A stretch of DNA of 55,299 nt, taken from Dehalococcoidales bacterium (lineage in GTDB: Bacteria > Chloroflexota > Dehalococcoidia > Dehalococcoidales > BS750m-G39). The notes under the pieces were generated by a model, which searched no databases, had not been told where the DNA came from, and saw nothing but the letters and a program-made list of their open reading frames with translations. Made by a program: the position numbers and the translations under genes. Shown in pieces: positions 1 to 55,299 of this stretch; positions within the stretch are counted from its first letter, which is position 1; every line of letters begins with the position of its first letter. Location: positions 1 through 55,299 of the forward strand of contig JAGMCH010000046.1 of the NCBI GenBank assembly GCA_023129255.1, given 5' to 3'.

Positions 1-566
1 CCCCCCAGCTCCACCCCTATGACATCGGTATTGGTATATAGACAGAGGCTGGGAGTATTAAGCAGCTTCTGAGCCTTTCTGGCTACAGCCTCATCCCAGG
101 CAGCCACCACGGCAACCGCCGGTAAGTCGCGGAGAATCTCCGCCGACAAATTGGGGCCGGAAAGAATACAAATATTAGGCCAAAAATCATGGTTTATCTC
201 ACCGGCAATTACCTCGGACATCCGCTTGTTACTATCAACCTCCAGGCCCTTGGCGGCACTCACTATCAACATTGAACCATCAAGGTAGTCAGCCACTGAC
301 TTTATATTCCGCCGCATCGTCTGGGAGGGCACCGCCAAGATTACTGCCTTGGTATCGGCTAAGGCTTCAGCCAATGAGCTGGTAATTGATAGCTGAGGAG
401 GAAAGGTAATACCAGAAAGCACGTCGGAATGATGTCTGGCATTCTTTAGTTCAGAGGACTCTCGTTTTGTCCGTGCCCACAGCCTGACCTCCACCCCATT
501 ACGTGCCAATACCACCCCCAGAGTTACCCCCCAGGTGGTGGTACCAATAATGGCAACCCTGGACAT
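1..566 (-). CDS. gpsA: NAD(P)H-dependent glycerol-3-phosphate dehydrogenase (partial, runs off the window start)
   Basis: Manual translation from ATG at 566: MSRVAIIGTTTWGVTLGVVLARNGVEVRLWART... with later AVPSQ, SAAKG and LSGPNLS motifs; follows plsY in der-plsY-gpsA order. Confidence 0.93.
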   Translation of the reverse strand, partial: MSRVAIIGTTTWGVTLGVVLARNGVEVRLWARTKRESSELKNARHHSDVLSGITFPPQLSITSSLAEALADTKAVILAVPSQTMRRNIKSVADYLDGSMLIVSAAKGLEVDSNKRMSEVIAGEINHDFWPNICILSGPNLSAEILRDLPAVAVVAAWDEAVARKAQKLLNTPSLCLYTNTDVIGVELG

Positions 567-569
567 ACC

Positions 570-1289
570 CTATCCCGCCCCCTCTTTGCGGTCGGAGGAA
601 GGCGAGTCTCTCTTCTCCACCTTCTCGCCAAGCTTGCGCTCTTTGCCCGACATCAATCGAACAATGTTATCCCGGTGCATAACAAAAATCATTATTGCCC
701 CCACCAGAGCATAAAACAGGTACTCTACAGGGAAGCCGTTCAAAATGGTAAGCGGGACCAATATGGCATAGGTGCCTACCGCCCCAGCAATGGAGCCTAG
801 AGAGACAAACCTGGTTAAGCCAGCACCTATAATTATAATCTCGCCGCCGAATATTGCTGCTACCGGGCACAAAGCTACTAGCCCGCCGAAGAAGGGGGCG
901 ACGCCTCTACCCCCCCGAAATTTAAGAAATACCGGCCAGATATGCCCAGCTACTGCTGCCAGAGCCGCCAGAACCTGGGCAACCAGCGAGCCTAAACCAA
1001 AGTCACCCACCACCAGGTAGCCTTGACCGACTATCAACCCGGCAAATACCACCGCCAGCACTCCCTTTAACATATCCAAGGCAGCCACCAAAGCGGCTGA
1101 CTTGCGACCAGCGGTTCGGAGCACATTGGTTGCCCCTGTCCTGCCACTCCCATACTGTCTAACATCCACCTTAGCCTGCCGCCGGCCCAAAAGGTAACCA
1201 AAAGGAATAGAGCCCAAAAGGTAACCCAGTATCACTACAGCTGCAAACTTGGCAATTATCACGGCATCTAAGGACCCGGCAACCATCAC
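570..1289 (-). CDS. plsY: Glycerol-3-phosphate acyltransferase PlsY
   Basis: YLLGSIPFG, GSGRTGATNVLR, GHIWPVFLKFRGGRGVA and HRDNIVRL motifs; hydrophobic. Confidence 0.95.
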   Translation of the reverse strand: MMVAGSLDAVIIAKFAAVVILGYLLGSIPFGYLLGRRQAKVDVRQYGSGRTGATNVLRTAGRKSAALVAALDMLKGVLAVVFAGLIVGQGYLVVGDFGLGSLVAQVLAALAAVAGHIWPVFLKFRGGRGVAPFFGGLVALCPVAAIFGGEIIIIGAGLTRFVSLGSIAGAVGTYAILVPLTILNGFPVEYLFYALVGAIMIFVMHRDNIVRLMSGKERKLGEKVEKRDSPSSDRKEGAG

Positions 1290-2599
1290 GCCTCACCTCT
1301 GGTCTTAAAGACTAAACGAAACGGAGTGCCAGCGAAGCCGAATGACTGGCGCAGTTTGTTCTCTAGGTAGTGCTGATAGGAAAAATGTATCAACTTAGCG
1401 TCGTTGACAAAAAAGACGAAGGTTGGTGGGTTAACCTCAGCCTGGGTAGCATACAAAATCTTTAGCTGCTTACTGCCCTTTCGTGGCAGAGTATGAGCCG
1501 CTACCGCCTGCTGAACCACACTGTTAACTTCAGCGGTAGGCAGTCGTTTGAGCCTCTCGTGATATACCTGAAATGCCTGAGGCATCACCTTATCTGTCCC
1601 CTCTCCAAACTTAGCTGAAATATACACCACCGACGCATAAGACATAAACTTAAGCTTGCTCCTTATATACCTATTACATTCAACCATATTCTTATTCACC
1701 GCCAGGTCCCACTTATTGACCACCAATACAACCCCCTTAACCGCCTGCTGAATATAACCAGCAATATGCTCATCCTGAGATGTAAGCAGCTCGGTGGTAT
1801 CAAGGACCAGCAGAACTATATCAGCCTCATCAATAGCCCGCAGGGCTCTAATTACGCTATACCGCTCTACTCCCTTCCCCCACCGGCCCCGTCGCCTGAT
1901 TCCAGCGGTATCAATAAGTATCACACTTTGACCATCAAAGTCAAGTGAGGTATTTATAGCATCGTGAGTAGTCCCCGGCACCTCGTCAACAATAGCCCGC
2001 TCCTCACCCAGGAGGGCATTAAGTAGCGTGGACTTGCCCACGTTAGGTCTGCCGACAATAGCCAGCTTCATAATCTCCGCTTCCGTCCCAACAGCTGAAG
2101 GGGTCGGCAGCAGGGAGATAACCTTATCCAGCAGCTCAGCAGTGCCCCGCCCATGATAGGCTGAAATAGCCAATGGCTCACCAAGCCCCAAATGATAAAA
2201 TTCTACCGCCTCGGTCTCAAGCCTAGCATTATCCGCCTTATTAGCCACTATTACTATGGGCTTGCTTGAACCACGAAGCATCTCGGCTATCTCCAGGTCA
2301 GAGGGCACCACCCCGTCCCCGGTGTCCACCAGGAAAAGAATAACATCGGCTTCAGCGATAGCCACCTCCACCTGTCCCTTGACTCCCTTAGCAATAGCCG
2401 ACCGGGGGCTCACCTCCAGACCGCCGGTATCAACTATGGTAAAGCTAGCCCCCTGCCATGAAACATCAGCAAATATACGGTCTCGGGTTGTGCCGGGCAA
2501 ATCAGCGACAATAGCTATCCGCTTGCCCGCCAGGCGATTTAAGAGCGTGGACTTGCCCACGTTCTGCCGGCCAACAATAGCTACAATGGGTTTGCTCAT
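1286..2599 (-). CDS. der: Ribosome biogenesis GTPase Der (EngA)
   Basis: Two G domains (GRQNVGKS/DTGG/NKAD and GRPNVGKS/DTAG/NKWD) plus C-terminal KH-like domain. Confidence 0.97.
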   Translation of the reverse strand: MSKPIVAIVGRQNVGKSTLLNRLAGKRIAIVADLPGTTRDRIFADVSWQGASFTIVDTGGLEVSPRSAIAKGVKGQVEVAIAEADVILFLVDTGDGVVPSDLEIAEMLRGSSKPIVIVANKADNARLETEAVEFYHLGLGEPLAISAYHGRGTAELLDKVISLLPTPSAVGTEAEIMKLAIVGRPNVGKSTLLNALLGEERAIVDEVPGTTHDAINTSLDFDGQSVILIDTAGIRRRGRWGKGVERYSVIRALRAIDEADIVLLVLDTTELLTSQDEHIAGYIQQAVKGVVLVVNKWDLAVNKNMVECNRYIRSKLKFMSYASVVYISAKFGEGTDKVMPQAFQVYHERLKRLPTAEVNSVVQQAVAAHTLPRKGSKQLKILYATQAEVNPPTFVFFVNDAKLIHFSYQHYLENKLRQSFGFAGTPFRLVFKTRGEA

Positions 2600-2608
2600 A
2601 TTTTATTA

Positions 2609-2890
2609 ACCCCATCCCCTTTATCCCCTTCCCCTTATCAAGGGGAAGGGGAAGAATATTCTAGAAGAGGGACTTCGTCCCTCATAAAACTCCCTGTAAT
2701 ATACCTCTAAGACTCCCTGTAATATTCGAGGCTTCGCCTCTTTAGACTTTTTCTTATTATCCCCCTCCCTAAGGGTGGCGGGTGGGAAAAGATATAAAAT
2801 GTATCTGGGACTTCTTACCCCACAAAAACTTTGTTGGGGGAACTCTCCAACTTAAGCGGGTATCTAAGAGGGGCTTTTAAAGCCCCTCTT
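2609..2890. repeat. Composite intergenic repeat: Pu/Py palindrome, GAGGGAC-TTC-GTCCCTC hairpin, imperfect G4 module, AAGAGGGGCTT hairpin
   Basis: 2609-2694 aligns with the reverse complement of 8059-8143 and with 24579-24660; GGGTGGCGGGTGGG-AAAAGA at 2773-2792. Confidence 0.85.
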
Positions 2891-2919
2891 TCTGCTTGCC
2901 TCTTACCTCCAGAAGCCGG

Positions 2920-3642
2920 TTATACGATATGTCCCCTTTCGTGGGGCGGCTTAGAAGGCTTCTCCTCTTCCTCCTGCTGGGTAGCCTGCCTACCTGGTAA
3001 CTCCTTAGCAAACTTGACGCTGGGGGGCTCAATCTCGGTTCTGGCAACCCGCCTCAGTTCGGCGATATTATCCCTGAAATTTTGAACAAAGGCGTTGTAT
3101 TCCACCGCCAGCCTATTATACTGGTCTATAGTCTCCGGCGGAATTTCAATACTCTGCGCCACCTCGCAAAACTGCTCAATAAATTCTTGATAATGATTGG
3201 TTATCAGCCACAGCTCACTTTGATAGGTGCGCAAATAAATAACAAACCTCCTGGTGCTGATATCACTCTCCACCCTGTCGATGAAACTATTACACCAGGT
3301 ATTGAAAATCCGCTGTCCCACCTCACACTCCCGTGCCCAACCCCAGACTCTGGCATTATCACTGGTTAACAGACTACGGATAACAACAAAGATAGACAGT
3401 GACGAATCACCCATAAATCGGCGATTAAAATATCCGGCTAGTTGCTTGAGCCTCAGCGATGCATGTTCCAGTTCCCTCTCCCCGGCTCTGGCTATGGCCA
3501 CCATTAAGCCGATGATAAGGATAATAACCAGAACCGCAGCCAGGACCCACATTTCCCACCCACATGCATAACCGACGAGAGCCAAGGCGGTGATTAAAAT
3601 CGGGCACCAGCCCCAGTTTACTATGAGCCTTAAGATATACAT
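2920..3642 (-). CDS. Hypothetical membrane protein (2 N-terminal TM helices, helical soluble domain)
   Basis: Long ORF; start reassigned to ATG 3642 (MYILRL...), G-rich RBS, directly downstream of argF. Confidence 0.75.
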   Translation of the reverse strand: MYILRLIVNWGWCPILITALALVGYACGWEMWVLAAVLVIILIIGLMVAIARAGERELEHASLRLKQLAGYFNRRFMGDSSLSIFVVIRSLLTSDNARVWGWARECEVGQRIFNTWCNSFIDRVESDISTRRFVIYLRTYQSELWLITNHYQEFIEQFCEVAQSIEIPPETIDQYNRLAVEYNAFVQNFRDNIAELRRVARTEIEPPSVKFAKELPGRQATQQEEEEKPSKPPHERGHIV

Positions 3643-3652
3643 AGTAGCCCCC

Positions 3653-4594
3653 CTAACGATAGCCAGCCAGCGGAATCTCCAGACCACCCAGTATTCCCGC
3701 CAGCAAGGCTTTCTGCATATGTAACCTATTTTCAGCCTGGTCAAAGACCACTGACCTGGGAGTATCTAAAATCCCCTCAGCTACCTCCTCACCGTGATGA
3801 GCCGGTAAGGGATGCATCAATATAGCGTCTTCCTTAGCTAAGGACAGTAGTTCACCATCCACCTGATAGCCGGCAAATACCTGGCGCCGGGCTTCAGCCT
3901 CAGTCTCCTGCCCCATACTGGTCCAGACATCAGTATAAACTACATCAGCCCCGCCGACTGCCTGGTGCGGCTCCTCGGTATAGAATATCTCACCACCACT
4001 ACTTGAAGCATTGCTCTGAGCCAGATTAAATATATTGTCCTCAATAGCATAGCCGGGGGGAGTGGCAATCCTGAAATTCATCCCAATAAGCGAAGCCGCC
4101 AGCATAAGACTGCGAGCCACATTGTTACCATCGCCAACAAAGGCTAAGGTCAAACCGTTTAGCTCCCCCTTCTTCTCATAAATGGTAAGCAGGTCAGCCA
4201 GAGCCTGGCAGGGGTGTTCCCGGTCGGAGAGGGCGTTTATCACCGGCACACCGGAATAACCGGCCAGAACCTCCAAGGTCTGGTGAGAAAAGGTGCGGGC
4301 AGCGATGGCATCTACATAGCGACTGAGCACTTGAGCCACATCTGAAATTGACTCGCGCTGCCCCAGACCAACCTCAGCCGGAGACAGATAAATTGTCTCC
4401 CCGCCTAGCTGTCGCATAGCCAGCTCAAAGCTGACCCGTGTCCGCAGCGAGGGCTTCTCAAACATTATCGCCAGCGTCTTGCCGCTGAGCATGGAAAGCC
4501 AGCCCTGGGCTTTCATATCAATGGCATCTGATATCAGCAGGCGAATATCCTCACCGCCGAGGTCAGCCACCGAGAGCAGGTCTTTCCCCTTCAT
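3653..4594 (-). CDS. argF: Ornithine carbamoyltransferase
   Basis: FEKPSLRTR, HPCQALAD, YTDVWTSMG, MHPLP and QAENRLH motifs. Confidence 0.95.
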   Translation of the reverse strand: MKGKDLLSVADLGGEDIRLLISDAIDMKAQGWLSMLSGKTLAIMFEKPSLRTRVSFELAMRQLGGETIYLSPAEVGLGQRESISDVAQVLSRYVDAIAARTFSHQTLEVLAGYSGVPVINALSDREHPCQALADLLTIYEKKGELNGLTLAFVGDGNNVARSLMLAASLIGMNFRIATPPGYAIEDNIFNLAQSNASSSGGEIFYTEEPHQAVGGADVVYTDVWTSMGQETEAEARRQVFAGYQVDGELLSLAKEDAILMHPLPAHHGEEVAEGILDTPRSVVFDQAENRLHMQKALLAGILGGLEIPLAGYR

Positions 4595-4683
4595 ACCTTA
4601 AGTATATCACGAAAAGATAATCATTCAACAGGGGCTTGACACCGTGCGCCCGGGTACCTAAGATGCCGTTGGAGGTTAAAAGT

Positions 4684-4938
4684 ATGGCCACTAAGGAAAA
4701 ATTTACCATAGACGGGGATAAAGTAGTTGAGAAGGTCAAGCAGCTCATCCACGAGGGCAACATCAGAAGGGTGCGGATTATTCACGAAGGACGGACGGTG
4801 CTGGAGATTCCACTCTCGGTAGGGGCACCAGCGGCAGCAGTGACTATTCTGGTAGCCCCGCTGCTGGCGGCGCTGGGTGCTTTCGCCGCCCTGGTAACCG
4901 AATGCACTATTGAGGTGGAGAAGATAGAAAAATCATAG
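4684..4938 (+). CDS. DUF4342-like small protein
   Basis: VEKVKQLIHEGNIRRVRII...EIPL...AALVTECTIEVEK pattern; GGAGG RBS before ATG 4684. Confidence 0.8.
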   Translation: MATKEKFTIDGDKVVEKVKQLIHEGNIRRVRIIHEGRTVLEIPLSVGAPAAAVTILVAPLLAALGAFAALVTECTIEVEKIEKS

Positions 4939-5019
4939 GCTCAAAGTGGAAGGACTGATTCGGAACTATTGTTATCGGCATTTGATAAGCCTATAATTAC
5001 GGTAAAGAGGAGGTGCAAG

Positions 5020-5265
5020 ATGGTGTTCGTAACGCTGTTATCACCGAAAGGGAAGGGAGAGGAAGCGGTCGATTACCTCAAGAAGCTCAAGGCTCCGGCA
5101 GGCATTACCATTCGTGATGTCTATTTCACCCTTGGTCGCTACGATGGCGTAATTATCTTTGAGGCTCCAGACGCCAACAAGGCGATGAACTTTGTTAAGG
5201 AAACCGGCTTTGCCACCGATTATACCGTGGAGACCCTCGCCGCCATCCCAGCCAAGGAACTGTGA
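5020..5265 (+). CDS. GYD-domain protein
   Basis: YFTLGRYDGVIIFEAPD motif; AGGAGG RBS before ATG 5020. Confidence 0.8.
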   Translation: MVFVTLLSPKGKGEEAVDYLKKLKAPAGITIRDVYFTLGRYDGVIIFEAPDANKAMNFVKETGFATDYTVETLAAIPAKEL

Positions 5266-5288
5266 AAGTCCGCTTTTTACCCCCACTC

Positions 5289-5297
5289 TGCTATAAT
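5289..5297 (+). promoter_or_regulatory. Extended -10 promoter (TGcTATAAT) 6 nt upstream of the polA ATG; probably leaderless
   Basis: TATAAT 5292-5297, ATG 5304, no Shine-Dalgarno. Confidence 0.65.
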
Positions 5298-5303
5298 TAA
5301 AGT

Positions 5304-8018
5304 ATGAAAAAGCCGCTGCTGGTTCTGTTTGATGGTAACGCCCTGATTCACCGAGCCTTCCACGCCATGCCCCCACTCACCGTGCGCCAGACCGGTGAGA
5401 TGGTCAGCGCCGTTTACGGCTTTGCCCTGATGCTGCTCAAGGTGATAAATGAGCTAAAGCCCACCCACTACGCCATCGCCTTTGACATGAAAGGCCCTAC
5501 CTTCAGACATGAGTTGTTTGACCAGTATAAGGCACAGCGACCCCCAACCCCCGATGAGCTGGTAGCTCAATTGGGGCGGGTAAGGCAGCTAGTGGAAGCC
5601 TTTCATATCCCTATCTTTGAGCTTGAGGGTTATGAGGCCGACGACCTCCTGGGTACCCTCAGCCAGCAAGCCAGCGGCCAGGACATTGATACCATCATCA
5701 TTACCGGTGACGCCGATATCATGCAACTGGTGTCGCCACGGGTAAAGGTCCTTTACCCCAAACCGAGGCGAGCCTTCAGCGACACCATGCTCTATGACGA
5801 AGAGGCGGTAAGCCAGAAGTATGGCGTCAAGCCGGAGCAGATTGCCGATTTTAAGGGACTGGTAGGTGATAAAACAGACAATATCTCGGGCGTACCTAAG
5901 ATTGGACCTGTAAATGCAGTCAATTTGTTAAGTAAATTCGGCTCCATTGAGCAAATCTATGACCATATAGATGAGGTGACGCCACCTAAACTTCAGGCAC
6001 TACTAAAGGAAAATGAAGCCATTGCCCGCCAGAGCAAGGAACTGGCGACCATCATTACCCGGACGCCGGTTAGCCTAAACCTTGATGACTGCCAAATCAG
6101 CCAGTATGACCGAAATCAGGTGACCGAGCTCTTCCGCGAGCTTGAGTTTGCCAGCCTGCTGCCCAAACTACCGCAGATAGAAACGGAAAAGACGGCACAG
6201 GTTGAAGCCAAGCCGCCGAAGGAAGACTACCACATCGTGAGTAAAACCGCCGATCTTGATAAGCTGCTAAGCCGCCTGTCAGCGGCTAAAACCTTCGCCT
6301 TTGACACCGAGACCACCAGCCTCGACCCGATGTCAGCCAAGCTAGTGGGCATATCTCTATCGCCAGCCCCGGGTGAAGCCTATTACATCCCGGTGGGGCA
6401 TGTGGGACTGGACCCGATAGGGCAACTACCCCTGGAACAGGTTACAGCACGGCTCAAATCCCTCCTGGAAGACCAGAAATTAGCCAAGCTGGCCCACAAC
6501 GGCAAGTATGATATGGCAGTGCTGGCGGAATATGGAATAACGGTTCAAAATTTGACCTTTGACTCCATGCTGGCTGCCTATCTGCTGGGGGAGAAATCTA
6601 TGGGACTAAAAGCCCTCGCCTTCGGCAAGCTGGCTATTGAGATGACGCCCATTAGCGACCTCATCGGCTCGGGGGCGAAGCAGATTTCCATGTCCCAGGT
6701 GGAAATCTCCCGTGCCGCCGACTACGCCTGCGCTGACGCCGATATGACCCTGAGGCTAGCGGAACTATTCGAGCCAGAGCTTCACCAGCAGGGGCTGTGG
6801 CAACTCTTCTCTGAGGTTGAGCTGCCGCTGGCGCCGGTGTTGGTTGGGATGGAAAGAAACGGAGTCGCCTTAGATGCCGAGCTATTGAGACAGATGTCGC
6901 ACCGCCTGGGTGGGCAGTTACTAAAGCTGGAGGTTGAGGTCTATAACAGTGTCGGGCACCAGTTCAACATAAACTCACCCCAGCAGCTGAGCGCCGTCCT
7001 CTTTGACGAGCTAGGACTAACGCCAGCCCGCAAGACCAAGGGTGGCTACTCCACCGGGGCGGCGATACTGGAAGAACTGCGTGGCGTTCACCCCATAATA
7101 GAATTAATCCTTGATTACCGCCAATTAAGCAAAATCAAGTCAACCTATATTGATGCCCTGCCTAACTTAATCAACCCCAAGACGGGTCGGGTACACACCA
7201 GCTTTAACCAGACGCGGACGGCTACCGGTCGGCTCTCCTCCAGCGAGCCAAATTTGCAGAATATCCCTGTCCGCGGCGAGCTGGGAAAAGAGGTGAGACA
7301 GGCGTTTATTGCCCCGAAGGGGTCTTACCTCTTAGCCGCCGACTACTCGCAGATTGACCTCCGCGCCCTGGCTCATCTGTCCCAGGATAAAAGCCTGCTG
7401 GCTGCCTTCCGCCACGATGAAGATATTCACAGTGCCACCGCGGCTCAGGTCTTCGGCGTAGAACCCTCAGCGGTAACGCCAGATATGCGCCGGGTGGCAA
7501 AAACAGTTAATTTCGGCGTCATCTACGGCATGAGCGAGTACGGCTTGGAGCAGGCGACAGGGCTATCGCGGGAAGAAGCTGCCCAGTTCATCGCCGCTTA
7601 CTTTGAGAAATACCCCGGAGTAAAGCAATACCTTGAATCGACCAAGGAACAGGCAAGGCAAGAGGGCTATGTTCAGACCATCCTCGGCAGAAGGCGCTCT
7701 ATCCCCGAAATCAATTCCTCTAACCGTCAGGTGCGGGAAGCCGCCGAAAGAATGGCGATAAATATGCCGGTGCAGGGCACCTCCGCCGATATCATCAAGG
7801 TTGCCATGATAAACCTGGACCGGGAGATAGCTAAACGCAAATTAAAGAGTAAGATGACACTCCAGGTGCATGATGAGCTTATCTTTGAGGTGCCCAAAAC
7901 CGAGCGGGAAGAAATGCGCCAGCTAGCTTCTGAACTAATGTCCGCTGCTCTGGAGCTCAGCGTCCCGCTAAAGGTGGACATCAAGACCGGCCAAAACTGG
8001 GGTGAGATGAAACCCTAA
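5304..8018 (+). CDS. polA: DNA polymerase I
   Basis: 5'-3' exonuclease (DGNALIHRAFHA), 3'-5' exonuclease (FDTETT) and Pol A motifs (ADYSQIDLR, AKTVNFGVIYG, QVHDEL). Confidence 0.98.
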   Translation: MKKPLLVLFDGNALIHRAFHAMPPLTVRQTGEMVSAVYGFALMLLKVINELKPTHYAIAFDMKGPTFRHELFDQYKAQRPPTPDELVAQLGRVRQLVEAFHIPIFELEGYEADDLLGTLSQQASGQDIDTIIITGDADIMQLVSPRVKVLYPKPRRAFSDTMLYDEEAVSQKYGVKPEQIADFKGLVGDKTDNISGVPKIGPVNAVNLLSKFGSIEQIYDHIDEVTPPKLQALLKENEAIARQSKELATIITRTPVSLNLDDCQISQYDRNQVTELFRELEFASLLPKLPQIETEKTAQVEAKPPKEDYHIVSKTADLDKLLSRLSAAKTFAFDTETTSLDPMSAKLVGISLSPAPGEAYYIPVGHVGLDPIGQLPLEQVTARLKSLLEDQKLAKLAHNGKYDMAVLAEYGITVQNLTFDSMLAAYLLGEKSMGLKALAFGKLAIEMTPISDLIGSGAKQISMSQVEISRAADYACADADMTLRLAELFEPELHQQGLWQLFSEVELPLAPVLVGMERNGVALDAELLRQMSHRLGGQLLKLEVEVYNSVGHQFNINSPQQLSAVLFDELGLTPARKTKGGYSTGAAILEELRGVHPIIELILDYRQLSKIKSTYIDALPNLINPKTGRVHTSFNQTRTATGRLSSSEPNLQNIPVRGELGKEVRQAFIAPKGSYLLAADYSQIDLRALAHLSQDKSLLAAFRHDEDIHSATAAQVFGVEPSAVTPDMRRVAKTVNFGVIYGMSEYGLEQATGLSREEAAQFIAAYFEKYPGVKQYLESTKEQARQEGYVQTILGRRRSIPEINSSNRQVREAAERMAINMPVQGTSADIIKVAMINLDREIAKRKLKSKMTLQVHDELIFEVPKTEREEMRQLASELMSAALELSVPLKVDIKTGQNWGEMKP

Positions 8019-8046
8019 GGGGAGAAGAGAGCCCAAGGGGTGAAAC

Positions 8047-8150
8047 CTCCCAATTATGGGGAGTTTAAGAGGGGCTTCGCCCCTCTTTCAAAATATTCTT
8101 CCCCTTCCCTTTGTCAAGGGGAAGGGGATAAAGGGGATGGGGTCACCCCA
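8047..8150. repeat. Intergenic repeat copy (inverted relative to 2609)
   Basis: GAGGGGC-TTC-GCCCCTC hairpin plus TCCCCTTCCCTT-TGTC-AAGGGGAAGGGGA palindrome. Confidence 0.85.
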
Positions 8151-8159
8151 CAAAAATAG

Positions 8160-8966
8160 ATGCCTGAGCTTCCTGAAGTCGAAACGATAAAGAACGAGCT
8201 AGCCCCCCACATTATCGGTCACACTGTCACTGGCGTCACCCTGTTCTGGCAGGGAATAGTGCGCCAGCCCTCGGTGGAGGAATTTTGCTCCCGCCTCATC
8301 GGGCAGAAAATAACCGGCGTGGAGCGGCGGGGGAAGTACCTAATCTTCGGCTTAACCAGCGGTGAGGCACTAATTAGCCACCTGAAGATGACCGGCTCAT
8401 TATTGCTAAAACCGCCTGATAGATTTATCAGGGCTATAATCCACCTGGACGGTAGAACCGAAATCTACTTCCGTGACCCGCGCAAGCTGGGGGTGATGTG
8501 GCTGGTGACGGACAAAAATACCGTTGTTGATAAACTCGGTCCCGAACCCCTGGAGGCTGGCTTTACCCCCCAAGTTTTGGCTCAGCGCCTGAGTAAGCGC
8601 ACAGCACCGATAAAGGCTCTGCTCTGCGACCAGAGCTTTGTGGCTGGCATCGGCAATATGTACGCCGACGAAGCCCTGTTTTCCGCCGGAATTCACCCAC
8701 TGCGGTCAGGGAAAAGCCTGTCACCGGAAGAAATTGAGCGTCTTCACCGGGCTATCCGTCAGGTTTTATCGGCAGCCATCGGCAATAAGGGAGCCAGCGT
8801 GGATACCTATTTTCGCCCCGGCGGTGAGATAGGCACCGCCCACTTTCAGTTTCGGGTGGCTCATCGGGGTGGGGAACCCTGCCCCGTCTGCGGCACGCAC
8901 CTCCAGCGCATACCCATCCGAAATCGGGGCAGCTACTTCTGCCCCAAATGCCAGCCACTCAAATGA
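8160..8966 (+). CDS. mutM: Formamidopyrimidine-DNA glycosylase
   Basis: MPELPEVET N-terminus, RRGKYL, HLKMTG, GIGNMYADE, C-terminal CPVC/CPKCQ zinc finger. Confidence 0.97.
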   Translation: MPELPEVETIKNELAPHIIGHTVTGVTLFWQGIVRQPSVEEFCSRLIGQKITGVERRGKYLIFGLTSGEALISHLKMTGSLLLKPPDRFIRAIIHLDGRTEIYFRDPRKLGVMWLVTDKNTVVDKLGPEPLEAGFTPQVLAQRLSKRTAPIKALLCDQSFVAGIGNMYADEALFSAGIHPLRSGKSLSPEEIERLHRAIRQVLSAAIGNKGASVDTYFRPGGEIGTAHFQFRVAHRGGEPCPVCGTHLQRIPIRNRGSYFCPKCQPLK

Positions 8967-8984
8967 CGCTCTGCGGCCCTCAGT

Positions 8985-9173
8985 CTATCCCCTTTTCCAG
9001 GCAAAGGGAATAAGAAAAACGACACAGCCCAGGAAGAAAACAACGCTGCCGACTAACCCCAAAGGACTGCCAGCAGCTACACTGTCAGCAATGAAAAAGA
9101 AACTACACACCAAGAAGAGCGCCCAGCCGGCGAGTTGAAACCGGCGTTCTCTTTCCTGCTTGCTCATGGGCAT
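8985..9173 (-). CDS. Small 2-TM membrane protein
   Basis: 62-aa ORF with two hydrophobic helices; AGGGG RBS; downstream of the CoA-transferase. Confidence 0.6.
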   Translation of the reverse strand: MPMSKQERERRFQLAGWALFLVCSFFFIADSVAAGSPLGLVGSVVFFLGCVVFLIPFAWKRG

Positions 9174-9201
9174 TGAACCCCCTTTCCCATTGACAAATAA
9201 C

Positions 9202-10380
9202 CTATATTATCCCCTGCTTCTTGAGCTCGGTTAGTTCACCCCGGCTTAGTCCTAACAGCTCACCATAGACATATTCATTGTCCTGACCCAAAAGCGGGGC
9301 GGCTCGGCTATATTTTGCCGGGGTTTCAGATAGCCTTATGGGCACAGCATCAGATACGGTCTTGCCCAGCCCTGGGTGGTCAAGCTCAATAAAAAAGCCC
9401 CGCCCGTTTAGCTGGGGGTCTCGGACTAAATCGCTGGCAGCTTGCACCGCCCCGGCGGCTACCCCCTGCTTCTGGAGCAAAGCCATCGCCTCCTCAGCGG
9501 TGTGCTTTTTCGTCCACTCCTCCACCAGCCGGTCCAGCCTGGCTTTATTCTTCAAACGACCGCTAAAAGTAGCAAACCTTTTATCCCCAGCCCAGGGTGG
9601 GTTGCCCAAAGCCCGCTTGAACCCCTGCCATTCGTCGTCGGTGAACACGGCAATAGCACACCAGCGGTCGTCACCTTTGCAGCGATAGACGCCGTGAGGC
9701 GCCGCCTCAGTCGAGCTATTGCCCACCGCCTCCGCCTCCCTCCCCTCAATCTGATAGTCCAGAATGGCATCGCCCAACAGACTTGCCATCGCCTCCACCT
9801 GCGAGACATCAATATACTGCCCCTCGCCCGTCCTCCGCCGGTATTCCACAGCCCCGAGCAGGGCTAAGCAAGCGAACAGACCGGCAATATGGTCGGCGTA
9901 AGCAGTACCCAGGCCCAGCGGCGGCTTGCCGGGGAAAGAGGTGAGAAAGGTTATGCCGGAAAAGGCTTGAATCGTGGGGCCAAAGCCAGTATAGTCCCGC
10001 CACCGTCCGGTGCTACCCATAGTCGACAGGCTGAGCATAATGAGGTCGGGCTTTATTTTTTTCAGGCGGTCATAGTCCAAGCCCCAGTTAGCCATCACCC
10101 GCGGAGTAAAATTCTCCACGACAGCGTCACTAATGTTCACCAGCCCCTTGACCAGAGCCACCCCTTCTGGATTATTCAGGTTCAGGGTTATGCCCAGCTT
10201 ATTGCGGTTCCAGGTGTTATAGTAGCCGCGGCTGAATTTATCCTCGGCTTCAGGCAGAAGCGGCTGAACCTTAATTACCTCAGCGCCAAAATCAGCCAGC
10301 ATCCGGGTGGCATAAGGCCCCGCCAGCACCCAGCTAAAGTCAAGAATGCGGATACCTCTTAAGACAGATTGGTTAGTCAT
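9202..10380 (-). CDS. Class III CoA-transferase (CaiB/BaiF), catalytic-Asp-bearing subunit
   Basis: RILDFSWVLAGP, LADFGAEVIKV, NRNKLGITLNL, VENFTP and AYADHIAG (Asp) motifs. Confidence 0.92.
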   Translation of the reverse strand: MTNQSVLRGIRILDFSWVLAGPYATRMLADFGAEVIKVQPLLPEAEDKFSRGYYNTWNRNKLGITLNLNNPEGVALVKGLVNISDAVVENFTPRVMANWGLDYDRLKKIKPDLIMLSLSTMGSTGRWRDYTGFGPTIQAFSGITFLTSFPGKPPLGLGTAYADHIAGLFACLALLGAVEYRRRTGEGQYIDVSQVEAMASLLGDAILDYQIEGREAEAVGNSSTEAAPHGVYRCKGDDRWCAIAVFTDDEWQGFKRALGNPPWAGDKRFATFSGRLKNKARLDRLVEEWTKKHTAEEAMALLQKQGVAAGAVQAASDLVRDPQLNGRGFFIELDHPGLGKTVSDAVPIRLSETPAKYSRAAPLLGQDNEYVYGELLGLSRGELTELKKQGII

Positions 10381-11267
10381 TTATTAAATTCGTCCAAAGT
10401 GCGACCCATCAGAATCCACCAATTCACAATACCACTCCCCTCACTGTCCTTACTCAAAGCCTCCTGTGCCTTCGGGAATAACCCACAATATTCCCGAACC
10501 ATGTTAGCAATTACAGGATTCATAATACCCGTTGTAACAGTTATATCCTCTTCTTGACTTTCACTCTTTCGAGTTTCTACCGATTGCAAAACGCTCAAAA
10601 AACTAGAGTGGGCTCGTCCAGCTAGAAGTCTGTATACATGCGAGGCTAGTACCTCACTTAACTTAGCATGAATAGCAATCTCGCGCCAAGATAAAACCTT
10701 TTTAATATCAGGATCCCATCGCCACAAGTTTAGTTCCTTGCCTTCAAAAAACCGCGTTCTCTGCGCCTCAGTAAGACCCTGAAAAACCGCATTTGACTTC
10801 AGCTTCTCGCGAAGCTGAGCAAGTTCTTCCTCATCTTCTACTCGGGTCTGTTCAAATTCTTCGATCACTGTAGGAAAATCGTGTCTCTCCAAGGCTCCTG
10901 CTGCCTTGTACATCCAATACCTATAATCCGCTTCATCTTTTGTCTGAGGTGAATAGAACACATGGTGGAAGGTTAGAAACGCCTCGAACGATGCTCTTGT
11001 TAGCACATCCATTGACACAAAATCAACAAAGCTAAATCTAAATGATGGAAGGTCCAAATTAGCGCCACGAGAAAGATAAAGTATGGTAACAGCATGATCA
11101 ATAAATTTATTAGAAAGGCCTTGTGCCATCGATAACCGTTCACGGTTCTCAGCATCAGTGGTAGCCAGGGGGCTACTTACGCGCATAGCTTGCGCGAGAA
11201 CGTTAAGTAATTTCTTATATGCTTGCTTGCTTTGTGCACCAAACTGTTCTAATTCTGACTGTGTCAT
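10377..11267 (-). CDS. AT-rich hypothetical protein, DUF5677-like
   Basis: LTRASFEA and YRLLAGRAHS patterns resemble DUF5677; start set at ATG 11267 after GGAGG; the longer ORF start lies inside a repeat. Confidence 0.65.
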   Translation of the reverse strand: MTQSELEQFGAQSKQAYKKLLNVLAQAMRVSSPLATTDAENRERLSMAQGLSNKFIDHAVTILYLSRGANLDLPSFRFSFVDFVSMDVLTRASFEAFLTFHHVFYSPQTKDEADYRYWMYKAAGALERHDFPTVIEEFEQTRVEDEEELAQLREKLKSNAVFQGLTEAQRTRFFEGKELNLWRWDPDIKKVLSWREIAIHAKLSEVLASHVYRLLAGRAHSSFLSVLQSVETRKSESQEEDITVTTGIMNPVIANMVREYCGLFPKAQEALSKDSEGSGIVNWWILMGRTLDEFNK

Positions 11268-11284
11268 ACCTCCCACCTCCTTTT

Positions 11285-11396
11285 TATCTATTCCCGCCCA
11301 CCACCCTCTAAGGTGTTGAAAGGGGCACCAGCCCCCGAGGGCGGGCGGGTGGGAAGAAAAACACCCGAAAATGGGGGGCAAAGGGGTGGGTAGATA
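11285..11396. repeat. Intergenic repeat with back-to-back G4 modules (imperfect on -, perfect on +)
   Basis: GGGCGGGCGGGTGGG-AAGAAAA at 11339-11360; CCCGCCCACCACCC at 11293-11306. Confidence 0.8.
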
Positions 11397-11406
11397 ACAT
11401 CACTAA

Positions 11407-12027
11407 TCATCCTTTATCCCTCAACATAGCCCACATTTGACTACCGCCACCGGGCATTATTGCCTCATGGATTACCTTGAACCCGAAGTGCTGGTATATC
11501 AGGATATACTCTTCGGTTGAGGTTTCCACATAGCAGGGTAACTTTGCCGCATCCAGCCGTTTGAGCATAGGTTTTAGCAGTCGGCTGGCATAGCCCTTGC
11601 CCTGGAATCTGGGGTCGACACCCAAAACCGCCAGATACCAGTGGGGGGAGGGGGCAAGACGCCGACGCAACTTGGATGCGAAAGCCTCATCCTGTTTCAT
11701 CTTCCGCAGAAATTTCCAGCCTACCTTGAATAGAAGCGCCAGTCCGCCACAGCGTATCATCGTCCATAGCTTTCTATCCGACACCCCCGAAGGAAGCCAC
11801 ACGGCAACGCCTTCCATATCAGGGGAGACAGCGTATACCTCACCGTGCCAAATTCCGTGGTTGAGCGACATCCGGAATAAGGGGCGCAACAGCTTCTCCC
11901 TTTTATGCGGCTCCGGAACCAGCTGAACCAGCTCCGCGTCATCAATGAAGGCGCGAGATAAAACCTCGCTGGCTGGTTGAACCTGCCATTTCTGCAACCG
12001 TATCAGACCGCCTAAATCAGACTCCAT
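11407..12027 (-). CDS. GNAT-family N-acetyltransferase
   Basis: HWYLAVLGVDPRFQGKGYASRLL acetyl-CoA motif, CYVETS...IYQHFGF. Confidence 0.88.
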   Translation of the reverse strand: MESDLGGLIRLQKWQVQPASEVLSRAFIDDAELVQLVPEPHKREKLLRPLFRMSLNHGIWHGEVYAVSPDMEGVAVWLPSGVSDRKLWTMIRCGGLALLFKVGWKFLRKMKQDEAFASKLRRRLAPSPHWYLAVLGVDPRFQGKGYASRLLKPMLKRLDAAKLPCYVETSTEEYILIYQHFGFKVIHEAIMPGGGSQMWAMLRDKG

Positions 12028-12039
12028 AATCTTTAACCC

Positions 12040-12158
12040 TTTATCTATTCCCACCCGCCGCCCTTATGGGGTATTCAAGAGGGGCGAAGTCCCTCTTTTT
12101 TTATTCCCTCCCCCTCTCCTTTGAAGGAGAGGGGGATTAAGGGGGTGAAGTAGATAGA
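12040..12158. repeat. Intergenic repeat copy (minus orientation) with palindrome, GAA hairpin and imperfect G4
   Basis: GAGGGGC-GAA-GTCCCTC; TCCCCCTCTCCTT-TG-AAGGAGAGGGGGA; CCCACCCGCCGCCC at 12050-12063. Confidence 0.82.
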
Positions 12159-12162
12159 TACA

Positions 12163-12555
12163 TCACCGGTTCTCGCTTCTGACCTCTAAGGTCAGACCCT
12201 CAACTCCGACTACCTCCACCTCCTCGCCAGTCTCTATGTCTTCGCCAGAAGATTTTGCCTTCCAGAACTCGTCGCCGACACGGACAACGCCTTTCGGCAT
12301 CAGAGGCTTGATTACCCTCCCTTTCATGCCTATCATGCCCTCAGAGCCGGTAATCTGCTTTTTGTGAAAGGTGGGTATAACCGCCTTGTGTATGACAAAG
12401 ACGAGGGCGCCAAGCGCCAGCGCCGCAACAATGGTAATCGGTAAAGGAATCTCTATTTTCAGCACCCAGAGGATTAAGAAAACCAATGCTACTGCGGCAG
12501 CTTCGTCTAATAGTAATACCAGAACCTTGAGCCAGTCCTTGATGGTGCTCTTCAT
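12163..12555 (-). CDS. NfeD-family membrane protein
   Basis: 2 TM helices then TGSEGMIG...G.VRVGDEFWKA...VEVVGVEGLTLEV OB-fold. Confidence 0.85.
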   Translation of the reverse strand: MKSTIKDWLKVLVLLLDEAAAVALVFLILWVLKIEIPLPITIVAALALGALVFVIHKAVIPTFHKKQITGSEGMIGMKGRVIKPLMPKGVVRVGDEFWKAKSSGEDIETGEEVEVVGVEGLTLEVRSENR

Positions 12556-12559
12556 GCGC

Positions 12560-13735
12560 TCAGATAACCCCTTTCCTCGCCAGAGTCTCTATCTCCTCCT
12601 CTGATAGCCCCAGCTCTCCGTGATATATATCTCTATTATGCTCACCAGCCTTGGGTAACTTACTTCCCACCTGCCACGGAGAGCGGCTGAGCTTGGCTGG
12701 GGCGGCGGGGAACTTATACTTTTCGCCTGTTTCCGGGTGCCTCACCTCAACCCAGAAGTCTCTCTCCCGCAGTTGGTGGCTAGCCATAAGCCCTGATATT
12801 GAGGCGACCTCCGCCCAGGGGAAGCGCATCAATTGACCTTTTTCCACCAGCCCGGCGACAGTGTGGCTTTTAGTCCACCGCTCCAAGACCTCAATAACAT
12901 GGTCAAGGTGCTGGAGCCGATAACCCCTGTCCAGCCACTTCTCATCGGTCAAGTCCTCAGCCATGCCCTCGGCGGCCAGCCACTCCACCAGCGTCGGCCA
13001 CTGCTGGAACAGAGAGAGCAGAATGTAGCCATCCTTACAAGTAGAGATGCGGAAGGCATTGCTCCAGTAGAGACCGCCCTGGCGTTTAGCCACCACCCCC
13101 TGATAGAAATAGCGCACCAGGACATGGTCAAGGGTGGCGGCGACACACTCCTGCAGCGAAATATCAATATGCTGTCCCCTGCCCGAAGTATGCCGACTCC
13201 ACAGTGCCAGCAGAACACCAATGGCGGCAAAGATAGAGGCAAGGTAATAGCTCTGGTTGCCGAAAAATTTAAGCGGCGGCGATTCAGCCTCGCCACAGAC
13301 ATACATCTGCCCGCCGAGGGCGCTGGCGACTATATCGCACGACTTGTAATCGCGATATGGTCCGCCCTGCCCGAAATCGGTGATAGAAGCCATAACCAGG
13401 CGGGGGTTGATTTGACTTAGACGGTGGTAACCGAGACCAAGCGCTTCAAGGTAGCCCAGAGGGCGGCTCTCCACCAAGACGTCAGCCGTCTCAACCAGCC
13501 GTCGGAATATCTCCTGCCCCGGCTTGAAGTCTATATTGAGGGTTATTGCCCGCTTACCCAAGTTTTCCCAATAAAAATTGCCTCCGGGAAAAACCTCTCC
13601 CGGCTTTTCTACCCGGATAACCTCCGCCCCCATATCGGCCAGATAGCGGGAACAGAGCATGCCCCGCTCATCGGTCAAATCAAGGACACGATAGCCAGAT
13701 AAGGCAGAGCCTCTGTTCACGGCAACACCAATCAC
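12560..13735 (-). CDS. Class III CoA-transferase (CaiB/BaiF), subunit lacking the catalytic Asp
   Basis: RVLDLT, LADMGAEVIRVE, ASITDFGQGGPY; QSYYLAS where the partner has AYADHIAG. Confidence 0.9.
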   Translation of the reverse strand: MIGVAVNRGSALSGYRVLDLTDERGMLCSRYLADMGAEVIRVEKPGEVFPGGNFYWENLGKRAITLNIDFKPGQEIFRRLVETADVLVESRPLGYLEALGLGYHRLSQINPRLVMASITDFGQGGPYRDYKSCDIVASALGGQMYVCGEAESPPLKFFGNQSYYLASIFAAIGVLLALWSRHTSGRGQHIDISLQECVAATLDHVLVRYFYQGVVAKRQGGLYWSNAFRISTCKDGYILLSLFQQWPTLVEWLAAEGMAEDLTDEKWLDRGYRLQHLDHVIEVLERWTKSHTVAGLVEKGQLMRFPWAEVASISGLMASHQLRERDFWVEVRHPETGEKYKFPAAPAKLSRSPWQVGSKLPKAGEHNRDIYHGELGLSEEEIETLARKGVI

Positions 13736-13738
13736 AGC

Positions 13739-14245
13739 CTAGATTTCAAACTGCCACTCGCACCAATACTGTGGGGGGTGGGCATCGGGGGGACAGATTA
13801 AACAACTAACCTTTATCCTAGGGTCAACTACCTCAGCATAGGCGGTAAAAAGCGCTATACCTACTGCCTTGCACGGAAACTCACCCCTACCATCCCTTAT
13901 TCTAGCTTTCTGAGGCGGGCAGTCAGTGCAGCGAAATACAGCCTTACTATCGGTTAACTCCGCAACTTGCGGCTTAAAAATAAACATAACCGGGTCTGCC
14001 TGCAGCACACTGATAACGGCTTGAATTGGATTATCTTTCTTGATAGCCAAGGTGCTGACTATCCTCTTGGCTTGTATTTGACCAAGCTTCCGCCAAACTT
14101 CCACATCTAGCTCAAGGGCAACATCGAGACCGTATTTCTGCTCAACAGCCGTAAACCATAAGCCATCAACAGTGTAAAGGCTCCGAGAACATAGCTCAAG
14201 CAGCTTCTCCGCGGGAATCTGTAAATGGTTTACTCCAGGCATCAC
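13739..14245 (-). CDS. DUF6125-like protein
   Basis: VDGLWFTAVEQKYG, CPPQ.AR, CPPDAHP...CEWQF Cys pattern. Confidence 0.7.
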   Translation of the reverse strand: MMPGVNHLQIPAEKLLELCSRSLYTVDGLWFTAVEQKYGLDVALELDVEVWRKLGQIQAKRIVSTLAIKKDNPIQAVISVLQADPVMFIFKPQVAELTDSKAVFRCTDCPPQKARIRDGRGEFPCKAVGIALFTAYAEVVDPRIKVSCLICPPDAHPPQYWCEWQFEI

Positions 14246-15717
14246 GCTAACTCCTTACCAATTTTATCTAACGCCGCTTCAATCCGCTTCAGGCAGCGCT
14301 TTCTCCCCAGCACCGCCATCGTCTGAAAGAGGGGTGGGGCGGCAGTCTCACCTGTAGCTGTTACCCTTAGCGTACCAAAAAGCTGTCCAGTTTTAAGCCC
14401 CAGTTCTGTGGCTAGAGGTCTAAGCAACGCCTCTAAAGAATTCTCATCAAATGGCTCAAGTTTTTCAAGTCTTTCTCTCACTACCTCTAATGCTTTCCGA
14501 GTTGACTGCACGTCCATTCCTGTAACTATTAAAGTTTGCAAGTCAAGATCAAGCTGCAGCTCGAAGAAAAAGCGAGTCAGCGCCGGCACATCAGCTAGCT
14601 TCTTAGCCCTTTCCTGAACAAGAGGCAGGATCTTCCTAACATATTGTTCATCTGATATTAGCGCCTCCCCGGCCGCCATATCCATCATCAGGTAGGGCTG
14701 AACCGCTTCAAAGAACTCATCGGCGGTTAAGCTGCGGATATAGACGCCGTTCATCCAGTCGAGCTTTTCCCGATTAAAGATGGCTCCGGTCTTGCTGATT
14801 CGTTCCAGGGAAAAGTTATCTACAAGCGCCTGCCGTGACATTATCTCGGTCTTATCATCTAAAGACCAGCCAATCAGGGCAAGGAAATTGAACATGGTTT
14901 GCGGCAGGTAGCCCTGCTCACGATAGTCAAGTATAGATACGGCGCCGTGCCGCTTGCTCAGCTTGGCGCGGTCAGGACCCAGTATCATGGGGTGGTGAAC
15001 AAACTGCGGCGGTTCCAAGCCGAGTGCCTGGTACAGGAGCAGGTGGCGGGGGGTGCTTGATATCCACTCCTCGGCTCTGATGACATGGCTAACCTCCATG
15101 GCGTGGTCGTCAACGACATTAGCCAGATGGTAGGTGGGGTAGCCATCTGATTTGAGCAGGATAAAATCGTCAAGGGTATTATTCTCAAAAACGACATCAC
15201 CATATATCAGGTCGTTAAATCTGGTACGTCCTTCCAGGGGGACTTTGAAGCGCACCACTGGCACAATGCCTTCGGCTTCTTTCTTTGCCCGCTCCTCCGG
15301 AGTCAAGTCGCGACAGTGACGGTCGTAGCCCGGCGGCTGTTTACGCCTCACCTGCTCGGCGCGCATCTCCTCCAGGCGCTGGGGGGAGCAGTAGCAATGG
15401 TAGGCATCCCCCTGCGAAATCAGACGCTCGGCTGTCTCTTTATATATCTCCAGGCGCTGTGACTGAAAGTAAGGCCCGCAGTCACCCCCCACCTCCGGCC
15501 CCTCGTCCCAGTCAAGACCCAGCCACCGCAGGGAATCAAGGATAGCCCTCACCGCCCCCTTAACCTTGCGGGTGACATCGGTATCCTCAATGCGGACGAT
15601 AAAGCTGCCGCCGTGATGGCGGGCGAAAAGCCAGTTAAACAAAGCCGTGCGGATATTGCCCACATGGGGGTAGCCGGTGGGGCTGGGGGCATAGCGAACC
15701 CGGACTAAGTTAGTCAT
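14242..15717 (-). CDS. gltX: Glutamate--tRNA ligase
   Basis: RYAPSPTGYPHVGN (HIGH), KLSKRH (KMSKS), RIEDTD. Confidence 0.97.
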   Translation of the reverse strand: MTNLVRVRYAPSPTGYPHVGNIRTALFNWLFARHHGGSFIVRIEDTDVTRKVKGAVRAILDSLRWLGLDWDEGPEVGGDCGPYFQSQRLEIYKETAERLISQGDAYHCYCSPQRLEEMRAEQVRRKQPPGYDRHCRDLTPEERAKKEAEGIVPVVRFKVPLEGRTRFNDLIYGDVVFENNTLDDFILLKSDGYPTYHLANVVDDHAMEVSHVIRAEEWISSTPRHLLLYQALGLEPPQFVHHPMILGPDRAKLSKRHGAVSILDYREQGYLPQTMFNFLALIGWSLDDKTEIMSRQALVDNFSLERISKTGAIFNREKLDWMNGVYIRSLTADEFFEAVQPYLMMDMAAGEALISDEQYVRKILPLVQERAKKLADVPALTRFFFELQLDLDLQTLIVTGMDVQSTRKALEVVRERLEKLEPFDENSLEALLRPLATELGLKTGQLFGTLRVTATGETAAPPLFQTMAVLGRKRCLKRIEAALDKIGKELA

Positions 15718-15719
15718 CT

Positions 15720-16922
15720 CTACCTTCTCTCAAATCTAGTGCTTTCTAGCCAGATATAAACGGGATACATATCATTTACAAATCTATACGCCCCCACGCC
15801 TCCCTCAATATCAGATTCTATCACCCCCAAGTCCTTCATCCTTCTCAAGAAGTTATTCAACACCCTTTTCTCCTCAGCTGTGAGCTTAACTTCCAACTCT
15901 CTCTTCCTAAAGTACCGAGAAATAAATTGTTTCCTCTTTCCAAACTTCCTCAAAATCGCCATGTACCGTTGGCTACGAATTGCTCTATAAACCTGAGGGG
16001 TAAGATACTTTTGCCCTATATTTTCTGCTGCAGCTAATAAACCTGTTACTGCATCATCTTTATCTATTACCCCATCTGTGTCTGCCCAGAAAGTAGCATC
16101 TCCTATCTCATGCATCATAACGGGGAGTCCACTAGAACTATCAACCATCCATTCCATAGCCTCAGGTTCAACTTTCACGTCAGCCTTGCCGAAAGCTTGA
16201 GACATAAACGTGCGTACTTCCTCATCAGTAAGTTTTTCAATTTCTATAACTCTGAATATCCTCATAAGGGAAGGTTGAATATTTGATAGAATATCCCTCT
16301 TTTCATGGAGACCCACCAACATAATGAATACAGGGAATTTTTCGTAGTGAGTCGCGATATCATCGGCAAAGCTCTTGTACCAATTTGCAAATTCCGCATT
16401 GTCAACTAATGCATCAATATCGTCCAAGGCAATAAATAACCCTGCCCTTTCCTCCTTCAATTTTTGTAGCAAATTATTGAGAGCTGCTGGAAAATCTCTT
16501 ACTAATTCTCTTAAATCTCTCTCAGGTGGAGCAAAGGTAACCGAAATGTCAAAGAGCCCTACCTGTCTAATACGATTACCAAACAACTGGGCAATATTTT
16601 CATACCATGTTTGCGTTTTTGCTTCTTTCAATATTTCGTCAAAAATGTGACGAACCATTTCTTCCATGGTGGATACTCTACCCAAGAAAACATGAATACC
16701 AAGCATATTCTTCTTAGTACTAACATAGTAGCGGAGAAACGATGCCAATGAGCTTTTTCCAATTCCCCTCTCACCTACCAAAAACACATTCTCTTGTTTT
16801 CCAGATGAGGACTGTCCCACATATCTAACAAGTTCATTAATTTTGTCCAGCCTACCTACAAAAAGTTCAATAGGCACTGGATTGCCTGGGGTAAATGGAC
16901 TGGTCTTTTCTTTGTTATTCAT
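15720..16922 (-). CDS. AT-rich standalone AAA+/STAND-like ATPase with probable C-terminal wHTH
   Basis: SPFTPG...FVGR, Walker A GERGIGKSS, Walker B IALDDID, SSGLP; GAGGTGG RBS before ATG 16922. Confidence 0.85.
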   Translation of the reverse strand: MNNKEKTSPFTPGNPVPIELFVGRLDKINELVRYVGQSSSGKQENVFLVGERGIGKSSLASFLRYYVSTKKNMLGIHVFLGRVSTMEEMVRHIFDEILKEAKTQTWYENIAQLFGNRIRQVGLFDISVTFAPPERDLRELVRDFPAALNNLLQKLKEERAGLFIALDDIDALVDNAEFANWYKSFADDIATHYEKFPVFIMLVGLHEKRDILSNIQPSLMRIFRVIEIEKLTDEEVRTFMSQAFGKADVKVEPEAMEWMVDSSSGLPVMMHEIGDATFWADTDGVIDKDDAVTGLLAAAENIGQKYLTPQVYRAIRSQRYMAILRKFGKRKQFISRYFRKRELEVKLTAEEKRVLNNFLRRMKDLGVIESDIEGGVGAYRFVNDMYPVYIWLESTRFERR

Positions 16923-16964
16923 GGTCCACCTCATATTGCAATCTTTTGAAATTCTTGCCCTCAT

Positions 16965-17090
16965 TCTACCACCCCACCCATCATTATTCTAGAGTATAAA
17001 AGGAGGAGGGGTGGAAAGAGGGTCTTAAAGGGGTGCTAAACCCTATTGGGTGGGTGGGTGGGAAGAAAGACCTGGGGGGGGTGGGGTTCC
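16965..17090. repeat. Intergenic repeat with a perfect G4 module
   Basis: GGGTGGGTGGGTGGG-AAGAAAGA at 17048-17070, followed by a G8 run. Confidence 0.78.
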
Positions 17091-17098
17091 CATAAAAG

Positions 17099-17998
17099 CT
17101 AGCCAATATCTTCAAGCGCCTGCTCTAAATCTGGAGGCAATTCAGACTTGAACTCAACATATTCGCCGCTGGAGGGCAGCTTGAAGCCCAGGCGGCAGGC
17201 ATGCATAAACTGCCGTGATAGATATGGAGACTTGACGCCATAAACCTTGTCCCCCACCACCGGAAAGCCAATAGCCGAAAGGTGAACCCTTATCTGGTGG
17301 GTGCGACCGGTCTCGGGCATGACCTCAACCAGGGTGTAGTCGCCGATATATTTAACCACACGATACCCTGTGCGGGCTTCCCTACCCTCAGCCACTACCG
17401 CCATCCGCTTGCGGTTTCTGGGGTCGCGCCCGATATCAGCTTCAATAACGCCGTTCTCCGGGGTGAGCTTCCCTTTAACCAGCACCAGATAGGCTTTGGT
17501 CACCGAATGGGACTTGAACTGCTGGGCAAGGTCAGCCTGAGCCGCACTATTCTTAGCCACCAGCATCACCCCCGAGGTGTCCTTGTCCAGGCGATGGACA
17601 ACTCCCGGGCGCAGTGAGTCGCTAATATCAGCCAGGTGGGGAAAGTGCGACAGAATAGCATTAACCAGGGTATGACTTGGGTGTCCTGGTGCCGGGTGAA
17701 CCGCTAGTCCGGCAGGCTTGTCCACGGCTAAAAGGTCGTCGTCTTCATAAATGATATTTAGGGGCATAGCCTCAGGCACCAAGCGGCTGGGTGGGGTGGG
17801 GGGAATGATGAGCTTGAGCCTGTCGCCTTTACTAAGCCTGAGCCCCGCCTTGCCCCTCTGGCCGTTAACCGTGATATAGCCTTCAGCAATAAGCTTTTGA
17901 ACATGGGTCCGAGACAGCTCTGGATGCTGCTGGCAAACATATTTATCCAGACGCTCGCCCGGCTTATCAACTATAAAACTATATACCTTATCCATCAT
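17099..17998 (-). CDS. rluD: RluA/RluD-family pseudouridine synthase with S4 domain
   Basis: ERLDKY S4 domain, VHRLDKDTSG, TGRTHQIRVH. Confidence 0.92.
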   Translation of the reverse strand: MMDKVYSFIVDKPGERLDKYVCQQHPELSRTHVQKLIAEGYITVNGQRGKAGLRLSKGDRLKLIIPPTPPSRLVPEAMPLNIIYEDDDLLAVDKPAGLAVHPAPGHPSHTLVNAILSHFPHLADISDSLRPGVVHRLDKDTSGVMLVAKNSAAQADLAQQFKSHSVTKAYLVLVKGKLTPENGVIEADIGRDPRNRKRMAVVAEGREARTGYRVVKYIGDYTLVEVMPETGRTHQIRVHLSAIGFPVVGDKVYGVKSPYLSRQFMHACRLGFKLPSSGEYVEFKSELPPDLEQALEDIG

Positions 17999-18010
17999 CG
18001 GGCTGATAAA

Positions 18011-18505
18011 TCAGTGTTTCCTGACTAATGAGAGGAGCAGGGAATAAGCAAATAGAATAGCACCGACAACTATAGCCGAATCAGCAATGTTAAATGCTGG
18101 CCACCAGCCGATGCTGATGAAGTCGGTAACACCACCAAAGCGCAGCCGGTCAATCAGATTGCCTATTGTGCCGCCAAGAATTAAGCCCAGGGCTGTCATA
18201 CCTAGCCAATTACCTGAAATGGGGTATCGGCGATAAGCAAAAAGGGCATAGAATAGCAAAAGGGCAATGCCGACGATAGACGCTATGGTCAGGGCGAATG
18301 AGTGGTCTTGAAACAGGCCAAAGGAGGCTCCGGTATTATGTCTACGGACTATCTGAAAGATTCCCACCTCAAATAGCGACTCGCCGATATCAAGATTGGA
18401 CATTATCCAGAGCTTGGTAAGCTGGTCGGCAACCGCCACTAATAACGCAGTAAGGAAAAAGACCACCTGCCACCACATACCCTGGGGATTACTTGCTTTT
18501 CGCAT
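18011..18505 (-). CDS. lspA: Lipoprotein signal peptidase II
   Basis: DQLTK, NTGASFG, GNLIDR, VTDFI and FNIADSAI motifs. Confidence 0.96.
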   Translation of the reverse strand: MRKASNPQGMWWQVVFFLTALLVAVADQLTKLWIMSNLDIGESLFEVGIFQIVRRHNTGASFGLFQDHSFALTIASIVGIALLLFYALFAYRRYPISGNWLGMTALGLILGGTIGNLIDRLRFGGVTDFISIGWWPAFNIADSAIVVGAILFAYSLLLSLVRKH

Positions 18506-18869
18506 CCTTCGCCTGGCGCGTCTTACAGCTCAAGCACAGACTAGCCTGAGGAAGTGCTTCCAGTCGGGCCGGGTCTATTGGCTGGCCACAGCTATCACAT
18601 AAGCCGTAGGTCCCATCTTCAAACTTTTGCAAGGCATGTTCCACCTCGGCTAGCTGGTCTATAATACGCTTCTCTAAGGTCAGCCGCCTCTCCAGCTCAA
18701 AACTCTCGGTAGCCTCCTCCTCCCTCTTGCCAAAGGGGCTACCCTCCCGCCTCTCCTCAGCCGGGCGAACGCTAGATTTCAGTTGTTCTAATTCGTCAGT
18801 TAACCGCTTTCGCTCGCTCTCCAGACGAGAGCGAAGCAGATTAAAGCCTACATTCATCTTCTTCTTCAT
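18489..18869 (-). CDS. TraR/DksA C4 zinc-finger protein
   Basis: YGLCDSCGQPIDPARLEALP.ASLCLSC; coiled coil. Confidence 0.9.
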   Translation of the reverse strand: MKKKMNVGFNLLRSRLESERKRLTDELEQLKSSVRPAEERREGSPFGKREEEATESFELERRLTLEKRIIDQLAEVEHALQKFEDGTYGLCDSCGQPIDPARLEALPQASLCLSCKTRQAKDAKSK

Positions 18870-18957
18870 CTTTCCCTCCCCTCCGCCTACCTATGTGCTG
18901 GCAGGTAAGCACCTATAGTTGACGATTGTTAAGAGAACAATAATCGGGCAGAAAAGG

Positions 18958-19725
18958 TTAATCCAGCATCACTCGCAACTGGCGAATGGTGTTCACTGCC
19001 TGCCCCCGCCAGTGATTGTTAGCAAAGATAAAGGTCTTCTCAGCCATACTACTTAGCTTTTGAATCCTGGGCAGCCACTCGCCGAGTTCCGAGGGGCCAT
19101 AGCTATAATCATACCTCTCATAAGCATGTGCATGCTCCCACCACTTATCGCTGTTGCGCCCGTGAAAGCGGACATAGCCTATACTACTGGTCGCCTCAGC
19201 CAGTGGCGGCAACAGATTGGGCAACCGTGGTTCATCAACACAACAGAAGCCCAAGTCCTGACGGCGAAGCCAATCAAACACCTCGCTCCTCAGCCACCGG
19301 GCATTACGAAATTCAATCACCACCGGTAGCTCACCCAACCGTTCCTTAAATAGCCCAAGGTAGTCCCAGTTACGCTGATTAAAGTGAAAACTATAAGGAA
19401 ACTGGGCCAAAATACAACCCAGCTTTCCAGCAGAGATAACAGGCTCCAATGCCCGACAAAAATCCTTAAAAACGGGGGCATTATCCTCCCGTTGGTGAGT
19501 CATTTCCTGGTTGGCTTTAATAGAGAATAGGAAACCTTCGCCCGTTTTGTCAACCATGGCCTTTAAAGTAGATGGTTTGGGTAAGGCGTAAAAGGTTGAA
19601 TTTACCTCACAGGCATCGAATTCACGGGCATAGTAGACCAGCCATTCTCTCTTAGGCAAGCCCGCCGGGTAGAAGTTTCCTACCCAATCACCATAGCTAA
19701 ACCCTGAAGTGCCAAAGTATACCAT
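18958..19725 (-). CDS. DUF72 (YecE) family protein
   Basis: GTSGFSY.DW, EVNSTFYALP, EFRNARW, YVRFHGRN. Confidence 0.92.
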   Translation of the reverse strand: MVYFGTSGFSYGDWVGNFYPAGLPKREWLVYYAREFDACEVNSTFYALPKPSTLKAMVDKTGEGFLFSIKANQEMTHQREDNAPVFKDFCRALEPVISAGKLGCILAQFPYSFHFNQRNWDYLGLFKERLGELPVVIEFRNARWLRSEVFDWLRRQDLGFCCVDEPRLPNLLPPLAEATSSIGYVRFHGRNSDKWWEHAHAYERYDYSYGPSELGEWLPRIQKLSSMAEKTFIFANNHWRGQAVNTIRQLRVMLD

Positions 19726-19776
19726 ATTTCAAGTGTATCCTATTTACTTTGTTTGGTCAATGTCAAGTTAAAACTA

Positions 19777-19829
19777 TTGACAATCAGGGGTAATTTCGCT
19801 ACTATATAAATGATAATCTTTTTCATTTA
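19777..19829 (+). promoter_or_regulatory. Sigma70 promoter (TTGACA-N17-TACTAT) followed by a Zur/Fur-type operator TAAATGATAATCTTTTTCATTTA
   Basis: TTGACA 19777-82, TACTAT 19800-05, inverted repeat 19807-19829 over the predicted TSS. Confidence 0.8.
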
Positions 19830-19838
19830 CAGCTTGAA

Positions 19839-20270
19839 ATGAGACTTACCGAGAGAAAAATAGCGGCTGCTTTGAGGCGTCACGGCTACAAGCTCACCCC
19901 CCAGCGAAGGTCGGTGATAAGAGCCATTGCCTCCAGCCAAGACCACCTCACCCCGGCTGCCATCTACCTGAAGGTGCGTCAAGACCACCCCAGTATTGGG
20001 CTGGTGACCATTTACCGCACCCTGGACATACTTGTCAGGTTAGAACTTATCTGTGAGCTACACGCTGGAGGTAGCTGCCACAGCTATACCACCGGTGCCC
20101 CGGAGCACCACCACCACCTGATTTGCTCCAATTGCGGCGAGGTTATTGACTTTAGCGGCTATTACCTCACTGAACTAGAGCAAAGGCTATCCCGGGAAAC
20201 CGGCTTTAAGATTGAAGGGCACCTGCTTGAGTTCATCGGTCGGTGCCAGAACTGCCAGCAAAATGATTAG
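19839..20270 (+). CDS. Fur-family regulator (Zur-like)
   Basis: KLTPQR, VTIYRTLD, HHHHLICSNC, GRCQNC. Confidence 0.92.
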   Translation: MRLTERKIAAALRRHGYKLTPQRRSVIRAIASSQDHLTPAAIYLKVRQDHPSIGLVTIYRTLDILVRLELICELHAGGSCHSYTTGAPEHHHHLICSNCGEVIDFSGYYLTELEQRLSRETGFKIEGHLLEFIGRCQNCQQND

Positions 20271-20901
20271 ACGAATAGCCAGTGAACTCAAAGACCATGC
20301 CCCTTTCACTGCCATGGGTGCTGTTACCGGGATTATCATCATGGTGATAATAGTCTTTGGCAATGTCCCCTCCCAGATTTCCCAGGCTACTTTTTATACC
20401 TTACACCCCCTGCATGTGGTATTGAGCGCTCTGGTGACCACCGCCATGTATATGAAATATCGTAAGGGTAAGCTCTGGACAGCGATTTTAATTGGTTACG
20501 CCGGCTCTATTGGCATTGCCACCCTGAGCGATGCCGTAATTCCCTATCTGGGAGGAGCCCTGCTCAATATTGAAATCGGTTTCCACATTCCCTTTATTGA
20601 GACGGAAGAAATGCCCTTCCTTGGCATTGCCAAATGGGTGGTGATAAATTCGGCAGCAGTAATTGGCATCGCCCTGGGTTACTGGAAGCATACCACCAAA
20701 ATTCCGCATTCGGGACATGTGTTACTAAGCATCTGGGCTTCACTTTTCTACCTCACTGCCTTCGGCATTGCTTCCTGGATTCCCTTGCTCCCCCTTATCT
20801 TCGTCTTTTTATTCCTGGCGGTCTGGATTCCCTGCTGCTTGAGCGACATCATCTTTCCTCTATTGTTCATAAGAAAAGCGGGTCCCCAGGAAAATCATTG
20901 A
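20263..20901 (+). CDS. Uncharacterised multi-TM protein with His/Cys/Asp motifs (putative metal permease)
   Basis: Overlaps the fur stop; about 6 hydrophobic segments; HAPFT, LHPLHV, HSGHV and PCCLSD motifs. Confidence 0.75.
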   Translation: MIRRIASELKDHAPFTAMGAVTGIIIMVIIVFGNVPSQISQATFYTLHPLHVVLSALVTTAMYMKYRKGKLWTAILIGYAGSIGIATLSDAVIPYLGGALLNIEIGFHIPFIETEEMPFLGIAKWVVINSAAVIGIALGYWKHTTKIPHSGHVLLSIWASLFYLTAFGIASWIPLLPLIFVFLFLAVWIPCCLSDIIFPLLFIRKAGPQENH

Positions 20902-20920
20902 TTTTTCTGGGTGCAAAGGG
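20881..20920. repeat. Palindromic repeat module D overlapping a stop codon
   Basis: CCCAGGAAAATC-ATT-GATTTTTCTGGG; near reverse complement of 26660-26694. Confidence 0.75.
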
Positions 20921-20977
20921 TTGCTACCCCAGAGGATATAGCCTATACTAATCACCACCACGCCAAAGAATAAAAAA

Positions 20978-21811
20978 ATGGGGCTGCAGATTACCACCCT
21001 GAGTGAGAATACCGCCGGCTTAGGTAGCTTTCTGGCGGAGTGGGGACTGAGCATCCTGGTAGAAACCGATGAGGCCAACATCCTGTTTGACACCGGGCAG
21101 AGCATCTCAGCCAGCCACAATGCTGATATCCTGGGCATTGACCTGAGACGGATTGATAAGATTGTCTTAAGCCACGGTCACTTCGACCATACCGGAGGAC
21201 TGCGCCACGTCCTGCGCCGGATAGGGAAAAAGGGAATAGAGATAATCGCTCACCCCGATATCTGGCAAGCCAAATATGCTACTGGCGAAGGTGAGGATAG
21301 ATATATTGGCATACCATTCCACCGCCAGACGCTGGAAAGCCTCGGCGCTCACTTTAACCTGACCACAGAGCCAGTAAGAATAACCGATAACATAATGACC
21401 ACCGGCGAGATTCCCATGGTAACCGATTATGAGGAGATAGAGTCGTATCTCCAGGTAAAAGAAGGAAACCGCTTCAAGCCGGATAAGCTTCTGGATGACC
21501 AGGCGCTAATCATAAACACTGAGACGGGACTGGTGGTCATCTTGGGTTGCGCCCACCGGGGCATCATCAATACCCTGTACCATGCCCAGCAGATTACGGG
21601 AGTGAAGGTAATATATGCCGTGTTCGGTGGCTGCCACCTGATGGATGCTTCCGAGGAACGGATATGGCTGACCATCGCCGCTCTAAAAGAGCTGGGGGTT
21701 CAAAGGTTAGGCGTCTGCCATTGCACCGGTCTGCCAGCATCTGCCATAATGGCTCAGGAGTTCGGCGACAGCTTCTTTTTCAATAACGCCGGCACCAGGA
21801 TTAACCTGTGA
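20978..21811 (+). CDS. MBL-fold metallo-hydrolase (COG1237-like)
   Basis: EWGLS, FDTGQ, SHGHFDHTGG, GCAHRG, GGCHL and CHCTG motifs. Confidence 0.9.
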   Translation: MGLQITTLSENTAGLGSFLAEWGLSILVETDEANILFDTGQSISASHNADILGIDLRRIDKIVLSHGHFDHTGGLRHVLRRIGKKGIEIIAHPDIWQAKYATGEGEDRYIGIPFHRQTLESLGAHFNLTTEPVRITDNIMTTGEIPMVTDYEEIESYLQVKEGNRFKPDKLLDDQALIINTETGLVVILGCAHRGIINTLYHAQQITGVKVIYAVFGGCHLMDASEERIWLTIAALKELGVQRLGVCHCTGLPASAIMAQEFGDSFFFNNAGTRINL

Positions 21812-21824
21812 CGAGGAGCTAATT

Positions 21825-22748
21825 ATGAATCTCTCGGTTCAACTGGCACCGAAAAATAAACACGGCTTATCCCTGGCAAACCCGGTGATGACCGCCTCGG
21901 GCACCTTCGGCTATGGCACCGAGTATAGCCATCTGTTTGATATCCAGAAGCTGGGAGCTATCGTCTGCAAGGGGACTACCCTCAAACCCAGAGAGGGAAA
22001 TCCCCAGCCAAGGCTGGCGGAGACACCCTGCGGTGTGCTCAATTCCATCGGGCTGCAGAATATCGGCATTGAAGCTGTAATCAGGGACAAGGCGCCGGTC
22101 TGGGCGGGGTGGCGGGTGCCGGTCATGGTTAACATAGTGGGGATAAGGGTTGAGGATTACGCCCGGATGGCGGCTAAGCTGGACGGGGTGGCCGGCATCA
22201 GCGGTATTGAGGTGAACATCGGCTGTCCCAATATCAAAGCCGGCGGTGCTGAGTTTGGCGCCAGACCCGACTTAGCCGCCGAGGTGACGGCGGCGGTTAA
22301 GGCAGCTACCTCCCTCCCGCTACTGGTCAAGCTAACCCCCAACACCGCTGACATTGCCGGGGTGGCTAAGGCGGTAATGAGAGCCGGAGCCGATGCTATC
22401 TCTCTAATCAATACGCCGAGGGGCATAGCCATCGACGTTTCACGGCGCCGACCGCTACTGGGTAATGTAACCGGGGGTCTATCCGGACCAGCGATAAAAC
22501 CAATTGCTTTGTATATGGTGTACACCGTGGCTGGTGCCGTGGAGGTGCCGGTGGTTGGCGTCGGCGGCATTGCTACCGCCAGCGACGCTATAGAGTTCAT
22601 CATGGCTGGAGCCAGTGCCGTCCAGATAGGCACCGCCAGCTTCACCAACCCCCGCGCCCCCCTTGATATCCTGGAGGGAATAGAGCAGTTCATGAAAAAA
22701 GAGGGGATAGAGGATATAGCCGAGCTTATCGGGGCGGGGCGGCGGTAG
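21825..22748 (+). CDS. pyrD: Dihydroorotate dehydrogenase (class 1B catalytic subunit)
   Basis: NPVMTASGTFGYG, NSIGLQN, EVNIGCPN, VKLTPN, GGLSGPAIKP. Confidence 0.95.
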   Translation: MNLSVQLAPKNKHGLSLANPVMTASGTFGYGTEYSHLFDIQKLGAIVCKGTTLKPREGNPQPRLAETPCGVLNSIGLQNIGIEAVIRDKAPVWAGWRVPVMVNIVGIRVEDYARMAAKLDGVAGISGIEVNIGCPNIKAGGAEFGARPDLAAEVTAAVKAATSLPLLVKLTPNTADIAGVAKAVMRAGADAISLINTPRGIAIDVSRRRPLLGNVTGGLSGPAIKPIALYMVYTVAGAVEVPVVGVGGIATASDAIEFIMAGASAVQIGTASFTNPRAPLDILEGIEQFMKKEGIEDIAELIGAGRR

Positions 22749-22987
22749 ATGAGCTAAGCTTGCACAATTTGGCTGGTTGTTACACCTACACATCCAAGGT
22801 TTGTCTCTATTTGAGGTATTGACAGGGTTTCGGGACAGGACCACACTGAAGTCCCAGCACGTGAAACAATAGAAATTGGTAGGAAAGATAAACGGTGTAA
22901 ATGGGCACTAGAACCGTGTAATATGGCGGTGGCTGGTGCCCTTTTTGGGTTGGTGAATAAGGTCACAATGGCTGTTAGGAGGGGGCA

Positions 22988-23401
22988 ATGAACGAAGAGA
23001 CTGTGCTACTAATCATTAAGACCACGGGTGCGAAAGCATTGTGCTTCACCACAAACAGGATGATCGTAGCTGAGGTTGGGGAACCTAGTGATGCTTATAG
23101 CGCCGGCTACGCACCCTTCGCGTCGCTTGCGCGAGACCTGTGGCGAGGCCGGAGGATACGGAAGATTATGAAGCTATCACCTGAGGGCATCTTGACGGCT
23201 AACAAGAAGAATTTTGCAGTATCCTATGCGGAAATCGTCAAAGTGGAGCTGTTCGTGGTGAGGCGTGACCGAATGATTCGCATACGAGCTAGCGCTGATA
23301 CATATGAATACTTGCTGGCCAAACCGAAAGAATTTCAGAACTATGCCAATGTCCTACGGCCCGTGTTGGCTGACAAGCTGGCCGGCTGTGCTCGGCTTTA
23401 G
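22988..23401 (+). CDS. Hypothetical protein (possible PH-like fold)
   Basis: 137-aa ORF with AGGAGG RBS; beta-rich pattern CFTTNRMIVA...NFAVSYAEIVKVEL. Confidence 0.65.
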   Translation: MNEETVLLIIKTTGAKALCFTTNRMIVAEVGEPSDAYSAGYAPFASLARDLWRGRRIRKIMKLSPEGILTANKKNFAVSYAEIVKVELFVVRRDRMIRIRASADTYEYLLAKPKEFQNYANVLRPVLADKLAGCARL

Positions 23402-23442
23402 TAACGGGAACAACTTGACGAAATGTGCAACCTGTATTCAGC

Positions 23443-24015
23443 TTAATCCTCTACCAGCCTCTGCCCGGCAAGGAAAGCCTGCTTCAGGGCACCGGGGTGA
23501 CTTTTTATCGCTCCTTTTTTGTCAATGCCGGGGACCAGCAGCTCTCCGGCATAAGTGATATCAAGGACTTTGAACAGGGCTTTTACCGTCGCCAGCGCCG
23601 GCTCAAATAGATTGGCCAGCTTCATGCCACCCACGGAGACAAATAACCCTTTCCTCTCCCGCTCATCCCCCAGCGGCGGTTGTTTCAGTACATACTTCCT
23701 CACCCACAATGCCTGACAGCGGTCAATCATGGCCTTGGTCTGAGCCGTTACCCCCATAAAATGCACCGGCGAAGCCAAGACTATTCGGTCTGCCCACTCT
23801 AACTCATCATAAACCATCTGCATATCATCCTCCACCCTGCACCTGCCCGTCTCCAGACAGGCATCACAGTGCTGGCAGGGGGCGATGTCGAGCTGGTTAA
23901 GAATAATGGTCTTGACCTCAGCCCCTTTGCTGGCGGCACCCCTCATAACCTCGTTCAGCAATAGGTCGGTGTTGCCATCCCGCCTGGGGCTACCGGCAAT
24001 GCCAAGGACTCTCAA
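23443..24015 (-). CDS. Iron-sulfur flavoprotein / multimeric flavodoxin
   Basis: GSPRRDGNT, CQHCDAC...C, ASPVHF, IDRCQ. Confidence 0.92.
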   Translation of the reverse strand: MRVLGIAGSPRRDGNTDLLLNEVMRGAASKGAEVKTIILNQLDIAPCQHCDACLETGRCRVEDDMQMVYDELEWADRIVLASPVHFMGVTAQTKAMIDRCQALWVRKYVLKQPPLGDERERKGLFVSVGGMKLANLFEPALATVKALFKVLDITYAGELLVPGIDKKGAIKSHPGALKQAFLAGQRLVED

Positions 24016-24485
24016 TTTAGTCCCCCTTCAATATGGCTCAGGAGTTCTGCCTCTCTAGCTCTCATCTGGCGCTCTAGCTTCGGCTTATCATGCTCATACC
24101 CCAGCAGGTGAAGCACGCCGTGGATGATAAGAATGGCGAGCTCCTTTTTTGCCGAGTGCTGGTGCTCCTCAGCCTGTATCGCTGCTTGAGGGTAAGAGAT
24201 AATCACCTCACCCAGATGGAGAACACCGTCGGGGGGTTGAACGAAGGGGGGGAGGTCTGCCCCGACTTCTTCTCTGGCGGAAAAGGCGAGGACATCGGTA
24301 GGCTCATCCCTTCCCCGATAGTCTCGATTTAGCTGCTTAACCCTTTCTTCGGTGGCAATAACCAAACCCATCTCCACCTCAGCGCCAGCCCCCTGAGCTG
24401 CCAGGACTTGCCGGGCTATGCTCTGCAGCCAGCTCGGCTCAAGGTTTCCTTCAACACCCTCATCGATTAAGACGCTTATCTCCAT
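24012..24485 (-). CDS. ybeY: rRNA maturation endoribonuclease YbeY
   Basis: LNRDYRG.DEPTDVLAF, LGEVIIS, HGVLHLLGYEH. Confidence 0.96.
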   Translation of the reverse strand: MEISVLIDEGVEGNLEPSWLQSIARQVLAAQGAGAEVEMGLVIATEERVKQLNRDYRGRDEPTDVLAFSAREEVGADLPPFVQPPDGVLHLGEVIISYPQAAIQAEEHQHSAKKELAILIIHGVLHLLGYEHDKPKLERQMRAREAELLSHIEGGLN

Positions 24486-24541
24486 CCAGTACCAATCATA
24501 ACATAGCCCGATGAAGCCCTCAATGAGGCTTTTTGCCTTTC

Positions 24542-24780
24542 TATCACCCTTACCCCCTTTAAGTTTTTGATTAAGGTAACCCTCCCCCTTTATCCCCCTC
24601 CCTTAGATAAGGGAGGGGGAATTATTTATGTGAGAGGGACTTCGTCCCTCTAAAACTCCCTATTAAGATATTCAGAGACTGACGCCCCTCTTAAACACCC
24701 CTGAAAGCAGGGGTTTAAGGGCAAAGCCCTAATGGGAGGATGGGAAGAAAAAGATAAGTTAAAAATGGGGGGCTGGGGGG
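24542..24780. repeat. Composite intergenic repeat upstream of tRNA-Ser
   Basis: TCCCCCTCCCTTA-GA-TAAGGGAGGGGGA, GAGGGAC-TTC-GTCCCTC, AGGGC-AAA-GCCCT, degenerate G4 + AAGAAAAAGA. Confidence 0.85.
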
Positions 24781-24850
24781 AAAGTAAGACTTGCCCAGCA
24801 GGTTTGAGCAAGCTAAAGGGTTATGATACAATTACTATACCTGAAAATGT

Positions 24851-24942
24851 GGAGGGGTCGCATAGTGGTCTAGTGCGGGCGCCTGCTAAGCGCTTACCCT
24901 GGTAACTCGGGGTCGAGGGTTCAAATCCCTCCCCCTCCGCCA
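24851..24942 (+). tRNA. tRNA-Ser (GCT), CCA encoded
   Basis: Acceptor GGAGGGG/CCCCTCC-GCCA, anticodon arm GGCGC-CTGCTAA-GCGCT, long variable arm, T-loop TTCAAAT. Confidence 0.97.
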
Positions 24943-24955
24943 TAGTAGGCTAGTG

Positions 24956-24981
24956 TGCCCCTTAAATTAAGGGGCATTTTT
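24956..24981 (+). terminator. Intrinsic terminator after tRNA-Ser
   Basis: TGCCCCTTAA-A-TTAAGGGGCA followed by TTTTT. Confidence 0.75.
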
Positions 24982-25003
24982 GGCTATCCTTATAGAGAGA
25001 ACC

Positions 25004-26251
25004 ATGCCCAAATATCATATCTGGACCATCGGCTGCCAGATGAACAAGGCGGAATCGGAGCGGCTGGGCAGCTACTTTGAACAGCTGGGTTATGAGCCTA
25101 TAGCCACCGCCGAGGAGGCTGACCTGGTCGTGCTCAATAGCTGCGTGGTGCGCCAGAGCGCCGAGAACCGCGTGGTCAACAAGCTCCATAACCTTAAATC
25201 ACTAAAAAGACTACGCCCAAACTTAACTCTGGCGGTTACCGGCTGTTTGGTCGACGCTGACGTAGCTCAACTCGAGAAACGCTTCCCCCAGGTTGATTAC
25301 TTCTTCAAGCCCGGAGCTTGTCCCCAGTGGCTAAAAAAAGCTGAACCGGGGCAAACATTACCCCGCCGTCCCGCCCCCAGCACCTATGTCCCTATAATTC
25401 AGGGCTGTGATAACTTCTGCACATTCTGCATTGTCCCCTACCGCCGGGGAAGGGAGAAGAGCCGACCGGCTGAAGAAATCGTTGAAGAGGTCAAGGAGCT
25501 GGTAAATCGTGGCACAAAAGAGGTTACCCTGCTGGGGCAAAATGTGGATTCATACGGGCATGACCTACCCACCCAGCCAGACCTGGCTGATTTACTCTGC
25601 GAGCTAAATGGTATAGATGGACTGTTTCGGCTCCGCTTCCTGACCAACCACCCCAAGGACATGAGCCCCAAGCTGATTGAGGCGGTAGCCTCTTTAGACA
25701 AGGTCTGCGAGCAGCTCAACCTTCCTGTTCAGTCGGGCAGCAACGAAATACTGAAGGCAATGAGGCGGGGCTATACCGTAGAGGACTACCGCCAGCTTAT
25801 CACCGAGATACGCCGTAAAATACCAGAGGTAGCTTTAAGCACCGATGTCCTCGTCGGTTTCCCCTCAGAAACCGAGCCGCAGTTCCAGCAAACGGTCGAC
25901 TTGCTATCTGAGCTAAAGTTTGATACAGTCCATGTAGCTGCTTATTCGCCAAGACCGGGGACTATTTCGGCAAGGAAACTGGAGGACAATATCTCGCCCG
26001 CCGAGAAAAGGAGGCGATTAAGCCAGATTGAGCGACTCCAGGAGAGCATCGCTACCGAGATTAATGCCCGGCTCCAAGACAAGACGGTTGAAGTCCTGGT
26101 GGAGGGGGAGAGAAAGGGGAGGTGGCAAGGTCGAACCAGAGGTGGTAAACTGGTATTCTTCGATGACAGCAATGATTGCCTGGGAAAACTGATGAACATC
26201 AGAGTTGAGAAAACAAGTCCGTGGTCACTACAGGGCAGGGTTGAATGCTAA
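25004..26251 (+). CDS. miaB: tRNA methylthiotransferase MiaB (MTTase, radical SAM + TRAM)
   Basis: TIGCQMN.AES, NSCVVRQSAE, GCDNFCTFCIVPY.RG, LLGQNV. Confidence 0.93.
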   Translation: MPKYHIWTIGCQMNKAESERLGSYFEQLGYEPIATAEEADLVVLNSCVVRQSAENRVVNKLHNLKSLKRLRPNLTLAVTGCLVDADVAQLEKRFPQVDYFFKPGACPQWLKKAEPGQTLPRRPAPSTYVPIIQGCDNFCTFCIVPYRRGREKSRPAEEIVEEVKELVNRGTKEVTLLGQNVDSYGHDLPTQPDLADLLCELNGIDGLFRLRFLTNHPKDMSPKLIEAVASLDKVCEQLNLPVQSGSNEILKAMRRGYTVEDYRQLITEIRRKIPEVALSTDVLVGFPSETEPQFQQTVDLLSELKFDTVHVAAYSPRPGTISARKLEDNISPAEKRRRLSQIERLQESIATEINARLQDKTVEVLVEGERKGRWQGRTRGGKLVFFDDSNDCLGKLMNIRVEKTSPWSLQGRVEC

Positions 26252-26265
26252 AATGAGGAGGGAAA

Positions 26266-26631
26266 ATGAACCGGAATAAAATATTAAGCCTGGCGTTAAT
26301 AATTGGGTTGCTTATCACTTCTCTAGTATTTATCGGGGGTTGCTTATTCCCAGCAGAGGGAGAAGGAGGAGGGTTCGACTACACGATAATCATCTTCCTG
26401 GTGCTGATTTTTGCCATGTTCTATTTCCTCATGATTCGACCCCAGCGCAAGAGACAGAAGGAACACCAGCACATGGTGGAAGAGCTGAGGAGGGGAGATA
26501 GGGTAGTTACTGCCGGCGGCATCTACGGCGTGATTGAAACCGTCAGCGAGGATAGTGTAGTCATAAAAGTAGAATCGGGAGCGACGATGAGGGTGGCTTT
26601 AGGTAGCGTCGCCCTCAAGCGAGAGAGATAG
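26266..26631 (+). CDS. yajC: Preprotein translocase subunit YajC
   Basis: FYFLMIRPQRKRQKEH...L.RGDRVVTAGGIYG. Confidence 0.93.
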   Translation: MNRNKILSLALIIGLLITSLVFIGGCLFPAEGEGGGFDYTIIIFLVLIFAMFYFLMIRPQRKRQKEHQHMVEELRRGDRVVTAGGIYGVIETVSEDSVVIKVESGATMRVALGSVALKRER

Positions 26632-26639
26632 AATTTTTA

Positions 26640-26865
26640 ATCACCCTCACCCCCTTTAAGCACCCAGAAAAATCTTCGATTTTCCTGGGAACCCGCTTGT
26701 TCCCTCTCTCCCTCATAGAGAGAGGGGCAGACGCCCCTCTTAAACACCCCATAATTAACTTTGTCTTGCGCCTTAACTATCTCCTTCTATTCAGGAGAGT
26801 TTTATGGGCGAAGCCCTTATAGGGTGGGCTGGGTGGGAAGAAAGACAACTAAAAATAGGGGGGGT
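26640..26865. repeat. Composite intergenic repeat with module D nested inside and a perfect G4 module
   Basis: ATCACCCTCACCCCCTTTAAG shared with 24543; module D 26660-26694; GGGC-GAA-GCCC; GGGTGGGCTGGGTGGG-AAGAAAGA at 26822-26845. Confidence 0.85.
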
Positions 26866-26877
26866 TAGTGAGCAATC

Positions 26878-26994
26878 TCATAAATTTTGGGCCGGAGCCA
26901 GCCCGTGGGCACTGAGTAACCGCTTGTCAGCTAAAATATGGCTGGTGGCACCATCAGCAATTACCACTCCCCGGTCAAGAAAACTATGTTTCAC
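26878..26994 (-). pseudogene. Probable cbiQ'::'cbiO (ECF Co/Ni transporter) deletion-fusion remnant
   Basis: 38-codon ORF (GTG)KHSFLDR|GVVIADGATSHILADKRLLSAHGLAP; the tail resembles the C-terminus of ECF ATPases and the head resembles CbiQ N-termini (from recall). Confidence 0.55.
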
Positions 26995-28216
26995 CGTAGC
27001 CGCCTTTAACTTTGTAGGAACTGTATTCATCATAGTTCTCAACACAGCCAGGGTTACCAACAGGAGAGGGCAAGAATTCCACCACGCTTCTGGTTATCTC
27101 ATGGGCTAAGAACCTTCCTTTTCCGGTCAGGCTTTCATGCTTGATGTACCCCGTAAGTTTTAGGAGCCGAATGAAAATCTTTAGGTAAGATGGTAAATTG
27201 GATGTGTCATCAACTTTAAGGTCATAGATCATCTTTGCAAATTTGCGCCAGTCAACACTTGCTTTGTTCGCAGGGGCAATAAACCCCATCCTTTTGCCAT
27301 CTGCAATATTCATAACATAGACATCCAGTTCAGGATTGATAACTTTCCAACCTCCGTATGTTGAATATGCAGTAGGTCCGAAACCGATATAGTCGATGAT
27401 AAGTTCATCCCCTGATGAATCATAAATGTCATTGCCGACTGCAAATGTCCACACACCTGTCCTACGGTATCCATATCCCTTTAGCATTTCATCTGCTTCT
27501 TCGATAAGCCCAAACCGCTCTTTGGAAGAGCAACTTGGGGAGGGGAAAGCCTGCCTTCTTCTCATTATCAGATACGGGTATGTCGTAATCTGGTCAGGTA
27601 GGATAGTTGATATTCTCTTGATATCATCTCTGACTGTGTTCGCATCTTGATTTGGTAGACCCACCATCATATCAACATTCACCCATAGCCCAAGCGATTT
27701 GGCAAATTCTATTAGTCCCCTTACATGTTCATATGTGGTAATTTTTCTTCCTGTTTTCTTGGTTACCTGATCCGAGAAACTCTCTACCCCGATACTTATC
27801 TTGGTGAAACCGATTGCCTTTAGCTCTTTCAGGTATTCATCAGTCAGCAGTGCTGGCAATAGTTCTATGCCCATACTGTTTATTTGAACCTTCTCTCTAA
27901 GCCGTGCCACTATGTCGTATATGTCTCCTACTGCAAGGGTGTTGGGAGTCCCGCCTCCAATATAGAGCCACTTAGCTTCTCCCTGAATATCCATGTCATC
28001 GATTTCCTTCAAAATAGCTTCTAAGTACTCTCTTTTACGCTTTTCCGAAAAGATCACTTTGTAATAAGGGCAGTAGGAACATTTTGAGAGGCAGAAAGGA
28101 ACATGGATGTAAATGCCGAAACACCCATCAAATACAGGCTTTGGTATTTCCATAAACCGAAAGAGCGTTTTTTTAAAGGCTCTTTGCATCATGGTTTTGC
28201 TTATTGCGATAATCAT
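26984..28216 (-). CDS. AT-rich radical SAM protein, HemN/HemW-like
   Basis: YIHVPFCLSKCSYCPY (CxxxCxxC), YIGGGTP, ISIGVESF, NVDMMVGLP; GGAGG RBS. Confidence 0.9.
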   Translation of the reverse strand: MIIAISKTMMQRAFKKTLFRFMEIPKPVFDGCFGIYIHVPFCLSKCSYCPYYKVIFSEKRKREYLEAILKEIDDMDIQGEAKWLYIGGGTPNTLAVGDIYDIVARLREKVQINSMGIELLPALLTDEYLKELKAIGFTKISIGVESFSDQVTKKTGRKITTYEHVRGLIEFAKSLGLWVNVDMMVGLPNQDANTVRDDIKRISTILPDQITTYPYLIMRRRQAFPSPSCSSKERFGLIEEADEMLKGYGYRRTGVWTFAVGNDIYDSSGDELIIDYIGFGPTAYSTYGGWKVINPELDVYVMNIADGKRMGFIAPANKASVDWRKFAKMIYDLKVDDTSNLPSYLKIFIRLLKLTGYIKHESLTGKGRFLAHEITRSVVEFLPSPVGNPGCVENYDEYSSYKVKGGYGET

Positions 28217-28231
28217 AGCTTAGCCTCCCCA

Positions 28232-28266
28232 ATTTGCGTTTTAATGCAATTGCAACTAGTTGCAAT
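28232..28266. promoter_or_regulatory. Tandem operator TTGC-N8-GCAA upstream of the radical SAM gene
   Basis: Perfect 18-bp palindrome ATTGCAACTAGTTGCAAT (28249-28266) plus overlapping TTGCGTTTTAATGCAA. Confidence 0.75.
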
Positions 28267-28281
28267 CACGGGTTAAAAAAA

Positions 28282-28704
28282 TTACTGGCTACATTTAACA
28301 CAGCGACCAAAGATAGCCAGATGCCTTAAATCAGCACTGAACCCGTATTCCCGGAGCAAAACATTCTTGAGCGGGACCAGCACTGACTCATCAAGGTCAA
28401 CTATGGCTCCACACTCCTGACAGACCAGGTGATGGTGGTGCCCCTTCCCCGCCGGGTGGTATCTAACCCGACCCTCGCCAAAGTCGGTCTCAGTTACCAG
28501 ACCCAGTTTTTTAAGTAATTCCAGGGTACGATAGACGGTTGAGATATTAACCTGGGGGTATTTAGCTATCACCTGGGCGTAGATTTCCTCAGCGCTGATA
28601 TGACCATCGCTATCCTCAATAGCCGATACAATCATCAGCCGCTGCGGCGTCAGCCGATACCCGTGCTCGGTTAGCTTTTTTACTATATCTCTGGGCTGGT
28701 TCAT
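28282..28704 (-). CDS. Fur-family regulator, Nur-like
   Basis: GYRLTPQR, NISTVYRTLELL, HHHHLVCQEC, HLAIFGRCVKC; start set at ATG 28704. Confidence 0.92.
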   Translation of the reverse strand: MNQPRDIVKKLTEHGYRLTPQRLMIVSAIEDSDGHISAEEIYAQVIAKYPQVNISTVYRTLELLKKLGLVTETDFGEGRVRYHPAGKGHHHHLVCQECGAIVDLDESVLVPLKNVLLREYGFSADLRHLAIFGRCVKCSQ

Positions 28705-28738
28705 TTGACAGTGGGTATTATACCAGAATTTTAGGTAT

Positions 28739-28772
28739 ATTGCAAGCTTTTGCAATTACAACTATTTGCGAC
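28739..28772. promoter_or_regulatory. Tandem operator upstream of the Nur-like gene (autoregulation)
   Basis: ATTGCAA-GCTT-TTGCAAT (28739-28756) plus degenerate ATTACAA-CTAT-TTGCGAC; over the -35 region of a TGgTATAAT promoter on the - strand (28717-28725). Confidence 0.72.
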
Positions 28773-28779
28773 AACAGCC

Positions 28780-29229
28780 CTAGACCTTACCTTTGCTGTC
28801 CAGCATTATGGTTACCGGACCATCGTTATGGATTTCAACCTGCATATACTGCTGAAAGCGGCCGGTTTCCACCTTTAGTCCGCTGGCTCTAACCTCGTCA
28901 ACAAACTGCTGGAATAGCTCCTCAGCCTCAGCCGGCGGCGCGGCATCGGTAAAACTGGGGCGGCGTCCCTTCCTGGTATCAGCCAGCAGGGTGAACTGGC
29001 TCACCAGCAGCAGCTCACCCCCAATATCCAGCGCCGAGAGGTTAAACCTCTCCTCCTGGTCAGAAAAAATGCGCAGATTGACAATCTTTTGTGCCAGATA
29101 GCGGGCATCTTTCTCGGTATCGCCACTGGCGACGCCGATAAAAGCCACCAACCCCCGGCCTATGCTGCCCACCACCTCTCCAGCCACACTCACCGAGGCG
29201 CCGGTGACCCGCTGCAAGAGCACTTTCAC
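28780..29229 (-). CDS. dtd: D-aminoacyl-tRNA deacylase
   Basis: LQRV..ASV, LRIF, VSQFTL, GRRPSF, NDGPVT. Confidence 0.97.
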   Translation of the reverse strand: MKVLLQRVTGASVSVAGEVVGSIGRGLVAFIGVASGDTEKDARYLAQKIVNLRIFSDQEERFNLSALDIGGELLLVSQFTLLADTRKGRRPSFTDAAPPAEAEELFQQFVDEVRASGLKVETGRFQQYMQVEIHNDGPVTIMLDSKGKV

Positions 29230-29465
29230 TTCTTCCCCTTCTTGCCGCCGGGTAATTCTTTTTTACCCTCCCCCGGCTCAGGCACACCTTTACGGCTATC
29301 GGTAGTATAGAAACCGCTCCCCTTAAAAATAACAGGATTAGAGTGAAAAACGCGCTTAGCCTTTCCCCGGCACTTGGGGCATACAGCCACCGGCTTGGCA
29401 TCAAACCTCTGCTTCCTTTCAAAACGGAAATGACATGAACCGCACTCATACTCATAAGTAGGCAT
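29226..29465 (-). CDS. FmdB-family zinc-ribbon protein
   Basis: MPTYEYECGSC...CPKC...FKGSGFYTTD. Confidence 0.92.
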   Translation of the reverse strand: MPTYEYECGSCHFRFERKQRFDAKPVAVCPKCRGKAKRVFHSNPVIFKGSGFYTTDSRKGVPEPGEGKKELPGGKKGKK

Positions 29466-29533
29466 TATCTAACCTCACAAGTTTTTTCCTGAATATTTTA
29501 CCGTAACTGCTCGGCTAAGGCAAAAAACAGCCT

Positions 29534-30862
29534 TCACCTTATTAAGGAAAGCCTGGTTGCCTGCTCCATTGCCTCGGCTACCACAAACAGCGAACCAGCG
29601 ATGCAGATAAGGTCTTTGCCCCCGGCTAGAGCCAGAGCCCGGGATAGCGCCGAGGGGACGTCCTCCACCGCCTGGGCTTTTACTCCGTGGCGGGCAAATT
29701 CAGCCGCCAGAGGCGCCGTCGCCATAGCCCGAGGATGGCGAGAGCGAGTGACAATTACCTTATCAAAAAGGGGAACCAGCTCTGAGACTATGCTGGCTAT
29801 ATCCTTATCCAACGATGCCCCGATAACTAAGATAGCCTGGTTAAAGTCAAAGTATTGCTCAATAGACTGCGCTAGCTGCCGAGCGGCGCCAACATTATGG
29901 GCACCATCAACCACCACCAGCGGGCGACGGCTGAGAATCTGGAGCCTGCCCGGCCAGCTCACCCGCTTCAAGCCCTTAGAAATGCCTTCCCGGGAAATAT
30001 TTAAACCCTTATCAGCTAAAGCTTCCAAAGCAGCCACCGCCGTAGCGGCATTATCCAGCTGGTGCTGACCCAGAAGAGGAACGGAAAGCTCATAAATATC
30101 TCTTCTGCCCTGCACCCGAAGCCGCTGCCGAGATAAGTCAAATCCCAGCCCCTGCCAGGTAACGTCGCTGCCCACCATTATCAACTGTGCCCCATAATTC
30201 CGACAGGTCTCCCTGATTACCTCAGCCGCCTCATCGGGCTGGGGGGAACTAACCACCGTGCTTGCCGGCTTGATAATACCGCACTTCTCGGCAGCAATCT
30301 CAGCCAGAGAATTGCCCAACACATCCATATGGTCAAAGCTGACCGAGGTGATAATGCAGACCACGGGCTTAATCACACTGGTGGCATCAAACTTCCCTCC
30401 CATCCCCACCTCCAGTACCTGAAACTCCACCTCCTTTTGCCCGAAGTAGGCAAAAGCCAGTGCCGTCAGGAACTCAAAGGTAGTCAGCTCACCATAGGTG
30501 GCTTTCCGATTCACTGCCTCAACCTGAGGCTTAAGCCTTGCCACCAGCCGGGCTAACTCTTCCTCAGAGATTAACTCCCCATCAACCCTGATACGCTCTC
30601 TCCAGGTATGTAGATGAGGTGAGGTGTAAAGCCCGGTGGTATAACCTGAGGTGGTGAGGGCTGAAGCCACCATAGCCGCCACACTTCCCTTGCCATTGGT
30701 GCCAGTGATATGGATAGAGCTGGCTTTGCGGTGAGGGTCCCCCAGATAAGCCAGTAGTTCATCCACACGCCTGAGGTCATAGAATGCCGGGTCATGCGGC
30801 ATGCCTACTTTTTCGTAGTCGGTATAGCTATTGATATAATCTATGGCTTCCTGGTATTTCAC
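29534..30862 (-). CDS. folC: Folylpolyglutamate synthase / dihydrofolate synthase
   Basis: HITGTNGKGS, YTSPHL, EVGMGG..DAT, WPGR, DGAHN. Confidence 0.96.
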   Translation of the reverse strand: MKYQEAIDYINSYTDYEKVGMPHDPAFYDLRRVDELLAYLGDPHRKASSIHITGTNGKGSVAAMVASALTTSGYTTGLYTSPHLHTWRERIRVDGELISEEELARLVARLKPQVEAVNRKATYGELTTFEFLTALAFAYFGQKEVEFQVLEVGMGGKFDATSVIKPVVCIITSVSFDHMDVLGNSLAEIAAEKCGIIKPASTVVSSPQPDEAAEVIRETCRNYGAQLIMVGSDVTWQGLGFDLSRQRLRVQGRRDIYELSVPLLGQHQLDNAATAVAALEALADKGLNISREGISKGLKRVSWPGRLQILSRRPLVVVDGAHNVGAARQLAQSIEQYFDFNQAILVIGASLDKDIASIVSELVPLFDKVIVTRSRHPRAMATAPLAAEFARHGVKAQAVEDVPSALSRALALAGGKDLICIAGSLFVVAEAMEQATRLSLIR

Positions 30863-30960
30863 ACTCGGCTAATTATATCATTGCCGCTAGCTGTCAACAA
30901 TCTAAGACACTTGACCTAGCCCACAGGGGCTGATATTATCAACCTATCTGGGGGTGCGAG

Positions 30961-31785
30961 GTGAATTTCAACGAAAAGCTGATAAATGCAATGAAAAGGA
31001 ATGAGAGCCTACTCTGCATCGGGCTTGACCCTGACCCGGAGCTGATGCCGAGCGGGATGGGGGTTTTAAAATTCAATAAGGCAATTATTGATGCTACCTC
31101 TGACCTAGTATGCGCCTACAAACTCAACCTCGCCTTTTATGAGGCCCTTGATGATGGGATTGACGACCTGAAGCGCACTATTAAGTACATACCGGATAAT
31201 ATTCCAGCAATTGCCGATGCTAAACGGGGTGATATCGGCAACACCGCCAGAGCCTATGCCAAGGCTATTTTCACCAACCTCGGCTTTGATGCCACTACCG
31301 TGAACCCCTACCTCGGCTTCGATTCAATAGAGCCTTTTATTGAGCAGTGGGATAAGGGAATATTTATCCTGTGCCGGACATCAAACCCCGGTGCCGCTGA
31401 TTTCCAGAGCCTGCCCTTTGTCTTAAAGCGCAAGCAACTCCCCCTATTTGAGATAGTAGCCCTCAGAGCCGCTCAGTGGAATAAACAAAGCAATAACATT
31501 GGGCTGGTGATGGGAGCCACCTATCCTGAGGAACTAAAACTGATAAGGCAAAATCACCCCAATATGCTACTCTTGATACCCGGCATTGGTGCTCAGGGAG
31601 GAGACCTGGCTTCAGCAGTTCGCTATGGGGCCAATGCTCGGGGGCAGAAGGCGATTTTCTCCTCGTCAAGGCAAATCATATACGCCTCAAGGGGAAGGGA
31701 CTTCGCCGAGGCAGCGCGGCAGGTTGCCTCATCACTAAGAGATGAGATTAACTATCATCGCTCTACCCTAACCTCAGCTCGTTGA
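30961..31785 (+). CDS. pyrF: Orotidine-5'-phosphate decarboxylase
   Basis: [41 protein letters not shown]; TTGACC-N17-TATTAT promoter at 30911. Confidence 0.96.
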
Positions 31786-31795
31786 GACAAAAAGC

Positions 31796-31987
31796 ATGGT
31801 TATGGAGATAAAGCTGGGCGATGTGGTTCGCCTCAAGAAGAAGCACCCCTGTGGCAGCTATGAGTGGCAGGTGGTCAGGCTGGGGGCTGATATCGGCATT
31901 AAATGCCTCAAGTGCCAGCGCCGCGTGCTCCTGGAGCGGGCGGTCTTCGAGCGCCGGGTCAAAACCTTTATCTCCAGAGGTCAGTAA
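31796..31987 (+). CDS. DUF951 family protein
   Basis: [16 protein letters not shown]...R.GADI.IKC.KC. Confidence 0.92.
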
Positions 31988-33207
31988 TGGCTCGCCGCAT
32001 TATGCATATTGACCTTGATGCCTTCTTTGTCTCGGTAGAGCAGGTAGAAAATCCCCAGCTTAAAGGTAAACCGGTGGTAGTTGGCGGCAGACCCCAGGGG
32101 CGGGGGGTGGTTGCCTCCGCCTCATATGAAGCCCGGACTTTTGGACTGCGTGCTGGTATGCCCCTGACCACCGCCAGCCGCCTTTGCCCCCAGGCTATTT
32201 TTATACAGGGCAGCTTCCCCAAGTACCGTGACGCCTCACAAAGGTTTATGGCTATCCTGGCTGACTTCTCCCCCTATCTTGAGCCAATGGGTCTTGACGA
32301 GGCATATCTGGATGCCACTGGCTTTGAATCCATCCATGGCTCCACCCATCAAATGGCAGCGAAGATAAAGCAGCGGATTAAGGATGAACTGGGGCTTACT
32401 GCCTCGGTGGGCATCGCCGGCGGCAAGATAGTAGCCAAGGTTGCCTCCGAGCTATCCAAGCCCGATGGACTGCTGGAGGTGGCAGCCGGCGAGGAGCGTT
32501 CTTTCCTGGCGCCGTTACCTGTAGCCAGACTGCCGGGAATAGGCAAAAAAACAGAACAGAAATTAAACAGCTTAAGTATTAATACTATAGGCAAACTATC
32601 TACCATGTCGTTGAGTGCCCTTAAAAGCCATTTTGGTGCGTCTGGTGAGGTTCTGCACCGATTTGCCAATGGCATTGATGATAGGGAGGTGAAGCCCCCC
32701 GCCGCCGCCAAGTCCACCAGCCGGGAGACTACCTTCGGCAAGGACACCAGAGACCGCTCCCTGCTAAAATCAACCCTCCGCTACCTCGGGGAGCGGGTTG
32801 GCGCCGACCTGCGCCAGAGGGGCAAGCGGGCGAGATGCATAACCCTAAAGCTGAGATATGCCGATTTCACCACCATCACCCGCCGCCACACCCTGGCTCA
32901 GACCACCGATAGCGACCAGACCATCTTTGACACCGGACTAGGACTGCTAAACAAGGCGCTATCTGAAGAAAGACAAGCGGTGCGCCTTATTGGCATTGGG
33001 GTATCAGAGCTGGTTGAGGCGGGCAAACAGCTGGATATGCTGGATACCTCCGCCCGGAGACAGGAGCAGCTAAATAAAGCTATAGACCGCATCCGCAAAA
33101 AATACGGCTTTACCGCCATCCAGACGGGAAGGACACTGAAGTTAAAAGACATTTTCCCCGAGGACGGGGAAGGCTATACCCTCCAGACGCCGAGTTTGTC
33201 GAGATAG
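31987..33207 (+). CDS. dinB: DNA polymerase IV
   Basis: HIDLDAFFVSVE, SASYEAR, GLDEAYLD, KPDG; start ATG 31987 overlaps the DUF951 stop. Confidence 0.95.
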   Translation: MARRIMHIDLDAFFVSVEQVENPQLKGKPVVVGGRPQGRGVVASASYEARTFGLRAGMPLTTASRLCPQAIFIQGSFPKYRDASQRFMAILADFSPYLEPMGLDEAYLDATGFESIHGSTHQMAAKIKQRIKDELGLTASVGIAGGKIVAKVASELSKPDGLLEVAAGEERSFLAPLPVARLPGIGKKTEQKLNSLSINTIGKLSTMSLSALKSHFGASGEVLHRFANGIDDREVKPPAAAKSTSRETTFGKDTRDRSLLKSTLRYLGERVGADLRQRGKRARCITLKLRYADFTTITRRHTLAQTTDSDQTIFDTGLGLLNKALSEERQAVRLIGIGVSELVEAGKQLDMLDTSARRQEQLNKAIDRIRKKYGFTAIQTGRTLKLKDIFPEDGEGYTLQTPSLSR

Positions 33208-33235
33208 GGGGTAAACTAGTCGACTTTACCCCCTA
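33205..33235. terminator. Hairpin between convergent genes, containing both stop codons
   Basis: TAGGGGGTAAA-N9-TTTACCCCCTA perfect 11-bp inverted repeat. Confidence 0.6.
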
Positions 33236-33625
33236 CCCCTCATCCAGCAGCCGCTTTTCACCCTTTATCTTCTGCAGGTCGGTTATGTCCTGGGTAACCT
33301 CCAGCGTGCCGATATAGTTACCAGCCTTGCCCCTGACCGGGAAATACCTGATATATATCCGGCGCCCCTTAAGTTCAATCCAGAATTCGGCGACCTTCCT
33401 CTTGCCCGACTTTAAGTCGCTTACGACCTCGTTTACCTTATGAATGCTTTGCTGCGGATGGCACTGCTGCACCTTCCTGCCGATGACCGCCGGAGTGCGC
33501 CGGAATATCCGGTCATCATGCCGGCTGTAATACCTGACGGTATCAGTCCCGTCAACGAAGGTTATATCTACCGGCAGTGCGTCAAAGATAGCCTCAAGTG
33601 TCTCAGTTGACAGTGTTTCCAGCAT
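33233..33625 (-). CDS. Standalone PAS-domain protein (DUF438-associated PAS type)
   Basis: LPVDITFVD..D.VRYYS...IF.RTP.VIGR.VQ.CHP..S. Confidence 0.88.
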   Translation of the reverse strand: MLETLSTETLEAIFDALPVDITFVDGTDTVRYYSRHDDRIFRRTPAVIGRKVQQCHPQQSIHKVNEVVSDLKSGKRKVAEFWIELKGRRIYIRYFPVRGKAGNYIGTLEVTQDITDLQKIKGEKRLLDEG

Positions 33626-33734
33626 AGCTCACCCCCAATCCTTATTACCTAATATATACCACTTAGTCCGACTTGAGTCTAGCCTTTTCATAAAGCTATA
33701 CTGTGGTATAATATATCAAGTTGTTCTGAGGTAG

Positions 33735-34925
33735 GTGGTCGCTATGTGGGAATGGTTCATGGCTAACGGAATATGGATATTAATTGCCGTGGTGGCCGGG
33801 GTCATTCTGTTCTTTCTGCTCAAGCACTGGGCTCCCCGGGCGATAGAAAAGTTAGTACCCCTGCAATGGCGGGACCAACTGAGAGGCATCCAGAAGGTGG
33901 TAAGCTGGGTAATTATCGGTATCGGCGGGGTGATACTGGCTCTTGCCGTAGCTGCGGTTATCATCTCCCACTACGGCATGGATATCTCTCCGGCTCTGGA
34001 ACCGGTACGCGGCTGGCTACTGGAGCACGGCATTCTTATTTTAGTCATTATTGTACTATCCTATCTGGTTTATAAGATAGCCAAGGTACTAACCCCCAGA
34101 ATAGTTGGCAGGTATGTTAAAACAAGAGGCAAAGGGCGTCGTGCCCGGTCGGAGCATGCCAAGAGGGCAGAGACATTAAGTGGCGGCATCACCCAAATTA
34201 TCGCCATATTTATAATTGTAATTGCCCTTTTTATGATTCTTTCCGAGATAGGGATGGATATTACCCCCCTCCTAGCCAGCGCCGGAGTCGCCGGCATTGC
34301 CCTAGCCTTTGCCGCCCAGAACGCAATAAAAGACCTGATTGCTGGCTTCCTCATCATCTCCGAGAATCAGTTTGATGTCGGCGATGTCGTCCAAATCGCC
34401 GACAAAACCGGCATCGTGGAAGGGATTAATATCAGGCGGACTCTACTCCGAGACCTGGATGGTATTCTCCACATTGTCCCCAACGGTGAAATCAAGGTGG
34501 CCAGTAACTATACCATGATGTGGTCCCGGGTACACCTCAATATCAGTGTCGCCTACAAAGAAGACCTTGACCGGGTAATGGCCGTAATCAGAAGAGTATG
34601 GGAGGAAATGGCTTCAGAGCCAGATTGGGAACCTCATCTAATCTCAAAAACACCCTGGCTACTGCGGGTAAATGAGTTTGGGGACTCAGGAATTGTCATC
34701 AAGGTGGTGGGCGAAACCAAGCCCATGAGCCAATGGAATGTCATGGGGGAGCTGAGGAGAAGAATCAAGCGGGTCTTTGATGAGGAAGGGATAGAAATCC
34801 CCTGGCCCCACGTCAAGCTTTATATGGGTGAAAGTCCAGCAGAGACAGGGTTAACCTGTAAGGCTTGCTCTGGGGTCAACCCCCCGGGGAGTAAATTCTG
34901 CTCCCATTGCGGTGCCAAGCTTTAG
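33735..34925 (+). CDS. Small-conductance mechanosensitive channel with C-terminal zinc ribbon
   Basis: AGIALAFAAQN.IKD..AG, QFDVGDVV, IVPNGEI, GIEIPWP; tail CKAC...FCSHC. Confidence 0.9.
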   Translation: MVAMWEWFMANGIWILIAVVAGVILFFLLKHWAPRAIEKLVPLQWRDQLRGIQKVVSWVIIGIGGVILALAVAAVIISHYGMDISPALEPVRGWLLEHGILILVIIVLSYLVYKIAKVLTPRIVGRYVKTRGKGRRARSEHAKRAETLSGGITQIIAIFIIVIALFMILSEIGMDITPLLASAGVAGIALAFAAQNAIKDLIAGFLIISENQFDVGDVVQIADKTGIVEGINIRRTLLRDLDGILHIVPNGEIKVASNYTMMWSRVHLNISVAYKEDLDRVMAVIRRVWEEMASEPDWEPHLISKTPWLLRVNEFGDSGIVIKVVGETKPMSQWNVMGELRRRIKRVFDEEGIEIPWPHVKLYMGESPAETGLTCKACSGVNPPGSKFCSHCGAKL

Positions 34926-34935
34926 CCCGTCAAAG

Positions 34936-35002
34936 CAGAGAGAGGGACTGGAGGCGCTGCCACCAAATACGGCTGTGGGGCGGGATTGGGTGGGAAGAAA
35001 GA
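34936..35002 (+). repeat. Intergenic G4 module
   Basis: GGGGCGGGATTGGGTGGG-AAGAAAGA at 34977-35002. Confidence 0.72.
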
Positions 35003-35107
35003 GGTTGCTTCCAAGTTAGTCTCCTTGTCTTATTTCCAAGTGATGAGTTATAAAGAGGTTGCTTCCAAGTTAGTCTCCTTGTCTTATTTCCAAGTGATGA
35101 GTTATAA
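34998..35107 (+). repeat. Exact 54-bp tandem duplication spanning the ilvE promoter
   Basis: AAAGAGGTTGCTTCCAAGTTAGTCTCCTTGTCTTATTTCCAAGTGATGAGTTAT at 34998-35051 and 35052-35105; TTGTCT-N18-TATAAT in copy 2. Confidence 0.95.
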
Positions 35108-35136
35108 TGAACGCTATCTAACAAGGAGAGGATTGA

Positions 35137-36084
35137 ATGCCATCTTATGCCTATTTTCATAAGCAATTTGTCCCCCTATCCCAAGCCAAGATAGGGGTTA
35201 TGACCCAGGCTCTTCACTACGGCACTGCCGTCTTTGAGGGCATCAGGGGCAACTGGAACAGCCAGCAAAAGCAGATTTACCTCTTCCGTCTCAGGGAGCA
35301 TTATGAGCGGATGCATGACGGCTGCCAAGTGTTAAATATTGACCTGCCTTATACCATAGATGAGCTATGCCAGATAACCGGCGAGCTGGTGGAAAGGTGC
35401 CGCTTTCAAGAAGATGTATATGTCCGCCCCCTGGCTTACAAGAGTTCTGAATCCTTGGGCGTCCGCCTCCATGACCTGGATTGTGATTTCTTAGCCTTTG
35501 TTATTCCCTGGGGACCCTACCTGGATATGGACAAAGCCAAGTGCGGCATCTCTTCCTGGCGGCGGCCTGATTATAACGTAATCCCGCCCAACGCCAAGGT
35601 TACCGGGCTCTATGTCAATAACGCCTTTGCCAAATCAGAGGCCATCGGGAAGGGCTTTGACGAAGCCATCATGCTCACCCCAGACGGTCATGTCTCGGAA
35701 GGCAGTGGCGAGAATATCTTCCTGGTTCTGGACGGTAAACTGGTCACCCCGGCCAGCGACAATCATATCCTGATGGGGATTACCCGCGATACGGTGATAA
35801 AACTGGCGCAACAGGAGCTGGGCGTCGAGACCACAGAGAGAAAGGTTGACCCCAGCGAGCTTTTTGCCGCCAGCGAGTGCTTCCTCACCGGCACCGCCGC
35901 CCACATAACCCCCATAGGGGAAATAGACCACCGCCAGATAGCTAGCGGCGAAATTGGTCAAATAACCAAGAAGCTACAACAGCTCTATTCTGAGGTAATA
36001 CGAGGCGATAACCCAAAATACCTTGATTGGTGCACCCCGGTCTATAAGCACCCTGAAAACTCCTGGATTTTTCAGGGTGCTTAA
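35137..36084 (+). CDS. ilvE: Branched-chain amino acid aminotransferase
   Basis: LHYGTAVFEGIR, AKVTGLY, SEGSGENIF, ILMGITR, FLTGTAA. Confidence 0.95.
   Translation: MPSYAYFHKQFVPLSQAKIGVMTQALHYGTAVFEGIRGNWNSQQKQIYLFRLREHYERMHDGCQVLNIDLPYTIDELCQITGELVERCRFQEDVYVRPLAYKSSESLGVRLHDLDCDFLAFVIPWGPYLDMDKAKCGISSWRRPDYNVIPPNAKVTGLYVNNAFAKSEAIGKGFDEAIMLTPDGHVSEGSGENIFLVLDGKLVTPASDNHILMGITRDTVIKLAQQELGVETTERKVDPSELFAASECFLTGTAAHITPIGEIDHRQIASGEIGQITKKLQQLYSEVIRGDNPKYLDWCTPVYKHPENSWIFQGA
36045..36083. repeat. Palindromic module D overlapping the ilvE 3' end
   Basis: TAAGCACCCTGAAAA-N9-TTTTCAGGGTGCTTA perfect 15-bp arms. Confidence 0.75.
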
Positions 36085-36092
36085 AAGATAAG

Positions 36093-36662
36093 CTATTTTT
36101 TAGGCACACCTACCTGCAACGACTTGAGTAAGCAGATTACCTGGCAGCTTTCCTCCAGAGTGGTGGTGCAATTATGGGCTTCCTCAAGAAGTTGACCAAT
36201 GGCAAAGGTGCCATGACCATGAACCATGACAATCCGGTGCTTTTTTAATGCCTGGGCAATTATATCAGCCAGACCCCCGGATTCCACCTTCATATGCCAG
36301 CCCAGGACAGGTACCCTCCCCACTATAGTCTGACCTTCAGTATCAGTGGGCACAATCTCGGTTTCAGTCAGTGACAGGGCAACAGCATGAGGTGGGTGGG
36401 CATGAACAACGGCTAATGCCGGGGTCTCCCGATAAATAGCACGGTGGACAGCTAATTCTATTGACGCCAGCGGCGTATTGCGGTCATTTTTGTTTATCCC
36501 GGTCTCTATCAGGTCATGCTCCTCTAGACAGCCCAGCCGGCTAGTGCGGCGGGTAATGATGATACGCCCTCCCAGCCTGATACTCAGATTCCCGCTATGG
36601 GAGGAGACCAGCCCCTTGGTAAACAGGTCATGACCCACCGTCTGAAACTGAGATAAAATCAT
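36093..36662 (-). CDS. Class II aldolase/adducin-family protein
   Basis: SGNLSIR, ASIELAVHRAIY, VHAHPPHA, HGHG; start set at ATG 36662. Confidence 0.9.
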   Translation of the reverse strand: MILSQFQTVGHDLFTKGLVSSHSGNLSIRLGGRIIITRRTSRLGCLEEHDLIETGINKNDRNTPLASIELAVHRAIYRETPALAVVHAHPPHAVALSLTETEIVPTDTEGQTIVGRVPVLGWHMKVESGGLADIIAQALKKHRIVMVHGHGTFAIGQLLEEAHNCTTTLEESCQVICLLKSLQVGVPKK

Positions 36663-36702
36663 GGCTCCCCTTTTATGACATCCTTGCGGAGCATAAACCT
36701 CT

Positions 36703-37056
36703 TTACCCTCCTGAGTCAAGTTCTTCCGGGGAGGGTTGTTCCGCCTCCGGCTCGGCTTTAGCCGCTTTCGGCTTGGTTTTAGCCGAAGCCGAGGCCTGGG
36801 CTTCATTTAGCCTCCTCATCAATCGTGACTTGCGGCGGGCGGCATTATTGGGGTGGATAATCCCCTTTTCCGCGGCTTTATCCAGAGAACTGATGGCAAC
36901 CTCCACCGCTTGCCGAGCCGCCTCAAGCTCGCCCAAGAAAATAAGCCTCTCCGCCTTAGTTATATTGGTCTTACACAGACTACGAATAGGCTTATTTCTA
37001 AGTCTCTTTCTTGCCGTTACCCGTACCCGTTTTTGAGCCGATTTAATACCTGGCAA
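36703..37056 (-). CDS. rpsT: 30S ribosomal protein S20 (C-terminally extended)
   Basis: IKSAQKRVR...RLRNK...LDKAAEKGIIHPNNAARRKSRL; TTG start with GGAGG RBS. Confidence 0.95.
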   Translation of the reverse strand: MPGIKSAQKRVRVTARKRLRNKPIRSLCKTNITKAERLIFLGELEAARQAVEVAISSLDKAAEKGIIHPNNAARRKSRLMRRLNEAQASASAKTKPKAAKAEPEAEQPSPEELDSGG

Positions 37057-37067
37057 TCTCTACCTCC

Positions 37068-39236
37068 TTAGGTTGAGGGTTTTGGTTTTATAGTTGCTTC
37101 GTCTCCAACCCTGGAAACACCTATCACCCCTCGAATACCATCAATTTTTGCCATGAGCCGACTTAGCTGAGCTAGGTCCTTGGTTTGCAAGGTAAAATAT
37201 TCAGCAACAGTATGGTCATCATGGTGAACTGAGCTTACCGAGGCAATGTTAATCCCCTCCTCAGCCACAATAGTGGTAATGTCACGGATGAGCCCCACCC
37301 TGTCCCAGGCTTCAACCTGAATGTTAACCGGATATAGGGAATCGGTCTGCCCCCACTCCACGGCAACGAGTCGCTCTTTCTCATCCTCATGAACCACATT
37401 GTAGCAGTCCTGGCGGTGAATAGTCACCCCCCGACTGCGGGTAACATAGCCAATAATCTTATCCCCAGGCAAAGGGCGGCAACACTGGGCTAAATGGGTG
37501 ACTAAATTCCCCACCCCCAGCACCCGGATAGCTGATTCTGGCGGCTTGGGTGGGGCTGCCTCCGCCTTTACCGGGGGTGGCTCCTCCTGGGCGGATAGCT
37601 TCACCGCAACCTGATGAGTGGAAATGCCGCCATAGCCAATGGCTGCCAGAAAATCATCCAGACTATCATATTTGAACAGCTTAGCTAGCTCCTCCCGCTC
37701 GCTGGATCTTATCCCCAGATGCCTCATCTCCTTTTCCAGAAGCTCCCGACCCCGCTCAATATTTTCTGCCCGTTCCTGCCGCTTAAACCACTGGCGTATC
37801 TTCTCCCTGGCATGAGATGTTTTGATATAGCCCAGGTGGGGGTTCAGCCAATCCCGGCTCGGTCCTTTATCCCCCTTAGCTGAGACAATCTCTACCACAT
37901 CGCCGTTATTTAGCTGATAATTGTGTGGCACCAGCTTGCCATTTACTTTAGCTCCGATGCAGCGGTGCCCCAGCTCAGTGTGAACCCGATAGGCAAAATC
38001 AAGGGGGGTAGAACCCTTGGGCAAATCCTTTATCTCCCCTTTAGGGGTGTAAACAAAAACCTGGTCAATGAATATATCTGTTTTAACCGATTCCAGAAAC
38101 TCTTCAGCCCCGCTGAGCTCCCGGTGCCAATCAATTAATTGGCGCAGCCAGGCTATCCTCTCCTCGAAGTGCATATCCTCCTTCTCACCCTCTTTATAGC
38201 GCCAGTGAGCGGCGACACCATATTCAGCAATATGATGCATATCACGGGTGCGAATCTGAACCTCCAGAGGGATTGTGCCCAGACACATTACGACAGTATG
38301 CAATGATTGATAACCATTTGGTTTGGGATTGGCAATGAAGTCGTCAAACTCCCCGGGCAAAGGGCGCCACAAACTGTGGATAACGCCTAAAACATTATAA
38401 CAATCAGGCACCGACCCGACCAATATCCGAAGGGCGAGAAGGTCATGTATATCATCAAAGTGTTTATCCTGGGCAGCGTACCTCTCCATTTTCTGGTATA
38501 TGCTGTAGATATGCTTGGGTCTGCCTGATATCTCAGCCCTTAAGCCAGCCCGCTCAAACTCCCCTTCTAACATCTTGATTACCTGGGCGATAAACTTCTC
38601 CCGTTGAGCACGGCGGGCGGCAATCAAGTTAGCCACCTGGTGATATTCTTCCGGCTCCAAGTAACGGAAGGATAAATCCTCCAGCTGCCACTTTAGCTCC
38701 CATATCCCCAGACGATGAGCTAAGGGGGCATATATCTCCAGTGTCTCCTGGGCAATGTTGCGCTGCATTTCCGGCGTTAGCGCACTTAGCGTGCGCATAT
38801 TATGCAGCCGGTCAGCCAGCTTGATAAACACCACCCGAAGGTCCTCAGCCATAGCTACCAGCATCTTCCTCAGGCTCTCTGCCTGCGATCCCCTGGTGGC
38901 CGCAGTTGGAGCATGCAGGGAGAGCTTGCCCAACTTAGTGGTGCCATCGACCAGCTTGCTTACCTCAGAGCCAAACTTGGCTTCAAGCTCGGAGACAGGT
39001 ATGCCGCAGTTCTCAGGAACATCATGGAGTAAGGCTGCCGCCAGAGCGCTGGCATCAAGCTGAAGCTCGGCTAAGGTCAAGGCAACCTGTAGCGGGTGCT
39101 CTATGTAGGCATCACCTGACTTGCGCACCTGCCCCTCATGCGCCTTGGCGGCAAATTTGTAGGCATCCTCCACCAAAGCTATTTTCTCTGGCAGTAGATA
39201 CTCTTTAGCCTTGTCTATAAGCTCGGCAAGACTCAT
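37068..39236 (-). CDS. relA: Bifunctional (p)ppGpp synthetase/hydrolase
   Basis: HD domain (LLHDVPE), KLADRLHNMRT, NGYQSLHT, EVQIRT, TGS and ACT domains. Confidence 0.96.
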   Translation of the reverse strand: MSLAELIDKAKEYLLPEKIALVEDAYKFAAKAHEGQVRKSGDAYIEHPLQVALTLAELQLDASALAAALLHDVPENCGIPVSELEAKFGSEVSKLVDGTTKLGKLSLHAPTAATRGSQAESLRKMLVAMAEDLRVVFIKLADRLHNMRTLSALTPEMQRNIAQETLEIYAPLAHRLGIWELKWQLEDLSFRYLEPEEYHQVANLIAARRAQREKFIAQVIKMLEGEFERAGLRAEISGRPKHIYSIYQKMERYAAQDKHFDDIHDLLALRILVGSVPDCYNVLGVIHSLWRPLPGEFDDFIANPKPNGYQSLHTVVMCLGTIPLEVQIRTRDMHHIAEYGVAAHWRYKEGEKEDMHFEERIAWLRQLIDWHRELSGAEEFLESVKTDIFIDQVFVYTPKGEIKDLPKGSTPLDFAYRVHTELGHRCIGAKVNGKLVPHNYQLNNGDVVEIVSAKGDKGPSRDWLNPHLGYIKTSHAREKIRQWFKRQERAENIERGRELLEKEMRHLGIRSSEREELAKLFKYDSLDDFLAAIGYGGISTHQVAVKLSAQEEPPPVKAEAAPPKPPESAIRVLGVGNLVTHLAQCCRPLPGDKIIGYVTRSRGVTIHRQDCYNVVHEDEKERLVAVEWGQTDSLYPVNIQVEAWDRVGLIRDITTIVAEEGINIASVSSVHHDDHTVAEYFTLQTKDLAQLSRLMAKIDGIRGVIGVSRVGDEATIKPKPST

Positions 39237-39279
39237 ATTTCAAGTATAACGCAAGCGGACTGGTGGTTGCAAAAAATTA

Positions 39280-39333
39280 AGAGGGTTAAAGAGAGGCAAA
39301 GCCTCCATAGGGCGGGAGGGCGGGAAGAAAGAG
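39280..39333 (+). repeat. Minimal hairpin + G4 module between divergent relA and hisS
   Basis: GAGGC-AAA-GCCTC-CATA-GGGCGGGAGGGCGGG-AAGAAAGA. Confidence 0.8.
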
Positions 39334-39402
39334 ATTACTAAAATAACCTCACTTACTTTACAAACCCAGCACTAATACTGTATTCTAGCTCGGAGAGCAA
39401 CT

Positions 39403-40653
39403 ATGTTGTATCGGGCACCACGCGGAACCTCAGATATCCTGCCCCAGGAGCAAGCCTACTGGCGCTATATAGAGCAAAAGGTAGCTGAAATCGCCGAGCT
39501 CTATGGCTATGAGCGCATTGATGCCCCAGCCTTTGAGGACACCAAGCTTTTTGCCCGCAGTGTCGGCGAAGACACCGACATTGTCAAAAAGGAAATGTAT
39601 ACCTTTGAAGACAGAGGGGGAAGCCTGCTCACCCTGAGACCGGAGGGCACAGCGCCAGTATGCCGAGCCTATCTGGAACACGGTATGAAAAACCTGCCTC
39701 AGCCGGTAAAGCTGTACTATATTGCTTCCATCTTCAGATATGAAAGACCCCAGGCGGGAAGATACCGCCAGCACTATCAGTTTGGCTATGAGGCTATCGG
39801 CGATGATGACCCTGCCCTTGACGGCGAAGTCATTGATATGGCATGGCAATTCTTCTTGTCGGTAAACCTTCGCTCATTATCACTCCAGCTAAATAGCATC
39901 GGCTGCCAAAAGTGCCGCCCAAACTATGTGGCTGCCCTTAAGGGTTACTATGCCAGCCACACCCAGGAGCTATGCTCCGACTGCAAGACCAGACTGAAGA
40001 GAAACCCGCTACGCCTGCTTGATTGTAAGAAGCCCTCATGCCAGATGGTAGCCGACTCCGCCCCCAGAAGCATTGATTTCCTCTGCCCTGAATGTGCTGA
40101 CCACTTCAGCCGGCTGAAAAGATACCTCCAGCTACTCGACCTCCCCTTTGTGGTAAACCATCATTTGGTTCGGGGGTTGGGCTACTACACCAGGACGGTT
40201 TTTGAAATTCAGCCCGAGGAAGGCGGCGCCCAGAGCACCCTGGTGGGCGGGGGGCGGTATGATGACCTGATTGAGGAGCTGGGGGGTAAGCCCACCCCGG
40301 CTCTCGGCTTTGCCGCTGGCATTGAGCGAATAATACTCAATCTAAAGAAGCAGAAGGTTGCCATCCCAACACTAGCCAAGCCCCGGGTATTTATTGCCTA
40401 TCTCGGCGATGAAGCTAAGGAGGGGGCGATAAAGCTGGCGTCGGCGCTGAGAGGGGCAGGCATTGGAGTAATAGAAGCTCTGGGCGATAAAAGCCTCAAG
40501 GCTCAATTGAGGCAGGCTAATAACCTTGACGTTCGTTATGCGGTGATTATCGGCGAGCAGGAGATAAAGGCGGGCACTGTAATACTGCGGGACATGACCA
40601 GCGCCCAGCAGAAAAGTGTGCCTGTTAGCCAGCTACAAGGGTTACTGAAGTAG
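39403..40653 (+). CDS. hisS: Histidine--tRNA ligase
   Basis: PRGTSD, KEMYTF.D, LRPEGTA, FRYERPQAGRYRQ, LVRGLGYY, GGGRYD. Confidence 0.97.
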   Translation: MLYRAPRGTSDILPQEQAYWRYIEQKVAEIAELYGYERIDAPAFEDTKLFARSVGEDTDIVKKEMYTFEDRGGSLLTLRPEGTAPVCRAYLEHGMKNLPQPVKLYYIASIFRYERPQAGRYRQHYQFGYEAIGDDDPALDGEVIDMAWQFFLSVNLRSLSLQLNSIGCQKCRPNYVAALKGYYASHTQELCSDCKTRLKRNPLRLLDCKKPSCQMVADSAPRSIDFLCPECADHFSRLKRYLQLLDLPFVVNHHLVRGLGYYTRTVFEIQPEEGGAQSTLVGGGRYDDLIEELGGKPTPALGFAAGIERIILNLKKQKVAIPTLAKPRVFIAYLGDEAKEGAIKLASALRGAGIGVIEALGDKSLKAQLRQANNLDVRYAVIIGEQEIKAGTVILRDMTSAQQKSVPVSQLQGLLK

Positions 40654-40843
40654 CTTCCCCAGCTTCACCTCACCGCCAAATTGTGCTATAATGATATAAA
40701 TGGCTGCCTTGTTATCAGTTGAAATTGTCCCTAAGTGGGTAGCCTCTTCTACAGTCGGAAGCTACTTTGGTCCCACCATCTCCACAGCAGCCTACTACGT
40801 TTTGTTTCTCTCCTCACAGCCAACAAAGAGGTGAACAGCAGTT

Positions 40844-43258
40844 ATGACACAGGATAAGCCCTCAACGCCTGAATCACTAAATAACGAATACAGGGCGGAG
40901 GATATCCAGGTTCTGGAGGGGCGAGAGGCGATACGCCTCCGCCCGGGGATGTACATTGGCAGCACTGACCAGCGAGGATTACATCGTCTGGTATATGAAA
41001 TCACCTACAACAGCATTGATGAGGCTATGGCTGGCTGCTGCGACAAAGTCTGGGTCACCCTTCGCCAGGATAGCAGTGTCAAGGTAGAAGATAACGGGCG
41101 CGGCATTCCAGTGGACATTCACCCCACCACCAACATTTCTGCCTTGGAAACAGTAATGACCACACTGCATGCCGGGGCAAAATTTGGCGGGCATACATAT
41201 ATGGTATCGGGCGGGCTACACGGGGTAGGCGCCTCAGCGGTAAACGCCCTCTCCTCCTGGCTCAAGGTTGATGTCAAGCGTGACGGCAAGCTGTATCAAC
41301 AGGAATACCGGCAGGGCATCCCCTGTGGTGCGGTGGCAGTGGTTGGTGAGTCCAGCGATACCGGCACCACTATCACCTTCCTCCCTGATGAGGAGATATT
41401 CGGTAAAGCCGAATGTGAATTTAATGTCGTATGCGAGCATCTGCGGGAGCTAGCCTACTTAAACAAGGGGCTGGAAATATGCATTACGGACGAAAGGAAG
41501 GACCGGGAAAAGACCTTCTACTTTGAGGGTGGAATTACCGGCTTCGTCCGCCACCTTAATCGAAACCGTGTGGTCCGCCACCGCCGACCTATTTATATCT
41601 CCAAAATGGTGGACAGCACAGTAGTGGAGGCTGCCCTTCAATATAATGACGGTTTTTCTGAGTCCTCCTTCAGCTTTGCCAACTGTGTCAATACCGTGGA
41701 TGGAGGGACTCATCTAACCGGCTTCCGTTCGGCACTAACCCGGGTTCTCAATGACTATGCCCGTAAGAACAAGCTGCTCAAGGAGGATGAGCCCAACTTG
41801 ATAGGGGAGGATGTCAGAGAGGGTCTTACCGCCGTTATTAGCGTCAAACTGGCCGAGCCTCAGTTTGAGGGACAGACTAAAGCCAAGCTGGGCAACCCCG
41901 AGGTAAAAAGTCAGGTGGAGAGTGCCGTGGGCGAGGAACTATCCCTCTACCTTGAAGAGCACCCCGATGAAGCCAAAAGAATTATGGAAAAGTGCCTCCT
42001 TGCTGCCAAGGGCAGAGAAGCCGCCCGCAAGGCTCGGGACCTGATTGTCAAGAGGGGAAGTCTGGATACCGCCACCCTGCCCGGCAAGCTGGCTGACTGC
42101 ACGGAGAAGGAGCCCTCCCTCTGTGAATTGTATATCGTAGAGGGACCTTCAGCCGGCGGTTCAGCCAAGGAGGGAAGGAACCGTCGCTTCCAGGCTATCC
42201 TGCCCCTTAGAGGTAAAATCCTCAATGTGGAAAAGGCGCCGCCGGATAAGATGCTGGCGCACGAAGAAATCCGAGCCATCATCACCGCCCTGGGAGCCGG
42301 CATAGACGACGAATTTGACCTGTCCAAGCTCCGCTATCACCGGGTTATCCTGATGACCGACGCTGATGTCGATGGCTCTCACATCCGCACCCTGCTGCTT
42401 ACCTTCTTCTTCCGGCACATGGCCGAACTCATCAATAACGGCCACCTCTATATTGCCCAGCCCCCTCTCTACCGTGTTAGCAAAGGTAAAACTAGAGATT
42501 GGATATATTCTGAGGAAGGTCTCGGCAAATTCTTCGCCAAGAAAGCTTTCGAAAATGTGGATGTCTATTCAAAAGATGGCTCAGTTAAGTGTACTGGTGA
42601 AGAAATAGTAGAGTTTTTAGATTCTCTAAAAGAGTTGGACAACGGATTGAATTCGCTTGATAAGGAAGGTATACCCAGAGAGTTTGGGGAGTTACTTCTA
42701 ACGAAAGACAAGGAATTTCATCGCCTTGACTATTATAATCAAGAAAGTATGCTAGAGGCTATGCGCTGGTTTGAAGCAGGTGGTTTTCCAACTAGAGCAT
42801 CTTCTAATCCTATTACCGGCGAATACTGGCTAGATGTCGAATTAAAATTTGGTAATATTAAGTTTGACAGGAATTTAATTGAAAATCCAATCCTCAGAAA
42901 ATGTTTTATTGCTTATCCTAAGGTCAAACACTTTGTTGAAGGTAAATCATATAAGATTATTAAGAACAACAAGGAAATTGGTAAAGACGTTCCTTGGTAT
43001 AAAATTTTGGAATTGCTAGAAAAACACGGTGACCGTGCAGGAGTTACAATTCAGCGCTATAAAGGCCTGGGGGAGATGAGCGCCGAGCAGCTGTGGGATA
43101 CCACCATGAACCCCACCACCCGCACCCTGCTGGCAGTAAACGTAGAAGATGCCGCCAAGGCCGACCGCATATTCCACATCCTGATGGGCGATGAGGTCCC
43201 GCCCCGCAAAGCCTTCATCCAGGCTCACGCCAAGAGCGTGAGAAATTTGGATATTTAG
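40844..43258 (+). CDS. gyrB: DNA gyrase subunit B (long form with TOPRIM insertion)
   Basis: [54 protein letters not shown]. Confidence 0.96.
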
Positions 43259-43262
43259 AAGT

Positions 43263-43868
43263 TTACTCCCTTACATACAGCTTATGCTGTTTGATATACC
43301 TCTCCACCGGCTCGGGGACAAGCTGGGCAATAGATAGACCCCGGGCCACCCGCCGCCTGATTTCTGAGGCGTTGATATCTATCCGTGGCGCATCAAGCAG
43401 GATAACCTTCCCAGATAAGCCGGGTATAGCCGCTTCCAGAGAGTCGAGGTCGGAGGTGGGAGAGTCTACCCTGGGGACAGCCACCAGGCGGCACATTTTT
43501 ACCAGCCGGGACGGCTCGTGCCACTGGGGGAGCTGATTTAGATTGTCCCAGCCCAAGATGAAGAATAGCTCATCCCCGGCGCCAAGCTGAGCTTGAAGCT
43601 CGGCGATGGTGTCAACAGTATAGGTGGGGCCGGCTCGCTCTATCTCCATGGTGGATAGTTTGAAGTAGGGTCTAGCGGCAATGGCCAGGCGCACCATCTC
43701 CACCCGGTGTTCGGCAGGCGAGATAACGTTATTGAGCTTTAGCCACGGCTGACCGGCGGGCACAAATAAAGTCTCAGTCAGATCTAGCCTGGCTCTTGCC
43801 TCCTCAGCCACCAGGAGGTGCCCCACATGAATGGGGTCGAAGGTCCCCCCCAATACCCCGATATTCAT
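43263..43868 (-). CDS. nadD: Nicotinate-nucleotide adenylyltransferase
   Basis: GGTFDPIHVGH, YTVDT, FILGWD, INASEIR; start set at ATG 43868. Confidence 0.95.
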   Translation of the reverse strand: MNIGVLGGTFDPIHVGHLLVAEEARARLDLTETLFVPAGQPWLKLNNVISPAEHRVEMVRLAIAARPYFKLSTMEIERAGPTYTVDTIAELQAQLGAGDELFFILGWDNLNQLPQWHEPSRLVKMCRLVAVPRVDSPTSDLDSLEAAIPGLSGKVILLDAPRIDINASEIRRRVARGLSIAQLVPEPVERYIKQHKLYVRE

Positions 43869-43869
43869 T

Positions 43870-45393
<1,524 letters not shown>

Positions 45394-46716
45394 TTAATAA
45401 CTCCGGGACTTTTGCTTAGGGTATGTTCCTTGTTGGATGTCAAAGATTTTACGTCTCAAATAAGGGTCGTCATCCATATCACTGGCTATTTTTTGACAGG
45501 CGTGGATGACAGTTGAATGGTTTCTGTTTCCCAGCTCTTGCCCAATTTGAGCTAGCGAGCAATTGGTTGTCTGTTTAATAAGATACATTGCCACCTGTCG
45601 GGCTTGGGCAGTTACCTGGTCTCTTTTCCTGCCCTTTAAGTCGGCCGGGGTTAGCTGAAAGCTATTAGCTACTGTTTCTATCATTAGTTTGGGCGTGACA
45701 GGGACGCTCTTGGCACCCTTACTGGCAATATCCTCAAGTGCCTGAGCGGCTAACTCAGGGGTAAGTAGAGCTCTGAACAGCTTGGCATAAGCGATAACTC
45801 GGTGGAGGGAACCTTCCAGTTCCCTGACGTTCTGTTTAATGCGGTGAGCGATAAACTCCAGCGCCTCCAGGGGCACATTTGCCTTTTCCTGCTCAGCCTT
45901 AGCTTGCAGGATAGCCAGGCGGGTGTCAAAATCAGGCGGTTGAATATCGGCAATTAGCCCCCACTCAAAACGGGAGCATAACCGGTCTCCCAGGTGGGGC
46001 ATGGATTTGGGTGGGCGGTCGCTGGTAATAACAATCTGGCGGTTGGTGTTATGCAGCTCATTAAAGGTGTGGAAAAAGCTTTCCTCTGTCTGCTCCTTGC
46101 CGCTGATAAAGTGGATGTCATCTATTAACAACATATCAACGCTTCTGTACTTACTGCGAAACTCATCGGTGCTTTTCTCCCGAATGGCATCTACAAACTC
46201 GTTGGTAAACTGCTCGGCGCTAACATAAAGTGCCCGGATATTGTTAGCTTGAGCCATGTGATAAATGGCATGCAACAGATGAGTCTTACCTAAACCCACT
46301 CCCCCATACATGAATAGAGGATTATAGCTATGTCCCGGATTTTCGGCTACGCTCAGAGCAGCCGCATAGGCTAAGCGGTTACTGTTGCTCACTACAAAGG
46401 AATCAAAGGTATATTTCGAATTGCAGGCGGGGTGAGCTATTTGCGAAGCCGAGGTTTCTCGTTCTGGGCTTACCTGGAAAAGGACTTTGATGTTGGGCTG
46501 GGTAAGACCGATGAGCGTTTTTTCAATCAAAGAGCGCTGGTTCTTGTCCAGGTATTCAGAGACAAAGGTATTGGGAACCCCGACAACAAACTGATTATCC
46601 TGAAAACTTAAGCCGGCAGTTTTTTCCAGCCAGGTGCGGTAGTATGGCTTGGTTACCTGGACTTGCAATTCACCTAAAGCGGCTTCCCAGATTTCTTGAG
46701 CTGACCTGGCTCCCAT
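45394..46716 (-). CDS. dnaA: Chromosomal replication initiator DnaA
   Basis: YTFDSFV, YNPLFMYGGVGLGKTHL, LLIDDI, SRFEWGL, NVRELEG, RNHSTVIHA. Confidence 0.98.
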   Translation of the reverse strand: MGARSAQEIWEAALGELQVQVTKPYYRTWLEKTAGLSFQDNQFVVGVPNTFVSEYLDKNQRSLIEKTLIGLTQPNIKVLFQVSPERETSASQIAHPACNSKYTFDSFVVSNSNRLAYAAALSVAENPGHSYNPLFMYGGVGLGKTHLLHAIYHMAQANNIRALYVSAEQFTNEFVDAIREKSTDEFRSKYRSVDMLLIDDIHFISGKEQTEESFFHTFNELHNTNRQIVITSDRPPKSMPHLGDRLCSRFEWGLIADIQPPDFDTRLAILQAKAEQEKANVPLEALEFIAHRIKQNVRELEGSLHRVIAYAKLFRALLTPELAAQALEDIASKGAKSVPVTPKLMIETVANSFQLTPADLKGRKRDQVTAQARQVAMYLIKQTTNCSLAQIGQELGNRNHSTVIHACQKIASDMDDDPYLRRKIFDIQQGTYPKQKSRSY

Positions 46717-47041
46717 AAAATTCCTTTCCTCTTCAACTTCTAAGATTGGCCGGTTTATGTTTATAGATTAAAGAACGTTTGACTCTCGGCAGTTAAAAAG
46801 TGTATCGTTTTAAGTTAGGGGTTTGGGGGTGGAAAACTGAAGGCGTGTTATTAGAATAACATGCCCTGCTTGTTTGATGGCAAACTTTTTGATGCTGATT
46901 GTTGGGGGTTCTTAACCCCACTTTTCCCTTGCTAAGTCCATCGGACTTAATTTTTTGCCCAATATTGAGCTGATAGATATAAAACGTGAACTTGTTGGCA
47001 AAAACTTTTAATGTTAAAATTTTAGTGCCGGGAGGTTTAAA
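46717..47041. other. AT-rich dnaA-fmt divergent region with degenerate DnaA-box-like sites (possible second oriC part)
   Basis: GGTGGAAAA (TTTTCCACC on -) near 46828; TTAACCCCA near 46912; 325 bp without a credible CDS. Confidence 0.5.
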
Positions 47042-47995
47042 TTGCGATTTGTTTTCATGGGCAGTCCTGAGTTTGCCGTTCCCCCTCTTGAGCACCTTAT
47101 TCTCGGTGGGTATCAGGTGGTGGCGGTTTATACCCCGCCGGATAGACCAGCCGGTAGGGGGCGTGCCTTAGTTTCTCCTCCGGTGAAGAGGGCAGCGCTA
47201 GCTCGGGGGCTGCCGGTGGTGCAACCACCCAGTTTAAAGGAGGTGGGGGTGGTGGAGCAGCTCAGGGGCTTTAACCCCGATGCTATAGTGGTGGCTGCCT
47301 TTGGTCAAATTCTACCTCAGTCAGTTTTGGGTCTGCCACGCCTGGGGTGCATTAATATTCACCCTTCACTGCTGCCTAGATTTCGAGGTGCCTCACCGGT
47401 GGCGGCGGCTATCCTGGCTGGCGGCGAGTTTACCGGGGTTAGCATTATGTTAATGGATGAAGGTTTAGATTCCGGTCCTGTGTTAGCCAGGGCGCAGATT
47501 CCCATTTCAGCATCGGATACCACTGGCTCGCTTACCACCAAGCTGTCCTGGCTGGGGGCTGGGTTGCTGGGGGAGGTTTTGGTTGGCTGGATGAGGGGTG
47601 AGTTCACCCCCCATCCTCAGAATGAAGCCGAGGCTAGCCACTGCGGCTCAATCACCAAGGAGGAGGGTGAGATTGACTGGCATCTGCCGGCTATAGATAT
47701 ATGGCGGCGGGTTAGGGCTTTTAATCCCTGGCCAGGGTGTTACACCAGGTGGCGGGGTAAAAAACTGGATATTATCGAGGCGGTGCCTTTGACTGAGGAG
47801 AGAACCTTTAAGGTGGGGCGGGTGGTGGACCTGGCCTCGGTTCCTGAGGGGTCAAAGGCCGCTTTTGGCGTCTATACCGGGGGCGGGGTCTTGGGCATTT
47901 TGAAGGTTCAACTGGAGGGGAAGCAGGCCCTGTATGCCGCCGACTTTTTGAGAGGGCAGAGGGAGTTCATGGGGGCGGTTTTGCCGTTGCCCTGA
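47042..47995 (+). CDS. fmt: Methionyl-tRNA formyltransferase
   Basis: FMGSPEFA, PDRPAGRG, INIHPSLLPRFRGASP, RAFNPWPG; TTG start with GGAGG RBS. Confidence 0.96.
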   Translation: MRFVFMGSPEFAVPPLEHLILGGYQVVAVYTPPDRPAGRGRALVSPPVKRAALARGLPVVQPPSLKEVGVVEQLRGFNPDAIVVAAFGQILPQSVLGLPRLGCINIHPSLLPRFRGASPVAAAILAGGEFTGVSIMLMDEGLDSGPVLARAQIPISASDTTGSLTTKLSWLGAGLLGEVLVGWMRGEFTPHPQNEAEASHCGSITKEEGEIDWHLPAIDIWRRVRAFNPWPGCYTRWRGKKLDIIEAVPLTEERTFKVGRVVDLASVPEGSKAAFGVYTGGGVLGILKVQLEGKQALYAADFLRGQREFMGAVLPLP

Positions 47996-48041
47996 ACTGG
48001 CGCTCATGCTATAATTAATAGTTAATTTTAATCGGTGGTGA

Positions 48042-48740
48042 GTGCAGATGCTATGGTTTTTACTTTTTTGGATACCCCCGCTAATCTTTATGATTTGGGC
48101 GCAGTCGAGGGTATCATCGGCTTATAATAAGTATTCCAAGGTACGCAATATGAGTGGACTGACCGGGGCGCAGGCAGCACAGACCCTGCTGGAACATAAT
48201 GGTCTGCGCGATGTTAAGATTGAGGGCGCTAAGGGAAAGCTGACTGACCACTATGACCCCAGGCATAAGGTGCTGCGGTTGTCATCCGGTGTAGCCAGGA
48301 CTCCTTCCGTAGCAGCGCTGGGCATTGTCGCCCATGAGATAGGACATGCTCTCCAGGATAAAGCGGGCTATGCCCCGTTGAGGATACGGAGCGCACTGGT
48401 CCCGGCAGCTAATCTGGGCAGTCGCTTCGGCTTTATCTGTGTTTTTCTCGGCCTTATTCTATTTGCCTTTAACGTTGCCTTTGGCGAAACTCTGGCATGG
48501 GTAGGGGTATGGCTGTTTGCGGCGGCGGTAGTTTTCGCCCTGGTTACACTACCGGTGGAGTATAATGCCTCAAATCGTGCCCGCCAGATGCTACAGGCAG
48601 CGGGGCTGGTCTCGACCCAAGAGTATCAGGGAGCCAGTGCCGTTCTGTCAGCGGCTGCCCTGACCTATGTGGCGGCTTTGCTCCAGGCAGTAGCTCAGCT
48701 TTTCTTCTTTTTGTTTCTGGTGCTAGGCATGCGGAGGTAG
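48042..48740 (+). CDS. Putative neutral zinc metallopeptidase (YugP-like)
   Basis: LTDHYDP, AHEIGHALQ (HExxH), VTLPVEYNAS, AAALTYVA. Confidence 0.92.
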   Translation: MQMLWFLLFWIPPLIFMIWAQSRVSSAYNKYSKVRNMSGLTGAQAAQTLLEHNGLRDVKIEGAKGKLTDHYDPRHKVLRLSSGVARTPSVAALGIVAHEIGHALQDKAGYAPLRIRSALVPAANLGSRFGFICVFLGLILFAFNVAFGETLAWVGVWLFAAAVVFALVTLPVEYNASNRARQMLQAAGLVSTQEYQGASAVLSAAALTYVAALLQAVAQLFFFLFLVLGMRR

Positions 48741-48825
48741 TAGCCTTACCTCCACCGAGCTGATATTTCTCTATTGCCTCACTTTAATCCAGCCTGTATA
48801 ATCGGCATAACAGTGCAAGGAGGAT

Positions 48826-49608
48826 ATGTTGTCTTTACCGCAGAACCTGAGCCAGTTTGCCACCCTGGTGGATATTATCGCCAGGCTGCGGGCGCCTGAT
48901 GGCTGTCCCTGGGACAGGAAGCAGACCCATGCCTCGCTGCGGGAAAACCTGCTTGAAGAGTGCTACGAGGTGCTGGAGGCTCTGGACGAGGGGGACGCAG
49001 GGAAGCTTCGTGATGAGCTGGGCGACCTGTTGATGCAGATTGTGCTCCATACTCAGATTGCCACTGAAGCCGGGGAATTTGAGCTGGGGGATGTAATAGA
49101 GGGCATCAACGCCAAGCTAATCCATCGCCACCCCCATGTCTTTGGCTCCAAGAAGGTTAAGGATGCCGAGGAGGTGGCGCATAACTGGGAGGTGCTCAAA
49201 AAGGAGGAAAGAGAAGAAGGCGTTTCCATGCTGGAGAGCGTGCCGAAAAGTATGCCGGCTCTGGGCTACGCTCATGAAATTCAGCGCCGGGCAGCGTGGG
49301 TTGGCTTTGACTGGGAGGATGTTGACGGGGTTATTGACAAGCTGGCCGAGGAAGTCGGCGAGTTTAAGCAGGCGGAGACCGAGGAGCGGAAAGCCGGGGA
49401 GTTCGGCGACCTGTTATTTACCCTGGCTAATATTGCCCGCCGGCTGGGGATAGACTTAGAGGCGGCGCTGAGGCAGGCAAACCAGCGCTTTTACAAGCGT
49501 TTTACCTATATGGAGGAGGTCTGCCGCCAGCGGGGGCTAAACTTTGGCGATTTATCCTTTGACGAGCAAAACGCCCTGTGGGAGGAAGCCAAGAAGAAGG
49601 TAAAATAG
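48826..49608 (+). CDS. mazG: Nucleoside triphosphate pyrophosphohydrolase MazG
   Basis: [35 protein letters not shown]. Confidence 0.95.
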
Positions 49609-49612
49609 AAAA

Positions 49613-49686
<74 letters not shown>

Positions 49687-49740
49687 GTACAAGTAATTAT
49701 ACGCTTACCTGCCTAAGTGGGCAAGTAAAGGAGGGACAAC

Positions 49741-50700
49741 ATGCACAGGTTATTTAGAAAAGCTTTGGACAATGCAAGTGGTCAATCAAAGTCTATAATT
49801 GCTGTCATCATTGATATCAGGGACTTTTCTGGTTTCAGTCAGCGGTGCGATTCTGTTGATGTGGCAGCATTTATAAGGAAAGTGTATATGAAAATAATTG
49901 ATGACTACTTCACCTCCGTATCTTTTTACAAATCGACAGGTGACGGACTTCTCTTAACTATTCCTTGGGAGGAAGAAAACTTAGAAGAAACGTCACAGAA
50001 AGTTATTGCAAGTTGCATAGCTTGTCATTCTCAATTTGCTGAAATATGTAGTGGTGACCCCGCGATCAACTTTGAAGTTCCCAACAAAATTGGTATAGGG
50101 GTAGCAAGAGGTAGTGCTTGTCGCCTAGTTTCTGGTAAGAGAACAATTGATTACTCGGGAAGACTCCTAAATTTAACTGCCCGATTGACTGACCTTGCCA
50201 GACCTTCAGGTATTGTTATTGATGGAGCCTTTGTTATTGATTTATTAACGGAGGAGCAGCAGAAGATTTTTGAAGAAGATAAAGTGTATTTAAAGGGGAT
50301 TCATGAAGAAGAACCAATAAAAATATATTACACTCCTGAATTTACTATAATTTCAAAATATAATAAACAGCCGATCGTGTCTAAAAGATGGCGAGAGCAA
50401 ACTGATGTCAAACTCTTTAAAGATTTACTAAAGCTAGGCCAGTTTTTTTTCTATTATTTAGATAGTGAGCCCCTTAGCCCAGATGACGTAGTAGTTAACA
50501 TTAAGCATGATAAAATCATTAACGGGGAAGCTCGTCCAGAGTATTATAGAACCTACGATTTTAGCGGATTTAATTATAAATTAGATAGAGGTAGGCCTCG
50601 TGTAGCTGTGGATTTCCCAAAGCTTTGCGAAAAGCTAGAGCAGGAAGGAGTTAAAGAAGATATGGAGATTACTATTACGGTTGCTTATGTTGAAAAATAG
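49741..50700 (+). CDS. AT-rich class III nucleotide (adenylate/guanylate) cyclase-domain protein with unknown C-terminal domain
   Basis: IIDIRDFS (first Asp), KSTGDG (second Asp), GIGVARG, DYSGRLLNLTARL, LKGI. Confidence 0.85.
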   Translation: MHRLFRKALDNASGQSKSIIAVIIDIRDFSGFSQRCDSVDVAAFIRKVYMKIIDDYFTSVSFYKSTGDGLLLTIPWEEENLEETSQKVIASCIACHSQFAEICSGDPAINFEVPNKIGIGVARGSACRLVSGKRTIDYSGRLLNLTARLTDLARPSGIVIDGAFVIDLLTEEQQKIFEEDKVYLKGIHEEEPIKIYYTPEFTIISKYNKQPIVSKRWREQTDVKLFKDLLKLGQFFFYYLDSEPLSPDDVVVNIKHDKIINGEARPEYYRTYDFSGFNYKLDRGRPRVAVDFPKLCEKLEQEGVKEDMEITITVAYVEK

Positions 50701-50711
50701 GTTACTATTTG

Positions 50712-51908
50712 ATGAAATATGGAATAGTGATAATTGACGGCGCTGCCGGCTCACCGTTACCTGAGCGTGGGGGCAAGACCTGCCTCGAGCTGGCTCAGAC
50801 CCCCAACCTTGATGCCACGGCTGGGGAAGGCGTGGTGGGGCTTGTCCGCACCGTGCCAGCGGGGATGGAGCCCTCCAGCGCCTGCGCCTGTATGTCGGTG
50901 CTGGGCTACGACCCCAAGGTCTATTACCGGGGGCGGAGTGCCATTGAAGCCCGGAGCCTGGACATCCCCATTGGCGAGGGGGAGGTCGTTTTCCGCTGCA
51001 ATCTGGTGGCGGTTCGGGATGGCAAAATGTGGAGCTACAGCGCCGGCTATATCAGCACCGAGGAGGCAAAACAGCTTATTGCTGCTTTAAATGATAGCTT
51101 AAGCGACGATAATGTCCACTTTTACCCCGGCGTCAGCTACCGGCATATCTTAAAGCTCAAGGGGCAGGAAGATACGCTCTCGGCTACCTGCACCCCACCG
51201 CATGATATCCCAGGTAAGCCTGTTGATGAGGTTATGCCCAGGGGTAAGGGAAGTGATATCTTGCGAGAGCTGATGAAGCGCTCGGAGGCGGCGCTCCGGG
51301 ACCATCCGGTGAATGTGGAGCGGAGGTCCCGCGGTGATATCCCGGCGACCATGATTTGGCTTTTCTGGGGCAGTGGCCAGGTGCCTGATATGCCCCAATT
51401 CAGGCAGGTCTATGGTCTTGGTGCTGCCCTCACCTCCGGGGTTGACCTGCTGCGGGGCTTGGCCAAGATGGTGGGGATGAAAGTTCTGAATATACCCGGG
51501 GTGACCGATGGCCTGGATAATGACTATGCGGCTCAAGCCGTCGGCGCCCTAGAAGCGCTTGAAGAGCGTGATTTGGTGGTTATCCACATTGAAGCGCCCG
51601 ATGAGGCAGCCCACGCCGGCTCCATTGATGATAAAATAGAGGCTATCCAAAAGGTGGATGGGGAGGTTATCAGTCGGCTGCGCTCCTGGGGTGGGGGCGA
51701 CCTTCGGCTGCTGGTTATGCCCGACCACCCCACCCCGATTAAGACCCGGACCCACAGTCCGGAGCCGGTGCCCTTTCTATTGTGGGGGGCAGGTTTTAAC
51801 TCAAATGGGGCAAAAAGATTCACCGAGGCTGAAGCTGAGAGCACTGGTCTTTTTATCGACGATGGGTATAAAATAATGGGTAGGCTGATAGGAGAGGTTA
51901 AAAGTTAA
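50712..51908 (+). CDS. apgM: Cofactor-independent phosphoglycerate mutase, ApgM type
   Basis: IIDGAA, TPNLD, GYDP, FRCNLV, PPHDI, HIEAPDEAAH, MPDHPTP. Confidence 0.88.
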   Translation: MKYGIVIIDGAAGSPLPERGGKTCLELAQTPNLDATAGEGVVGLVRTVPAGMEPSSACACMSVLGYDPKVYYRGRSAIEARSLDIPIGEGEVVFRCNLVAVRDGKMWSYSAGYISTEEAKQLIAALNDSLSDDNVHFYPGVSYRHILKLKGQEDTLSATCTPPHDIPGKPVDEVMPRGKGSDILRELMKRSEAALRDHPVNVERRSRGDIPATMIWLFWGSGQVPDMPQFRQVYGLGAALTSGVDLLRGLAKMVGMKVLNIPGVTDGLDNDYAAQAVGALEALEERDLVVIHIEAPDEAAHAGSIDDKIEAIQKVDGEVISRLRSWGGGDLRLLVMPDHPTPIKTRTHSPEPVPFLLWGAGFNSNGAKRFTEAEAESTGLFIDDGYKIMGRLIGEVKS

Positions 51909-53128
51909 TGGCTTTAATCGTTCAAAAATATGGCGGCTCGTCGGTGGCTGATGCTGAGAAGATTAAAAATGTCGCCCGGCGCATAGCCCAGGCTAAGGAC
52001 AAGGGCGACCAGGTGGTGGTTGTCGTCTCGGCGATGGGAGATACCACCGATAAGCTAATTGAACTGGCTGGTCAGGTTTCCAACCAGCCCAGTGACCGGG
52101 AGCTTGACCTTTTGCTTTCTACCGGTGAGATTGTTGCCTGCACCCTGCTGGCAATGGCACTGAAGGCTCTGGGCTATGAGGCAATTAGCCTCTCTGGTGC
52201 CCAGGCGGGAATAAGAACCGATGCCGTCTATAGCCGGGCTCGGATTCAGAAGGTTGACCCGGAAAGGGTGATTAGTGAGTTGGACAAGGGGAATATTGTC
52301 ATTGTTGCCGGCTTTCAGGGGATTACCGATGAGATGGACATAACCACCCTGGGGCGAGGTGGCTCCGATACCACTGCCGTGGCTCTGGCTGCCAGCCTGG
52401 GGGCGGAGGCTTGCCAGATATACACCGATGTTGAGGGTGTCTATACCGCCGACCCGCACCTTGCCTCTGAAGCCCAGCGGCTACCGGAGATTGGCTACGA
52501 CGAAATGCTGGAGCTGGCAACCTATGGGGCTAAGGTGGTTCACCCTCGGGCGGTTGAGCTGGGAGAGTTATTCAATATCCCTATTCTGGTAGCCTCCAGT
52601 TTCACCAATAATCCCGGTACATTAATTCATGGAGGGGCATCTATGGAAGTACGAAATAAGGTGAGGGGTGTAGCTTATGACCTTGATGTGGCTAAGATAA
52701 CGGTGGTTGGTGTTCCTGACCGACCGGGCATTGCCGCTTCTATTTTTGAACCCTTAGCCAAGGCCAATATCAGTATCGATACCATTGTTCAGAATGCCAG
52801 TATCAATAATATTACCGATTTATCCTTTACCGTGGCTAAAAGCCAGTTAGACAGGGCAATGGAGGTGGTGAAACCTATAGCCCGGTCAATTGGCGCCAGG
52901 GAATGTGTCAGCGACGCCAGATTGGGTAAGGTCAGTATCATTGGCACCGGGATGCAGAATACGCCGGGCTTTGCCGCCAAGATGTTTGGCACCCTCAGTG
53001 AGCGGGGGATTAACATCCAGCTGATTACCACCTCGGAGATAAGGATAACCTGTATTATTGATGAAGCCAGGGTCAAGGATGCAGTTCATGCCTTACACCG
53101 TGCCTTTGAGCTGGAAATAGAAGAATAA
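51908..53128 (+). CDS. lysC: Aspartate kinase
   Basis: VQKYGGSSV, VSAMGDTTD, TTLGRGGSDTTA, YTDVEG, two ACT domains. Confidence 0.95.
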   Translation: MALIVQKYGGSSVADAEKIKNVARRIAQAKDKGDQVVVVVSAMGDTTDKLIELAGQVSNQPSDRELDLLLSTGEIVACTLLAMALKALGYEAISLSGAQAGIRTDAVYSRARIQKVDPERVISELDKGNIVIVAGFQGITDEMDITTLGRGGSDTTAVALAASLGAEACQIYTDVEGVYTADPHLASEAQRLPEIGYDEMLELATYGAKVVHPRAVELGELFNIPILVASSFTNNPGTLIHGGASMEVRNKVRGVAYDLDVAKITVVGVPDRPGIAASIFEPLAKANISIDTIVQNASINNITDLSFTVAKSQLDRAMEVVKPIARSIGARECVSDARLGKVSIIGTGMQNTPGFAAKMFGTLSERGINIQLITTSEIRITCIIDEARVKDAVHALHRAFELEIEE

Positions 53129-53235
53129 TTTAGCCATACGGCGAGAAAATAGTTTCTTCTTACGCTTGATTTTGCTTGTTTAGCTGCTTTGGCTGGGGTA
53201 AAATACTATGATTCAGATTGGTCGAGGGTAGCAGG

Positions 53236-54006
53236 ATGGCGTATCAGGAAGAGGAACAGGTAAGGCTAAGGCGGCAGCGCAGCAAGCAAGCCATAGCTCT
53301 GGCGATGCAGGGTCAGTGGCGGGAGGCGGTGGCGGCTAACCAGGACATAATCGCCAGCTTCCCCAACGATGTTGATGCCTATAATCGTTTGGGCAGAGCC
53401 TATATTGAGCTGGGGGAGTACTCACAGGCAAAAGAAGCCTACGAGCGAGCTGTGGAGCTTGACCCCTATAATATCATTGCCCAGAAAAACCTTCATCGCT
53501 TGTCCTATTTAGGAGAGGCTGTAGCTGGCTTGGAGGCTGATTCTGATCGGGTTGAGCCCCAGCATTTTATTGAAGAGACGGGTAAGGCGGGCGTGGTCGA
53601 CCTCTATCACCTGGCACCACGAGAGATACTGGCCAAAATGGTGGCTGGAGATAGGGCATATTTGAAGGTAGATGACGAGGCTGGTTTAACCGTGGAAAAT
53701 GGTCATGGTGAGTATCTAGGGCAGGTCGAGCCCAAGCACGCGCAGCGACTTATTAAATTGATGGAGAATGGTAACCGGTATAGCGCCGCTATTGTCAGCT
53801 CAACGGAGGACGGGGTAACTGTCATTATCAAGGAGGTATATCAGGACCCCTCCCAGGTAGGGCAGCTTTCCTTCCCTTCAAGGGGGGGTGAGGGCCTTCG
53901 TCCTTATCTTAGCGATAAAATGCTCAGGCGTGAGTTGGAGTATATGGAGGCATTGGCTGATGAGTCTGCCGATGCTGAGGATAAGACCACTGATAGTCAT
54001 GATTAG
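53236..54006 (+). CDS. TPR-containing protein with C-terminal beta domain
   Basis: AYNRLGRAY.ELGEY.QA..AY..A.ELDP.N TPR; FIEETGK motif; upstream of gyrA. Confidence 0.85.
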   Translation: MAYQEEEQVRLRRQRSKQAIALAMQGQWREAVAANQDIIASFPNDVDAYNRLGRAYIELGEYSQAKEAYERAVELDPYNIIAQKNLHRLSYLGEAVAGLEADSDRVEPQHFIEETGKAGVVDLYHLAPREILAKMVAGDRAYLKVDDEAGLTVENGHGEYLGQVEPKHAQRLIKLMENGNRYSAAIVSSTEDGVTVIIKEVYQDPSQVGQLSFPSRGGEGLRPYLSDKMLRRELEYMEALADESADAEDKTTDSHD

Positions 54007-54022
54007 GAGGTTTTAATCAAGC

Positions 54023-55299
54023 ATGGTTTTAGGCAAGACCAAACCGGTAAATATAGAACATGAGATGAGTAGCTCTTACCTTGATTATGCTATGAGCGTC
54101 ATCGTTTCCCGTGCCTTGCCCGATGTGCGTGACGGATTAAAGCCGGTGCAGCGGCGCATTCTCTATGCAATGGATGGGCTGGGGCTAAATCATGCCAGCC
54201 CGCACAAGAAGAGCGCCCGTATTGTCGGCGAGGTGTTGGGCAAGTATCATCCTCATGGCGATGCCCCAGTTTATGAGGCGATGGTGCGTATGGCACAGAA
54301 TTTCTCTATGCGATATGTCCTGGTTGATGGGCAGGGCAATTTTGGCAGCATGGATAATGACCCCCCGGCAGCTATGCGCTATACCGAGGCACGCCTGGCT
54401 TCCATTTCTGAGCAGATGTTGGTTGATATTGATAAGGAGACGGTTGGCTTTATGCCCAACTTTGATGATAGCCTTAAGGAGCCTTTGGTTCTACCCACTC
54501 AACTGCCCAATCTGCTGATAAACGGCAGCGCTGGAATCGCCGTGGGTATGGCTACCAGTATCCCCCCTCATAATCTGGGAGAGGTATGCGATGCCATCTC
54601 TTACCTCATTGATAACCCTGAAGCCACCGTTGATGAACTCACCCAGTTTATTAAAGGGCCTGATTTCCCCACCGCTGGCATTCTCTTGGGGGGAGAAGGG
54701 ATTAAGAATGCCTATGCCACCGGGCATGGCAAGGTGATAGTTCGAGCTAAGGCTCTGGTGGGTGACATGCCGGGGGTGGGGCGGCGTCAGATAGTGGTTA
54801 CTGAGCTTCCGTATCAGACCAATAAGGCTGCCCTCGTGGAGAGGATAGCCGAGCTGGTCAAGGTCAGGAAGATTGACGGCATCAGTGGGCTGCGCGATGA
54901 GTCAGACCGTCAGGGCATGCGCATTGTCATTGAGCTGAAGAGAGAGGCTCAACCGAAGCAGGTGCTCAATAACCTCTATAAATATACCTCAATGCAGTCA
55001 GCCTTCTTCGTTAATATGCTGGCTCTGGTTGATGGTCAGCCCCGGGTAATAAGTCTCAAGGAAGCGCTTCAGTATTACATAGATTTCCGCCATGAGGTTG
55101 TCACTCGGCGCTCTCGGTTTGAGCTGAAACAGGCTAAGGCGAGGGCTCATATTCTGGAGGGACTTAAAATCGCCTTAGACCATATAAGTAGGGTGATTGC
55201 CACCATCAGAAAGTCGGCAACGGCTGAGGCGGCTCGCAAAGAGCTTATGAGCGGCTTCGGCCTGTCCCAGGCTCAGGCGCAGGCTATCCTTGATATGCA
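54023..55299 (+). CDS. gyrA: DNA gyrase subunit A (partial, runs off the window end)
   Basis: Manual translation: [50 protein letters not shown]...GKYHPHGD...AAMRYTEAR; AGGAGG RBS. Confidence 0.96.

Follow-up and report, generated by a model that had tools for sequence, protein, structure and literature searches.

Short hairpin repeats that are confined to intergenic spacers and occur in hundreds of copies are known from Proteobacteria as the RAYT-associated REP, REPIN and BIME elements. They are found as single units, as inverted doublets and in mosaics with other modules, and their subfamilies have compensated stems. In E. coli, REPs form intercistronic stem-loops that stabilize mRNA. According to passages of one report (PMC4690160), some REPs carry G runs in one of their halves and tend to form tetraplexes, and tetraplexes were proposed as recognition elements for RAYT. 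The repeat described here is organized in the same manner. It differs in that its best-kept part is a four-run G array lying 3' of the palindrome, in that a GTAG-like 5' tetranucleotide was not identified in it, and in its host lineage, the Dehalococcoidia.

According to passages of PMC10094033, the pilE G4 of Neisseria is a single locus that depends on a neighbouring sRNA promoter and on silent cassettes as donors, and d(GGGT)4 is a well-studied parallel G4. The cores of our repeat have the same form as both, as the sequence-only reading had proposed for pilE: they fall into the 16-nt class G3-N1-G3-N1-2-G3-N1-G3 and lie upstream of promoters, and two copies in the genome (C38 20873 and C101 4458) read GGGTGGGTTGGGTGGG, identical to the pilE string printed in a passage of that source. 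On the other hand, the copies here number about 109 and stand next to unrelated housekeeping genes. Some cores consist of (GGGT)3GGG or of GGGTGGGTAGGGTGGG, which we take to be identical to the MYC element sequence. They thus resemble d(GGGT)4 and promoter-upstream parallel G4s such as that of MYC, with the difference that here the G4 is predicted from sequence and belongs to a bacterial multi-copy repeat family.

This repeat fills intergenic spacers across a whole Dehalococcoidia family. On balance we lean toward the view that the sites are copies of a lineage-specific, non-autonomous, transposase-less REP/REPIN- or BIME-like interspersed DNA repeat with a G4-capable core, acting and copied at the level of DNA. 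The sequence-only reading is partly supported: its observation is confirmed and is far larger than it reported.

A repeated G-rich module in intergenic spacers

The window (the whole 55,299-nt stretch of DNA that was analysed, from contig JAGMCH010000046.1 of a Dehalococcoidales bacterium) contains the copies listed in Table 1. The five sites first reported to carry four GGG runs followed by AAGAAA (11339, 17048, 26822, 34977 and 39310) were correct in coordinates and strand, as were the sister copies on the - strand at 11293 and 12050. Of two further sites taken for degenerate copies, 24734 indeed has a degenerate core, whereas 2773 belongs to the sister family, which is defined by GGGTGGCGGGTGGG plus AAAAGATATAAAA. 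The hairpin said to precede most cores is present at 11339, 17048, 24734, 26822 and 39310 and missing at 34977. The - strand carries dnaA at 45394-46716. Between 1 and 45 kb the GC skew has a negative sign, which turns positive past 45 kb, so the + strand is C-rich at the copies, as had been noted. Matches to GGGAAGAAAGA with at most one mismatch numbered seven in the window against 1.36 expected, and none of 100 shuffles reached seven. One of the seven, at 37005 (-), is unrelated to the module.

Table 1. Copies of the module and of its sister variant in the window
Feature	Position	Strand	Parts
Sister-variant copy	2728..2799	+	hairpin 2728-2740, core 2773-2786 (GGGTGGCGGGTGGG), tail 2787-2799
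Sister-variant copy	11281..11306	-	GGGTGGTGGGCGGG plus AATAGATAAAAA; reported at 11293
Full module	11322..11378	+	hairpin 11322-11335, G core 11339-11353 (GGGCGGGCGGGTGGG), purine tail 11354-11363, second G block 11373-11378
Sister-variant copy	12040..12093	-	hairpin 12081-12093, core 12050-12063, tail 12040-12049
Full module	17030..17086	+	hairpin 17030-17043, core 17048-17062 ((GGGT)3GGG), tail 17063-17070, second G block 17074-17086
Type-B module, degenerate core	24698..24789	+	hairpins 24698-24713 and 24719-24729, core 24734-24744 (GGGAGGATGGG), tail 24745-24766, G block 24767-24780, second tail 24781-24789
Full module	26806..26864	+	hairpin 26806-26816, core 26822-26837, tail 26838-26857, G block 26858-26864
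Core and tail, no hairpin	34977..35002	+	GGGGCGGGATTGGGTGGG AAGAAAGA
Full short-tail module	39293..39345	+	hairpin 39293-39305, core 39310-39324, tail 39325-39345

The sister copy at 11293 immediately precedes the translation start signals (ribosome-binding site, ATG) of a gene that ends at 11264 on the - strand, and the copy's C-rich face is 16 nt ahead of the hairpin of the 11339 module, for which the nhmmer match is C46 11286-11411. The other - strand sister copy adjoins the start of a GNAT acetyltransferase gene. The 17048 module lies between a pseudouridine synthase stop (17099, - strand) and a conserved TGGTAGAAT promoter, the 24734 module is upstream of a tRNA-Ser promoter, and the 26822 module sits between yajC and a radical-SAM gene in a spacer of 352 nt, which measures 22 nt in the nearest genome. 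The 34977 copy is 52 nt past the stop of an MscS-like gene.

In the 1.31-Mb genome, a whole-module HMM (E<=1e-5) found about 109 copies. The five window sites belong to this family, the 34977 copy being one that the HMM does not detect. The assembly has 104 contigs and a completeness of 91%, and gene absences in it are to be read as "not found"; its contig ends frequently coincide with modules. The order of parts is a short hairpin, a spacer of 2-5 nt, GGG-Y-GGG-N1-3-GGG-T-GGG and a purine tail. Modules occur singly, as head-to-head doublets (palindromes of roughly 170 bp) or fused to other module types; among neighbouring copies on opposite strands, 18 were head-to-head and none tail-to-tail (p 8e-6). 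Intergenic DNA (143.5 kb) holds 81 instances of the short-loop G4 pattern and coding DNA (1.17 Mb) holds 27; in shuffled intergenic controls the count averaged 0.28 and never exceeded 2. Hairpin and loop subfamilies are each seen again at many loci together with shared flanks, which indicates copying and not independent selection.

Conservation of the G runs

Four G3 runs are present in 84 of the 109 copies, and nine have three. Among copies retrieved by their flanks alone, 34 of 40 have four intact runs; most of the others are short of entire GGGN units. The runs are exactly GGG in 331 of 336 cases, and 13 variants of loop 2, 1-3 nt long, were counted. The contrast between kept runs and varying loops first seen in the window also holds when detection is independent of the core. 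In genus g7 the four runs are kept while hairpin, spacer and tail differ, among copies retrieved with a model that includes the core. The minimum-energy fold predicted by ViennaRNA, with parameters for RNA and not DNA, includes a G4 for 84 of 85 copies. A neutral MITE relic, the null reading offered earlier, is at odds with this conservation, and the strictly kept G runs make the repeat family a good natural test case for bacterial G-quadruplex DNA.

In the present genome the T of loop 3 and the AAGAAA tail are as well kept as the G runs, and sequence-specific recognition or recent common descent therefore fits as well as selection on a fold. Two orthologous copies have three or fewer runs, the orthologue of the 24734 core in the nearest genome has three, and in the roughly 21 sister copies run 2 is GG in every one.

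Distribution, turnover and mobility

Our model R1 matched all 24 other genomes of the family examined, with 3 to over 100 copies each; outside the family it gave weak matches, one to four each, in 5 of 16 genomes. The exact pattern was found in 13 of the 24 family genomes and in none of the 16 others, and the reversed control gave zero. When all species were scanned, Dehalococcoidia or Dehalococcoidales MAGs made up 63 of the 80 matches listed.

Copies turn over among the relatives. Within one genus their number ranges from 14 to 88. The nearest genome (median protein identity 83%) keeps the module at just 6 of 36 syntenic module-bearing spacers, and two of its genes lie only 19 nt apart where ours have a module between them. 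In the same comparison one half of the hairpin at C95 9228 has been swapped, and at 24744 in the window a tail-plus-G-block unit was gained or lost. Among these related genomes, no clean empty site bearing a target duplication came to light. The proposed association with foreign-looking genes is reversed: a flank lacks a match in the nearest genome at 24 of 69 module-bearing spacers versus 167 of 309 module-less ones (p 0.005), and synteny breaks at the former are not in excess in that comparison.

The repeat is proposed to act and be copied as DNA. Its cis core, the hairpin plus four G3 runs, is predicted to form a very stable parallel G-quadruplex on strand separation, and a copying or homogenizing process would require this conserved core. 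Candidates for the process are a not yet recognized mobilizer and, among the copies themselves, gene conversion or recombination. Copies would persist chiefly upstream of promoters in core-genome spacers, where they would be tolerated, and some may furnish a ribosome-binding site or an A-rich stretch upstream of a promoter.

Genomic context and competing explanations

Modules were found in 26 of 101 divergent, 32 of 217 co-directional and 4 of 47 convergent spacers (divergent versus convergent, p 0.016), a frequency that tracks expected negative supercoiling. This excess would also fit a promoter-related function in the host. It could be speculated that the module is a host-selected structural element whose hairpin (as a cruciform) and G4 extrude under negative supercoiling behind diverging RNA polymerases, and that it absorbs or senses torsion or insulates neighbouring promoters, like eukaryotic promoter-upstream G4s. 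Consistent with this, the 39310 copy lies exactly between the divergent core promoters of a leaderless relA/spoT gene (-35 box 39267-39272, -) and hisS (-35 box 39357-39362, +), and some G-rich module is upstream of the conserved hisS promoter in five of five genomes. In 37 copies it is the tail that points at a promoter-like site and in 19 it is the hairpin, orientation relative to genes is free, core-genome neighbourhoods are favoured, and the G core is kept across genera while flanks change. However, divergent spacers are simply longer (median 158 nt versus 39 and 25 nt for the other classes), and offsets to -35 boxes range from 13 to 95 nt with no fixed distance. Individual copies also appear dispensable, since the nearest genome has no module at 30 of the 36 syntenic sites and some members of the family hold only 3-16 copies, and the recurring subfamilies with shared flanks point to copying. 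We consider this explanation unlikely.

Another possibility is that the module works in RNA: as a 5' leader or standby site with an RBS-like G block when co-oriented, as a C-rich site that loads Rho, with a hairpin after it, when anti-oriented, or as an mRNA-stabilizing intercistronic stem-loop. Copies at C86 10001, C97 23699 and C43 9670 (the last by comparison with the nearest genome) do provide the following gene with its ribosome-binding site or start codon, and in single copies 47 tails point toward a gene start and 20 toward a gene end. At 11339, 17048 and 26822 a long C-rich, G-poor stretch comes right after the stop of a - strand gene, and the sister variant is strand-specific, with its C-rich face in the sense strand in 15 of 17 copies in co-directional spacers. 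In contrast, the main module shows no strand preference there (19 single copies co-oriented, 15 anti-oriented), and its stems have no G-U versus A-C asymmetry (28 G-T and 25 A-C pairs). Several copies are upstream of both flanking promoters and should escape transcription, runs of T are missing after the hairpin on both strands, and an Rfam search of the modules gave no match. Because of the orientation and stem-pair counts, the position of the 39310 copy between divergent -35 boxes and the Rfam result, we place the repeat at the level of DNA and regard action in RNA as quite doubtful.

The repeat could instead be a classical REP/REPIN moved by a RAYT (Y1 HUH) enzyme, or a MITE of a known IS family, with the transposase gene merely unassembled in the MAGs. 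The high-copy hairpins in spacers, the inverted doublets, the contigs ending at modules and the G runs and tetraplex tendency described for REPs in passages of PMC4690160 would all agree with this. It is nevertheless improbable, as Y1_Tnp/RAYT was found in none of the 25 family genomes, several of them 93-97% complete, by a search that was positive in 6 of 14 control genomes and two genomes of other families. OrfB_IS605, DDE_Tnp_1, rve and RVT_1 had no match in the present genome, nor did the enzymes suspected earlier (HUH/RAYT transposase, DUF559 and RecQ-like proteins) or Pif1 yield one, and tyrosine-recombinase counts do not track module copy number.

All seven window copies lie on one strand, which overstates the replichore polarity proposed from them: genome-wide, 63 of 109 copies are on whichever strand is locally richer in C (p 0.13), and with the count restricted to regions of clear skew it is 46 of 70 (p 0.012), so that a weak bias stands and a strong polarity does not. 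A pilE-type initiator of programmed recombination or a replichore-polarized Chi- or KOPS-like signal, in spite of the two pilE-identical strings and this bias, is largely refuted by copy number and by a polarity of just 58-66%, with neither an expression locus nor silent cassettes, no match to RecQ and a motif restricted to spacers and not spread along the replichore.

BoxC and intrastrand triplex motifs and G4-forming simple repeats are, like the present family, abundant G/C-tract, non-B-prone spacer repeats, and passages of PMC4666352 tie such bacterial repeats to local rearrangement (see also PMC4692102). The G4 module is not a tandem simple repeat, and its order of purine arm, pyrimidine arm and G array misfits the triplex scheme. 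Other modules in the same genome have the pyrimidine-purine-mirror-purine order of blocks seen in triplex motifs.

Number and distribution of the module

We searched the source genome, G000 (1,314,185 nt in 104 contigs, 91% complete, with the window as its contig C46), for the short-loop G4 pattern and obtained about 108-111 matches, about 90 of which are a single repeat. Of 108 matches, 81 were intergenic (143.5 kb) and 27 were coding (1.17 Mb). The comparison with shuffled intergenic sequence that the sequence-only reading had proposed gave 81 observed matches versus a mean of 0.28. A module HMM seeded with 83 sequences found 128 matches at E<=1e-3, and the stricter cut-off of E<=1e-5 gave 109 copies. 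Gene calls came from a crude longest-ORF caller, with unreliable start codons and some unreliable small ORFs, and the 18 copies lying “inside” such calls were retained in the counts. With 109 copies, short imperfect palindromes and an intergenic location, the module has the features by which REP/REPIN sequences are recognized. It is one among several abundant G/C-tract repeats in the spacers of this genome.

Many contigs of the assembly (C23, C97, C27, C58, C101, C39, C79, and C67) have a module close to an end, at most a few hundred nt away, and near-identical module pairs stand at the starts of C23 and C97. The modules have probably broken the assembly, and the copy number is therefore a floor.

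In the window, all five sites first reported on the + strand, with four GGG runs and an AAGAAA(G)A tail, were confirmed at their coordinates, and GGGAAGAAAGA (at most 1 mismatch) occurred 7 times versus 1.36 expected, a count attained in 0 of 100 shuffles. The hairpin described upstream of these sites was present at four of the five and absent at 34977, and the supposed degenerate main copy at 2773 turned out to be a member of the sister family, a related repeat with its own tail. The sign of the GC skew switches at dnaA, which puts every copy in the window to the left of the probable origin and on the strand that is C-rich there. The genes adjoining them are relA/spoT, hisS, an rluD-like gene, yajC, radical SAM, MscS, and tRNA-Ser.

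Coordinates of the repeats, promoter-like sites and dnaA in the window
Feature	Position	Strand	Remark
Main module, four GGG runs with tail	11339, 17048, 26822, 34977	+	
Main module, 39310 copy	39310	+	Flanked by two -35 boxes, that of apparently leaderless relA/spoT and that of hisS
Sister copy	2773		
Sister copies	11293, 12050	-	
GGAGAGGGGGA repeat, examples	24560-24605, 2610-2634		
relA/spoT promoter region	39236-39290	-	TTGCAA, 17 nt, TTATAC, ATG about 7 nt on
Promoter-like CTAGAAT-N16-TGGTAGAAT	16965-17010	-	Upstream of STAND/AAA ATPase gene
dnaA	45394-46716	-	

The exact pattern was found in 13 of 24 genomes from the same taxonomic family within Dehalococcoidales versus 0 of 16 from the order's other families; the reversed pattern, run as a control, gave 0. 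R1, a sequence model of the module, matched all 24 family genomes, the number of copies running from 3 to over 100 (14-88 inside one genus), and since about 103 candidates were scored per genome, counts near 100-110 are probably floors. Weak R1 matches, 1-4 each, were obtained in 5 of the 16 genomes from other families. When one genome per species was scanned, 63 of 80 among the matches listed were Dehalococcoidia MAGs. Several MAGs titled Deltaproteobacteria carry the pattern at coordinates identical to those of family members grouped with Dehalococcoidia relatives, and the labels of these records are probably wrong.

Conservation of the core and its predicted fold

On its 5' side the module has one of two flank types, GAGAGTTTTAGAG... 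or AAAGCAGGGGTTTAAG..., followed by the hairpin, 2-5 nt, GGG-Y-GGG-N1-3-GGG-T-GGG, AAGAAAGACA and, often, GTTAAAAAC with a second G block. The flank consensus, (A/G)GAGAGTTT(T/A)AGAG or AAAGCAGGGGTTTAAG, has no invariant GTAG-like tetranucleotide, and the invariant part of the module lies 3' of the hairpin. Stems were scored with a per-copy stem finder, since MAFFT alignment loses the hairpin register. This gave 558 Watson-Crick, 28 G-T and 25 A-C pairs in the 109 copies, and the last two numbers indicate that neither strand is favored. RNAalifold (25 copies) paired the 3' arm of the hairpin with the first G runs and revealed no compensatory changes.

Four G3 runs, and with them the canonical G4 motif (four runs of at least three G with short loops on one strand), were present in 84 of the 109 copies, while 9 copies had three runs. 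Within the 84, exactly three G were found in 331 of 336 runs. Loop 1 was T in 48 copies, C in 32, A in 3 and TT in 1; loop 2 took 13 forms of 1-3 nt; and loop 3 was T in 73. To avoid circularity, we used separate flank models for core-blind detection: 40 left-right pairs were recovered, 34 of them with four intact runs between the flanks, and most of the exceptions lacked whole GGGN units. As had been proposed, therefore, the G3 runs are better kept than the loops.

The conserved core of the module is the four-G3 array adjoining the hairpin. In another genus of the family there are three subfamilies in which hairpin, spacer and tail differ and GGG-Y-GGG-N2-GGG-Y-GGG persists, a comparison biased toward intact cores by the core-containing model that detected these copies. 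Variable loop lengths combined with invariant G3 runs are tolerated by a G4 fold and would not be by a duplex-binding protein, so the simplest reading of the sequence is a predicted G4 fold in the core. For 84 of 85 copies, the minimum-energy fold predicted by ViennaRNA, run with RNA rather than DNA parameters, included a G4. A strict need for the G4 is made less likely by the three-run copies, by the GG-bearing sister family and by the constancy of the tail: in G000, the AAGAAA tail and the T of loop 3 vary as little as the G runs do.

Turnover among relatives and candidate routes of spread

In the nearest genome, G001 (83% median identity between proteins), the module HMM found 26 copies. 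Synteny with G001 holds for 36 of the 78 spacers of G000 that bear a module; just 6 of the 36 retain one there. Alignment of the two genomes revealed several kinds of change: some modules were swapped for other module types, in one case the hairpin half was swapped with the adjoining core retained, and at window 24744 a tail-plus-G-block unit was gained or lost. The spacer at window 26631-26984 measures 352 nt in G000 versus 22 nt in G001. On contig C43 (9577-9698), two modules separate genes that have 19 nt between them in G001. The two genomes also differ in where the downstream gene starts: in G000 it seems to start at TTG within GGGGGGTGGGGTTGAAAAAAAC, with the G block as its ribosome-binding site. 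The modules differ from relative to relative at two places, upstream of the hisS promoter, which is itself conserved, and on the downstream side of the rluD-like gene. Swap or indel junctions fell at G blocks in 3 of 6 orthologous comparisons, which fits recombination between copies. The 8 comparisons of filled with short sites yielded no clean target-site duplication, and other modules or ragged ends were found instead.

Neighboring copies on opposite strands were arranged head-to-head in 18 cases and tail-to-tail in 0, at a spacing of 52-136 nt. They are inverted doublets of the REPIN type, long inverted repeats able to form a larger hairpin. There is strong evidence that the module is an interspersed repeat specific to this lineage, with copying by descent, fast turnover, REPIN-like doublets and BIME-like mosaics.

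A co-occurring RAYT transposase or a RecQ-like or DUF559 nuclease gene had been suggested as a partner of the module. No such gene was found: Y1_Tnp (PF01797) had 0 matches, both in G000 and across all 24 family genomes, counted on incomplete assemblies in a search whose control was positive in 6 of 14 known genomes, and RecQ_Zn_bind, DUF559 and PIF1 had no match in the 91% complete G000 assembly. Nor did OrfB_IS605 (TnpB), DDE_Tnp_1, rve or RVT_1 match that assembly; DDE_Tnp_1, rve and OrfB_IS605 were the candidates for the autonomous partner that a MITE of a known IS family would have. Phage_integrase gave 12 matches in G000. Tyrosine recombinases were rejected as mobilizers, as there are 2-3 of them in genomes with over 100 modules and 6 in a genome with 3.

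Contig C77 of G000 (28.7 kb) holds seven Phage_integrase matches and zero modules. This contig probably represents an integrated element or a plasticity region, and its lack of modules is consistent with their avoiding recently acquired DNA. The association with foreign-looking genes that the sequence-only reading had noted is in fact reversed, since a gene without a G001 match borders 24 of 69 module spacers versus 167 of 309 other spacers (p 0.005). Synteny breaks were not enriched either: flanking genes were still adjacent for 34 of 45 module spacers versus 94 of 142 other spacers.

In form, the motif is identical to the pilE G4 and to d(GGGT)4 (PMC10094033), but the system is unlike pilE. 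A pilE-type initiator, a single G4 upstream of an expression locus with silent donors, is not matched by about 109 dispersed copies. The module resembles REP/REPIN sequences in its high-copy intergenic hairpins, REPIN-like doublets and BIME-like mosaics, and differs in that no RAYT was found. We lean, by a modest margin of belief, toward a REP/REPIN-like repeat that lacks a detected RAYT and carries a predicted core of the G4 class. The original observation is thereby confirmed and extended, and its interpretation upheld in part.

REPs with G runs prone to tetraplexes have been described (PMC4690160), and G/C-rich triplex-prone repeats have been tied to local instability (PMC4666352). No paper found by our literature search reports the module for Dehalococcoidia, and the supplementary REP lists of PMC12306157 might bear on this point; Dehalococcoides mccartyi is merely listed in a REP-count table of that source (PMC12306157).

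Gene context, possible action and neighboring repeats

Among spacers of at least 120 nt, the module was found in 26 of the 101 with divergent flanking genes, 32 of the 217 with co-directional genes and 4 of the 47 with convergent genes (divergent versus convergent, p 0.016). Single copies in co-directional spacers were co-oriented with the genes in 19 cases versus anti-oriented in 15. Because its orientation ignores transcription, we infer that the module acts at the DNA level. The same gene-independent orientation speaks against an intrinsic terminator, as does the sequence after the hairpin, which reads TATA-GGG on one strand, and CTCTAAAAC on the opposite one. A search of Rfam gave no module match at E<=1, and only two tRNAs reached the gathering score. 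The spacer TATAGG is -10-like, with no acceptable -35 box 16-18 nt upstream. Promoter-like sites lay on the tail side in 37 copies versus the hairpin side in 19, at variable distance; a fixed promoter element was rejected, these sites being 13-95 nt past the tail with no spacing preference. The replichore polarity once suggested is weak: the G strand coincided with the locally C-rich strand for 63 of the 109 copies (p 0.13) and for 46 of 70 at |skew| >0.03 (p 0.012).

Two promoter-like arrangements in the window are kept among relatives. That of the apparently leaderless relA/spoT is kept in G001, and that upstream of the ATPase gene is kept in two further relatives, G010 and G008, where the adjoining modules differ.

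Could the hairpin and four-G3 array be a working DNA-structure device, beyond a recognition sequence? We consider this rather unlikely. In such a device, strand separation, through supercoiling behind diverging polymerases or through replication, would give a cruciform arm and a parallel G4. The fold might then (a) stall or nick DNA and so lead to gene conversion between dispersed copies, making the repeat transposase-free, self-propagating and self-homogenizing, or (b) serve as a torsion-responsive host element upstream of promoters. If true, a streamlined bacterium where RecQ and Pif1 were not found would possess a G4 system that numbers about 100 copies and extends across its family, and the system would gain importance if the fold were shown to drive recombination or promoter behavior.

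Evidence for G-quadruplex function in bacteria comes from very few loci, of which pilE is the classic one. The small genomes of this Dehalococcoidia family keep copies of the most stable class of G4 motif known, at about a hundred per genome. With their number, their several subfamilies and their presence in some relatives and absence from others, these copies offer a natural replicated experiment. They could reveal whether the G4 fold is selected in bacterial DNA, or drives repeat spread without a transposase. On the practical side, modules occupy much of the intergenic DNA, probably break assemblies, reshape gene starts and spacers and appear to supply ribosome-binding sites, and are therefore relevant to the annotation and binning of Dehalococcoidia MAGs.

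The sister variant, GGG-N-GG-N-GGG-N-GGG followed by AA(A/T)AGATATAAAAGG, has about 21 copies genome-wide, and its run 2 is always GG only. Unlike the main module it is strand-specific: the C-rich face lies in the sense strand in 15 of 17 co-directional spacers, 28-72 nt after the stop codon. It often pairs with the main module to form a long stem.

An intrastrand triplex was rejected for the G4 module, as the block order does not fit and suits another module type. The commonest intergenic 11-mers of G000 (GGAGAGGGGGA occurs 76 times) come from a different repeat, built as TCCCCCTCTCC-loop-GGAGAGGGGGA. This repeat often continues with GGGGGTGAGG, a mirror of the purine arm, and its block order is that of intrastrand triplex (BoxC-like) motifs.
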